Shown here in pieces: positions 1 through 64,000 of a stretch of 64,000 nucleotides of DNA (position 1 is the first letter of the stretch; the number at the start of each line of letters is the position of its first letter). This DNA is from Squalus acanthias (Eukaryota), in contig CM059434.1 in assembly GCA_030390025.1 (NCBI GenBank), positions 45,384,001 through 45,448,000 on the forward strand, written 5' to 3'. The notes below the pieces were generated by a model. That model ran no database searches and was not told where the DNA came from. It saw only the letters and a program-made list of their open reading frames with translations. A program made the translations under genes and the position numbers.

Positions 1-583
1 ATCCCCACCAGAAGGCCACCCCCCATCCCTGCTCCTCCGGCCCCTGATCCTTGGGATTCTCCCACCCGCTTCTCTGGCCGCTCCTCAGCCCCCGATTCTC
101 GGGATCTGCCCATCCCCCCGCTTCTCTGATCACTCCTCTGGCCCTCGATCGATGGTCATACCCTCTGCTCCTATGTCCGCTCCCTGGCCCCCGATCAACA
201 TTCAGTCACTCCCCCCTGCTGCTATGGCTGCTCCCCAGCCCCCAATCGATGTTCAGACCCGACCCCCCACCCACCCGTTCCTTCAGGCTCCTGATTTTTT
301 TGTGATCCCCCCCCCGCCCCTCTGGATCGCCCCCGGCCCCCATGTGATCCCTCACTCCCTCCTGTATGCAGACTAGTGCCGCAGGCCTACCCACCCAGAG
401 CCAGCCAGCCTCTCAATCTGGCTGGCTGCGGGTGGGAAACAGAGGCTTCCCATTCAAAGCAGGCCCTGCCGTCAACTTCAGCAGAGCCTGTGGGAAACCC
501 GTTCTCCCGTGTTTTCTGAAAGCCTCAGAGACCCCTCTCTCCCACCGCCCCCAACCTGCCTTCCCCATTTAAATTCAGCCCAT
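1..583. mobile_element. Right part of a GC-rich non-autonomous DNA transposon (Harbinger-type MITE), cut by the window edge
   Basis: C-rich low-complexity body ending in ...TAAATTCAGCCC, like the GGGCTG-type termini of other Harbinger-family elements here; internal similarity in reverse to the element at 63045-63570. Confidence 0.5.
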
Positions 584-1009
584 ACATATAATAAAAAAGC
601 AATTTCAATCCAAATTTTGAGATCTTACATAACTTGAAGATAAAGTTGACAAATTAAAGGCTTCCTTCAGGTCTCCAGGGCGTGTGGGATTTAAACTGTG
701 AAGAACAAAATCTTCATTTATTATACACAGCCATTCAGAATTTTTACTCAATCTGGCCCTTCAAGCCCACTGGTTTGTTTAAGAGAATAATGATATAAGC
801 AAATATTAATTCATGATTTTCAGCTACTTGTTAATGAGTGGTTGTGGTATCATAACCTCACTGTGCCTGTGATGGCAAAGTAATCTTCAGGGGATCAGCC
901 CAGTGCAACTTCCAGTCACGACTCTTTATTTTCAGATCATGCATTTGGAATTTTTATAGGTATGGGAGTTGCTGGATGATGCTGGAGGAAGTTTTTCAGG
1001 GAATCTTAC

Positions 1010-1134
1010 CTTTCTGTCTCTGCAGCATACCACCCATGGCTTGGAGTCTCTGAGTCCGCTGAACGGGCATATTGTTGTTTCATGTCCCTTGGAAGCAGAA
1101 AGAACTTCTTGTAGGTGTCCATCACTTTAAACAC
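1010..1134 (-). CDS. Coding exon 2 of a 2OG-Fe(II) dioxygenase (IPNS/DIOX_N family): VFKVMDTYKKFFLLPRDMKQQYARSADSETPSHGWYAAETE(R)
   Basis: AG acceptor at 1136-1135, GTAAGA donor after 1010; joins exon 1 in phase 0; FFxLPxxxKxxY...HGW motif typical of the DIOX_N domain; not in the ORF track. Confidence 0.88.
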
Positions 1135-1592
1135 CTAAGGAGCAATTGTCTTAAAGATTATAAAATATGTGCTGTATCGTTGATATAGCAACACCGGGGT
1201 TTTATTGGATTTATAAACCTTTACACTTTTATAAGCACAGGACATTGGTTACTTTATTGTGTCCCTCAGCTCATCTTCCCTTTCTGCTCTGTGCCTTTTC
1301 ATTTCCTCCTTAATGATTCTTCTCAGTTTTCCAGCTGTTTAATTTCCCCCAGCTTTGCTCTCTTTAAATTCCTATATTCTCTACTTTCAGGCAAAAAAAA
1401 AAATCATCATGAGCAGAAACTGGGAAATTGTAGGACAAGAATTCCTCTAGTTGCTCTGTATCGTGATATTGTAAATGAGTTTGTGCAATTTTTCTCTGCT
1501 CAGTATTTCCAGTGAAATTGTAAAATGTTCTTCTGGTAAGCGTTTACAATTTCACTAAATTAGCAAAGACAGAGTTTCGCAAATTTTATATT

Positions 1593-2363
1593 GGCCCGGA
1601 GTTTGCGATGGGTAATGATGGTGAACTAGCAGCGTTCGTCGTCATTACCTCTCTGAAACTGACCACAACTTCAGGATTTAGCGCATGCACAACTAAATGC
1701 GGAAATCCTGAAGTTGCGGTCAGTCATTCACTGCTCAGACACTGGCTGTACTGTGGATGCCACCCACCCACCCACCACAGCTGGCGTTCTATGTAATCAG
1801 TGAAATCAGTGAAATTGACGAAAACTTGGGCTTTTCCGCGGTTTTATCATTGTTAAATACCCCATTAAATGTTAAGCCTTGTTGGAATAGGTGTGACTGG
1901 GGTTTTAACAGCGTATTGACTGGTAAACAAACGCTCTGACCCTGAAAAACTAATTTTTATATTTGTGGAGTGTCAAATTTCTCCATTATGATAAAAATTA
2001 AAATTTTTAAAGAACTTTAAAAAACTTAAAAAGAAAAGTTTGTTCATGATATTTCAGCTTTTATCTTTTCCCCATGTGAGAGTCTCAATCTTTATTTTGC
2101 TCTCTGTGACATATTTGAAAAGTCCGGATAAAAGTAGCTTCTCATTTCCTGGTTTCCTGTCTGTGAGAATTCTGCAATGTGATTGGCTGCTTAGACAGTT
2201 TGTTGACGTCACAGCAGCATTGCACTAGGAATTCCCATTACAGAGCGCTGAAATCAATTGAACGTCGAAAAAGGCAAACTTCTCTCCACAGAGATCGCAA
2301 CAGAGATTCTTCGGGGCCAGTGGCAAGCGCCTTTGCTTCGCCGCTAACCGCAAATTATGGGCC
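1593..2363. mobile_element. Harbinger-type MITE (family also at 6898-9369 and 52402-53125)
   Basis: TIR GGCCCGGAGTTTGCG vs reverse complement of the right end GGCCCATAATTTGCG; flanks ATT/AAT; internal similarity to 52402-53125. Confidence 0.75.
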
Positions 2364-2499
2364 AATGGCAGAAAGAGAGACAGTGCACCAATTATAGGGT
2401 TGATTCCCTGATGCTGTGCTTGGGAAGTGCCCCTCAAACCCAGCATGGAATCGGGAAGGTAAGCCAGAGTGCCAGTGGTGCTGCACTTCAGTGGCAGAA

Positions 2500-2885
2500 G
2501 AAGAACAATGTTTTTTGAGGCTGTCTACCTGCAATTGGCCAAGTAACTACATTCGCCAATCCACGTTCATCTAGATGGCCATGTCTGAGGAGACTAGCCT
2601 TTGCCACCTCTCCTTCACAAAGGGGCTTGGACAGAGTTATGCTGTTTACTGGAGCCTGACCTGCAGACAAGATCTATAACAGAAAAAGGCCTTCCTGTTG
2701 CTGTGAAAGTCATCACAGCAATGCATTTTTACGTCAACAGATCCTTTTAAGTTACCACTGGTGACATTTGCCACGTGAGTCAGACTTCAGTTCACTGATA
2801 CACCATGCAGGGCAGTGAAACTTTGCTGCTGGAGAAATGCTTTGTCCTTTTCCCCATGGAATGGAGGCAACAGCATGAGAGGGGA
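2500..2885 (+). pseudogene. Old degraded Harbinger transposase fragment
   Basis: From 2691 translates LPVAVKVITAMHFYVNRSF*VTTGDICHVSQTSVH*, matching the [20 protein letters not shown]...DI..ISQ segment of the other transposases in the window. Confidence 0.75.
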
Positions 2886-3514
2886 AACAGGCATGGGCAG
2901 TAGTAAAGGCTGACAGGACTTTCACTTAAAACCTCCATTCACAGTCATTCCATCTTCTCTTCAGTACACTAGCCCCATTAGCAACTTGTGGAGTCAAATC
3001 CCCATTACATTTACTACTGTCCATGCCTGTTCCTCCTCACCTGCAAATTCAAATGTCCCTTCTGACACTAGATCTACATGGTTTTTATATTGATGTATCA
3101 TTGCTGCGGACATTTGCGATTTTTAAAAATGTATATGATATTTGAGTCACAGATGAAATTGTAACATACACTTTGCATGTGTTGACACTTTCTCACATGA
3201 CACTTTTAAGTGTTGCATTTGGGGTGGAATGTGTGACACTGTTGTTAAGCATGTTAAATGCAAAACTTTTAATTATAATCACTTATGCAAATTAACACCT
3301 CAGAATAGTGAACAAGGAAATTTCATATGAACATGTTAATATTCACATGACATCATTTCAAAGCATAATTGTTAAATTTAATCACCTTTTATATTGATAA
3401 AATGACTACATAGCAGAACAAGATTGCTCACATTATTTCATACAGCATGCATATTAGAATACAGTTAGGGAGCACTGTAAATATATATAATGAGACAATA
3501 AAATGGATACACAC

Positions 3515-3667
3515 GTTTTGATCTTCGATCCCGGTGTTTTTGAGGTACACAAAGCCAAGGTCCCTGAAGGCCCTTATGATCGCTGTGGATAATCGTTCCA
3601 TTTCATTGGCCGAGGGCTCAGCTTTTCCTAAGCTAAATGAGCCAAAGTCAACCACTTCAATGCTCAT
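3515..3667 (-). CDS. First coding exon of a 2OG-Fe(II) dioxygenase (IPNS/DIOX_N family): MSIEVVDFGSFSLGKAEPSANEMERLSTAIIRAFRDLGFVYLKNTGIEDQN
   Basis: IxVVDF...AFxxxGFVYLxNxGI N-terminal signature of IPNS-like 2OG oxygenases; 51 codons then GTGTGT donor (phase 0). Confidence 0.9.
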
Positions 3668-3744
3668 CTTCTTCCAAGGATTCTGGTTTCTTAAAAGCTT
3701 TCAATAAATAAAGGTAGAACAAAATGATTTAAATAGAAATGCAG

Positions 3745-4270
3745 AAAATTCCCTGCTCCTTCCCTTCTCTTCCCTCTCTCTCTTCTCTCCCTGTCCTCTC
3801 CCCTTCCACTGCCCTTCTCCTCCCTTCTGCTCCTCTCCCCTCCCCTCATCCCAATCCCACCTCCCTTCCCTTGCCACTCTCCTTCCCCCTCGCGCTCTCT
3901 TCCTATCCTCCCTCCACTCTCCTTCATTCCCTGAGAAAGAACCGAAAAATAATACAGTGAGAAGCGAAGAACATAGAGAGAAGGATAAATGAAGAGAAAT
4001 AGAGAGGGAAAAGCTGCAACGAGGCAGCAGAAGAGAGAGAGAGAGAAAAGGTGGGTATAGAAAAAAAACTCCAGCAACATGAAGACGACAGAGACAGATA
4101 AAAAACAGAATGCTGGAGACACAATGCAATAAAAAAGAAAGACAGAAGATGGAGAAAGAACCTCAAAAGATATAGAAACAAATGAGGAAAGAAAGAAGCA
4201 AAAGATGGCAGAGAGAAAGACAGAAGAGAGAGGGAGAGAGAGAGAGAGAAAGAAAACCAGCAGATAAGAC
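3745..4270. repeat. Low-complexity CT-rich tract followed by a GA-rich tract
   Basis: Pyrimidine-rich about 3745-3930, purine-rich with (GA)n runs about 3935-4270; explains the spurious 219-aa and 142-aa ORFs. Confidence 0.85.
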
Positions 4271-4924
4271 AGAGAATATAGCTGGAAACTTAGCACGGAC
4301 AATGCCACAGCAGATCTACCAGTAAGCAGAAATTTTGACCTTAATTGCAAAGTATTTGAACTTTTGCCATATTATGATGAAATTTGTAACCAATATTCAA
4401 TGTTGAGCGTATTTAAAATTAATTTGATCCTTTTAGATTTCATTTGACCTACTTACCAGTTGGTCGTGCTGCTTGTCAAATGATTGCCCTTCACTGTGTT
4501 GACAATCAAAATGGTGAGTAGGAAAATACTGCAGCAAACATGAGTTAGCTCTTCAGTCCTGGGAGTGAATCATTAATTTGACCTTTAAACAAAGGCAATG
4601 GCCAAGTAAGTGATTAAAAATATTATTTTTCTAAGTTTTTCAATTTGTGCTTAAGATGAGGGATATCATTATTGGGAAATGGTATGCTTTCCTATATTGA
4701 GCATTCAGTGTCAGTAGCAAGTACTCCCAGGTTAGATATATCATAGATGCAGATTAAAGCGCCTTCTACTTTGCCCCAAAAATGCACTCTAGCCCCAGAT
4801 CACATCTACTATTGCAGCAGTGTAATATGTTCCATTCTCCATACCATCCATCTTGTGTTCTGAGTGAGCTGGAAATTTGCACTCGGGGTGTGTGCTGACA
4901 ATCTGTTTTTTAAATAGAAAGCTG

Positions 4925-5285
4925 TGACCTGAGCACGAACCCTAAGCTGGCATTTCAGTCCAGTACTGAAGGAGAGCTACGCTGTCGAAGGTGTCGTTAT
5001 TCAGATGAGACGTTAAATTGATGGCCTGCCTGCTCAGCTGGATGTAAAAGATTCCATGGCACTATCGAAGAAGCAGAGGAATGGAATTCTCCTGGTGCCC
5101 TGGTCAACATTTTTCCCTCAACCACCAAGTCAGATTAACTGCACATTTATCACATTGTTGTTTGCGGGACCTTGCTGTGTGTAAAGTGGCTGCTGCTTTT
5201 GCCTCCATAATAATAATACAAAAAATAATTCATTGGCTGTGAAGCACGTTGAGACATCATGGTGACATGAAAGGTGTTATATAAG
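4925..5285 (+). mobile_element. Deu-domain SINE (SacSINE1/AmnSINE1-like)
   Basis: Core ...GATGAGACGTTAAA...AAGATTCCATGGCACT... and L2-like tail; further copies at 36515-36940 and 43570-44030. Confidence 0.7.
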
Positions 5286-5603
5286 TTCTTTTATGAGAAG
5301 TTATCTTAACGGTGTTTAATTTCATAATAGCAGGGTACTTTATTGCTAATTGTAACTGTTTAAACTCTGCAGTGCTGCCTGTCTGAATGCTGTTAATTGA
5401 CATTATTGTAGCATTGAAAACCTTTTTTTTACTATCCTGAATGTGAATCTAAAAGGCTATAAGCTTGGCATATCCATTTCTTGATTACTTGATAAGCACC
5501 ATTACTTGATTCACCTGATTTGCTCTCCTACTGTTTTCATCCTTGTTGGTGTCTTGTACTATGGGCTGCGGCCCTTTGCCTAGGTTTCTTCTTTAAAAAG
5601 AAA

Positions 5604-6335
5604 GGCCCTGAAATTGCAGTGTCTACGCCATCGGAAAGGCCGAGCACTTGCGCATGCGCAAAACCCAGAACTTATGATCTGTCAAAGTAAGCCTTGAGAG
5701 ATCTACCGAACCAAAAGTAAAATCAGCATCGCTGGCCCAGAGTTGGATTATTTGCCCAACAACTTCCCAGTAATTGCCCACAAAACTCTTATGGCTGGTA
5801 AAAGCAGGCTTAGGGCTTGCTTTCATCAGCATAAGGGTTATTATAAATCTTAAATTAAACATTTAAAAATACAAAATGATGCACAAACACTTTAAATTAC
5901 TTTATGCAAATATTGGCCTGGATTAAGATGTTTAAAATTATTTTTCAAAAAATAAAGGTTTTATTGTATTTGGTGTAATGAAGGGACTTATGAATAAAAT
6001 TGAAATTCAGAACATTTATATTTATTAAAATTGTGTAAATTGTTTAATTATTTGGGATTACATTGCATCTCATTAGGGGATCGCGTTCGGAAATGACTGC
6101 AATGGAATCCTCCTTTGCGATTGGAGGTTCTGGCCCACGTGATCCCAGGGACACTTCCGAACTGCCTGCGTCCCTGGGATCCGTGGGCCTTTACGCAGAC
6201 GTATGCCCAGAGGCCCGAGACCTGAACTCTCTGCAGCCTGGGAGCCTGGAGGTAGGTTCGGAAATGTTTCATGGGTTGGAGGCCTACTCCGGAGGTGTAC
6301 TCCGGAGGTACGCCTCCAACCACAATTTCTAGGCC
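5604..6335. mobile_element. Harbinger-type MITE
   Basis: TIR GGCCCTGAAATTG vs reverse complement of the right end GGCCTAGAAATTG; subterminal sequence shared in reverse with 56990-57030. Confidence 0.7.
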
Positions 6336-6897
6336 ATTGTTTTTTGTAGCTTTTCCTTTGTCAGAACCCTATTTTCTTTTCTGTTGTTCTTCACAGGAAT
6401 TTGCCCTGAAAGCAATTTGTATTTGCAGTTTTGCTATTGAAGCAGACATTTCTACAAAGTGGTAAATTTCTCTACTAATCATCCATTTGCTTTTAGGAGC
6501 AGCATTTTGTAGAGCTCAATATAGTACCATAAACATTCTCTCAAATAGCTGATAATAACAGTGAAGAAATGGTGAACTATATGACCTCTGATCATTCAGA
6601 TTGTAAGGTGACTGAAGGGTAAAACTTGCTTAAAAGAGGAACAATGAATTTTCACCAGTCATCTAGTTTCTTAGAAATGCACAAGTAAAACTCTGCATAC
6701 AGGAAGCTGGTTCTTATATATAAATTCCTTCTCTTAGGCTTGCTTTTCAAAGTAAACTTCAGGATAAGTTCTTAATATGGCCTTTTCTAACAAATATTCA
6801 ATTTAAAATATATAGTCCAATATGTAATTAACAGTATTTTTTTAAACTTGCCTACCCACTACCTTAGCATATTCAAGGCTGGGTACAGAAATGTAAC

Positions 6898-9369
6898 GGC
6901 CTGGATTTTGCGGTAGGAATAACGGTGAGGTTATCAGTGCTCACCGTTATTAAAGAGTAAATCGGACAGCAACTTTCGGCATCCGCACGTGCGCAGTTAA
7001 ACGTGGAAATCCAGAAGTTGCTGTCCAATTTGCCCTGCTCCTCCACAAGCTTCGCTACACCGGTACCTGCGCCAAGATATTTGGCATTCAAACATATGAA
7101 GGGCATGAAGTTGCAGTACTTACCCACTAAACATGCCAGAAAAAGTTAGGGCTTGTCCATTCAAGTGTAAGTGAACTTTTTTATGGCGTGGTAAGTCTTA
7201 GAGGGGAATTTTTCGGGGGGGTCAGCGGGAACCTGCCGCCACGCGACTTTCCCAGATGTTGGGTCTGTCAGGGCTGAACAGACCCGAAAGGCAGCGGCGG
7301 GGGAGGTGATTCAGGTCATTATGACCTTGTTAACAGCCCATTAAAAAGTATTTTGAGCTCACCGTACCATTTTACGAGGTAGCCCACGGGGTCCACGCTG
7401 CTCGGGGATCATGTCAGGTAAGCAGGTTGGGAGTTGTATGAGCATGGGATCATCTCATTACTTGACAGCTGCAAATGTGCTATAAAAACTCCCATCTCAC
7501 AGCTGTTCACTTTCCAAGCTCAGAAGCTGTTGCTTACTGCATTTGGAAGACAGATTGAGCTTTATGCAGGCTGCAAGTGTTTGGAACAAACTCTGTATCC
7601 AGTGTCACCTCATTGGAACAACCTCTCTTGCCATTGACAAATCGTTGCTGTCAGCTCAAGTTCACCTGCCAACTATTACATCAGCATCGGTGCCCTTGAA
7701 ACTATCTCACCTTGGTCCTCAGAATCCCACCACGATCAGCTCCAACACCAGCAGCACCAGGCACATCAACAGCAACAACACCAACCTTCTCCGTAATCAA
7801 CTGATGCTGCACAGGACACAGGGCATCAGCACCCGACCACTTTGCTGCCCGGGAGGCCAGGGATGGCCTCACCATAACCAGATTTACTTCACTGGATGCT
7901 GTACACCCTGGCTGCCACATAATACGCCAGGTTGGTACCACCCCACACCAACACCATAAAGCATCCCTACAATGCCCAAGCCATTCCTTTCACACTCATC
8001 ACCATTGTGAGGGGTACCGTTATGTCTCACCATTCACTGCAACTCACTAAGCCACTTCCAAAGGTGCACACAAATCTGTCCAAGAACGCAAAGTGTTGAA
8101 AATAAAGGTTTCTATGTTTGACACTACATTAACAGAAACTTTACATGAACATTGGCTAAACCACCCAAGTACCTACCCTTGTGTGTTGTTAGTTGGTATA
8201 ATTGGACTAGGATGAGGGTGAGTTTGAGGGGTGGCTAGTGAGATGGGGAAATGATAATGTAGATAGAGAGGGATGGGTGGAGGTGCAAGGTAAGTTGGTG
8301 TAAGGATGTGCAGGAGTAGGGTAGGGAAGACAGAGTGTTGGGGATGTGCTGAGAGGCACAGCAGGATGAGGCTGAGTGTGGCTTTGAAGTAACGTTTTGT
8401 GATCTACTGAGATCATTGAAAGGTTTGCGCCACTGCAGCCATGTCCTCCTGCCCACATCACTGATTGTGTCCTCCTGTGCAATGTGCAACCAGGCTGCGT
8501 GGTCTCCTGGGGAGGTCTCTTCGCCCATTGGAAGGGAAGAGAACCTCCCTGCATGCTGTGACTCCCTCCATAAGTATTTGGAGGGAGTCATGGGAGAGCC
8601 TAGGTGCAGCCCTGCACCTCTGTACAGTGCTTGTCAGTGTTTCCAGCACCTCAATGCTGTAGAACTCTGACAGCACAACTGTCAAAATCAATTTGCGCAT
8701 GGTCCCTTTAAGGAAACCGGCTGATGACGCGTCATCAAATGACGTCGTCAGACCCGCTTCCTTCAATTGGCCGGAAACGCGCTGGACAGGCTTAACAAAC
8801 CCAATCAACGTAAGATCATTCTACAGAGCGGGCTGGAGCCAGCAGCGGGGTTGGGACCTGCCACCGACGTTGCCTGCACCGGACCTGCCGAGGTAGGGGA
8901 AATCGTGGCCTTAATTACTGCCAATCAACCTCTCTGGCACTGAAAATTTACCTTTACAAGTATGGAGTCTCATTCCTTCAGATTTTAATTATTCTTAGAG
9001 ATTTTAAAAAAATTAAAAATTAAAAGAATTTTTTAATCTTTTTCTTTCTGCCTCTTAATTCCATCTTTGTTTCCCTTTCTTTATTTTGCTTTCTGTACAT
9101 GATTTTACATCGAAATATATATTCTAACTTACTCTTCCTGGTTTAGACTCTGTGCTGCTCATTAACGTTTCTTCAATCTGATTGGTTGAAGAGACACGGT
9201 TCCTGCCCTGTTCACACAGGTCTCAAATCCCCTGTCGAGGTTGCTGCGCTGTATCAGACTCCCACTGACCTCAAGTTGCCGCACAAAAGCCCACAAACAT
9301 CTGTGGGCAGCTGTAAGCGTAATGAACGGTGAGTGCTGTTCTTTCGCCGCTGACTGCAAAATCTGGGCC
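6898..9369. mobile_element. Harbinger-type MITE interrupted by a nested element
   Basis: TIR GGCCTGGATTTTGCGGT / GGCCCAGATTTTGCAGT; flanks AAC/AAT; MITE body resumes at about 8914. Confidence 0.72.
7201..8910. mobile_element. Internally deleted Harbinger transposon nested in the MITE; retains the transposase 5' remnant (+, about 7690-7870) and a Myb/SANT exon 1 remnant (-, about 8390-8620)
   Basis: TTA on both sides (7198-7200, 8911-8913); minus-strand PRLSHDSLQILMEGV...VLFPSNGRR and AAWLHIAQE...RTWLQWRKPFNDL match the Myb-like protein of the complete elements. Confidence 0.72.
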
Positions 9370-9931
9370 AATGCATTATTATTGAGCCTTTGACTGTCAG
9401 CTCCTTCCCGCTCTTGTTCCTTGCTCAATAAACAGTGGGGCTGGGGCTGATGCTGAGATCTGAGGCTACGTGATAAAACGTTATATGCCGGTGCTCAGAC
9501 TTGGAACTGGTAAGGAGATAATGAATCCAGTTTGGAAGCTGGGGACCCCATGTGTGCTTAAAAAATGTTTTGTTTTGATTATTTGTAATAATCTTTTAAA
9601 AGTGAATCACATACAGGACTGCATTTTTAAGGCAAATACAGAGAAATAAAACCATTTTAGCACTCTATCGTGAGGTACTCTTTAAAGGAAGCAACTAATA
9701 CTTTGGCTGTTTTATTTCTAAATGCATTTAAGCTGTGTATAACCTTAACAAGTGACATTGATAAATACTATTAATACTGATTAACCTACAGTTATAATCA
9801 GTTATAATCCAGGTCATTGCTGGAATTTTGCTAAGTATTCCAAATAAATTACACCCTTAACTTTGCATGCAAGTAAACGCTTACTGAGGGAATAGCTTTT
9901 TCCAATGCTTTATTTTACTTTCCATCTTCAG

Positions 9932-10235
9932 CCACTCCAAAACTGGACCCAATATGAAAGTTCACAGGACCACAGAGGAAGAACTAATGTAAAATTGTAG
10001 AATCCACTCTTTTGCCCCCAAATTTTTTGGGTTGCTTGGTGCAAGGATGGTGAGGAAATGACTGGGAAAGCAGAAATTAGCAATCCTACTTGTGGTAACA
10101 ATGGTCTGGATTACAAAACCAGTACTCTAAAGTTGACACCTACTGAAGAGAATATTGTTAAGAAGTTCATGTGCTGTGTTTACCACAACAGCCTAGTTGA
10201 GCCTACAGAAGTGGACTGGATGCTGGATCAACTGG
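9932..10235 (+). pseudogene. Orphan Ig C1-set pseudo-exon related to the downstream B7-H6-like gene family
   Basis: AG acceptor 9930-9931, phase-1 GTATGT donor at 10236; across frameshifts and stops reads (A)TPKLDPI*..NCRIHSFAPK..VAWCKDGEE...TSTLKLTPTEENIVKKFMCCVYHNSLVEPTEVDWMLDQL. Confidence 0.8.
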
Positions 10236-10844
10236 GTATGTGAATGTTTGTAATTATTAACACTTTTTCTGATCACTGTGCTATTGTCTTACTGCACTGG
10301 AAGTGCTATTATTGTTGTTCCTCCAGAACCTAATACAGTAATAACCTGCAGTGACGGTAAAACCAATATATTGCCCAGCAAGTTATTATCTTGTATCTTG
10401 CAGTATAGTGCAACCTGCCCTAGAACTAATTTGAAGAGTTATTTAATTGGCACATTGCAATACATCATTTGTGGCAATGCAAATAAGTTGTTACTTTGAA
10501 TTAATTGAAGCCATGCAGTATAATTTGGATGTGAAATTGCCCAAAATCAATTTAGGGAGGTGGACAAGAGTACCTCCAGGAGGTAGTGTTGCTTCACACT
10601 GACTTCATACTGGCTGCTACATTACTACATTGGACTACATGGAAACTTTTTGAACTTTATTTTTCATCATTTTAATATTAGTACAAAGGTGACTGTCCCA
10701 TTCTTAATATTAAACTTTAACTGTTCAGATGATGGTGAGTAGCGTTCCACACATATGCATAGAACGCTTGCTTTCCAAGACCAGAATGATGTGAAACTTG
10801 CAGTATAACTCTGGTCTGCCAGTCTCACACCAGTATCTGTGGTG

Positions 10845-10921
10845 TAAAGGGCAATTAGGGATGGGCAATAAATGCTGGCCTTGCCAGCGATGCCCACATC
10901 CCACAAACGAATAAAAAAAAA
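10845..10921 (+). mobile_element. 3' end with poly(A) of the LINE family at 40668-43445
   Basis: AAGGGCAATTAGGGATGGGCAATAAATGCTGGCCTTGCCAGCG...CGAATAAAAAAAAA is the reverse complement of 40668-40742. Confidence 0.8.
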
Positions 10922-11350
10922 TGACACCCTTAGACATGCAGATTTTGCTTTTAAAACTGATGCTAGAAACTGACTGATGCTAGAAACTGTGAAATATTGG
11001 TCCAACTTTGGAAATATGGAAAAGGTAACAAACAAAATATGTTAAAGAAATATTGAGCTTGTTACTAACTTTATCTCATGACCCACTTTCACAGTGGTGT
11101 GCTGGGTTAAGCAATGCCCTTTCATCTTTGATTGCCACGTACAAACCCAACCCAAACTGTGTCAGAAAGAGTTAATCTGCTCGAAAGCTTGGCGATAGCA
11201 TTTATAAGTAAGTAACTAACTAACATAGTTAGCAGCTATTGTGTAGAGAACAGTAGAGTCAGCAAACTGTATCCTGTTATTGAAGGTGGAACAAACTTCA
11301 GTTAAAATGCTTGGAAGACAGGACATGATCAGGAATTTGAATAAATAGAT

Positions 11351-12394
11351 CTTCTCTTCTTCTCTTCTTAGGCAGTCCTTCGGAACCGAGGATGATTTGC
11401 TTCCACGCTAAAAATGAGTTCTCAGGTGACTGATGAGTCCAATGCGGTACCTACACTCTCTGTCACAGGTGGGGCAGACGGTGGTTGAAGGGGCGGGTGG
11501 GTGGGGTGCTTGGGTTGACGTGCGCTCCTTCCGCTGTTTGCGCTTGGCTTCCACTTGCTCCCGGCGAAGAGACTCGAGGTGTTCAGGCACCTTCCGGATG
11601 CTTCTCCTCCACTTTGTGCGGTCTTGGGCCAGGGATTCCCAGGTGCTGGTGGGGATGTTGCACTTTTCCAAGGAGGCTTTGAGGGTGTCCTTGAAGCGTT
11701 TCCTCTGCCCTCCTGGGGCTCTCTTGCCGCGTCGAAGCTCCGAGTAGAACGTTTGTTTTGGGAGTCTCGTATCAGGCATGCGGACGATGTGGCCCGTCCA
11801 TCAGAGCTGATCGAGCGTGGTCAAAGCTTCGATGTTGGGGTTGTTGGCCTGAGCAAGAACACTGACGTTGGTGCGCCTATCCTGCCAATGGATTTGCAGG
11901 ATCTTGCGGAGGCAGCATTGGTGGTACCTCTCCAGTGCTTTGAGGTGCCTGCTGTACATGGTCCATGTCTCTGAAGCATACAGGAGGGCTGGTATCACTA
12001 CTGCTCTGTAGACCATGAGCTTGGTGCTGGGTTTGAGGTCCTGGTCTTCAAACACTCTCTTCCTCAGGCGACCATCGAATTACAGTATGCAGACGACGCT
12101 TGCGTCTGCGCACACTCTGAGGTCGAACTCCAAACCATCGTCAACACCTTCACCGAAGAGTACGAGAGCATGGGCCTTACACTAAACATCTGTAAGACAA
12201 AGGTCCTCTACCAACCTGCCCCCGCCACACAGTACTGCTCCCCGATTATCAAATTCCATGACGAGGCCTTGGACAACGAGGACCACTTTCCATACCTCGG
12301 GAGCCTACTGTCAACAAGGGCAGATGTCGATGACGAAGTCCAACACTGCCTTCGGTGTGCCAGTGCAGCCTTCGGTCGCCTGAGGAAGAGAGTG
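11351..12394 (-). mobile_element. 5'-truncated RTE-clade LINE with an inverted 5' segment (12074-12394 on +)
   Basis: Minus part encodes TKLMVYRAVVIPALLYASETW...RLPKQ..YSEL...CxxC..IGLISHLRTH; plus part encodes IELQYADDA...AAFGRLRKRV; near-TSD ATAAATAGAT/ATAAATGGAT. Confidence 0.9.
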
Positions 12395-14439
12395 GATAAA
12401 TGGATAATGACAACAACAGTGACTCAGAGAGCCCTATGATAAAAATTATAATGGACAATGTACCTTTGAAGGCAACTCTACCCTTAATATGATAACATTT
12501 TGAATGCAATATCATTAGAGTCAATGTAGATACAATAGCTTAATCTAATCAGGAAATCTGTGTTTTGAACAAGGTGTAATCAGAATGTATCAATGTCTCA
12601 AAGCACAGATACATTCTTATCGTGAACACCACATGATACCAGCCTCAGACTTTAATATTTATAGATTATGAAAGCGTGGGTATTGTGTAGCATGGACAGT
12701 CTCACAAACTGACTTTCAATGCCAGGGGCTGCTGTTTAAAGGGTTTTCTGAGTGTAAAAAGTCAACACATTTCCCATGCTTGGTAATATGCCTTTTGTCT
12801 TGCTGCGAAGTACAAAGCTACATAATTCCTGTAGACTACATTCTGTGTTTGCTGAGAACAAAACTAATTATTTTCTGATAAAGGACTTTTAAAGTTTGGC
12901 AGAAATATTCAAAGGAACTCAGCAGATTGGTTTGTCCGTTTATCTCTTTGGGAACTGAGTCCAGACTATTGTATTGTGAGTTGATGCTGTAAATAGATTT
13001 ATCCATAAATAAACCAGTTTTGTTACGAAAAATAGAATGGGAGATAATTGTAAAAAGTGACGTGATATGTAGTGGAATTCCTACATACTTTGGGAATAAT
13101 AAAAGAATTTATCATTCACCAGGTCTTGTTACTTTCTAGATCCTTTCCATATTATGCCAAGTTTCTGATCATAGGGAGCTCAGGCTCACCTATGGAAGAT
13201 GACTTTTATGTAGAGCATGAGTAGAAAGTATTAGGAAATTCCAAATAGTAACAACAGCATTTGAACAGAAAACAAATGATTTTCAGAACAATCCGTTCTG
13301 AAAATGTGTCATGAAACAATTTTGTTTCAATACTTCAGACATGATGTGATGCATGAACATGTACGGATTTTATAGTCTTTTTAAAGCTGCTTCCATGAAG
13401 GAACAGTCCTTTATTTCTCAGGTTTGTCTCACAAACTGGTTACAAAGCTATGATCAATGTCTAGCGTACAGGCAGTGAGGAGAAACATGGGCTATGTTTA
13501 TTGAGAGTTTAAAAAAAAAACAGAAACGCAGTTAGTAGTTAGCATTACTGGGATGTTATCCAGCCATAAAGAGGATTTCAGGACTTTAAGTCTTGCAGCA
13601 GCACCTAATTTCCCATCCTGCAAAGGGTGAGCTCCCAAACACAGGTGTTTGCGGACCTCCATTATTTCATGTTAATGAAGCTGACCCCCTAATAACAAGT
13701 GGGGTCAGTGTACTAACGATCAGGCTCTTCCCACTACATCTGACTTCTGGTCTAGCTTATGTCTGAGTGGAACAACTGGGCTATACTGTCCATGTGCACA
13801 GTTCCATGAAGTATGTTACCTTTTTTGTTGCTGCATTATCCCATTTCATGGGAATCTTTTTAGTAAACTATATCTATAGTAACAGGCCTCCAGGATAAAT
13901 ACTCACTGAGTGTATAACACACATAGGCCAATTTTATATGTTCATGTTGCCAGTGGAGAGCCTCACACTGGGGCTCCAATGTGTGTAACAGAACATTAGG
14001 ACCGACAACTGCAGCCATGTGTTCTCTTCTAACTCCTTGCAGATCTTGGCTAAGATATGGGAATAGCACTCTCTCACAGGAAAGAAGGGAAAATCATCAG
14101 TGATGTTACCAGTTAAACAACCACTTTTCAGTTTAACTCGTAGGTAAAGGTAAGCAATTGTAAATCTCAGGGCTCTTTGCTTTACATCTCAGGAGTGATG
14201 AGGTCAATGATATGGTATGTATATATGAAAAGCAACTTGAGTTTGACAAACACTCGTTGTTAGCAAACCTCAGATCCTCTGGGAAAGCATTATGAATCTT
14301 TCAAGCACATGGCTCTCTGACCCTGACTGTTCTCCAGCACTTAGTCTCTGCTTGGCGCTTTAGGTCCTAACTGTAACATTAAAGTGGAAGAGAAGAGTAC
14401 AATACAAAATGGCCACATAAAATGGCGATAATGTGGAGT

Positions 14440-14540
14440 ATAAACAGAAAATGCTGGAACACTCAGCAGGGTAAACAGTATCTGTGGAGAGAGAAATAAT
14501 GTTAACGTTTCAGGTTGATAACCTTCCATCAGAACTGGAA
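14440..14540. repeat. Short interspersed repeat (probable Penelope-like terminus); second copy at 61155-61240
   Basis: AAACAGAAAATGCTGGAA...CTGTGGAGA...GTTAACGTTTCAGGT shared between the two sites; class assignment from recall only. Confidence 0.55.
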
Positions 14541-15599
14541 CCCAGTCCGGAGATGTGCTGCTGACTCTAGCAATATTTCTGGCCCCAGGGTCATTTACAC
14601 AGGCTCCCCGGTCTCTGCCAGGGAGTTGCGCCCCTGTGGCAGGCCTGGAGGGGAAGAGAAAGCGAGATAAAAAGATAGCCAGCAAACTGCCTGGTTTTAA
14701 AATATTTTTTAAAGATTGAAAATGTTGGTTTAAACTAACAGCGTCTGTGCACGGCCACGCTCTGAGAGTGTTTGCATAGAGCTGTCATCTTTCTGACCTG
14801 AAGCCAGTTTTGCTGGTATCTGAATGCTGGAGCCTAACAGGTGGCCCTGGAGTCCAGTATTTGAAGAGTGCAAATGACGAGAAACATGGTGGGCAGGAAT
14901 AATGCACCCCAATGGGAGCAGATGCTGGGAAATAGTGGGGAGGAGAAGATGCAGCAAGGTTCATCCACAAGTTGCTTTCTGTCTCCGCCTGCCCCTGATC
15001 CCCCTGAAAAATTATTGGGAAAGGGAGGGAGTGGAAAGCCCATCAAAGAAATGAGGCACCCATGTTTCCATGTGGACTGAAACAACTGATTGGCTCCTTT
15101 AAATGCCCAGAGCTGGATTGAAGTTTCTTGTGGCTTTGGGCACCAAGAACATTTGGGGCCCCTCCGTGACTCCCACACAACCCGTTCCAATCCATTAAAT
15201 CATAAGCATGCAGTAAAATGCTTGAAGAATAGGTCAGTATTAATAATAAAGCAAATCATAACCACAATATACTATGCTTAAATGAAATGGATCCAACGGT
15301 TGTGTGCAGTTTTTCTGTGTTATGGTTTTACTGGGGGCTTCATATTTGGCGGTATTCATGCGCCCCTGCCTGCTGTCAACTCATTTTGCTGCCTTATTGC
15401 CACCTTAATAACAATAATTACTGTAATAAAAGGTGGGTTGACATCAACTGGAGACCTTCAATCTGTGTTTAGAAAGCTAAAGAAAGCGCTGGAGCTGTTG
15501 AGAGCCATTAAACCAAAGTACTCCCAGAGAGCAAAATGGGTCAGCACTTTGTTACTGCTGAAAGCAACACTTGGCAGTTTCAGTCCCAGATTTTTACGG

Positions 15600-16100
15600 G
15601 AAGGGGGTAGTGACACGTCCAATGAGCTCATTGAAAGGAAGAAAGCCGTGCATTTTATTTAAGGCGGTTGAGCGTCCGGTGGAAGCGGGCAACTTCACTA
15701 CCGCTGGAGAGTGGAAGAGAATTGGTCACCAGAGATAGATGTGATCGGGAGAAAGCCCCGGAGCTCCGCTCAGTGACATTTTGACAGCCTGGTTCAAGGA
15801 ATCAGAGCGAAAGGGATCGATCTGTCTGAAAATCTTCGGTAAAACTCGGCAGAAATGACGCCTGTTGCTGGATTTTACACCGCAAAGGCGCTCCTAACGT
15901 TGAGCGTGGTCACCCTCTTATTTTCACCCTCAGGTAACATATTGTGGGAAAGGTTGACTTCAGTTGTTTAATTCCAACATGGAGGCGGCAGGACGGGAAG
16001 TTAATGTTCTGCCTCCCACAGCCGGTCGCTGCCGCCTGCCCCGAGTTATCCGAGGTTTCAGGGTGGGTGGTTTTGTTGCAGGATCATGGCGTGTTATTCC
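15600..16100 (+). promoter_or_regulatory. Probable promoter/first-exon region of the B7-H6-like gene
   Basis: Non-repeat, locally CpG-rich stretch around the signal-peptide exon, with CCAAT (about 15619) and ATTGG (15721); TSS not determinable. Confidence 0.5.
15855..15933 (+). CDS. NCR3LG1-like: B7-H6-like gene exon 1, signal peptide: MTPVAGFYTAKALLTLSVVTLLFSPS(G)
   Basis: ATG with purine at -3, hydrophobic core, CAG|GTAACA donor in phase 1 matching the phase-1 IgV acceptor at 35840; linkage across the 19.9-kb intron is inferred. Confidence 0.72.
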
Positions 16101-17284
16101 TCTGGTTTGTGACCGAGCAGATTCTGCTCGCCTTGTTTGGACAAAACTCACACTTTTCCCCAACCCAGCCCCTCGGAAAACCCTGACCTTAAAGTCGCTC
16201 ATTGCTTCACTTTTATCAAAGCTATTTTTATCCCAGAAGCAGAACTGTTACATGGAACTACTAACGGGTTAGTTACTGGGTAGGATAAGGCCCAACAATG
16301 ATTCTTCAGCGATGTTTATGTTTTGTTGGTGGACTTTAGCCGACCTTGGGATAGGAGTGCATGAGGAGATAAATCTTCCTTCACCTGCCCATGGAAGGAG
16401 GGGATTGGAAACTTGATGTTTCAATAGAACGCTCGCCCGTCTTCACAAAATTCAGCCAGCAACAGAATTGGTCCTTGAGTGCCAGAACTAGTGCAAAGCA
16501 AATCCTGAAAATTGAGTTAAAAAAAAATGACCAAATGGAAGAAAGCAATAGGTACTTGTGTGGTGTAAGGGGTGTGTGCGACTGTTTCCAACTTGTGTCA
16601 GCAACATGAATTCAGAAACACAAATGTAATGTAAATATTTGCAGATAACCAACTTTGGAGAGTGGGCAATTGGGTCTGATGGGGTCAAGGATACTACTAA
16701 AATTAACTAGATAAAATGCGTAATTTAAAGGAACAGTAGCACAGTATTGCCAACCCCACCAATTCAAAAATCAGGAGACAAACTCTTAAAAATCGTGGGG
16801 GAGAAATTTGGCAGCTTAGTGCCTCCAGTTAGTGCAACGGGGTGCTGAGGCAGTAGCGCTGCGGCGAGGCAAATTCAGCGTCACATGCCAAATTCGCCCC
16901 CACCCCCCCGGTAGCGCTGCCGCTATGAGTTAGCGCCGGGGACTTCCACGCCAGGCAGATCGTGACACGTGCAATGCTCACTGTGCCCCCGATCTGCCAA
17001 ATTGAGTATCACCCCCTGCCTTAGCGCCTCGCCCTGACAGCGACAGGGAGAGGAGGTGTGAAGCAGTCGGTAGCCAGCTCCAGGGGCGCTACTTAAAGGG
17101 ATCATGAGTAATGAGTTGCAGCTCCCAGGTTAGTGCTGTTTCAGTGCTTCCTTGTCAGTTTGTCATTGTGCAACAGTTTAAATCAGTCATTTAAAGGTTG
17201 TTTAGTCTCTGGAGTGTTGTGGCAACTAAAAATTAGCGACATTTATTCTCACAACGTAGCAAAGTGCTGCACTTGGTTACATTA

Positions 17285-18458
17285 ATGGGGGCTGTACTGG
17301 CAGTTGACCTCGCCCCCCAGGATCTACGGTGGAGGGAGCGGAGGCAGCGAGAAAGATTGGAACATGTGGTCAGAGGGAGGAGAAGGGCCGTGAGGGCTCT
17401 CAACAGGAGGCCTTATCCTCCGAGAGTCTTCCGACAGCAATTCTCCTACCTCCAATTAAGCCAGGAGAAGTGTATTAGAAGGCTCCGCTTCAGCAAGGAG
17501 GTGGTCACAGAACTCTGCTACCTCCTGCAACCAGACCTCCAGCCTCAGGTCAGGACGAGGACGGCTCTCTCAGTGGCAGTCAAGGTCACTGCCGCCCTCA
17601 ATTTCTTCGCCAGCGGATCCTTCCAGTCTGCAACAGGAGACATAGCTAACATCTCACAGTTCGCCATCCATCGCTGCATCCAGGAGGTCAATCAGGCTCT
17701 CTACAGTAGGAGAAGGGAGTACATTTCCTTCCCCATCACCAGAGAGAAGTAGGACGAGCGTGTATGTGACTTTGCCCATGGTGCAGGGTGCCATTGACTG
17801 CACCCACATGGCTTTGCAGGCACTGCATAACAATCCTGACATCTTTCGTAACCACAAAGTCTACCATTCACTTAATGTCCAGTTGGTGTGTGACCACAGA
17901 CAGTGAATCCTCACCATCAATGCCCACTATCCTGGCAGTAGCCACGATGCCTTCATCCTGCGCCAGACCGGTGTTCCAGCACTCTTCCAGCCACCACATC
18001 AAGCTCGTGGCTGGCTGGTCAGAGACAAGGGGTATCCGCTCTCTACCTGGCTCATGACTCCCCTCCGCAACCACAACACTCCTGCACAGTACTCATATAA
18101 TGAGATCCATGCCGCCCCCAGGAACATCATTGAGCAGACCATCGGGGTGCTCAATCAACGGTTCCGCTGCCTTGACCACTTGGGAGGAGCCCTCCAGTAC
18201 TCACCAGAACGGGTGTCCCAATTCGTCATGGTCTGCTGCATGCTCCACAATCTGGGCATCATGAGGGTCCAGCCGTTGCCACCAGGGATTGAGGGACCAC
18301 CTCAGGAGGAGGAAGAAGGAGAGGAGGAAGAGGAGGAGGATGACGAGGAAGATGAGGAGGAGGAGGAGGAGGAACAGGAGCGAGGGAGGAGGCAGCCATT
18401 CAATCGGCCTTCTGGAAGGGCGGTCCATGACCGCCTCATCAGACTGTGGTTCCAGTAA
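17285..18458 (+). pseudogene. Harbinger (HARBI1-like, DDE_Tnp_4) transposase of element A, disrupted
   Basis: [48 protein letters not shown] motifs; stop at 17750, further stop and frameshift; poly-acidic C-terminal tail. Confidence 0.92.
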
Positions 18459-19785
18459 ATTCAACCCCAGAACCCCGTTGCTCACCACATCCCCATCATT
18501 CCATCCCTGTCGCAGGCCATACCACAGCGCAAAGCTGAAATGAGAGAGAGTACAAAATTATTCGAAGTGAATTCATAAATTTATCAATAATCAGTGAACA
18601 CATATTTACAACAACAATATTAGCTATTCACCCTTGTGCAATCCCTTAGTGCCTGTCGTTACTGTGCCTTTCCCTACTCTAGTGCTCCTACGAAGTGTTG
18701 GCCCAGTGGCTGCAGCACAGTGGGTGAAAGGCTGCTGAGTGTCCTTGTGCGAGTCGTCAGATGGCCTTGCAGGACGTCCTCAACCAGCTCTGGGCCTGGA
18801 AGGCCCGGCTGTAGACTGCACCACCTCAGCATGGGCAGCAGCAGTCTGGGCTGGCTGGATGACAGGCAGCGACAAGGACAATGGTGGAGTGACAGTGGTG
18901 GGAGCAGGAATGCTGTCATCCTGAGAGAGGACAGCAGGTTCCTGCTCCACTGACCCACTGCCACTCCCCCGGGGCAGCACCTCAGCATCCCTAGGAATCT
19001 GTTGCAGCACAGATTGCTGGCCTGCTGCAACACCATGAAAGCCCCGGTCGACGGTGATAGACCCAGCCACGATGGCAGCATACAGTCATAGAGTCATAGG
19101 GCTCAATTTTGCCAGGTCCGAGGAGGCGGGGTTGGAGGCGTGTGAGGTGGTAAAATCGTAAAAAAAGGCGGGCGGGCCCAATCCTGCCTCCGAGCAATTT
19201 TCCCACATGCGTGTTTTCTGACCCCATTTCCATCCCACCTCCAAGAGGCAGGATAGGCCCTTAAGACCCTTAACAACCACTTAATTGCCTCTATAATCCC
19301 ATTTTGAGAGGCCTTTCTGATTTTAACACTTTTCCCATGTGCTGCACGTCTCCTCTGGAACATGCCAGTGAATCCTGGCGGCATCACAAGTGGATTGCTT
19401 ACTAACGGCTGCAGCTCCACCATTAAAAAGGAGTTTTCAGCAATCATCATTTGCAGGTGGCAGAACTTTGTTGTCTCAGGTCTGGGGGAACTTTTAGCAG
19501 GCCTACTCATTGTTCTGGAAGTTTGGAGCCTGACACCCATCTCCAGTGTGACCTCCTGGGAAACCCCTCTCTGCACCTTGAATGAGCGCTTCCTCAACTG
19601 AGGTATATACCAGAAGAATGGGAACCATTTATTTCCTTTCCTCCTGGACATCAGATTCGGACAAAGACCATCCACGGCAGCAGCAGAACCCTGAACAACA
19701 GCAGCACCAACTGCAGGAGCAACAGCAGGAGCTCTAAGCTGCTGCTCACCCACCTGAAGCTGCACAGGCCAGAAGGCGCCAGCGC

Positions 19786-20757
19786 ATGGAAGCACGTCGC
19801 CGCAGGAGATACCCCCAAAACAGGGTCTACAGACAGAGGATCAGCTACCTCAACATGACTGAGCAGCAGTGCCAAAGGAGGCTCCGACTTTCGCAAGAGG
19901 TAGTGGGTGACATCTGCGCAATGCTGCAGCAAGAGCTGGAGCCCAGAGGAGCAGGTGGACCCCCCTTACCAGTGGCCGTCAAAGTCACCACCGCACTCAA
20001 CTTTTTTGCTTCAGGCTCATTCCAGGGATCAGCAGCAGACATCAGAGGCATCTCCCAGGCGGCCGCACACACTTGCATCACGCAGGTAACCGATGCCCTC
20101 TTTGCCATCGCTCATAATTACATCAATTTCTCCAAGGATCAAGCCAGTGTAACTGCGTGTGCGGTTGGGTTTGACAATCTGGCAGGCTTTCCAAGGGTGC
20201 AGGGCGTCGTTGACTGCACACATGTGGCCCTTAAGGCACCCCATCACAATCCAGGTATTTTTGTCAACCGCAAGGGCTTCCACTCCCTCAACGTACAGCT
20301 GGTGTGTGACCACAAGAAGAAAATTTTGCATGTTTGCGCCAAGTACCCTGGCAGTTGCCATGACCCCTTCATCCTGCGCCAGTCTAGTGTGCCTCCGCTC
20401 TTCAGTCCGCCAGACCAACTTTTCGGATGGCTACTTGGAGACAAGGGCTATCCCCTGAAGACGTGGCTAATGACGCTGTTGAGGAGCCCATCCAACGAAG
20501 CTGAGGAGCGCTACAACTCCAGCCACATTTCCACCAGATCCATAATTGAACAAACCATCGGCTTGCTGAAGATGCGATTCAGATGCCTTGATAGATCAGG
20601 TGGAGCCCTGCAGTACACAGCAGCCAGGGTCTCCAGAATGGTCGTGGTCTGTTGTGCACTTCACAACATGGCACAGCATCGTGGCTTGCAGATGCCTGAG
20701 GAACAAGTGGCTCATCACATAGCCTCCTCAGATGAGGAGGAGAGTGACAACGAATAG
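19786..20757 (+). CDS. Harbinger transposase of element B; 323-aa core is open, original N-terminus (ATG about 19618) and C-terminus frameshifted
   Basis: [43 protein letters not shown] motifs intact. Confidence 0.85.
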
Positions 20758-21107
20758 CATGCAGAGGCGCATCAACCAGCGGCAGCAGCATGCGAGCACA
20801 TTGCTGCCCGGGATGCAAGGGACGCACTCATCTTGGCCAGATTTGCTTAGCCTAGACAATCAAGCACTTTTGCCTCGCAGCTTCTTACCAGACCATTGAC
20901 AATGGCCAAGAACCTGCGGATTCCTATCACTATGACCACCATACTGGCAATTGCAAGTCACCCTAAGCCCTCAATGTGAAAGTCCCATTTGCGAAATGAC
21001 ACACGCCACAACTTCAACAGTTTGACATCAGCATTTTTTATCACAACAAGCAACTGATAGTATTTCAAAAATAAACACGTGACACCCAAGTGACTACCCT
21101 TGTGACT

Positions 21108-22975
21108 ACTTGTGCATTATCTTCCTCTTACGCGTGCTCCTACGTGCTGCTTCCCCTGTGGCTTCAGCAGATGTGGAGGCCCCTTGCTCACTTTCTTGCT
21201 GCTCCTGCCTCGACACCTTTGGCAGGCGTCCTCTGGGGTTGCGAGCCTGTGAGGGCTCGGCAACAGTCTACTGCTCCTGCGGCTGTGCAGGGGTTGAGAC
21301 GCCGATCTCAGTTGGGTGGGGACTCTGACCGAGGGCTCTGCAGTGGCATGGTCATGTGAGCGCTTGGAGAGGAGTCCCCACTTCCTTGTTGTCTGCCACC
21401 AACATCCCTCTCATGGGTCAGCCCCATTTCAGACCTAGCAAGTGGCTGGACAGCCCCTTTCTGCACTTCAGGGGGGCCATGAGGACCCGTTTCTGCGCTG
21501 GAAGTCCTACTCCAGAGGACTTCCATGAAGGTCTGGTTTCTCTGCTCAATAGCTGACCATCGCTGCTCAAGAGATGTCAGTCTATTCTGAACAATTACCA
21601 TGTTTTCATGACCCTGGCGACTAAGCTCCTCCATGGCCATAGCCATCCTCTCCTCGACGGTAGCCATCCTTTCCACGGAGGTTGCCATCCTTTCCGTGGT
21701 GATGCGTTCATGCGCCAACGCCTCCACAAAGGCTCTGCTCATGTTAGCGATGGACTCCTCCATTCACTCCACACTCGCAGCGACCCTGGAGACAAAACCT
21801 GCCAGAGACTCCTGCACCTGTTCCTGGAGTTGCAGCACCGCTCTTCTTCTGGATGGACCCGGAGGCACAGGGTCGACATGCAGCTGAGCTGGCAGAGTCG
21901 TGCGCCCTCCGACGAGGACTCTCCACTGCTGCCCCTGTCGCCACCATCTGCTGATGCTCACTTGTAATCTGTGATACACCAGGTGACAACACTACACTAT
22001 CTCGCGCAGTTCCCACCGAGGTGTGAGTGTCTGCGCTGGTGCTGGGTGCGCTGAATTCTGCTGACGCTACGCCTTCAAAGGTTGCAGCTTCCTCTGAGGA
22101 GTCTTGAAGCTCAGGCTCTTCCTCTTGGACAGTGGGAATGGGGGCTGTCGATGGTCCTGTGGGGGAGTAAAGGAAAGAGTTGGAGATATGAGGTAAAGTT
22201 TGCATGCACATTGAATTGTACAGATGATCATAAGTCAATCTGTTAGACCTTCAGAATCATTATCAGTTACTCATGCAATGTCAATGAGAGAGATGCAAAA
22301 CTATTCTGTCACCAGCTTGATGTGATGCACCTGTCTGCCGTCCCCCACTTGCGCATCCTCCTCCACTCCCACAATCTCCAGGGCTGCCTCCTCCGCAGTG
22401 GTGAGCTGGGCTATTGAGGGTGGCCCTCCTCCTGTCCTCGCCCTCTCCCTCTTATTGTGGACTCTATTTTCCTGCAATGAGGGACATAAGTGGAGTTTGA
22501 GTGAAAATGAAGGAGTGAGTGTAGAGATTCCATAGCATAGATGCTTAGAAGGAGACAAAGATGGAGTGAGGTGCCAAGACCAAGGGCCGTGCCTGTGTGT
22601 TGTAAGTTGTTGTCATAGCATCACAGCGATAGGGAGTGTGAGGGCTGCATAGTCAAATAGTTAAGTGAATGTGAACTTACAGAGAGAGGGAATGGGTAAG
22701 GGTGCAGGGATGTCAGTGTCAAGTGGGATGTGGAGGAAGAGGTTGGCAAAGCTGAGTGCTGGTGAGGAGAGGCGATGGGGATCAGATTGAGGGTGATGGG
22801 AAAGTCATACTCACTTTTCCTGTGCGGAAAAGGTCATGAAACCTCTTCCTGCACTGCAGCCAGGTTCTGCGGCACATAGACATTGAGTTGACCTCCTGGG
22901 CCACTTGCATCCACACAGCTTTAGTCTGCTGGGGAGGTTTTTTCCTCCCTGAGCCTCCGGCATCGTCATCGGAGG
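21108..22975 (-). pseudogene. Myb/SANT-like partner gene of element B (3 exons; exon 1 partly deleted; stops)
   Basis: VWMQVAQEVNS...RTWLQCRKRFHDL|gtgagt; ENRVHNKRERARTGGGPP; coiled-coil-like exon 3. Confidence 0.85.
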
Positions 22976-23156
22976 TGACTTTCAGGATGGAAAGACTCAT
23001 TGGGCCAGGGGTTCCCACAAGCTTGAAATCAAGTGCCCAATTAGGGGAAAATCGCACTTTTTTCCCACTTCACATCGAAGTCGGGTTCCTGACATGAAAA
23101 CCACCTGACACGCCCCCAGCCCGCCCCAATGGCAAAATCCAGCCCATAGAGTCATA

Positions 23157-23929
23157 GGGGGAAAAATTCAGCTGCTTGCGCCTCCCGTTAGCGCCTTAAA
23201 TGGGCGCTAATGGGGCGTAAAGCAGCTAACGCCCGGGCGCAGCGCCGCCCACGCCTCCCGAAAAATTTAGTGGGAGGTTAGCGGCGGCGGCAGCCGGTAG
23301 CGCCCTGTGGCGCTGCGCCGCCGGCGATGACGTCATCGCCGTGCGCAGCGCCCCGCTCGCGCCCCGGCCGTGATCTTCAGTCGCGCCCCCTGATTTACCG
23401 CCAGACGCTATGTCCGACGGGTTCAGGGGGGCGTATGTGCGGCCGGGGCGGCGATATTTAAAGGGGAGGTGGCAGGCGGCCATTTTTGTTGCTGGCCGCC
23501 TGCCAGCACCTGCCCCCGTTGCTGTCCCCGGCCCCCGTGAAGCCCCCCCACCGTGAAGTGCGGGCTGCGCTCCAAGAGCCCGGCACTTCTCTTGAGTGCC
23601 GGGCTCTTTTGCCGGCACTCCCGATCCCTGGGAGCCCAGCTGGGCCCCGGTTCGCGCTGCGCAAGGCCCCTCCCCTTTAAGAAGGGGAGGAAGGCCTGCA
23701 ATACCGCGGCGCGACGTGCCGCAGCGCGTGGCGCTGCGGCACGTAGCGCCAGGATATTCACTCGCAGCGCCCCAAGAGGGATGCGGGGTGCTTCCAGTTG
23801 CGCCCCGCTTCCCTCTTGGGGCGCAACCACTGAAGTTCCGGCGCGGGGCCGCTAATTTTTTCGGGGCGCTAAAAGTCGCGCCCCGGCGAGGTTAGCGCCC
23901 CAAATGGAGCAATACTGAATTTTTAGCCC
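23157..23929. mobile_element. GC-rich Harbinger-type MITE C
   Basis: TIR GGGGGAAAAATTCAG / GGGCTAAAAATTCAG; perfect ATA TSD; very CpG-rich, so probably young. Confidence 0.9.
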
Positions 23930-25742
23930 ATAGAGTTATACAGCACAGAAAGAGGCCCTTCAGCCCATCGTGTCCGCGCCGGCCATCAAGCCCTGTCTAT
24001 TCTAATCCCATTTTCCAGCACTTGGTCTGTAGCCTTGTATGCTATGGCGTTTCATCTAAATGCTTCTTGAATGTTGTGAGGGTTCCTGCCTCTACCACCC
24101 TTTCAGGCAGTGAGTTCCAGCTTCCAACCACCCTCTGGGTGAAAAAGCTTTTCCTCAAATCCCCTCGAAACCTCCTGCCCCTTACCTTGAAACTATGCTC
24201 CCTGGTTATTGAACTTTTCCCCTCAGGAGAGGGGTCCTTTCTATCTACCCTACCTGTGCCCCTTATAATTTTGTACACCTCAATCAGGTCCCCCCTCAGC
24301 CTTCTCTGCTCTAAGGAAAACAACCCCGGCCTGTCCAGTCTCTCTTCATAGCTGTCATAGCTGAAGCGCTCCAGCCCAGGTAACAATGGCATCAAGCTGA
24401 GACTGCATGAGAGCAGTCTGAGATTGAATGGCACCAACCATAGACTGTATTACAGCACTAAGACGTTGCGTCGCTTCCGCCTGTGCTGCAATGGAAGCTG
24501 CCAGATCGGCCATCACACGTGGCACTAGGTCTGGGTCACCATGGTCTCTCTGGGAGTCTACCATCTTTTTCTGGAAATGATGGGCTCCATGGTGCTCACA
24601 GAGCTTTGTGCAATGTTGGAGACGGACTCCTCCACGCTCCTTACCATTGCTGACAGGCTCTCGGGCACCCTTGCCATTGTACCTATGATCGCCGTGTGCA
24701 TGCCCATCACCCTTCTTCTAAAGGCCTCCCCATCGCGTTTCTCATCTGAGTCCTGTGCAGCAGAACTCGCGCGCGAACTCGTCCTCCGGGGAACTGGGCC
24801 CCGAGCTACCCTTTCCCCCTGGCCTTGCTGCAGCCCGCTTGTTCCCGGTGCATCACCCTGTGGAGTTCGCACTACTAGACTAGCCTCTAAAGAACATGTA
24901 GTGCCAGTATCTGAGCTGGTGCCTGTGGGTGAGACATGCAGTGACACGGTGTGTTCATCCTCCTCCTCTTCTCCCGCATCGCCCTCAACGGTGCCCTCAG
25001 GGACAGGCTGCTCATTATCTGAAAGCATAAAGGCACAAGAGATGGGTTAAGGTGAGGGGAGGGCGGCAGGAAGGGAGAAATGCATGCATACAGCATAATT
25101 AGCTGGAAAGTGTGAAAGGCTTGTGGAATGAGGGGGAAGTGGGATTTGAGAAGAAGGAGTAGGGATGAACATACCGTTGTTGTCCCCAAGGGGGTCAGTG
25201 TCGCCGGTGGCCACGGCGCCCACCACCTGGCGCCCAATAATCTCCAGCGTAGACAGTGGTTGGGTGTCGGCTTGTCCCCCGCCTGTGCGCTCCTGCTCCC
25301 TCCTGTTGTGAACCACCTTGGCCTGCAAAAGAAAGGTTAGTATGTGAGTGAGCGTGGAGCAATGTGTTTGGGTGATGTGCCTGCCATAGTTGAATAGCTG
25401 TCATTGTGTGCAAGGTGTGAGATGTGGGTGTGAGTGTTGGTAGGTAGAGATGTTGGTGGGTGAGTGCTGTGGGTGTGGTGCTTTGGCCAGTGTGTGCAGA
25501 CTGTGGTTCAGACAGTGGTATGTAGCATTTGTTGAGGCATTGACTCACCCTGACCACCCGAGTGAGGTCGTTAAATTTCTCCCTCCACATGGCACAGCGA
25601 GATTCATTAGCGCCTGGTGCTAAATCTCAAACTTTTCCAAAGTTAGTGCCCATTCCTGGGCGACAATGAATTTCTCCCCCATGAGATTTGGTATAGAAAT
25701 CATGAGTTGCTTTTTCTTTCCCATCTCCACCCCTCGCTGACA

Positions 25743-25800
25743 TTTGCTCCCAGACAGGAAGCGCATTCTGTGACCTTTGCTCCCGGACAGGAAGCGCATT
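25743..25800 (+). repeat. 25-bp direct repeat x2 (TTTGCTCCCRGACAGGAAGCGCATT)
   Basis: Copies at 25743-25767 and 25776-25800, one mismatch. Confidence 0.85.
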
Positions 25801-26484
25801 TGGCCGTCACTAACTGATTACCGATTTCCACAAATAATCCCTGATGTCTGTCCTGAATTAATCCATTTTACTAACAAATGTTAAAATGTTTGCTCCACAC
25901 CACAGGATTTCTTCTGTTTAAAGCCACAGCAGAAACGTCTTTGTCTAATGGCTTGCAATGCGCTATTACTCACAGAAAAAGCTTCATGGTTCATACCAGT
26001 TGGACAGATGGCCTTCAAAAGCTGGTCTTTGAGTCTCCTGGAGAGAAATCAGATTTAAAAATGATGCAGAGTTTCAGACAATGAGGGACATCTGGGCTCA
26101 GCCCTGCCCACTCGGGGCCGCAAGTCCTGCCCTTCACAGACCCCGATTGGTTGGAGGACCAACCGCCCACTCGGTCCGCCAGTCCCTCTCCACTCTTCCT
26201 ATCGGTCCGGAGCTCACGTCAATCACCCGGGCCGGGTTACTGGTGAGACTGACGGTCCTGAGCTGCTCTTGTCTTGTTACATCTCATCTCATCTCATCTC
26301 GGTTGAGTCGGCATATGCAGCCGAGCTGTACTCCGCCAACTTTGACCAGGACACTGGGGACAACTCCACTGCTCTTCTTCGAAATAGTGTCATGGGAGTT
26401 GGAAAATACATATCCCTCTAGCCTGTCTGTTACAATATTGAATTAAACTAAATGACTAAGTTTCAGAAAAAAAAATGTTAAGTT

Positions 26485-26770
26485 TACATAGAAACATAGA
26501 CATAGAAACATAGAAGCTAGGAGCAGGAGTAGGCCATTCGGCCCGTCGAGCCTGCTCCACCATTCAATACGATCATGGCTGATCATCCAAATCCAGTACC
26601 CTGTCCCTGCTTTCTCACACAGAATCCCCATCGAGCCTGCACTGACACATATCCCACCCTATCCCCGTAACCCCACATATTTAATTCCCCCTAACATATC
26701 CCATCCTATCCCCGTAACCCCACATATTTAATCCCCCCCTAACACTAAGGGTCAATTTATCATAGTCAAA
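26485..26770 (-). mobile_element. CR1 3' end (ACATAGAA tail) plus SINE fragment with a ~48-bp tandem duplication
   Basis: ACATAGAA repeats then GGAGCAGGAGTAGGCCATTCGGCCC; ACATATCCCA(C/T)CCTATCCCCGTAACCCCACATATTTAAT occurs twice. Confidence 0.7.
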
Positions 26771-26774
26771 AGGC

Positions 26775-27629
26775 ATGCGCCTGTGCTGTGAGCATTTCTG
26801 ATGGTTTAAAGGCAGTCTTCATTACCCAGCCTGCCCCGTGCTCTCAGGTTTAGGTTTATTTTAGTAATTTCCACCCTCCGCTGCTCCAGAAGCGCTTATC
26901 CCCAACCCCATTCTCAATCCCATCAGTGAAACTGACTTTCTGACTGGAGCATGGAGAGGGCTGGAGGAGCAGGCGGGGAGTCGGGAACAATTGGATGCCG
27001 GAGTGGCTGATCGGAGGAGTGGTGGGGGGTGGGGACGGGCCAGGTGAGCATCGGAGGAGTGGTGAGGGCCGGGAGCAGCATGGGGGGCGGGGGGCGGCCT
27101 CGTGGTGGGGATCGGAGGCCTGGGGTGGGGAATGGGGATTGGAGGCCTGGCGGGAGGGGGGCTTGGAGGCCTGGCGAGGGAGGGGAAATTGGAGGCCTGG
27201 CGGGGGAGGGGAAATCAGAGGCCTGGCGGGGGGGGATTGGAGGCCTCATAGGGGGCAGCCTCCGATTGCGGGGGTGTGGGTTAAGTGGGGCGCTGGATCC
27301 AGGAGGTAAGTATAAAGGCACTTACCTCCTGCATCCAGCAGTCTTCGCCTTATATTAGCTGGCAGGTTTCACGAAGCCTGCAAAATCCGACCAGCCAGCT
27401 TAAATTTAAAATGGAGGTTAAATCTGAGGCATGCCAGCCTCATTAATATATTTAAATAGAAGACCCGCCTCCTGGGAGTGGGTTGGCTGCCTGCCCCCTG
27501 TCCCGCCTCTGTTAAAGCCGGAAGTGGGTGGGATGGAGGCGGATTCTGGTCAGGATTCAGACTTTTAACACTTTTAACTTCCCACCCGACTCAAACGTAC
27601 CTGTTTTTGTGGGTTAAAATTCCCCCCCC
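26775..27629. mobile_element. Right part of a G-rich Harbinger-type MITE
   Basis: GGAGGCCTGG repeats; ends TAAAATTCCCCCCCC; shares the GGCATGC..GCCTCATT..ATATTTAAAT motif with about 63535. Confidence 0.55.
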
Positions 27630-27689
27630 AATATGTCCAGCCACCGTGGAGAATAAGCAACAAAATAAATAATTCCTAAATCAATAGAG

Positions 27690-28155
27690 TACGTCAGGAG
27701 ATGCCCTCTGGCTATACTATGACCAGATTTGGCCACCTAGAAACATGGAGATGTTCAAGTCTTGGAGGTGATGCAGAAAAGAGCCACAACGTGTCAGATG
27801 ACTAAGATAAGGAAAGACTGTAAACACTTTGGTGCTTCAGCCTTGAAAGGAGAAAATTAAAGGGGATACCTCATTAGGGTGATACAAAATTGTAAAAGAT
27901 ATAGAAATTACAAATCTGGAACAATACTTTGTAAAACTATAGTAGTAAGATGAGTGGGTAGAGGTTCAAATTGGTGAAAGTTTCGGACCGATGCCTGGAA
28001 GTTATTTGTGCAGAGACTGATCATGTGATACAGTTGTGAAAGCAGAAACTAATTATTTGAGAGACAGGTTGATGCTGTGATGGGTCTCTAGGATTATCTA
28101 GATGGATGAGTTAGAATGGCCTTCTTTGTCTCTATTTACTTCATGATCTTGTGAA
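27690..28155 (+). mobile_element. Old degraded CR1 3' fragment
   Basis: Remnant similarity (TTCAGCCTTGAAAGGAGAAAATTAAAGGGGATACC...) to the CR1 ORF2 C-terminus; ends TCATGATCTTGTGA. Confidence 0.5.
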
Positions 28156-28859
28156 TCTGATGTCCATATTCCTGTCAAGTGGCCCTATTTCAGGATGGTT
28201 TTCCAAGGGAGCATGTGGAAAGACAAGGCTGTCATTGCTTCCATGTAGTCCTGTCCACCAACCTGTATTTACACACCTTGATTTTCCCAGCAGGTTCCTT
28301 TGCTGCTGCATGGGGACTGACTAATGACATAAAAGAAAAAAGAAAATAAAGTGCATGTAAAGACTAAATGCCCATTCATCAATGGTGATGGTGTATGCGT
28401 TTTTACCTTATGTAGAGGTTAGAGTAAATTGGGTAAAGTCAGTGGTATAGGATGGCTTTAAAAAGGTTGAAGTGGATGGGATAGTGGTGCTTTTTTTGGG
28501 TGCATGGGGTTTGGAAGTAGAGGCCAAATATCTCTTTATTAGGCAGGATGTTCAATTAATCAGAGCCTTGTACCAACATCTGAGATGGGTTTAGTCCGAG
28601 TTTGAAATTGGCAGAATTAGAATGTGAGTCTGACTTGTAGTGGGGTATTTAAGTGCTTATTATAGAGATCTTTTAGACTAGAGGGTGGGCACATGCTGTG
28701 GTAACTTTTACTTTAAAAAAAAACCCAACATGCTACCATGGCCAGCAAACCTGCTAGTTTTGTGGAAGATCATTGCTTTGAAGTTGCAAAGATTTAAAAA
28801 TATTCAAAGACAGTTTCATCAGAACCCAAGTAGTAATTGAGGTTGTATAATCATCCCAG

Positions 28860-29385
28860 TTGGACTTCTCTGAACTTTCTCCGTTTGGGGCCGATAACCG
28901 AGTTAAGGCCAGACATTTAGCGCCCGGCGCGGAAGTACTGCCCCGGCCGCTACATTCGGCTTACCGCCACGCACTGAAAGTGGAGCGCAGTGTCGGGCGC
29001 TCCACTTCCTGGTGGGGCGGTAACCGAGGCGATGTCGGGGTGCAGAGCGCTGCTGCGTTTCAACGCCCCTCCCTTTCAGTTAAAGCACTCTGCAGGGCCT
29101 CCGATGGCCCACACTAGGCCACCAGGGTGGTGTGGTGCCGCGGCGGCAGCCCGGCATTGATGCCGGTGCCGGGCTGCGCGATGGCGGCCAGGACCACTCC
29201 ACGGCCCACCACGGAGGGCCGACCTGGAGGTCGGCTAAAAAAAGAAATTGGCGGTGCAGGTCGCGGCTGCACCTCCCCTTTAAATACCGCCCCACGAGCG
29301 GAGGTCAACCCGGCTCGCGACCTGCGAGGCTGGCGCTGGCATCGCCTGTGGCATCCTCGCAGGACACAGCCTAATTTCTGCCTTG
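28860..29385. mobile_element. GC-rich MITE remnant related to element C
   Basis: CpG-rich island with CCCCTTTAAATA motif as in 23157-23929; AATTTC-type right end; left TIR not recognisable. Confidence 0.55.
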
Positions 29386-30694
29386 GGGCATGGTTCTTGA
29401 GTTAGATCATAGTATTTGATTAGCTTCACAGACAACAGCTTTGCATTGGTAAATGATAAGTTAATGGCGAAGGTAATAAAACAATATTTGCCCTGACTTA
29501 TACTACTATACATCACTACACATTAGCCTATATTACACTGCATGTTGTTACAATGAATTGTATACTAATTTCCATTCCGTGCATGAACCGATTATTATAA
29601 GAACATGTGAATAACATTTGTAGTACTGTTCACACAGAAAACAAATATACAATTATTTTAAATGCATATTAGTTTTAATACACATACAGCAAACAATTAT
29701 TACAGTTTAATTTACTCATTACCTGAACATAAGAGCAAAGAATCTTTGTTTTTCAAGGATTTTTTTCTGTCTTTCCAGTGAACATTTTCATCATGCACTT
29801 TCTTCCATTTTAGTTGTACTTTAGATAATTCACAGCTTGTTCTAATCACTTGCTACTACCTCCCATGGTTGTCTCTCACTTGTGCTTTTCCGCACCAGCT
29901 TTTTTAGAAAAGAGTGAAAGCCCTCTGGATGGTACAATTAGTTACTGCAGCCAACCCCTAGTCAACATGGTCCTGTCCCAGCTGAAGTGGCTGGCTCCCT
30001 ATCACAGCTTTTATATCTGTCACTGCCTGGTGAATGTGCTCGGAGTCAGACTCAGATGCTGTTTGCACAATTAGTCCCTATCAAAAACAAGAGCTCAGGC
30101 AGTAGTATGACAGTGACTCTCGAAATTGCTGTTTTGAAAAAAAACACTGATCAACACAAAACATGATTTTTGTAAAATATTTTCTGAAAAGATTAAGATA
30201 TTTTTCAATAAAACAAATATTTTAAAAACTACAAAAAATAAAAGTCAGGTGGAAAATCCATGGTTTTGCTGTAAACCTTATAGGCTGGTTATACTACAGT
30301 TTATCAATGCAAAGTTATTAGGACTGTACCAAAAGTTGTTTTTGAGACTAATATCATTTAAATATATTGGATAAGTATCTGAAAAGGAAGACTGTAAATT
30401 AATATGGAGAAAGACAGGGAAAAAGGATTATTGTGGATAGTTGCATTTGAAGAATTAACAAGTGTAGGTGTGCCTCTTTCTGTGCTGTAATTTCCATAAG
30501 AAGTGGTTTTAAACTTACTTAAATGTAAACTCTATTGATAATTTGGGTATGAAATGAACTGAAGCAGGTTTAGCCAAGAGTTGTAAGATGACCTCTAGAG
30601 TATCCTTTGGATTCATACCTGGTGCAGTTGGACTGCGGTGGCTCAAAAGTTTAATTAAAAAAATTCCCAAGCAGGCATTCTTTTTCAATATATA

Positions 30695-31100
30695 TGAAAT
30701 TTCCCCCCTTAATTTTCTCCCTTTTCTGAAGGTGATAACTCTGCTGGATGCAGTTGCAGCAGCCCTCCATTAACTCACCCAAGTGGCCACTCTTCAGATA
30801 TGAGCTGAGATTATGCGTGTCTGCAGATAATTTGACCCAGTGCTAGGAGGGATGGGGGAAGCATCATAGCTGAACACAATCCTGTTCTCATTCAATATCC
30901 ACACAACCACAGGGATCGCTGAATGGAGGTCACGAGTGGGAACCTTGGATTTACATTTCACTTCCTACTGAAGCAAACTGTAACGTCTCAAAAACTGTTC
31001 CAGTTGAGGTGGGCTGACTCAGCATAAATGAGGAATTGAACCTATATATACAGTTCAATTCTACACTATGAAGTGCCTTTTCCCACTAGGCCACAGGGGA
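30695..31100 (-). mobile_element. tRNA-derived SINE-like repeat (degraded), same family as 60745-61135
   Basis: Reverse-complement similarity to 60745-61135 (AAGTGGCCACTCTTC / GAATAGCCACTT; CTGAAG / CTTCAG). Confidence 0.5.
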
Positions 31101-31741
31101 AATCAAAATTTGTTCTTCCCCATTTCATTCTTAGCAGAGAGTTGACAGACTTTGGTAGCTCTCTGGTAACAATAACCATAAATTTTTTTGATCTGTCCTA
31201 GTGTTAAAATTTAACTTGCATTTGGATGCTGGTCAGTGAAGCAAGCTGGCACATACAGATCTCTGTCTTCCCTGGTCACAGAGGGCCTATGGCTGCGATT
31301 TTGCCGGCGCTCAGAGGGCGGGTTTGGAGGCGGGTCAGGAGTTAAAATCTAAATGATTGACAGCGGGTTGCAAACCTGCCGCCATCCCGTCTCCACGCAA
31401 CTTTACAAAGTGTCGGGTCTGCGAGTCCCGATCAGATTGACTACATTTTCAGCGTGTTGCACGTTGTGCGACAAACACGCCAGCTGATTGTGCCGAGTTC
31501 AGCAACTCGCTGAATACTTGACAGCTGCTCCTGCAGCATAAAAGCGGACCTGTAACATGACTCACTTTCAGATGGCAGAACTTTGTGTTTTGAGGTTTTG
31601 GAACACATTTTGCAGGTCTATTGAGCTTGTAAGTGTTTAAGCTGAGATCCATATGCACTGTGACCTCCTTGGAAAACCCTCCCCCCACATTGACTGAGCC
31701 CTTATAACATCTATTCCTCAACTGAGATATATACCAGCGGA

Positions 31742-32958
31742 ATGGGAACCATTTATACCCTCTCCTCCTGGTCCTCAGAATCGGAGGAAGAGCAGCTGCG
31801 ACAGCAGCAGAACCAGGCACAACAGCAGCACCAACAACAGGAGCGCCAACCTTCTCCTCAGCCACCTGATGCTGCACAGGGCAGAAGCTGTCAGCGCAGG
31901 GCTGCACCGCGCCACAGGAGATACCCCCGACACAGGGTTTACAGGCAGAGGATGAGCTTCCTCAACATGACTGAGCAGCAGTGCCAAAGGAGGCTGAGAC
32001 TTCCGTGAGAGGTAGTCGCTGACATCTGCACCAGCACCTGGAGCCCAGAGGAGCGGGTGGACACTCCTTACCAGTGGCTGTCAAAGTCACCACCGCACTC
32101 AACTTATTTGCTTCAGGGTCCTTCCAGGGCTCATCAGCAGACATCAGCGACATCTCCCAGTCGGCCGCACACACTTGCATCACGCAGGTTACCGATGCCC
32201 TCTTTGCAAAGTTGCATAATTACATCCACTTCTCCACGGATGAAGCAAGTGTAACCGTGCGTGCGGTTGTCTTTGCAAATATGGCAGGCTTCCCAAGGGT
32301 GCAGGGCGTCGTAGACTGCACACCTGTGGCCCTTAGGGCACCCCATCACAACCCAACTGTTTTTGTCAACTGCAAGGGCTTCTACTCCCTTAACGTCCAG
32401 CTGGTGTGTAACCACAGGAAGAACATTATGCATGTTTGGGCCAAGTTCCCTGGCAGTTGTCATGACTCGTTCATCCTGCGGCAGTCTACTGTGCCTCAGC
32501 TGTTCAATTCGCCAACCCAACTTTCCAGATGGCTACTTGGAGACAAGGGCTATCCCCTGAAGATGTGGCTAATGACACCGATGAGGAGGCCATCAAATGA
32601 AGCTGAGGAACGCTACAATGTGAGCCACATTTCCACCAGAAGCATCATAGAACAAACCATCGGCTTGCTCAAAATGTGATTCCGATGCCTCGACAGATCT
32701 GGTGGAGCCCTACAGTACTCAGCAGCCAGGGTCTCCAGAATCATCGTGGTCCGCTGTGCACTGCACAACATCACACAGCAGCGTGCCTTACCGCTGCCTG
32801 AGGAACACGTAGCTCAGCGCACAGCCTCCTCGGAAGAGGAGGAGGAGGAGGCAGATGAGGAAGACCTTGCGGAGGCGGATGTGCCAGTTCCACCAGCACG
32901 CGAGCACATTGCTGGCCGTGAGGCAAGGGATGCACTAATCCATGCCAGATTCGCTTAA
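31742..32958 (+). pseudogene. Harbinger transposase of element D
   Basis: Q-rich N-terminus; frameshift about 32005; CGA>TGA at 32677; catalytic motifs present. Confidence 0.92.
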
Positions 32959-33249
32959 GTTTACGCAGCCAACACATGTGGCTGGCACATGAAAATGTGT
33001 GTCTGGCCGACCTTCTTAACACACAATACAGCATCTGTACAATAAACTGTGGGTTCCTATCACTCTCACCACCATCATTACAGATGAAAGGCGCCCTGAC
33101 CCCTCACTGTTCAACTTCCATTTCTGAGCACACATAGGCCAACTCTTTGAATTTTTGCCATCGCATTTCTTTATTACAATTGAAATAACGATGAGAAACT
33201 TCACTTTGTATTAGATCAAAACACCCAAGTGACTACAATTGTGACTATT

Positions 33250-35148
33250 TGTGTGTTAACTTTCTCTTACACGTGCTTCTACGTGGTCCTTCCCCTGTGG
33301 CTTCAGCAGATGTTGAGACATCTTGCTCCCTTCCATGCTGCACCTGCTTCGATGCCTTTGGCGTGTGTCCTCGGAGTTTGGGAGCCTGGGAGGGCTCGGC
33401 AACAGTCTGCTCCTCCTGCGGCTGTGCAGGTGCTGAGACGTTAGGTGAGGAATCTGGGGCTCTGACCGAGGGCTCCAGGGTGGCATGGGAGTGTGAGCGC
33501 TTGGAGAGGAGCCCACACTTCCTTGTTGTCGACCACCAACATCCCTCTCATGGGTCACCCGCACTTCACTGCTAGCACATAGCTGGAGAGCACCTTGCTG
33601 CTCATCAGTGGGGCCATGAGGACCCGTCTCTGTACTGACAGTCCTCATAACGGGGATGTCCATGTACCTCTGGTGTCTCTCCTCAATAGATGCCCATCTA
33701 TCCTCCATTGCAGGCCATCTATTTAGAAGAGTCACCATGTTCATTTAAGTCTGGCGATTTATGTCCTCCAAGGAGGTTGCCATCCTTTCCATGGCGGCAC
33801 CTACATTTGCCATTGCGTGCACCACGGCATTGCTCATGTTTGACATAGACTCCTCCATTCTCTGCACACTTGCAGTTACAGTGGTTGCAAACCCTGTCAG
33901 AGACTCCTGCACTTGTTTCTGAAGTTCCAGCGCCGCTCTCTTTCTGGATGGCCCCAGAGGCACAGGGTCCACATGCAGCTGGACAGAGCTAGGAGCATCC
34001 AGCGCCCTCCGACAAGGACTCTCCTCTGCTGTCCCTGTCTCCACCATCTGCTGATGCTCACTTGTGAGCTGTGATACACCAGGTGACAACACTAATCTAT
34101 CTCGCAAATGACCCACCGATGTGTGTGTCTCTGCGCTGGTGCTGGGTGCACTCAATTCTGCTGACACTGCTCCCTCAGAGGCTGCAGCTTCCTCTGAGGA
34201 GTCTTCCAGCTCTTCCTCCTGGACATGGGGAGGGGGGCTCTCGATGGTCCTGCGGGGGAGTAAAGGCATGAGTTAGACATGTGATATTATCGTAGCAGAC
34301 ACATCCCATTGTGCAGATGATCAGAACTCAATCTGTATGAACATCAGATGCCATATTAATCACTCATGAAATCTAAATGAGTGGGTTGCAAATCTATTCT
34401 GTCACTAGCTTGCTCTACTGTGCCCGTCTCTCTGTCCCCCACTTCCAGCTTCTCAGCACCTCCGACGATGTCGATTGCAGCCTCCTCAGCGGTGGTCAAG
34501 TGCGCCATGGAAGGTGGCCCTCCGCCTGTCCTCCCCCTCACCCTCTTATTGTGGGCTCTCTTTTCCTGCAATGAGAGACACAAGTGGAGTTTGAGCGAGA
34601 ATGTTGGAGTGAGTGTAGAGAATCCATAGCATAGATGCTTAGAAGGATACAAAGATGGAGTGAGGTGCCAATACCAAGGGCCCTCCCTGTGTGTTGTTAG
34701 TTGTTGCCATTGCATAACAGTGATAGCGAGTGTGAGGGGTGCATAGTAGAATGGTGGAGTGATTCTGTACATAGAGAGAGAGGGATGGTTAAGGGTGCAA
34801 GGGATGTAAGGGTAAATTGAGTAATGCAGGAGTAGGTTGACAATACACAGTGCTGGTGATGAGAAGAGATGGGAAGCAGGTTGAAGGTAAGTGTGATGTT
34901 ATACTCACTTTTGCTGAGCGTAGCAGATCATTGAAACTTTTCCTGCACTGAACCCAGGTGCGTGAACACAAAGACCTGGTGCTAACCTCCTCAGCAATTT
35001 GCTGCCAGGCTGCCATGGTTTGCCGAGGAGGCTTCCTCCGTCCATTTGAGGGGAACAGAACCTCCTTGCACCCTCTCACTCCCTCCACAAGAGCATGGAG
35101 GGAGTCATCATCGAATCTTGGAGAAGCCTTTGCTCTTGAAGCAGTCAT
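33250..35148 (-). pseudogene. Myb/SANT-like gene of element D (exon 1 34909-35148, exon 2 from 34565, exon 3 from about 34249)
   Basis: MTASRAKASPRFDDDSLHALVEGV...AWQQIAEEV...RTWVQCRKSFNDL; 1-bp deletion early in exon 3 relative to element E; TAA at 33745. Confidence 0.9.
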
Positions 35149-35839
35149 TTCGCTATCAGTAACTCTGAGAAGCAGCAGAATATGAATGAAACACCACAAG
35201 GCTGCATGGGCCCCTTAAATGCAGCTGAATGGAAGACGTCAGCAGAGGCGAGCAGCAGACCCGAACCCACTGATTGGGCCGGGTAACGCGCACGGCGGGC
35301 TTAATAGGGAAAATAGTTATTTCAAAGCGGCTGAAACCGGCAGTGGGACCGGAACCCACTGACCAGCCAACCTGACTCCAACCCGCTGCCTATGGTAAAA
35401 TCGTGGCCGTAGAGACAGCATTATAACTCTGCACTGGCAGCCTTTGCTTTGGTTTTGGGTATCTATAGTCTAACAATGTCCTTAAAGTCACTTTAAATTG
35501 TTCCTTACTTTAGAAATCAAATTTGTTTCAAATTTCTTGGTTTTCTTTGTGTAATAATTAAAAATAGAATACTAACCAGTGTTCCCTTTAACCTGCCGCA
35601 GCACTCTGCAGCTCCTGCGCAAGTAGCTCACCGGCTTTTAAATAGGAAAAACCCTGCGTGTGCGGTATTTTGAATGAGCCGCACAGCCTCTTAAAGGGCC
35701 ATGCACCGAAAAAAATAATTAAAGGGAACATTGATACTAACGTGTCTGATATATTTTAATCTGAGGTGGTAATTCTTCTGTTTGTAATCATGATATGAGA
35801 TGAATAATAATATATTTCAAACTTTTTTTTTCTGTAAAG

Positions 35840-36187
35840 GTACTTTGCATATGGACATATTTCAAAGTCCACTGAAAGTTCTTGTGAATGAAGATGTTCT
35901 TCTGGGATGTAAAGTGTCAGGCTTCAACACTGCAGAGCTTGACCTGGATTATGTAGCTATCCAGTGGTTCTTGGTACATGAAAAAATCAGGAGAAAGGTG
36001 TATGTGTTTAATAAAGGGAATCATTCCTCGATTAGACCAGGCGCAAGAATTAATGAAGATGATTTGCGGACAGGAAATGCTTCACTGTATCTTCCAAAAA
36101 TACAAATCAACGAAGAAGGACAATACACCTGTACTGTATTTTATACTCCATCAAAAGCAGAAAAGAGCTCAGTGATCCAAGTGTTAG
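35840..36187 (+). CDS. NCR3LG1-like: B7-H6-like gene exon 2, IgV domain
   Basis: Phase 1-1, 348 nt; C...W...GNASLYLPKIQINEEGQYTCTVFYTPSKA and KVYVF..H...RPGA closely parallel human B7-H6 (KVFEF..DH...RPGA; [29 protein letters not shown], from recall). Confidence 0.93.
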
Positions 36188-36234
36188 GTAATTAAAAAAA
36201 AATAAACTTTGTCTGTATTGCTGAGACCTATCTT

Positions 36235-36345
36235 AAAGTAAGAAGTCGCACAACACCAGGTTATAGTCCAACAGTTTTATTTGAAATCACAAGCTTTCGG
36301 AGCTATCGATCGCCCCTTCCTCAGGTGAAGTAAAGAGATACAGAA
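36235..36345. repeat. Short repeat fragment (probable Penelope-like terminus)
   Basis: CACAACACCAGGTTATAGTCCAACAGTTTTATTTGAAATCACAAGCTTTCGGAG; class assignment from recall only. Confidence 0.4.
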
Positions 36346-36514
36346 TCGCCAAAGCATATATAGATAGAGAACAATGCATGTGTTACTTACAAAAGCAGAC
36401 TGTTCACATATCTAAGACATATTTAACATATTTCACATATTTAAGACATATCTTAAAGTATATTTGTCCATAAACCTGCTTACTGAAATTGGTTATAGCA
36501 CACACAAGAACATA

Positions 36515-36940
36515 AGAAAGGAATGGCATTTATATTGCACCTTTCAAGGCCTCAGGATGTCCCAAAGTGCTTTACAGCCAATTAAGTACTTTTGAAGTGT
36601 CGTCACTATTGTAATTTAAGGGAACCCGGCAGCCAATCTGCACACAGCAAGGTCCCACCAACAGCAATGTGATAATGACCAGATAATTTGTTTTAATGAT
36701 GTTGGCTGAGGGATAAGCATTGGACAGGCCACTGGGAAGACTCCCCTGCTCTTTGCTTAGTGCCATGAGATCTTTTGCATTCACCTGAGAGGTGGTTTAA
36801 CATCTCATCCAAAAGAAGGCAACTCCAACAGTGTAGCACTCCCTCACTACTGCACTTATTATGTGCTCAAGTCTCTGGAGTGGGGCTTGAACTAACAACC
36901 TTCTGACTCAGAGGTGAGAGTCCTACCACTGAGCCAAGGC
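36515..36940 (-). mobile_element. Deu-domain SINE
   Basis: Reverse-complement similarity to 4925-5285; tRNA-like head (GTTAGTTCAAGCCCCACTCCAGAG on the minus strand). Confidence 0.75.
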
Positions 36941-37104
36941 CTGTTATTGTATCAGACTGTATTTAGTGGAGTAGCTTTGGATATAACCAGGTCTAAAATC
37001 ATGATTTCTTTTTGTATTGAGAGACATAGGTCAAGGCCCCTAATGCAGGACACAAAAAAGGTTGCAAATAATAGAATGAAGTGGTGGTTTGGTGTCATCA
37101 AGCT

Positions 37105-37545
37105 TGTAGGAACAAAGGAACAGGAGTAGGCTATTTAGCTCCTCGAGCCTGTTCCACCATTCAGTGAGATCATGGCTGATCTGCAGCCTAACTCCATATA
37201 CCCGCCTTTGGTCCATATCCCTTAATAATTTTGGTTAACAAAAATCACCCCTTAACCTTCTAAATTCTAGGGAATACAACCCTAATTTGTGTAATTTCTC
37301 CTTGTAATTTAACCCTTGGAGTCCGGGTATCATTCTGTTAAACCTACTCTGCACTCCCTCCAAGGCCAATATATCCTTCCTAAGGTGTGGTGCCCAGAAC
37401 TGAACACAGTACTAAAGCTGTGGTCTAACCAGGACTTTGTATAGCTGCAGCATAACTTCTACCCCCTTGTATTCTAGTTCTCTAGATATAAAGGCCAGCA
37501 TCCCATTAGCCTTTTTGATTTTTTTCTGTGTTTTCTATACTTTTT
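37105..37545 (-). mobile_element. CR1 fragments (3' UTR and ORF2 piece)
   Basis: GGAACAGGAGTAGGC..CCTCGAGCCTG tail region; minus strand LVRPQL*YCVQFWAPHLRKD. Confidence 0.75.
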
Positions 37546-38577
37546 AATGAATTTTGTGTTCATCAAAGTGATGGACATTAGTACTGGGGAAGGAAGACTT
37601 TCCATTTTAGACACCCAGTGTCGGCATCAACCAATCCTTGGTCATAGAACTATGGAAATATTGGTCAGGTTTAGCAAAGTTGGATGCAGAGTAAAGCTTT
37701 CTCTAATAATGTACCTCAGTCCTAATTTGCAAAACGCATCCCCCTTCTGCACCAGTGTGACATTCCATTTTCCACAGCAGCTATTTTGTGGCTTCCTTTG
37801 AGTGAAATTGCCAAGTTAAGCCTTTAGCTCAGTACAATACAGTAACTCAGTAAATGCACTTCCAGGTATGAAATGGAGTTACCTGATGAGAAAGGTCCCA
37901 TGTTTGATCCTTGCTCTGTGCTGAGATAACTAGTGACTGGTAATGGCAGCATATAGATTTTCTGCTTGTATCACTGCTGCCTTCCAGGAGTCAGGCATAA
38001 CCACATTTTTAGATGTTACTGCGCACCTCTGGAGATAATGGTGCTGATTTGTTTATTTTGCAACGATGCCGCTGCAGCCAGGGCTGCCATCACCAGCTAT
38101 ATCACCATAATGTGAAGAAGCCATAAAATGAAAGTCGTTGTCCATTTTAGGCTATAGGGCTTGTTTATGTTTAACATAGGAAAGGAAGAGCAGGAAAAAA
38201 CCATTAAGCCTACTCCCGTCATGACGCACACTCCATTCACCCACCTTCTAACCATGCAATTTTCTGGGAGTGGTAAAAATGATCTGTCTAAGCTGTCGGT
38301 ATTTAAGGTAAAACGGTATCTCCCCAGAGTGTTGGTGCGGGAAGGATTTTCAAATTTATTTCCTCCTCTTTCACTTGTGCACGGAGAGTTCCATTCCAAC
38401 CAGTATTTTTTAGTTATTTTCAAAAATCTTCATCAATTATACAGAAACCAAAATAAAAAATCAAGCTTGCAAAAATGCTGCAAGAAACCTTTAGGGCCAA
38501 ATTCTGATGGGAAAAGCTAAAATAGCTCCATCCTTGTGACCATGAGTGCAGGACTGTAAGATCTAACCTGTGGAAAG

Positions 38578-39333
38578 ACAAGAACAACAACAAGCACAAA
38601 AACTTGTATAGCACCTTTAATGTAGTAAAACGTCTTAAGGCGCTTCTCAGGAGTGTTATAAAACAAAATTTGACACCGAGCTACATAAGGAGAAATTAAG
38701 GCAGATGACCAAAAGCTTGGTCAAAGAGCGTTTTAAGGAGCGTCTTGAAGGAGGAAAGAGAGGTAGCGAGGCGGAGAGGTTTAGGGAGGGAATTCCAGAA
38801 CTTAGGGCCTAGGCAGCTGAAGGCACGGCCACCATAGTTGAGCGATTCTAATCAGAGATGCTCAAGAGGCCAGGATTAGAGGAGCGCAGATATCTCGGAG
38901 GGTTGCGGGGCTGGAGGAGATTATAGAGGTAGGGAGGGGCGAGGCCATCGAGAGATCTGAAAACAAGGATGAGAATTTTAAAATCAAGGTGCTACTTAAT
39001 TGGGAGCCAATGTAGGTCAGCGAGCCCAGGGGTGATGGGTGAACGGGACTTGGTGCATGTTAGGACACGGGCAGCAGAGTTTTGGGTGACCTCAAGTTTA
39101 CGAAGGGTAGAACGTGGGAGGCCAGCCAGGAGTGCATTGGAATAGTCAAGTCTAGAGGTAACAATGGCATGGATGAGGGTTTCAGCAGCAGATGAGCTGA
39201 GGCAGGGGCAGAGATGGGCAATGTTACAGAAATAGGCGGTCTTAGTTATGGCGCGGATATGTGTTCGGTCGCTCATTTCAGGGTCATATATGACACCAAG
39301 GTTGCGAACAGTCTGGTTCAACCTCAGACAGAT
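38578..39333 (-). mobile_element. 5'-truncated L2 LINE ending about 30 nt upstream of the IgC1 exon acceptor
   Basis: VRNLGVIYD...AETLIHAIVTSRLDYSNALLAGLP...QNSAARVL...ITPGLADLHWLPI, classic L2 ORF2 C-terminus. Confidence 0.9.
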
Positions 39334-39361
39334 GCTGAATTTACTTTTTTCTTGTATACAG

Positions 39362-39682
39362 CTCGACCAAAGATCAGCTTGTCCACTGAATGTGTTACAA
39401 TCCCAAATGGTTCAAAGGGGTCTGTGAGATGTGACGTTACTGGATTCTATCCACGGCAGCTAGATATCCGCTGGGAAAAGTTATCGCATGGGAAAACGGA
39501 AAGTGTTACGAGCAAGGATTCTGGAGATGAACTGGTTAGAAATGATGATGGGACATTTAATCAATCCAGTCAAATATATATTGCAGCAAACCTAGAAGAT
39601 GATGGTATTAATTACCGATGCATTGTGAAACACCCGTCTCATCCTAATGCCACTATACTGGAAGCTCAACTCATTGTCACAG
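39362..39682 (+). CDS. NCR3LG1-like: B7-H6-like gene exon 3, IgC1 domain
   Basis: Phase 1-1, 321 nt; RCDVTGFYP..WEK...RNDDGTFNQSS...EDDGINYRCIVKH; both canonical Cys; 3 N-glycosylation sequons. Confidence 0.93.
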
Positions 39683-40667
39683 GTATGCCTTGTTTTATGA
39701 GGAATAGAGTATTTCAAGTACTAATGTTAGGAGCTGTAAGCATTCATTTGGCACTCTGCAATTCTACTGTAAATAGTGCAACAAAAACAAGTTAAATGTA
39801 GCACTTCGGCTATGGTAATGCACTTTCTGCCCATCTCTGCTGAGGGGGAGGCTGATTCTTACTGGAATATGGTTATACATTTACCATTACCCTCCTGTAC
39901 CTCACCAAATGCCCATTCTTCATCTTTGTACCTATACATTGAGTGCTGGCAGGCTATTCCACTATGGGTCCTATCTTCAGCTGATTCCACACACAAGCAC
40001 TTCCTAGCATGGCTGGCTGCATAGTGATCGGAAGCAGGAATCATGACTAACTGATTTTTCTTTTTCCGTTCACTCGGCTGAAGCTAATTGCTGAAATAAG
40101 ATAAATCGATATAGACTTGGGGATGAAACCTGGGGTTGTCTTGACATAGCGTATGGCTTCGTACCACACCAGGCAATGCACTTGCCCACTAACCATCTGG
40201 GAGAGCTTTGATGCAATCATTTTGAATAGGGTTAGGCTAAGCAGACTACAACAATACAGAAGCATTATAATATATTACAATAAATTACTTAACATATTTA
40301 CTCGTTGCTCCACAGATCTGTGACCATGTTTTGCACATTGTTTTTGGATGCTTGCCAAATAATGCTAATTGTGTAATAAATGTCAAAGTAAATCAGTTTT
40401 GTGTTACTTCAGTGTGCATGGTTCGGCTCACGTTGGCAGTGTGAATGTGACAAGTGGATTTATGTGGGTTTGCAGCAGGAAAGTACTGCTGCTTTTTTCC
40501 CGAAAATTTGAACTAAAACTCTGAAGCCCAATTCTTATATTGTACTTCTATCCTTACAACAACTAGGTTCTTAAGTTGGACAGAATGTGTTGCCTGCTGA
40601 AACAGAATTCATCAGTGAGCAAATGGCTTGTGTCTCATTTTAAAAACAATGCTGTTTAGAATGCAAT

Positions 40668-43445
40668 TTTTTTTTATTCGTTTATGGGATGTGGGTGTCG
40701 CTGGCAAGGCCAGCATTTATTGCCCATCCCTAATTGCCCTTGAGAAGGTGGTGGTGAGCCGCCTTCTTGAACCGCTGCAGTCCGTGTGGTGAAGATACTC
40801 CCACAGTGCTGTTAGGGAGGGAGTTCCAGGATTTTGACCCAGCGACGACGAAGGATCGGCGATATACTTCTAAGTCAGGATGGTGTGTGACTTGGAGGGG
40901 AACTTGGAGGTGGTGGTGTTCCCATGCGCCTACTGCCCTTGTCCTTCTAGGTGGTAGAGGTCGCGGGTTTGGGAGGTGCCGCCGAAGAAGCCTTGGCGAG
41001 TTGCTGCAGTGCATCTTGTAGATGGAACACACGGCAGCCACGGTATGCCGGTGGTGGAGGGAGTGAATGTTTAAGGTGGTCGATGGGGTGCCAATCAAGT
41101 GGGCTGCTGTGTCTTGGATGGTGTGGAGCTTCTTGAGTGTTGTTGGAGCTGCACTCATCCAGGCAAGTGGAGAGTATTCCATCACACTCCTTACTTGTAT
41201 CTTGTAGATGGTGGAAAGGCTGGTAAGGAGGTGAGACACTCGCCACAGAATACCTAGCCTCTGACCTGCTCTTGTTGCCACAGTATTTATGTGGCTGGTC
41301 CAGTTAAGTTTCTGGTCAATGGTGACCCCCAGGATATTGATGGTGGGGGATTCGGCAATGGTGATGCTGTTGAATGTCAAGGGGAGGTGGTTAGACTCTC
41401 GCTTGTTGGAGATAGTCATTGCCTGGCACTTCTGTGGCGCGAATGTTACCTGCCACTTGTCAGCCCAAGCCTGAACGTCATCCAGGTCTTGTTGCATGCG
41501 GGCATGGACTGCTTCATTATCTGAGGAGTTGTGAATGGCGCTGAACACTGTGCAGTCATCAGCGAACATCCCCATTTCTGACCTTATGTTGGAGGGAAGG
41601 TCATTGATGAAGCAGCTGAAGATGGTTGGGCCTAGGATACTGCCCTGAGGAACTCTTGCAGTGATGTCCTGGGCTGTGATGATTGACCTTCAACCACCAC
41701 AACCATCTTCCTTTGTGCTAGGTATGACTCTAGCCAGTGGAGTGTTTCCCCCCCGATTCCCATTGACTTCAGTTTTACTAGGGCTCCTTGATGCCAGACT
41801 CGGTCAAATGCTGCCTTGATGTCAAGGGCAGTCACTCTCATCTCACCTCTGGAATTCAGCTCCTTTGTCCATGTTTGGACCAAAGCTGTAATGAGGTCGG
41901 GAGCCGAGTGGTCTTGGCGGAACACAAACTGGGCATCAGTGAGCAGGTTATTGGTGAGTAAGTGCCACTTGATGACACCTTCCATCACTTTGCTGATGAT
42001 TGAGATTAGACTGATGGGGCGGTAATTGGCGGGGTTGGATTTGTCCTGGTTTTTATGGACAGGACATAGCTGGGCAGTTTTCCACATTGTCGGATAGATG
42101 CCAGTGTTGTAGCTATACTGGAACAGCTTGGCTAGAGGTGCGGCTAGTTCTGGAGTATAAGTCTTCAGCACGATAGCCGGGATGTTGTTGGGGCCCATAG
42201 CCTTTGCTGTATCCAGTGCGCTCAGCCATTTCTTGATATCACGTGGAGTGAATCGAATTGGCTGAAAACTGGCTTCTGTGATGGTGGGGACCTCAGGAGG
42301 AGGCCGATATGGATCATCCACTCGGCACTTTTGGCTGAAGATGGTTGCAAACGCTTCAGCCTTGTCTTTTGCATTCACGTGCTGGGCTCCACCATCATTG
42401 AGGATGGGGATATTGATGGAGCCTCCTCCTGCCGTTAGTTTTTAATGGTCCACCACCATTCACGACTGGATGTGGCAGGACTGCAGAGCTTTGATCTGAT
42501 CCGTTGATTGTGGGATTGCTTATCCCTGTCTATAGCATGCTGCTTCCACTTTTTAGCATGCATGTAGTCCTGTGATGTAGCTTCACCAGGTTGGCACCTC
42601 ATTTTTAGGTACGCCTGGTGCTGCTCCTGGCATGCTCTTCTTCACTCATTGTTGAACCAGGGTTGGTCCCCTGGCTTGATGGTAATGGTAGAGTGAGAGA
42701 TATGCCGGGCCATGAGGTTACAGATTGTGGTGCAATACAATTCTGCTGTTGCTGATGGCACACAGCGCCTCATGGATGCCCAGTTTTGAGCTGCTAGATC
42801 TGTTCTGAAGCTATCCTATTTAGCATGTAGTGCCACACAACACGATGGAGGGTGTCCTCAGTGTGAAGACGGGACTTCGTCTCCACAATAACTGTGCGGT
42901 GGTCACTGCTACCAATACTGTCATGGACAGATGCATCTGCGACAGGTAGGTTGGTGAGGACGAGGTCAAGTAGGTTTTTCCCTCGTGTTGGTTCTCTCAC
43001 CACCTGTCGCAGGCCCAGACTGGCAGTTATGTCCTTCAGGACTCGGCCAGCTCGGTCAGTAGTGGTGCTACTGAGCCACTCTTGGTGATGGACACTGAAG
43101 TCCCCCACCCAGAGTACATTCTGTGCCCTTGCTACTCTTAGTGCTTCTTCCAAGTGGTGTTCAACATGGAGGAGTACTGATTCATTAGCTGAGGGAGGGC
43201 AGTAGGTGGTAATCAGCAGGAGATTTCCTTGCCCATGCTTGACCTGAAGCCGTGAGACTTCATGACGTCCGGAGTCAATGTTGAGGACTCCCAGGGCCAC
43301 TCCTTCCTGACTGTATACCAGTGTGCCGCCACCCCTGGTGGGTCTGTCCTGCCGGTGGGACAGGACATAACCAGGGTTGGTGATGGAGGAGTTCGGGACA
43401 TTGGCTGAAAGGTATGATTCTGTGAGTATGACTGTGATTATGAGC
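40668..43445 (-). mobile_element. CR1-group (CR1/L2/Crack-like) LINE with most of ORF2 (APE endonuclease + RT), frameshifted
   Basis: ILTESYL, RGGG, VGDF, LDLVLTN, SDH endonuclease motifs; NYRPISL, LDIKAAFDRVWH, FADD RT motifs; poly(A) tail at about 40668. Confidence 0.92.
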
Positions 43446-43569
43446 ATATGTTTGCAAATTAAGAGGCGAGATTTTTATTAGTGAGAAACCTAAGTTGAGG
43501 GCCAATGTCCATAGTGTAGGTAAATTGATCAATGGCAGTTAGTTGACATCAAGCTTGGGTTTTAGTAAG

Positions 43570-44030
43570 AAAGAAAAAGAAAGTCTTGCATTTATATAGC
43601 CCCTTTCACTACCTCAGGACGTCCCAAAGCACTTCAGAGCCAATGAAATACTTTTGAAGTGTAGTGACTGTTGCAATGTAGAAAATGCGGCAGCCAATTT
43701 GTGCACAGCAAGCTCCCACAAACAGTAAATAAATAAATGACCAGATCATCTGTTTTAAATGCTGGTTGAGGGATAAATGTTGCCCAGAACACCAGGAGAA
43801 CTTCCCTTCTTCAAATAGCCACGAGATCTTTTACATCCACTTGAGAGGGCAGATGAGGCCTCGGTTTAACGCCTCATCCGAAAGACAACATCTCCGACAG
43901 TGCAGCACTCCCTAAGTACTGCACAGAAGTGCCAGCTTAGATTATGTGCTCAAGTCTCTGAAGCAGGGCTTGAACCTACAACCTTCTAACTCAGAGGCAA
44001 GCAAGATACCACTGAGCCACAGTTGACGCA
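43570..44030 (-). mobile_element. Deu-domain SINE, near full length
   Basis: Tail AAAGAAAG..CTTGCATTTATATAGC; same core as 4925-5285; tRNA-like head with B-box GGTTCAAGCCC on the minus strand. Confidence 0.8.
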
Positions 44031-44384
44031 GTAGCCTGTGGATTGTACAAGGAACTGAAGACCTAAGGAGTAAGGAATTTTACATTTCTAAAGTTCAAAA
44101 AATAATGAGTGGAGCTGTGCAAAATGTAGCATATATAAGCATATTTGGTGCAGTAACAATAAACAACTAGTAGATCACAAGATAAAGCCCTTGCTACAAA
44201 ATGTACTTCAGGGCCCATTCATAATATTCTCAATAGTACAGATAATATACTGAGTGAGGGTTAATGTTCCATGTATATATTTTATATGTACACAAAAAAG
44301 AGTAATATCTGTCCAATTCTACATACCATGGTATCAGTATATACATTTACATAAGGGAAATAGATATTTATTTACATATATACA

Positions 44385-44535
44385 AAAGGGAATTGGATAA
44401 GTACCTGAAGGAAAAAAAATGCTGGGCTATGGGGAAAGGGCGGGGGAGTGGGACTAGCTGAAGTGCTCTTGCAGAGAGCCGACACAGGCTCGACAGGCCA
44501 AATGGTCTCCTGTACTGTAACCATTCTATGATACA
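44385..44535 (+). mobile_element. CR1 3' UTR fragment
   Basis: Matches 46040-46185; ends CTGTAACCATTCTATGA. Confidence 0.75.
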
Positions 44536-44850
44536 TTATACGTGTAACTTGCCTGACCAGAGCTTCAGTAAAGACATTTGGACTGTGTGTGTAATTTATT
44601 CGATTTTTAACTTTGGGAGGTGTGAGGGAAAATGAAAATGAACTCTGCATTGCTATAAAAAGTATGGAGGCTTCTTGGAATCCTTCTCATCATATACAGA
44701 GCTGTTAAGAGCCATCAATAGAAGTTTGCTAGAAAATATTCTAATACAGATTTCTTTTAGCTTCCTATTAATACATATCGGTGAGGTGTTTTGTTTCTTG
44801 AACAGGCTTTAGCACGTGTTTATCTGCTCCACATGTGTTTTTATTTGCAG

Positions 44851-44955
44851 ATTCTAAGAGCACTACCTCAGTCGGAGTAATTGTTGGAGTTTTAGTTGCA
44901 TTTGGTGCATTTGTTGTTGCTGGATTTTACTGTTACTTCAAAAAGCATCGAAAAG
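44851..44955 (+). CDS. NCR3LG1-like: B7-H6-like gene exon 4, transmembrane: DSKSTTSVGVIVGVLVAFGAFVVAGFYCYFKKHRK
   Basis: TTATTTGCAG acceptor, AAG|GTAATG donor, 105 nt, phase 1-1; 23-residue hydrophobic run followed by basic stop-transfer KKHRK; not in the ORF track. Confidence 0.9.
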
Positions 44956-45371
44956 GTAATGTAATTTATCTTCATAAATAGGACTGTTAGAACTGTAGCC
45001 TGTTGTCTTATGTAATTCATATAACATGCTTTACATTTTTAAGTGTAGTTGTCACTGACCAATGCTTCAGTACAATACATTTGCATTAGGTGCAATCCAC
45101 CACCCCGGCTTCAGTAAACACATTTAAACTCTACAATTGAGTACAATAAATACATTTAAAGGGAATACTCTACAATCACACACAGTAAATACATTGCAGG
45201 GATGAAATTGCACTGGGGTGTAATCACACTGGTGATCTTAGCATATGAATGTATTAATAAACTCACTTGCATTTCATCTCTTATTTTAATCAAGGTATTA
45301 TTGTTTAATTGAAATAGAATGATGCTTTTGTTAAGATAGCAGACAGAAAATGTTAATGATCATATACATAT

Positions 45372-46186
45372 ATGGGCGGACATGTGGCAGATGAAATTTA
45401 ATGCAGAAAAATGTGAAGTGATACATTATGGTAGAAAGAATGAGGAGTGGACATATAAACTAAATGGTACAATCTGAAAGGGGGTGCATGAACAGAGAGA
45501 CCTGGGGGTATGTGTGCACAAACCGTTGAAGGTGGCAGGGCAGGTTGAGAAAGCAGTTAAAAAGGCTTACGGGATCCTGGGCTTCATAAATAGAGGTATA
45601 GAGTACAAAAGTGTAGAAATTATGATGAACCTGTATAAAACACTGGTTTGGCCCCAACTGGAGTACTGTGTCCAATTCTGGGCACCACACTTTAGGAAGG
45701 ATGTGAAGGCCTTAGAGAAGATTTACAAGAATGATTCCAGGAATGAGGGACTTCAGTTACGTTGATAGACTGGAGAAGCTGGGGTTGTTCTCCTTGGAGC
45801 AGAGAAGATTGAGAGGAGATTTGATAGAGGTGTTCAAAATCATGAGTGGTCTAGACAGAGTAGATAGAGAGAAACTGTTCCCATTGGCAAAAGGGTAGAG
45901 AACCAGAGGACACAGATTTAAGATGATTGGCAAAAGAACCAAAGGCGACGTAAGAAAAAACTTTTTTACGCAGCGAGTGGTTAAGATTTGGAATGCACTG
46001 TCTGAAAGGGTGGTGGAGGCAGATTCAATCTTATCTCTCAAGAGGGAGTTGGATAAGTATCTGAAGGAAAAAAATTTGCAGAGCTACGGGGAAAGGGCAG
46101 GGGAGTGGGACTAGCTGAGAGCCAGCACGGGCTCAACGGGCCGAATGGCCATCTTCTGTGCTGTAACCATTCTATGATTCTATGAT
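45372..46186 (+). mobile_element. 5'-truncated CR1 LINE
   Basis: QRDLGV...LEYCVQFWAPHFRKD...FFTQRVVKIWNAL; (ATTCTATG)2 tail. Confidence 0.92.
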
Positions 46187-46693
46187 AAATATTGCAAATT
46201 AAACTACATATATACTTCAACACCTGTGGGTACAATAAATACAATTAGACAAGGGTTTGTTAGGCTTCTGCAAATATCTTTGAAACAGAGTGCATCCATA
46301 TCGTTTCCATATTTTGTCTCCACAGCTATGTGACGCCAGTAAAATGTTAATTAATCTCTAATATTGGGTATCATTTGAGCTTATTATAACCCTGATCTGG
46401 TGTTTCAATCTTGAAAGACATTGGCCGCGAATTTAATAGAGGAGGCGGGTTGGAGTCGGGTTGCCTGGTGGGCAGGTTCCGGTCCCGCTTCCGGTTTCAG
46501 GTGCTCCCGATTTGCGAATTTAATTTAAGTTGCCTAATTAGGCCTGTCGTGCGTGCTGGCCGGTCCAGTGAGTGGGAGCGTGTCTGTTGCTCTCCACTGA
46601 TGACGTCATTGCTGCAGTTGTTTTTAAGGGGCCCATGTAGCCTCAGCCTCTCATTTCTCCTTTCTGCTGCAGTTTGAATGGGCCCTGGCTACA

Positions 46694-49421
46694 ATGACTG
46701 CTGCCAAAGCCAAGGCTGCTCCAAGGTTCAATGAGGACTTCCTCCAAGCTCTTGTGGAGGGAGTAAGAGGGCGCAGGGAGATTCTGTTCTCTCCCGATGG
46801 CCGGAGGAAGCCTCCTCAGCAAACAAAGGCAGCCTGACTGTACATTGCTGAAGAGGTAAGCACTAGGTCCTTACATTCACGCACCTGGGTCAAGTGCCGA
46901 AAACGGTTTAATGATCTTCTGCAATCATCAAAAGTGAGTATCACATCACATTTACCTTCAATCTGCTTCCCTTCTCTTCTCATCACCAGCATTGTCAGCC
47001 TGCTCCTCCGCATCCCACCTTACCCTTACTTCCTTTGCACCCTTACCTATCCATCTCTCTCTCTGTACTGAATCACTTCACCATCCTACTATGCACCCCT
47101 CACACTCGCTCTCACTGTTATGCAATGACAACAACTAACAATGCACAGGGAGGCAGCTTCTTCTTGGCACCTCACTCCATCTTGGTCTCCCTCTAAGCTT
47201 CTATGTTATGGATTCTTCACAGTCACACCATCACTCTCGCTGAAACTCCACTTGTGTCCCTCCTTGCAGGAAAAGATAGCCCACAATAAGAGGGAGAGAG
47301 CGAAGACAGGAGGAGGCCCACCATCCCTGGCAACATTGACAAGTGCTGAGGAGGCTGCGCACGAGATCGTGGGCGGTGGCGAGGAGCTGGAAGTGGGGGA
47401 CAGAGAGACAGACTAGATGAAGCTGGTGACAGAATAGATTTTCAACCCTCGTATTTAGATTTCATGATTGACTGCAATGGCATATGATGTTCATAGAGAT
47501 TGGGCTGGATTTTGATACTGGGGTCGGGTTGGTGTCGTGAATCCCACATTTTGGGTTGTAGACCCGCCTCCATCGAGATGTGGCCAACCCACTGTATTTT
47601 CCCTTGATTGACCTTGTTGAGCCCGCCCAGTGGGCTCAGCAGGCCAATTAAGGGCCACCCGGCAACAGGTGACGTCACAGATTGACATTTCATCTGTCAA
47701 GAGCTTTTGACAGATGAAATATCAGCGTTTGACAGCTCTGTGAAGCTGTCAAACACTGACAATATGATTTCTAACTTGAGTCCTTCCTCTCAGGCTGAGT
47801 TAGAAATCATTCCAGCACAGAAAACAGAAGGCTGCAGTTTTTGACAGCACCACAGCTTTTCTGCTTTCTGTGCCGGTGAGATTTCTGACTCCCGAGAACT
47901 GAAGGGCTGACACCTGCAGGAGGAAGTTAAGGTAAGTAAAACTTTTTCCCACACTTAGCACTTACCTTACACACTTACCTCTGCACTCATGCACCCATCA
48001 CTCACCTGCCCACCGGACACATCGAACCCTCCAACCCCTGCAGACCCACGGTCCGCCCAGATAACTTGGCGTGGTTGCCACCTGTCGGGAAGCCCACATT
48101 TCAGCCGTAAAAATAAGGATTAGGCAAAAAACTGCCTGTTAACAGACAGTTAATTGTCACTAATCCCTTCCCGCCTCGGGGAGTCGGGTCCCAGCACAGG
48201 TCGGGTACCCGCCGCCAGCGAAACTGGCATGGAGGCGGGATGGGGTCGGGACCCCCGAATCTGCAACTTTAACCCCCCACATGCCTCCAAACCCGACTCC
48301 ACGGGTCATTGAAAATCCAGCCCATTGACTTTGGATCATCTGCACAATAGGATGTGTCTGCTACCTAAAAATCAGATGTCTAACTCATGCCTTTACTCTC
48401 CCACAGGACCATCGAGAGCCCCCCTCCCCACTGTCCAGGAGGAAGAGCCGGACGACTCCTCAGAGGAACCTGCAGCCTCTGAGGGAGCAGCGTCACCAGT
48501 ACTCAGCGCACCCAGCACCAGCGCAGATACGCACACCTCAGTGGGGCCTTCGCGACATAGAGTAGTGTTGTCACCTGGTGTATCACAGCTCACAAGTGAG
48601 CATTAGCAGATGGTGGAGATAGCGATAGCAGTGGAGAGTTCGCATCGGAGGTCGCAGGATGCTCCTAGCTCGGCTCAGCTGCATGTAGAAACTGTGTCTC
48701 TGGGGCCATCCAGAAAGGGAGCGGTGCTGGAACTCAAAGAACAAGTGCAGGAGTCTCTGACAGGGTTTGCATCCAGGGTAACTGCGAGTGTGGAGAGAAT
48801 GGAGGAGTCCATCTCAAACATGAACACTGCCTTTGTGGAGGCAATGGCGCATGAACATGCTGCCATGGAGAGGGTGGCAACCTCCATGGAGGCCATAAGT
48901 CACCAGACTCAGGAGAACATGGTGACTCTTCTGAAGAGATGGTCTGCTATGGAAGATAGATGGGCATCTATTGAGGAGAGATACCAGAGGTACATGGACA
49001 TTCCCATGATGAGGATTGTCAGTACAGAGATGGGTTCTCATGGCCTCACTGATGTGCAGCAAGGTGCTCTCCAGCACTTGCTAGCACTGAAGTGCGGGTG
49101 ACCCATGAGAGGGATGTTGGTGACAGACAACAAGGAAGTGTGGGCTCCTCTCCAAGCGCTCACACGACCATGCCACTGCGGAGCACTCAGTCAGAGCCCC
49201 AGATTCCTCACCCAACTGAGATGGCCGTCTCAGCCCCTGCACAGCTGCAGGAAGAGCAGACTGTGGAGGAACCCTCCCAGGCTCCCAAACCCAGAGGATG
49301 CCCGCCAAAGGCGTCTAAGCAGATGCAGCAGCAAAGTGAGCAAGGTGCCTCTACATCTGCTGAAGCAACAGGGGAAGCACCACGTAGAAGCACGCATAAG
49401 AGGAAGTTAACACACAAATAG
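46694..49421 (+). pseudogene. Myb/SANT-like gene of element E (3 exons, several stops)
   Basis: MTAAKAKAAPRFNEDFLQALVEGV...; EKIAHNKRERAKTGGGPP; stops near 46837, 47414, 48604. Confidence 0.88.
47502..48323. mobile_element. MITE nested in intron 2 of the Myb-like gene of element E
   Basis: Perfect 12-bp TIR GGGCTGGATTTT; ATT TSD; uninterrupted site in element D at about 34315-34355. Confidence 0.93.
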
Positions 49422-49704
49422 TCACAAGGGTAGTCACTTGGGTATTTTGTTAAGTTGTAAAGTTTTGATTGTCATCCTTTTGTGCTATGATTAAACAAAA
49501 GTGATGGCAAAGAGTTGAAGTTCTGGCCTATGTGTTCTGGGAAATGGAAGTTGCACATTGAGGGCTCAGGGTGACTTGCATTTGTAATGATGGTGCTGAG
49601 AGTAATACGAAAGCATCGTTTATTGAAGAGATGATGTATGGCGTGTTAAGAAGGTGATCCACACATTCATAGCCATATGCCAGCCACCTGTGGTTGAAGC
49701 ATAA

Positions 49705-50899
49705 GCTTCCGCGAATCTGACATGGATGAGTGCATCGCTTGCGTGACGGCCAGCAACGTGGTCGAGTGCTACTGCATTGGCCACATCCGGCCCCGCAAGG
49801 CGTGCCTCCTCCTCCTCGTCCTCCCTGTCTTCCAAGGATGCTCTGCACTGAGCCACTTGTTCCTCAGGCAGCGCTAAGCCACACTGCTGTGTGATTTTGT
49901 GCAGGGCACAGCAAACGATGATGATTCTGGGCACCCTGGCTGGTGCATACTGCAGGGCTCCACCAGATCTGTCGAGGCATCCGAATTGCATTTTGAGCAA
50001 GCTGATGGTTTGCTCTATGATGCTTCTGGTGGAAATGCGGCTCACATTGTACCGCTCCTCAGCCTCGTTTGATGGCCTCCTCATCGGTGTCATGAGCCAC
50101 TTTTTCAGGGGATAGCTCTTGTCGCCAAGTAGCCATCCGGAAAGTTGGGTTGGCGGATTGAAGAGCTGAAGCACAGTAGACTGCCGCAGGATGAAGGAGT
50201 CATGGCAACTGCCAGGGTACTTTGCACAAACATGGATGATGATCTTCCTGTGGTTACACACCAGCTGGACGTTAAGGGAGTGGAATCCCTTGCGGTTGAC
50301 AAATACAGCTGGGTTGTGATGGGGTACCTTAATGGCCACATGTGTGCAGTCTATGACGCCCTGCACCATTGGGAAGCCTGCCATATTTACAAAGCCAATT
50401 GCACGCGCAGTTACACTTGCTTCAGCTGTGGAGAAGTGGATGTAATTGTGAGCCTTTGCAAAGAGGCATGCATTATGCAGGCGTGTGCGGCCGACTGGGA
50501 GATGCCGCTGATGTGTGCAGTGAATCCCTGGAATGAGCCCAAAGCACAGAAGTTGAGTGCGGTGGTGACTTTGACAGCCACTGGTAAGGAGTGTCCACAC
50601 GCTCCTCTGGGCTGCAGCATTGTGCAGATGTCAGCGACTACCTCTCGCGAAAGTCTCAGCCTCCTTTGGCACTGCTGCTCACTCATGTTGAGGAAGCTCA
50701 TCCTCTGCCTGTAAACCCTGTGTTGCGGGTATCTCCTGCAGCGCGGTGCAGCCCTGCGCTGACGCCTTCTGCCCTGTGCATCATCAGGTAGCTGAGGAGA
50801 AGGTTGGCGCTCCTGTTGTTGCTGCTGGTTGCACTGCTGTCGCAGCTGCTTTGCCTCCAAATTGGACAACCAGGATGAGAGGATATAAATGGTTCCCAT
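49705..50899 (-). pseudogene. Harbinger transposase of element E (frameshift from a small deletion at about 50470)
   Basis: [10 protein letters not shown]...Q-rich; VIDCTHV, CHDSFIL, GDKSYP, IIEQTI. Confidence 0.92.
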
Positions 50900-51833
50900 A
50901 CCGCTGGTATATATCTCAGTTGAGGAATGGAGGTTGCGCTCAGACAAAGTGGCCAGAGGGTATTCGAAGGAGCTCACACTGCAGATGGATTTCAGCCTCA
51001 ACACTCACAAGATTAGTAGAACTGAAAAATGTCTCCCAAACCTCAAAGCACTAAGTTGTGGCATGTGAAAGAATGAGAGATTGCAGGACTGCTTTTAAGC
51101 TGTTTGAGCAGCTGCCAACAATTCAGGTCCTCGTTCAACCCGGCTCGATTCAGCTGACGTGTTTTTCTGAAGGCGGGCAGCATGGTGAAAAACCTGCACA
51201 ATCCAAACAGGCAGTTAAAATAGGATTATCCAGGCAGTTAACAAGCTCTTAACTGCCTCTCCCGCCTTTTGGTGTCAGGTCAGTTCAGGAGCGGCTGACC
51301 CGACACTTGCCAAAGTCGCATGGAGGCGGGATGGTGGCGGGTTCGCAGCCCGCCGTCAATTTTTCCGCTTTTTGCTACCGGCCCGCCTCCAAACCCGCCC
51401 TCTGAGGTCTATTAAATTCACGGCCATTGCTTCTTCCTAGAACCTGATGCAAACACACTTGTCAAAAGTTGATTTCTGTAATGGTGACAGTTTCCAACAT
51501 AAAACAAAAATTGGCAGTAGCAGTGCAAGATATGAGCTCTTTAACAACAGCTGTTGAACGGAAGAATTCAGGAAACTCTAGTAGATTAATTAATGAAGAA
51601 TTTTTGGTCAGTTAGTGTTGCTCACTAGTGGGGTTCAGGATATGCCAATCTGGCACCCTCAGTATGTTACAACCTGGAAACATGCTCTCAGCCTTAGTTA
51701 GTTTCTGTAGAGAACGTGCATTTTTACAAGTGAAAGTGATAGCCATATTTCTAAAACAGGTATTGTTGAGTTACATTTATTTCATCATGAAGGTCCCCAT
51801 TTATGTTTTTCCCCATTTTTTTCTCTGTTTCAG

Positions 51834-52157
51834 TGCCACCCCCCAGCATATCAGAACTCACCTGTAGCCCTAATGCTGAGCCAGGAAAAGAAGTCACATT
51901 GCTCTGTACCATAAGTACATTGTTTCCAAAAGACATTGAGGTTCAATGGTACAGAGACAAAGTGGAAGTTATAAATGGAGGTAACGTTGGAATGGTGATG
52001 GAAGAGGGATTTTCTGAAGGTGGATTGTCGAATATAATTGCAAAAACAATTTTCATTCCCATCTTGGATGACAACCAAGTGGAATACAGCATTAAAGTTA
52101 CTCATCCACGGGCGTCAGCAATACCTGTTGAACGTAGTATGAAGCTAATCCTGCAGG
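51834..52157 (+). CDS. NCR3LG1-like: B7-H6-like gene exon 5, post-TM Ig C1-like domain 1 (no F-strand Cys)
   Basis: Phase 1-1, 324 nt, strong splice sites; VTLLCTISTLFPKDIEVQWYR...VEYSIKVTH. Confidence 0.88.
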
Positions 52158-52401
52158 GTAAGGGCAATAGTTTTATTTGGCTCCATTGCACTGTAGTATT
52201 TAGACATTTTAAGGCATGATGGAAGAAAGATTTGTTTTGCACTGTGTGAGAAAGATACAGCATTTGACAAGTGAAGGTAATTTATTAAAGCCATTTTTTG
52301 GAAATATTAGATTAACATTATGATCATTTTGAATATTCTGACAGAAAGCTGTATTAAATATTGGCTCAATTTAATGGGGCGAGAAACTAGCTGAAGACAT
52401 T

Positions 52402-53125
52402 GGCCTGGAATTTGCGGTCGGGATGACAGTGAACTGGAAGTGTTTGCCGTCATTCCGCCTTTGAAACTGACTGCAACTTTCGGCATTTGGCGCATGCATA
52501 GGTGTATGCAGAAATCCCGAGTTGCTGTCAGTCATTGACAGCTGGGAAACAGGCTGCACTGTGTAATCAGCCAAATCATTGAAACTGATGAAAACTTTGG
52601 CTCTTCTGCAGTAAGAACATTGTTAAATTCCCCACTAAAGTTAGACCCAAAGGGATTAGGTGTAACTGGGGTTTTAACAGCGTATTGACTGCTAAACAAA
52701 TACTAATGGCCTGGAAAACTAATTTTATTTTGGTGCTGTGAAATTTGTCCATTCTAATAAAAATTAACATTTTTAAGAAACTTTTCAAGTTTGTCCATCT
52801 TTATTTTAGGTTTGCCTTTTCCCCATGTGCGAGCCCCAATCTTTGTTTTGCTCTCTCTGACATTTTTTTAAATTAGAATTTTAACAGCTTACCCACTTCC
52901 TTGTTCGCTGTCTGTGAGAATTCTGCCTTTTGATTGGCTGTTTAGACAGCCTGTTGACATCACAGCAGTTCCCACAAGGGGATCCCCACTACAGTCCGTT
53001 GAATTGAATTGAAGGTTGGAAAACCCGAAGTTCTCGGCCCAGGGATTGTGAGGTCCTTGTGCAGAGCGTGCTTCAGGGCCAGCAGCGAACACCTTCACTT
53101 CGCTGCTGACCGCAAATTCTGGGCC
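52402..53125. mobile_element. Harbinger-type MITE
   Basis: TIR GGCC(TG/CA)GAATTTGCGGTC; ATT TSD; absent from duplicate copy 2 (about 55460). Confidence 0.9.
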
Positions 53126-54875
53126 ATTGTGTCCTTAGGGCAGGTATAGCTGGTATTGGTGCATTTTAAAATTGGTGACAGTAATATTAGAAACATTAAA
53201 AACAGTAAAGATAAATAATTGATTTTATTTTTCACCTATCAGGCAGAAAATGAAGACAGCATATTTTTTGTAAAGTACCTTATTTAAGTAGCAGGTGATT
53301 GTTATTAAAATGACTTATACTTTTGAAAGAAAAATCACGCATTTTAATTACCTCAAGTTGTGAAGTATGTATGATCATTGCTGTAAGAGTTGTGCTGTGT
53401 CACTACAGTCTGTTTGGTCTTTTCTACACACATTCTTGCTCCTTACCTGTAACATTGAGATAAATTTATAAAATTAATCACATTGTGCTGAGCCTTTAAT
53501 AAAGCTTCTTATATGGGATGACAGGTAGCATGAACATTTATAAAATCTCATTTGTGTGTCATTAGAAAGTAAAGCCTAGAAATTACGGTTGGTGATATTA
53601 GTGGATATGCACTTATGTTTGTATAGTGTTCCCTTGCCTGCTATTTTAGCAAAGGTATTAATCCATTTAAAATAAACAGGTTAATACCTGCATTAAAATA
53701 GCAGACAGAAGAATGTCATACAAATGTATTAAGCATTGATCAGTTAATATTGGGAACAGTAATTTCTGGGTTCAGATGATCCTTTATATGTCTAAGTGCC
53801 TTCTCAGAGCCATATATGGTTTTGTTTGATTGCAATTTTTCATATAAGCACTAAAGAGGTATAGGGTAAAGGTGGAGTGAGGGTAAAACCTCGATGTAAA
53901 AGATAAAAATGCAGGAATGACAAAGTTTGAAAGTTATCAAGATGAAAGTTATGCTGGAGGAAAGGTCAGAATGAAACAATAGAAAAAGATCATTTGGAAA
54001 ATGAGGCAAGGAAAGTAAAACTTAATACTACCAGCATTCATGGCGTTTGAAAACGAAGAGACATTTAGATATTGTTTTTCTCCCATTTAGTGGTTTTAAT
54101 CTGACAACATGAAAAGTCTAGAATAAAAGGGAATTGCAATTGTGTTCAAAGTACAAGTGTCTATTTAGTTGCAATTTTATTTTGAGAAAACTTCTGGCCA
54201 TTGTATCACAAAGATGTCTTGATTGTTCATTCTTATGTTGTAAGTATTGCAAACCTCAATTTCACCCCATTAAAAACTGTTTACTTGCCTTTACAATAAA
54301 TACAATTACACAGAGCTTTTAGGCTTTTGCATGAGGCTGCAGCAAATATCTTTTAAACAGAGTATCTTCCATATTATGTCTTCACGGCTGTATGATGCCA
54401 CTGAAACGCACTAACACTGGATATTATTCAAACTTATTATAACTCTGGTCTGGTGTTTTAATATTGGAAGACATTGCTTCTTCCTATCAACTGATGCAAA
54501 CCCACTTGTCAAAAGTTGTTAGCTGTAATAGTGGCATTTTATAACATAAAAGAAAAATTGGCAAGATATGAGCTGTTTAAACAACAGAGGTTGAATGAAA
54601 GAATTCAGAAAACTCTGTACTTTAATTAACAAAGAATGTTTGGGTATTTTTCCAAGGGTGTAGCTCACTAGTGGGTTTCAGGATATGTCAACCTGGCACT
54701 CTTAGTATGTTACAACCTGGAAATATGCTTGCAGCCTCAGTTAGTTTCTATAGAGTCAGCGCATTTTTACAAAGGAAGTGATATCCGTATTTCTAAAACA
54801 GATATTGTTGAGTTATGCTTATTTCATCATGAAGGTCTTCATTTATGTTTTTCCCCATTTTTTTCTCTGTTTCAG

Positions 54876-55199
54876 TGCCACCCCCCAGCATATCAGAACT
54901 CACCTGTAGCCCTAATGCTGAGCCAGGAAAAGAAGTCACATTGCTCTGTACCATAAGTACATTGTTTCCAAAAGACATTGAGGTTCAATGGTACAGAGAC
55001 AAAGTGGAAATTATAAATGGAGGTAACGTTGGAATGGTGATGGAAGAGGGATTTTCTGAAGGTGGATTGTCGAATATAATTGCAAAAACAATTTTCATTC
55101 CCACCTTGGATGACAACCAAGTGGAATACAGCATTAAAGTTACTCATCCACGGGCGTCAGCAATACCGGTTGAACGTAGTATGAAACTAATCCTGCAGG
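54876..55199 (+). CDS. NCR3LG1-like: B7-H6-like gene exon 6, post-TM Ig domain 2 (near-identical to exon 5)
   Basis: Phase 1-1, 324 nt, 4 nt different from 51834-52157. Confidence 0.86.
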
Positions 55200-55639
55200 G
55201 TAAGGGCAACAGTTTCATTTGGCTCCATTGCACTGTAGTATTTAGACAAAATACGAGTCATGAGTGGATATTGTGATTAATAAACTTTGATTCGCTGCAG
55301 GAAATTTGTATGCACTATGTGAGAGGTATTTGACTAGTAGAGATTTTTTTTAAACTGATTTTGGTAGTACGAGATTAAATTATATTATGATCATGTTGAA
55401 TATTCTGACAACAAGATATATTAAACATTGGATCAGAGTAATGGGTGAAAATCTGGCTGCAGGCAGTCCCAGCTGGTATTTGTGTATTTTAAAATTGGTA
55501 ACAGTAATGTTTGAAACATTCTATTTTTCACCTATATGGCAGAAAGTGAAGATTGATGAAAGGATATTTATTGTAAAGTATCGTATTTAAGTAGAAAATG
55601 ATTGGCATTATTTAACCTACACATTTGAAAGAACAAGTT

Positions 55640-57122
55640 GCACAAAACTCAGATCCGTAGTGCCTGTTTTTTGGGTGCTACAAGTGCCCTTAGAGCTCCA
55701 AAATGGCATCTGTGGCGCACCTGCACGCTTGTGGGGCGAATTGCGTTGGATGCCATATTGGTGAGGGTGTTAGTGCGCGCACAGTGAATGCCTGCCGGAA
55801 GTATGCAGAGCAGGCAGATCATGGCGTCAGTCAGCGAGCAATGCTGATTTGACGCCAGCGCTGCCATTTTGGAGCTCAACGCTCCAGATAACACCCTCTC
55901 TTAACCTGGCACAGCTGAACACACGTTCAGCAGCATGGAGGACCCCCAAGCAGCGCTATTTAAAGGGATCATCAACTACTTACAGGTTAGTTGCTGGTTG
56001 ATTTCTTCTGGCTGCTGGTACACATCTACAAGCGTTTGGTGCTTTCAATAGTTGTTTACAGTTGCCAAAGTCTACAGGGAGTGGTGTGGCAGGTGGTGAA
56101 GGACTTTTTCCTGAATTCAAGGCTTCTGCACAAACCATTTGCTGCCAGACATGGGTGCACTAGTAGGAATTCCCCTTGGAATACAGCATGACTTGGAGAA
56201 TAAACAGAGTGCACACAGAGCAGGACAAGTTGCTGGAAGTGGGAGGAGGAAGAGGGGGAGAAAGGCAGGAGGCCATATCCGCCCAGGGTGTTCAGGGAGC
56301 GATTATCCTACCTGAACCTCAGCGAGGATGTGTGAGACATCTGCACATAAAAGTTCATCGCCACGGTCACCTTTACAACCACTGGCAATGCGGTCCTTGT
56401 CTTGCTTGGAGGTTGCAGTTGTCGCTGCAGCAGGTAGCAGATTTCAGTGAGGATGTTTAGGGATAGCATAAGATACAAGGAGAGGGCATATAAATTGGCC
56501 ACGTTATATTGCCTGCGTAAAGGCCCACGGATCCTGGGGCGCACGCGGTTCGCAAGCCAGGCCAACCAATGTTTATGGGGATTCCATTTACATACGGAAT
56601 CCCCATAAGCAGAATAGAAATCACCTAATAAATAAAATTTCACAATACTGAAATAAAAATAAGTGACCACAGATTCAAAATTAATTAAAATACCCTTTAA
56701 TTAAACATTTTAAATAAAAAGTTTAATTTTTTGAAAAATAAATGTTAACATTTTTAAACGGGACAAAAATAACCTAAACTAATTTTAAATGTAAGTGAAT
56801 GCTTAAATCATTAAAAAAATATATTTTAACATTTATTTTAACCCTTACGCCGGTAAAAGAAGGCCGTACGTCTGCTTTTACCAGGCGTAAGGGTTTTGTG
56901 GGTATTCGCTGGGCAGTAATTGGGTAAATAGCCCAACTCTGCACCAGGGAAAGTGAGTTTACAGTGGATGCGTACGATCCATCAAGGAGAAACTTGACAG
57001 ATCGCAAGTTCCGGGTCTTCGCACATGCGCACTGCATGCAGAAACCCGGAACTTGCGGGGCCATTCACAGCACTTATGATGAAGTGTGCGTACGCCATCA
57101 TAGGCCCTGTAAATTCCGGGCC
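55640..57122. mobile_element. Composite Harbinger remnant: transposase 5' fragment (about 56150-56460, partly inverted) plus MITE right part
   Basis: Absent from duplicate copy 1; RRPYPPRVFRE..SYLNLSE on +, EICYLLQ...ALPVVVKVTVAMNFY on -; ends AAATTCCGGGCC. Confidence 0.75.
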
Positions 57123-57483
57123 ATTAAATAACTCAGACTGCGCTGACCTGTTAATAAAGCTTGTTACATAGGTTGACAGGTAACATGAACATTTATAGTG
57201 TGTCATTAGGAAGTAAAGCCTCGAAATTACGGTTGGTGATATTGGTGGATATACACATACGTTTGTATGGCATTGCCTTGCCCACTATTTTAGCAAAGAT
57301 ATTAATCTATTTAAAATAAACTGGTTCCTTCTCAGAGCCGTATATGGTTTTGTTTGATTGAAATTTCTCATATAAGCAATAAAGAGGTATACGGTAATGG
57401 TGGTGTGTGGGTAAAACCCTGGTGTAAGAGGGTAAAACACAGGAATGATAAAGTTTGAAAGTGAGCAGGATATGCTGGAGGAA

Positions 57484-58685
57484 TTACATGGGATATACGG
57501 CACAGAAACAGACCATTCGGCACAACCAGTCCATGCCGGTGTTTATGCTCCACTCGAGCCTCCTCCTGTCTTTCTTCATCTAAATCTATCAGCATAACCC
57601 TCTATTCACTTCTCCCTCATATGTTTGTCCAGCCTCCCCTTAAATGCATCTATACTATTTGCTTCAACCACTCCCTGTGGTAGCGAGTTCCACATTCTCA
57701 CCACTGTTTGGGTAAAGAAGTTTCTTCTGAATTCCCTATTGGATTTCTTGGTGACTATCTTATATTGATGGCCTCTAATTATGCTCTTCCCCACAAGTGG
57801 AAACATTCTCTCTGTATCCACTCTATGAAAACCTTTCATAATTTTAAAGACCTCTATTAGGTCACCCCTCAGCCTTCATTTTTCAAGAGAAAAGAGACCC
57901 AGCCTGTTCATCCTTTCCTGATACGTATACCCTCACATTTCTGGTATCATCCTTGTAAATCTTCTCTGCACCCTCTCCAGTGCCCCTATATCCTTTTTAT
58001 AATATGGCGACCAGAACTGCACGCAATAGTCCAAGTGTGGTCTAACCAAGGTTCGATACAGGTTTAGCATAACTTCCCTACTTTTCATTTCTATCCTTCT
58101 AGAAATAAACCCTAGTGCTTGGTTTGCATTTTTAATAGCCTTGCTAACCTGTGGCGCAACTTTTAGTGATTTGTGTATTTGTACTCCGAGATCCCTTTGT
58201 TCCTCTACCCCACCTAGACTCGCACCCTCCAAGTGATGTGACCTCCCTCTTCTTCCTACCAAAATGTAATACCTCACATTTTCTGTGTTGAACTTCATTT
58301 GCCAATTATTTGCCCATTCTGCAAGTTTATTAATGTCCTCCTGCAATTTGTTGCAGTCCTCCTCAGTATTGACTATCCCCCCCAATTTGGTATCATCCAC
58401 AAATTTAGAAATTGTGTTTTTGATTCCAAAGTCTAAATTGTTAATGTAAATTGTGAACAGCAGTGATCCCAGCACTGATCCTTGTGGAACACCACTACCC
58501 ACCTTCTGCCACTGTGAATAGCTACCCTTTACTCCTACTCTCTGCTTTCTGTCTTGAAGTCAGCTAGCAAGCCATTCTGCTTCTTGTCCCCTGACTCCGC
58601 ATTCTCTGACCTTATTCATCAGTCTATTATGGGGTACCTTATCGAAGGCCTTTTGAAAATCTAGATAAATTACATCTACTGCATT
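57484..58685 (-). mobile_element. 5'-truncated CR1 LINE
   Basis: YLDFQKAFDKVPH, SGVPQGSVLG, KFVDDTKLGG, LYRTLVRPHLDYCVQFWSP; absent from copy 1 (about 53960). Confidence 0.93.
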
Positions 58686-58960
58686 GGTGTGAATGAAACC
58701 AAAGATAAATTGGAAAATGATGCAAGGAAACCAAAATGTAATACTACCTGCATTGATGGTGTTTGAAAACTGGAGAGGCATTTAGATGTTGTTTTCCTCC
58801 CATTTAGTGGTTTTAATTTAACATCTTGAAAAAAAACTATTCTAAATATAACTGCCGATTGTATTGAAAATACAAATGTATATTTATTTCAAAAACAAAG
58901 TGATCAAATCTTTGGGCAATGTATCACTTCGATTACTTGTTTGTTATTTGTGTTTTGCAG

Positions 58961-59278
58961 TGCCACCTGCTGTATCAGAAATCACCTGCAGTCCTGACCC
59001 TGAACCAGGAAAGAGAGTAACTTTGTCCTGTTGTGTGCATACATACTTCCCAAAAGAGATCGAGGTTGAATGGTACAGAGGTAAGGAAACAATAGAACAG
59101 ACCAAAGGAGATGAAATGATCATGGAAGAGTCCATTTCTGATGATGGTCAAAACAAGACAGCAAAATTAACATTTACTCCAGCCACTGACAATGATCAGA
59201 TTGAATACAGAATTCAAGTTATTCATAGAAGATTATCCTCAACACCCATTGAACGCAGTTTCCAGTTTAACCTTCAAG
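58961..59278 (+). CDS. NCR3LG1-like: B7-H6-like gene exon 7, post-TM Ig domain 3
   Basis: Phase 1-1, 318 nt; VTLSCCVHTYFPKEIEVEWYR...IEYRIQVIH. Confidence 0.88.
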
Positions 59279-59567
59279 GTAAGAGGAAGCTTTCAGGCGA
59301 TCACACTACACTATCTTCACATATAGTTAACTTTGCTGGGAGTAATGAGTCATTGAGAGAATTGTTAAGCTATAAATTGGTAACAGTGAATTTCAGTAGT
59401 TAATTTCTGAGATATTGAGAGATATTTGAAACATTCATGAGAATGAACATAATATTTCCTGTATTTTAGTTATATTGATGATCAGAAACCTTGAGTAATG
59501 AAAAGTGCTTTCAGTATTCCTTGTGTATTTTCTTACTCGGTCCCTATTTCTCATTATTTTATTTCAG

Positions 59568-59888
59568 CGCTCCCTCCTTTAGTATCAGAAATTGCTTTCA
59601 CTGCTAACCCTCAACCAAATCAGAAAACAACTTTGTACAGTACCATAAGTATGTTCTTTCCAAGAGAGATAGTAGTACAGTGGTTCAGAGGGGAGAAAAA
59701 AATCAAAAAGAGAGAGAAATATGGAATAAGCATGGAGGAATTTGCCAGTGAACAAGGACTGTTCAAGACAGCAAAACTAACCTTCACTCCAATGCCTGAT
59801 GATGATCAAGTCCTATACAGAATGAAAGTTGCTTATCCAAAGATAGCCATGATGCCTACTGAGCGCAACTTTCTACTTGATTTAAAAG
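59568..59888 (+). CDS. NCR3LG1-like: B7-H6-like gene exon 8, post-TM Ig domain 4 (cysteine-free)
   Basis: Phase 1-1, 321 nt; TTLYSTISMFFPREIVVQWFR...VLYRMKVAY. Confidence 0.87.
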
Positions 59889-60744
59889 GTAAGGGGTAAT
59901 TTTCAGTTGTTTGCTTTACCTTAGATATCTGAGATACCATTGGATTTGCTGAGAAACATCATTGGTTCTTCTTACCTGATTATGCAATCTGAATATGTGT
60001 AAGAGAAATGTGGTGATGGGCTGGAAAAGATGACTGGGTCGATTTTATTAGCCCCCTCTCTTCCTGTGTTGGTTAGGAACAGTGCACCTGAAGTGTGCTA
60101 TGCCTGCCAAGGCTGAGCTGCAGATGATTTTGGTGTTCTGACCTCTGGCATAGGCTCACCCCTGGCAGGGCCTTAAACTGGCAAAAAAGGGAGGTAACTG
60201 TTGGCCTGGCAACCAACCTTGGGCCCTCTGGCTGTTGGTGGGGTGCAGCAGTCAGAAGGCTCCAAGGCCTGAAGATCCGGTGGGTCACTACTGGGTCCCT
60301 TACCTTAAGGAATCCTGTGGCTTGCTGCTGGACCCCCATCAGGCTCTCTGAAATAGTCAGTATGCCAGGAGCACTCCCTCCTATCTCATTTACATGTGAA
60401 CTTAGTATAGTTACAGGCCCATCTCCGACATCGCTAATGGGTTTCAGACACGTTATTGGGAATGTGACTGTGCATATAACCCTGAAACTTCCACATGAAA
60501 TGCTCCAGCGTTAATTTTCTTCACTTCCATGAAGATAAAATACAAAACAAAAGCGTAAAAAGAAATCAGGATATATATTTTACATATGAAGTGAAAATAG
60601 TAGAAAAAAGAGCAAATGGAGATGGCAGAATGAGTGGGGGGAGGAAAGGGGCAATTGGACAATTAAGGTCATGCTAAACAATTTTTTAATAGAAAAATGT
60701 ATTTTGTAGTATAGAGTTCATCTCACAGTATTAAAACTATTTCC

Positions 60745-61135
60745 TTGATGGCCCAGTAGGTAAAGGCACTGTCCAAGATAGCGCTAAGCCATAGAGACCA
60801 GAAGGCCCCAGGTTCAATTTCTGATCTGTGCTGAGTTCAGCAACTGGGGCACTTCAATTGGCCTCAGTGCACCTGGACCATGGAGAGTAAAATCAGTTAG
60901 AGTTCTTGCTCCTGCTCACTATCCAGTGACTCTGCTAGCGATTGTACATGTGTAGACATTGGGTAAGGACATGGCTAGGCTTGGATATGAAGCCCTCCAC
61001 GGTTGAATAGACTGCAGGATTTTGTCTTTGTGCACTTGTGTAGAATAGCCACTTAGTTGAACTACTGGAGGGTGGTCAGTGCCCATGAAACACTCTGCCA
61101 CAATAGGCAGTGGCTTCAGAAGAGGAGAAAAGTAG
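60745..61135 (+). mobile_element. tRNA-derived SINE-like repeat
   Basis: A-box-like TGGCCCAGTAGG and B-box-like GGTTCAATTTC; related copy at 30695-31100. Confidence 0.6.
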
Positions 61136-61531
61136 CTATAATTTAGTGTTACACACAAACAGAAAATGCTGGAAATACTCAGCAGGTCAGGCAGCATCTG
61201 TGGAGACAGAAACAAAGTTAACGTTTCAGGTCGATGACCTAGTCTAATGCGAGTAGCATTATTACTGCAGTATGAATGTGTGAGCTAAAAACTTGTATAA
61301 AAACAATGGTTGGTCCTGGGGAGCCTGAAATTCCTGGAGTTGCTATTAATCTAAGGGTTAATAATCTGATTGCAGGGAAAAAAAGCATATTAATTTGAGG
61401 GTAAGTGTAAGAATTACAGAGTGAAAGCAGTGGTGAATGGATGTCAGGTATAAACGTACTTAAAAAAAAATGTGCTAAATTAGTACACAAATTAATTTAT
61501 TGCATGGCTAAACTTTTCTACTTCATTTCAG

Positions 61532-61848
61532 GAATTCCTCCTGTTGTACCTAGTATCACATGCTGTTCAGACCCTACACCTGGAGAGGAGGTGACTTTAT
61601 GCTGTAATATATGTGCATATTTTCCAAAAGATATTAAAGTAGAATGGTACAGAGGCAAGGCAATAATTGAGCCAAATGACAAATGTGGAGTGATTATAGA
61701 AGAATCCATCGAGGACACATATTTCAAGTTCACAGAATTAACTTTCACTGCAAGCGCCGACGATGATCAAATGGAATACAAGATTAAAGTTACTCGGATA
61801 AGTTCAAACACATCACCTACAGAACGCAGTTTCCTGCTTCGGTTTTGA
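61532..61848 (+). CDS. NCR3LG1-like: B7-H6-like gene exon 9, post-TM Ig domain 5, ending in TGA two nt before an intact GT donor
   Basis: Phase-1 acceptor TTCATTTCAG; VTLCCNICAYFPKDIKVEWYR...MEYKIKVT...ERSFLLRF*. Confidence 0.82.
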
Positions 61849-62377
61849 TGGTAATTTAAACCTTTCACTTGATCACAATACATTAAAGTATATAGATATT
61901 GTAGATGTAGATTTTTGGGGATCCATAAGTAGATCTTATTATAAAGGCTTACTTTAGAATATGCACGTAGTTTAATTTGTAAAGGTGAACTTTTTCAAAT
62001 GTTGAAGGACGCTGCGATTATCTCAAATTGTTAGGATTCTGAGTACCAATATTTGGAAGATAAACCGTACTAAAAGTATGTGTTGAAAAAAATTACATTT
62101 CAACAATTCCTATACCGTGCAACTTTGTTTTCAGCTCTGCAGGCAATTTTTAGACTAACTTTGCTGCACTCAGTATTATTTTCTTAACGTATGAACCGTA
62201 CAGGTTCTGCAGTTCCCAATAATTAAGCTAAAATTATTTCTGTTTTTTTGGGGTTGGAAGAAGTTGGAGCTGTAAGCTGCCTGGCTATCTAAGCATGTGG
62301 TAGCTGTGGCTGCCATGATTATTATAGCTTTAATTAAAACATCGAAAATTATCAACTCTATTATATATTAAAAACAG

Positions 62378-62942
62378 TGGCCCTGATTTTAACTTCCCTC
62401 CACCTGTTGGAAACCACGTGGGCATCAATTGAAATGGAATGGGGGAACTTGCTACTTTCCTGCCCTGATTTGACCAACTGCAATCAGGCGAGTCCTCTTT
62501 AAATGTGCTATTTTAACTGGAACCTAAGTGGGGAGCAGTGACGACATCCCCATCAGGCCAAACCTGCCGGAAGCTGGATGGTGGACCAGAGGAGGGCCAG
62601 GCAGTTTAGTTTTAAAAACATTTTTTAGGTTTCTTTCTGGGCCAGAAGGAGCAGGAGTGCTCAAGGCCCCACAAGGAAGTCTTGGATCTCCGTAGCCCTG
62701 GGCTTCCCCCAATCGCAATCGCCCATCCGCCCGCCCCCCCTCCCCCCCCCTCCCTTTCTCAGACTACCAGGAACCGTTCCCGCCCAAATGTTCATTCATG
62801 CCCGCCAGTCAAGCCATATTTTCTGCTGGGTTTGGGTGGGTTTCGGGGCTTGGATATGGAAAACTCTCTGGGCCTTCATGTATTGTTGCTTGCCCTGACG
62901 CCTCACATGGATGTATCCCGTCCTGCAATAAAATCGGGTCCC
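62378..62942. mobile_element. Harbinger-type MITE
   Basis: Ends GGCCCTGATTTTA / reverse complement GGGACCCGATTTTA. Confidence 0.6.
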
Positions 62943-63044
62943 ATGTGTGGTCTTAAAATTCTAATAACGCATCTGTGGGTGGCACTGAGGTGAGCTTAAC
63001 TTACATGACTCAATACAGTACAGATGGGTTGCATCTTACATTAT

Positions 63045-63570
63045 GACCCCGATATTTACTGGGGCGGGTCCCGGGGGGGAGAAGTTTTGTACAGAAATCC
63101 CGGAAGTCCGGGTTTCCCCACATGCTGTGAAGTAGCGTGTGTCTTTTTTTCTCTAGAAGGCTCCTCGTCCAGAAGCCAGCCTGATTGACAGGCTTGGCTC
63201 CCTGTCAGGCAGGAAGTGCTCTGGAGGAGGCCCCAGGAGCAGATAGGGAGCCTGCGTGGGCGGAGGGCAAGGGAGTCAGATCCTGAGGGGTGGTCCGCTC
63301 CCGGGGGTGTGTCCGTTTCTTGATCGCAGGAGGGGTCCGATACTGGGGGTCTTTGGATGGGGGCAGGGGTCTGATGGCCGGGGGAGGGTGGGGGGCGTTC
63401 TGATAGCGGGCAGGGAAGCATTCCTGCTCCTCTTGGTCCACAATCAGTTCCATAAAGGCCCTTACCTTTTCCACGAACTGGTCCTCACCTCCCTTCAGCT
63501 GTCCCAGAGTTAAACCTGGAAGATAGGTTAAATCTCAGGCATGCAGCCTCATTATATTTAAATGGCCATT
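63045..63570. mobile_element. GC-rich MITE fragment, related in reverse to 1-583
   Basis: GCCAGCCTGATTGACAGGCT and CGGGTTTCCCCACA mirror motifs at 400-505. Confidence 0.5.
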
Positions 63571-63809
63571 TGTGTTTATTTGCAATACCTAAAGCTCTGA
63601 TTGGTTCCCTTGGATGACAAGTCCTGATTGCTGACTGGTCCCCTTGGAGGACAAGACACAACCAGCAGTTTCTCTGGAATGTGTAATTAGATCCTCCCTG
63701 CCTACATAATCAGTTACTTTGCAAAGTGTAAATCGAGCCATTCTGACTGCCTACTCCAGACAGAGCACAGCTCACTTGGAACAGACAGGGCTCACCCTCG
63801 CGGGTTAAC

Positions 63810-64000
63810 ACCTTCCCCTGCCCCCACTGCCCAAGTTCCTGACCTCCTTCCCCCGCCCCTCCACCCAAGTACCTGACCTACCCTCCCCCCCCGCCCAAGT
63901 TTCTGACATTCTCCCCCGCCCAAGTTCCTGACCTTCCCCCGATTCCCTCTCTCTCCTCCGATCCCCCTCTCTCTCCTCCGATCCCCCTCTCTCCCCCTCC
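63810..64000. repeat. C-rich minisatellites (CCCGCCCAAGTTCCTGACC-like; CCGATCCCCCTCTCTCTCCT x3)
   Basis: Direct reading of tandem units. Confidence 0.8.

Follow-up and report, generated by a model that had tools for sequence, protein, structure and literature searches.

A B7-H6-like shark gene with five C1-derived Ig domains predicted on the cytosolic side of the membrane

Antibodies, T-cell receptors and MHC molecules are characterised by C1-set domains, which are taken as extracellular. A locus of the shark Squalus acanthias raises the question whether a membrane protein of the B7-H6 type can carry an array of such domains in the cytosol. The window analysed is a stretch of 64,000 nucleotides (assembly GCA_030390025.1, contig CM059434.1, positions 45,384,001 to 45,448,000), in which the initial annotation had proposed a B7-H6-like receptor with five disulfide-less Ig domains after its transmembrane (TM) segment. 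The probability that the gene is a real, expressed shark co-orthologue of human NCR3LG1, with this identity and topology, was put at about 0.86.

Gene model, ectodomain and chromosomal position

The gene model was confirmed. Its nine exons (window positions 15855 to 61848) join in frame, with AG acceptors and GT donors throughout and every intron in phase 1, and encode 818 aa with a single terminal stop, in the order signal peptide-IgV-IgC1-TM-(C1)x5:

15855-15933 (79 nt), + strand: exon 1, signal peptide, aa 1-26, hydrophobic peak 1.65
35840-36187 (348 nt), + strand: exon 2, B7-H6-like IgV, C50/C124, 2 sequons, Pfam V-set 34.1 bits
39362-39682 (321 nt), + strand: exon 3, extracellular IgC1, C166/C229, 3 sequons, Pfam C1-set 39.1 bits
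44851-44955 (105 nt), + strand: exon 4, stalk, 23-aa TM and basic stop-transfer cluster, hydropathy 2.63
51834-52157 (324 nt), + strand: exon 5, tail domain T1, C1-derived, F-strand Ile, Pfam C1-set 30.2 bits
54876-55199 (324 nt), + strand: exon 6, tail domain T2, Pfam C1-set 29.9 bits
58961-59278 (318 nt), + strand: exon 7, tail domain T3, F-strand Ile, Pfam C1-set 39 bits
59568-59888 (321 nt), + strand: exon 8, tail domain T4, zero cysteines, Pfam C1-set 25.1 bits
61532-61848 (317 nt), + strand: exon 9, tail domain T5, six Cys, F-strand Ile, stop codon, Pfam C1-set 32.4 bits

The ATG of exon 1 has an in-frame stop five codons upstream and the orthologue P0001 starts alike; a hexamer scan found a poly(A)-type hexamer at 61882, after exon 9. 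The TM (aa 257-279) is the sole strong hydrophobic stretch past the leader (19-residue Kyte-Doolittle peak 2.63) and is followed by KKHRK. In the AF2 model of P0001 predicted helices lie at the signal peptide (7-24) and at the TM (259-281). As first annotated, both domains before the TM have their canonical Cys pairs and together five sequons, and the post-TM part has only two. This tail comprises 534 aa in five C1-derived domains. The claim that the TM-T1 intron holds no second TM stood for its three strong-acceptor candidates, one of which is the real T1 acceptor; the threshold was at least 80% pyrimidine, below which 6 of the 8 real acceptors of the gene fall, so a weak alternative tail exon may still lie there. 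The same layout was found in orthologues of 645-822 aa from Pristiophorus, Heterodontus and Heptranchias.

The ectodomain had been called B7-H6-like, and B7-H6 was indeed the top PDB match of the IgV domain (E 5e-12), with CD276 scoring close behind (4e-11). In the P0001 model (pLDDT 84, pTM 0.38) the predicted ectodomain overlays B7-H6 3pv7 with a target TM of 0.90 and an rmsd of 2.0, the closest two-domain overlay of the fold search. An extracellular IgV and IgC with phase-1 introns and then one TM, as found here, is the arrangement given for the B7 family and NCR3LG1 in the available part of PMC2715080. The synteny agrees with this identity:

C10, 45.047 Mb, - strand: RPS13-type exon
C10, 45.19 Mb, - strand: PI3Ka, family-level match
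C10, 45.335-45.343 Mb, + strand: NUCB, family-level match
C10, 45.39-45.67 Mb, + strand: B7-H6-like cluster
C10, 45.694 Mb, - strand: KCNJ11

The cluster thus occupies the NCR3LG1 position, between NUCB2 and KCNJ11 and after RPS13 and PIK3C2A. We take the human 11p15.1 order to match (RPS13, PIK3C2A, NUCB2, NCR3LG1, KCNJ11); human B7-H6 (NCR3LG1) is placed at 11p15.1 in the available part of PMC2715080. ABCC8 was not found beside KCNJ11 in the family search, in which none of the ABC_membrane matches listed (at least 57) lies on C10. At least four paralogues lie between NUCB and KCNJ11, two of them complete and showing by exon order a TM and then a C1 array, and six further IgV matches lie on C1615. 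Since there are at least four paralogues and human NCR3LG1 was not part of the tree, the shark gene is a co-orthologue at best. A relic C1 exon was seen upstream, and the next paralogue has doubled TM and D1 exons.

Tail domains and their family

All five tail domains score above the Pfam C1-set cut-off (25.1-39 bits vs 21), and their I-set scores are below the cut-off or absent, unlike domains of the titin/obscurin type. They have the C1-set profile, the C-strand Trp and a seven-strand sandwich that includes a D strand. Of the 60 PDB sequence matches listed, 59 are antibody constant, SIRP-alpha or CD1/beta-2-microglobulin chains and the remaining one is titin. One tail domain modelled alone by AF2, from an alignment of 5 rows, reached a pLDDT of 50. 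The F-strand Cys is replaced in every tail domain, as first reported (I, I, I, M, I), and T4 also has no B-strand Cys. Because the B-F disulfide pair is missing in 5/5, the domains are better termed C1-derived than canonical C1. The term 'disulfide-less' holds for this canonical bond and fails in general, the tail having 13 cysteines (2+2+3+0+6).

Only 4 of the 324 nt distinguish T2 from T1, within a 1-kb duplication at 83%, so the pair is one recent duplication. Identity to the three shark orthologues is 75-86% for T3, 66-84% for T4 and 73-89% for T5; among sharks, tail domains are 66-89% identical vs 80-92% for the ectodomain. Across sharks, coelacanth, lungfish, amphibians and reptiles the tail positions D1-D8 cluster by position. 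Both Cys are kept in 52/58 assigned D2 domains, 31/33 of D3 and 1/30 of D4. The five tail domains of the window gene probably descend from one ancestral domain, D4, to judge from a careful tree (support 80/74). The five Cys losses are thus not five independent signs, since a single ancient loss in D4, with exon duplication after it, probably accounts for them all. In the window gene and its three shark orthologues the tail consists of D4-like domains only, whereas other family members have a mixed tail (D1 with a dileucine loop, D2/D3 with both Cys, and D4-D8). A chimeric origin, with the ectodomain from one paralogue and the tail from another, was hinted at by a quick tree made without the human sequence and by the grouping of the tail domains, and was unsupported (p-AU 0.44).

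The layout V-C(-C)-TM-Cn was found in 70 of the 150 top profile hits and a TM-Cn ending in 94, from independent annotation sources, in a set that is biased because it was searched with a Cys-less profile. The tails range from 2 to 14 domains, mostly 3-12. Carriers include chimaera, sharks, bichirs, two teleosts, coelacanth, lungfish, amphibians and reptiles, which bears out the earlier guess of similar unannotated proteins in amphibians and reptiles; some predicted proteins of crocodilians, turtles, squamates and the frog Rhinophrynus already bear the name NCR3LG1. The 30 hits (of the 150) whose names were looked up include no bird or mammal, and neither do the 19 ectodomain hits, which does not amount to absence from these groups. 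The TM is kept in 18 of the 19 proteins found by ectodomain; in the family gene models P0037, P0057 and P0203 the ectodomain is joined to the array with no TM between, and frog predictions include TM-less C1 arrays (P0010). An atlas search returned only auto-named chordate C1 clusters (<=0.91). Judged by these sequences, V-C1-TM-(C1)n is an old jawed-vertebrate layout, not a shark oddity, and it looks like the ancestral form of B7-H6.

Transcripts and the predicted side of the membrane

Four runs were compared over the exons through T1; none of the runs listed is recorded as RNA and these four are presumed to be RNA, and spliced contigs show that transcripts occur in them. Exons 2 and 3 are spliced together in contigs of X1 and X2. 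These contigs continue 137 letters past C1; the TM exon would account for 108 of them, shared letters included, and 29 remain. In X5 the remainder is 28, not 29. The coverage of bin 44676-45236 is 6.68 and 7.0 in X1 and X2, against 6.64 and 6.99 expected from 108 exon letters (V-C1 contig coverage x 108/561). The assembly presumably used words of 31 letters, and the 29 extra letters would then be the overlap expected if contigs stop on entering the T1/T2 repeat; a bridge across the joint needs 31. T1 is covered in 4/4 runs by contigs starting at the exon edge. The V-C1 junction was thus seen directly; of the junctions named for checking, C1-TM is supported by length and coverage arithmetic, and the TM-T1 splice (44955/51834) is inferred. 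The contig depth of the T1/T2 piece relative to the V-C1 piece was 2.2, 2.0, 1.5 and ~1, which was not counted as evidence.

The proposed type I topology with cytoplasmic Ig domains agrees with several sequence signs, namely the positive-inside rule, loss of Cys pairs, no sequon enrichment and a dileucine motif. Of the 70 proteins with the V-C(-C)-TM-Cn layout, 64 have a higher net charge on the C-terminal side of the TM than on the N-terminal side. In the same set both Cys are kept in 77/86 pre-TM and 177/386 post-TM domains, compared with 137/139 control extracellular domains, and observed/expected sequons are 1.72 before vs 1.16 after the TM. In 18 reptile proteins found by their ectodomain alone, which are close kin and not independent, both Cys are kept in 18/18 domains before and 30/96 after the TM, and the sequon ratios are 1.52 and 0.92. 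A dileucine motif occurs at residues 41-100 after the TM, a window picked after the consensus was seen, in 29/72 proteins vs 5.2 expected from shuffles, and in 29/584 other tail windows and 21/243 ectodomain windows. Family-wide this conserved sorting motif sits in the first tail domain (D1). The window protein lacks it; its dileucine-like matches at aa 705 and 811 fall within G strands and were discounted as signals. The retention of both Cys in D2 and D3, which a cytosolic site does not require, was counted against this topology. Taken together, these signs make a real gene with a cytosolic tail very probable. The earlier idea that C1 exons moved to the cytosol and lost the disulfide is supported as to the cytosolic side; it needs correction as to recency, the layout being old in jawed vertebrates, and as to a general loss, because D2 and D3 keep both Cys.

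Proposed function and comparison with known systems

The product would be a single-pass type I membrane protein with a glycosylated, disulfide-bonded IgV-IgC1 outside and five C1-derived Ig domains hanging as a flexible chain in the cytosol. By orthology, the ectodomain is rather likely to bind a killer-cell receptor of the NKp30 type. The main job of the tail may be that of a docking and trafficking scaffold, a proposal given slightly less than an even chance, which would set the site and duration of surface display of the ligand. In canonical members an acidic dileucine signal in the long loop of the first tail domain would direct sorting, and the remaining array would bind cytosolic partners or cluster the ligand. 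In the window paralogue D1 and its signal would have been lost and one domain (probably D4) amplified; it is therefore expected to persist better at the surface and to be multivalent towards a single partner.

It is very improbable that a short-tailed B7-H6 stops after the TM and that a separate transcript contains the Ig exons downstream. Such a mis-join would fit the inferred status of the TM-T1 joint, the frog TM-less arrays, and a possible read-through into the intron, where the tail would be 8 residues long and poly(A)-type hexamers lie at 45145 and 45256; yet the 108 exon letters account for all X1/X2 bin coverage, leaving nothing for read-through contigs, and the TM-Cn join recurs in the 94 hits and in the two complete cluster paralogues. 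Exon 4 can be skipped in frame because it has 105 nt and phase 1-1, and a secreted or lumenal isoform could be the functional product, with an extracellular C1 array and a secondary membrane form. The three TM-less family models and the Cys pairs of D2 and D3 suit such skipping, which we regard as improbable, though less so than a mis-join: by the above arithmetic the X1, X2 and X5 contigs carry the TM exon after C1, nearly all ectodomain-found proteins keep the TM, the tail shows no sequon enrichment, the dileucine motif is one that acts in the cytosol, and the array of the window gene lacks the canonical Cys pair throughout.

With the same topology, the tail might instead serve chiefly to decoy or sense pathogen proteins by which stress ligands are attacked from within the cell, and its copy number would change fast because these proteins target it. 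The varying tail length, the recent T1/T2 duplication, and the paralogues, C1615 matches, relic exon and doubled exons would accord with this, and cytomegalovirus reportedly down-regulates human B7-H6 (PMC5561058). However, the shark tail is conserved nearly to the level of the ectodomain, and the D1-D8 positions are kept across jawed vertebrates, which suits fixed host partners better; a decoy is considered unlikely, and the scaffold tail is preferred.

No description of Ig domains in a B7-H6 tail was found in the literature, though Flajnik et al. 2012, Ohta and Flajnik 2015 or their supplements may hold one; the available parts of PMC12227049, PMC13262535, PMC6514059, PMC10751288, PMC11599192, PMC2715080 and the PMC3964593 supplement contain no Ig-tailed B7-H6. 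We tentatively suggest, at somewhat under even odds, that the B7-H6 of the jawed-vertebrate ancestor already had six to eight C1-set domains in a row in the cytosol, together with a dileucine loop for endocytosis. Chimaeras, sharks, bony fish, amphibians and reptiles would have retained this array over ~450 million years, and the literature would so far have left it undescribed. On the human line a Gag-like module would have replaced the array and may serve the same clustering or trafficking job, and the window gene would be a shark branch with its tail rebuilt from one domain. If true, some C1-set domains form a class with a cytosolic role, and a conserved array of them on an NKp30 ligand widens the known roles of the fold. 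The unexplained Gag-like tail of human B7-H6 would gain an ancestral state for comparison, and a control of surface display and reverse signalling by B7-H6 tails could be tested directly. Many mislabelled entries named 'obscurin-like', 'CD276-like', 'SIRP-like' or 'uncharacterized' would be renamed as B7-H6 relatives.

Human B7-H6 (NCR3LG1), the NKp30 ligand, shares with the shark gene the order SP-IgV-IgC-TM, the phase-1 introns and the chromosomal neighbours. It differs in encoding a 454-aa protein with a Gag-homologous tail bearing ITIM, SH2- and SH3-binding motifs (PMC2715080, available part), whereas the shark has a 534-aa C1 tail and at least four tandem paralogues. No tail of this human type was found in the window protein, where five C1-set matches make up the tail; its lone ITIM-like match, at aa 694, falls within the T4 F strand. 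The predicted reptile, amphibian and fish relatives share the V-C1-TM-(C1)n layout with the window gene. Titin and obscurin are similar in having tandem cytosolic Ig arrays, and one Heterodontus orthologue is auto-named 'obscurin-like'. Their arrays are I-set and not known to be membrane-anchored, whereas C1-set is the best Pfam family for 5/5 shark tail domains. The top Foldseek rows of the full-length P0001 model are multi-Ig chains such as titin I65-I70, a match of predicted structure (query TM 0.20) that reflects repeat count. CD276 (B7-H3), tapasin-related protein (TAPBPR) and shark UrIg2 are alike in their V-C1-type ectodomains and are the next-best IgV matches. CD276 and TAPBPR have short tails, and presumably neither lies at the NUCB2-KCNJ11 position. 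UrIg2 has nine C1 domains in an array that is extracellular, since a TM/cytoplasmic part follows it (PMC12227049, available part).

Gene model and transcript evidence

All nine exons proposed by the initial annotation for the gene at 15855..61848 are bounded by AG and GT and separated by phase-1 introns, with exon 7 at 58961-59278, and their spliced translation gives a product of 818 aa with one stop, at its end. The proposed layout was also recovered: the signal peptide precedes IgV and IgC1, then come 23 hydrophobic residues followed by KKHRK, and last five C1-like tail domains (T1-T5, exons 5-9), each above the Pfam C1-set cut-off. Both outer domains have the canonical cysteine pair, with five sequons, and the F-strand cysteine position in T1-T5 reads I, I, I, M, I, with two sequons across the tail. 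The earlier term "disulfide-less" fits the canonical bond only, since 13 cysteines remain in the tail. Six cysteines lie in the last domain, T5 (61532-61848), and 4/4 shark orthologues share a Cys-Cys pair in the first strand of this domain; the T5 cysteines might be acylated, bind metal or provide redox control.

The junctions were examined in contigs of four sequencing runs, presumed to be RNA, over window positions 35700-52500, a span that takes in the exons from V to T1. The exons concerned are:
35840-36187, plus strand, V exon
39362-39682, plus strand, C1 exon
44851-44955, plus strand, TM exon
51834-52157, plus strand, T1 exon

In runs X1 and X2 a single contig joins the V exon to the C1 exon with the intron gone, and carries 137 further letters. 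Coverage of the TM-exon bin (6.68 and 7.0) matches the V-C1 contig depth multiplied by 108/561 (6.64 and 6.99); by this arithmetic the TM exon lies on the V-C1 contigs, and no remainder is left for read-through. Beyond the TM exon 29 letters are left on these contigs (28 in run X5), and the contig of the T1/T2 repeat starts at 51833. The 29 letters are the overlap expected where an assembly built from 31-letter words enters this repeat. The remainder falls below the bridge threshold, so the TM-T1 splice (44955/51834) in Squalus acanthias is inferred; the V-C1 splice is seen in the contigs themselves.

Identity, locus and distribution

The best solved-structure match of the IgV domain was B7-H6 (E 5e-12), with CD276 a close second. 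An AF2 model of the shark orthologue P0001 (51-row alignment; mean pLDDT 84, pTM 0.38) shows helices for the leader and the TM, the latter followed by five separate beta-sandwiches with no fixed mutual arrangement, and its ectodomain superposes on B7-H6 with a target TM of 0.90 and rmsd of 2.0. The surroundings on the contig carrying the window (C10) are as follows:
45.047 Mb, minus strand, RPS13-type exon
45.19 Mb, minus strand, PI3Ka exon
45.335-45.343 Mb, plus strand, NUCB exons
45.39-45.67 Mb, plus strand, B7-H6-like cluster
45.694 Mb, minus strand, KCNJ11

This order and orientation match the surroundings of human NCR3LG1. We class the window gene as a B7-H6 co-orthologue. Human B7-H6 has been placed at 11p15.1 (PMC2715080).

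Between NUCB and KCNJ11 lie at least four paralogues; in two of them the V, C1 and TM exons are followed, in that order, by six tail exons. Another contig of the same genome (C1615) gave six additional IgV matches (50-56% identity), and its tail exons are nearly identical to those of C10; these copies may be additional paralogues, or C1615 may represent an alternative haplotype. The neighbouring downstream paralogue carries its TM exon twice and has a pair of D1-like exons, the product of another local duplication:
L022:4703-4804, L023:8611-8706, L025:115-531 and 2686-3111, doubled TM and D1-like exons

In a third paralogue the D1 exon (L026:7807-8246) shifts frame midway, with a dileucine motif in its second part, reflecting a broken gene, a small intron or an assembly error. 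Upstream of the signal-peptide exon, a frameshifted C1 exon (window ~9914-10234, plus strand), 39% like chimaera D3, is probably a relic of an earlier paralogue. Between NUCB and the cluster sits a 2-oxoglutarate/Fe(II) dioxygenase exon (window 3506-3664, minus strand; DIOX_N 26.7 bits, slightly below cut-off) with a single genome match. PIF/Harbinger-type transposon copies (DDE_Tnp_4 at 17907, 19738 and 49620) and LINE fragments, with endonuclease and reverse transcriptase parts, were found in the introns:
17.2-25 kb, 31-35 kb and 47-51 kb; 40.7-43.5 kb; 57.9-58.6 kb, transposon-bearing introns

A profile of T1-T5 was searched against 1.84 billion representatives and gave 539 matches. Among the best 150 of these 539, 70 had V-C(-C)-TM followed by at least two C domains, 24 more ended in TM-Cn, 40 were without a called TM and 16 ended in a TM. 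Thirty named matches among these 150 came from chimaera, sawshark, bichirs, two teleosts, coelacanth and lungfish, and also, as the initial annotation had guessed for amphibians and reptiles, from caecilian, newt, frogs including Xenopus tropicalis, turtle, alligator, lizard and snake; the TM precedes the array in 29/30, one being TM-less. Several clusters (alligator, corn snake, Rhinophrynus) are already labelled NCR3LG1. A search restricted to the alligator ectodomain returned 19 proteins, all from reptiles: 18 have the layout V-C-TM-C4-6 and the other lacks a TM. No bird or mammal occurred among the 30 named and 19 ectodomain matches, searches of a kind that cannot show absence. In a tree, the tail domains grouped by position across the sampled lineages, which indicates that the array is old.

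Four predicted proteins (P0010, from a frog, P0012, P0027 and P0030) consist of 10-16 C1-like domains alone with no TM called; either the models are incomplete or these are C1 arrays soluble in the cytosol. P0031, P0034, P0046 and relatives, a frog-containing branch, combine a SIRP-like V-C-C-TM ectodomain with a tail like that of the V-C-TM-Cn proteins, reaching 14 domains; such a tail may thus have become linked to ectodomains of different types.

Side of the membrane and origin of the tail

The predicted single leader and single TM place the tail in the cytosol, provided that the leader works. Net charge was higher after the TM than before it in 64/70 proteins. Both canonical cysteines were present in 77/86 pre-TM, 177/386 tail and 137/139 control extracellular domains, counts that exclude 14 and 23 gapped domains; in the ectodomain-picked reptile set the counts were 18/18 pre-TM against 30/96 tail. 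Sequons reached 1.72 and 1.52 times expectation before the TM, and 1.16 and 0.92 after it. Acidic dileucines are cytosolic adaptor-binding signals, and in 19/51 aligned rows one falls at a single column, inside a long loop that belongs to the first tail domain. For residues 41-100 past the TM, a range picked after the consensus was viewed and in related sequences, a dileucine occurred in 29/72 proteins (5.2 expected from shuffles), compared with 29/584 other tail windows and 21/243 ectodomain windows. These four signs agree with a cytosolic tail.

Two observations run counter to this reading: both cysteines are kept in 52/58 and 31/33 domains assigned to the ancestral tail positions D2 and D3 (of D1-D8), and three gene models are without a TM, so a secreted isoform, formed by skipping the TM exon, may exist. 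As for a mis-join of two genes, a rival reading, independent support for the V-C-TM-tail order on one transcript comes from proteins of three other shark genomes (66-89% identity to the window in tail domains, 80-92% in ectodomain domains), all in V-C-TM-(C)3-5 order:
Pristiophorus, 822 aa
Heterodontus, 753 and 645 aa
Heptranchias, 761 aa

All of T1-T5 matched ancestral D4 best (5/5, 74-88 bits) and were placed with it both in the fast tree (support 92) and in the careful tree (80/74), and D4 keeps both cysteines in only 1/30 family domains; the five losses therefore probably trace to a single old loss that was copied as the exon duplicated. T1 and T2 (4/324 nt differ) stem from the most recent of these duplications. 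The earlier proposal that C1 domains lost the disulfide in the cytosol thus holds for the loss itself in T1-T5, but the loss was probably a single one in D4. The window gene is without D1, and the sorting loop is missing.

Precedent and proposed function

Public databases already contain predicted proteins with the V-C-TM-Cn layout, most of them uninformatively named. Our literature searches returned no description of Ig domains in the B7-H6 tail and no paper on cytoplasmic C1 or IgSF domains; a 2012 study, reportedly on how B7H6 evolved in Xenopus and sharks, and a 2015 review of it were outside their reach and are the likeliest place for a prior description. The odds that the putative ancestral cytosolic C1 array has not been published are slightly below even.

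A rival reading makes the tail a decoy for pathogen proteins; its copy number changes fast, as a decoy's might, but its sequence conservation is good. Most likely it would be a flexible cytosolic scaffold setting trafficking, surface residence and clustering. Human B7-H6 binds NKp30 (PMC2715080), and by orthology the window ectodomain is most likely the ligand of an NKp30-type receptor. In canonical paralogues the D1 dileucine would drive uptake; with its all-D4 tail the window paralogue would be more surface-stable and multivalent for one putative partner.
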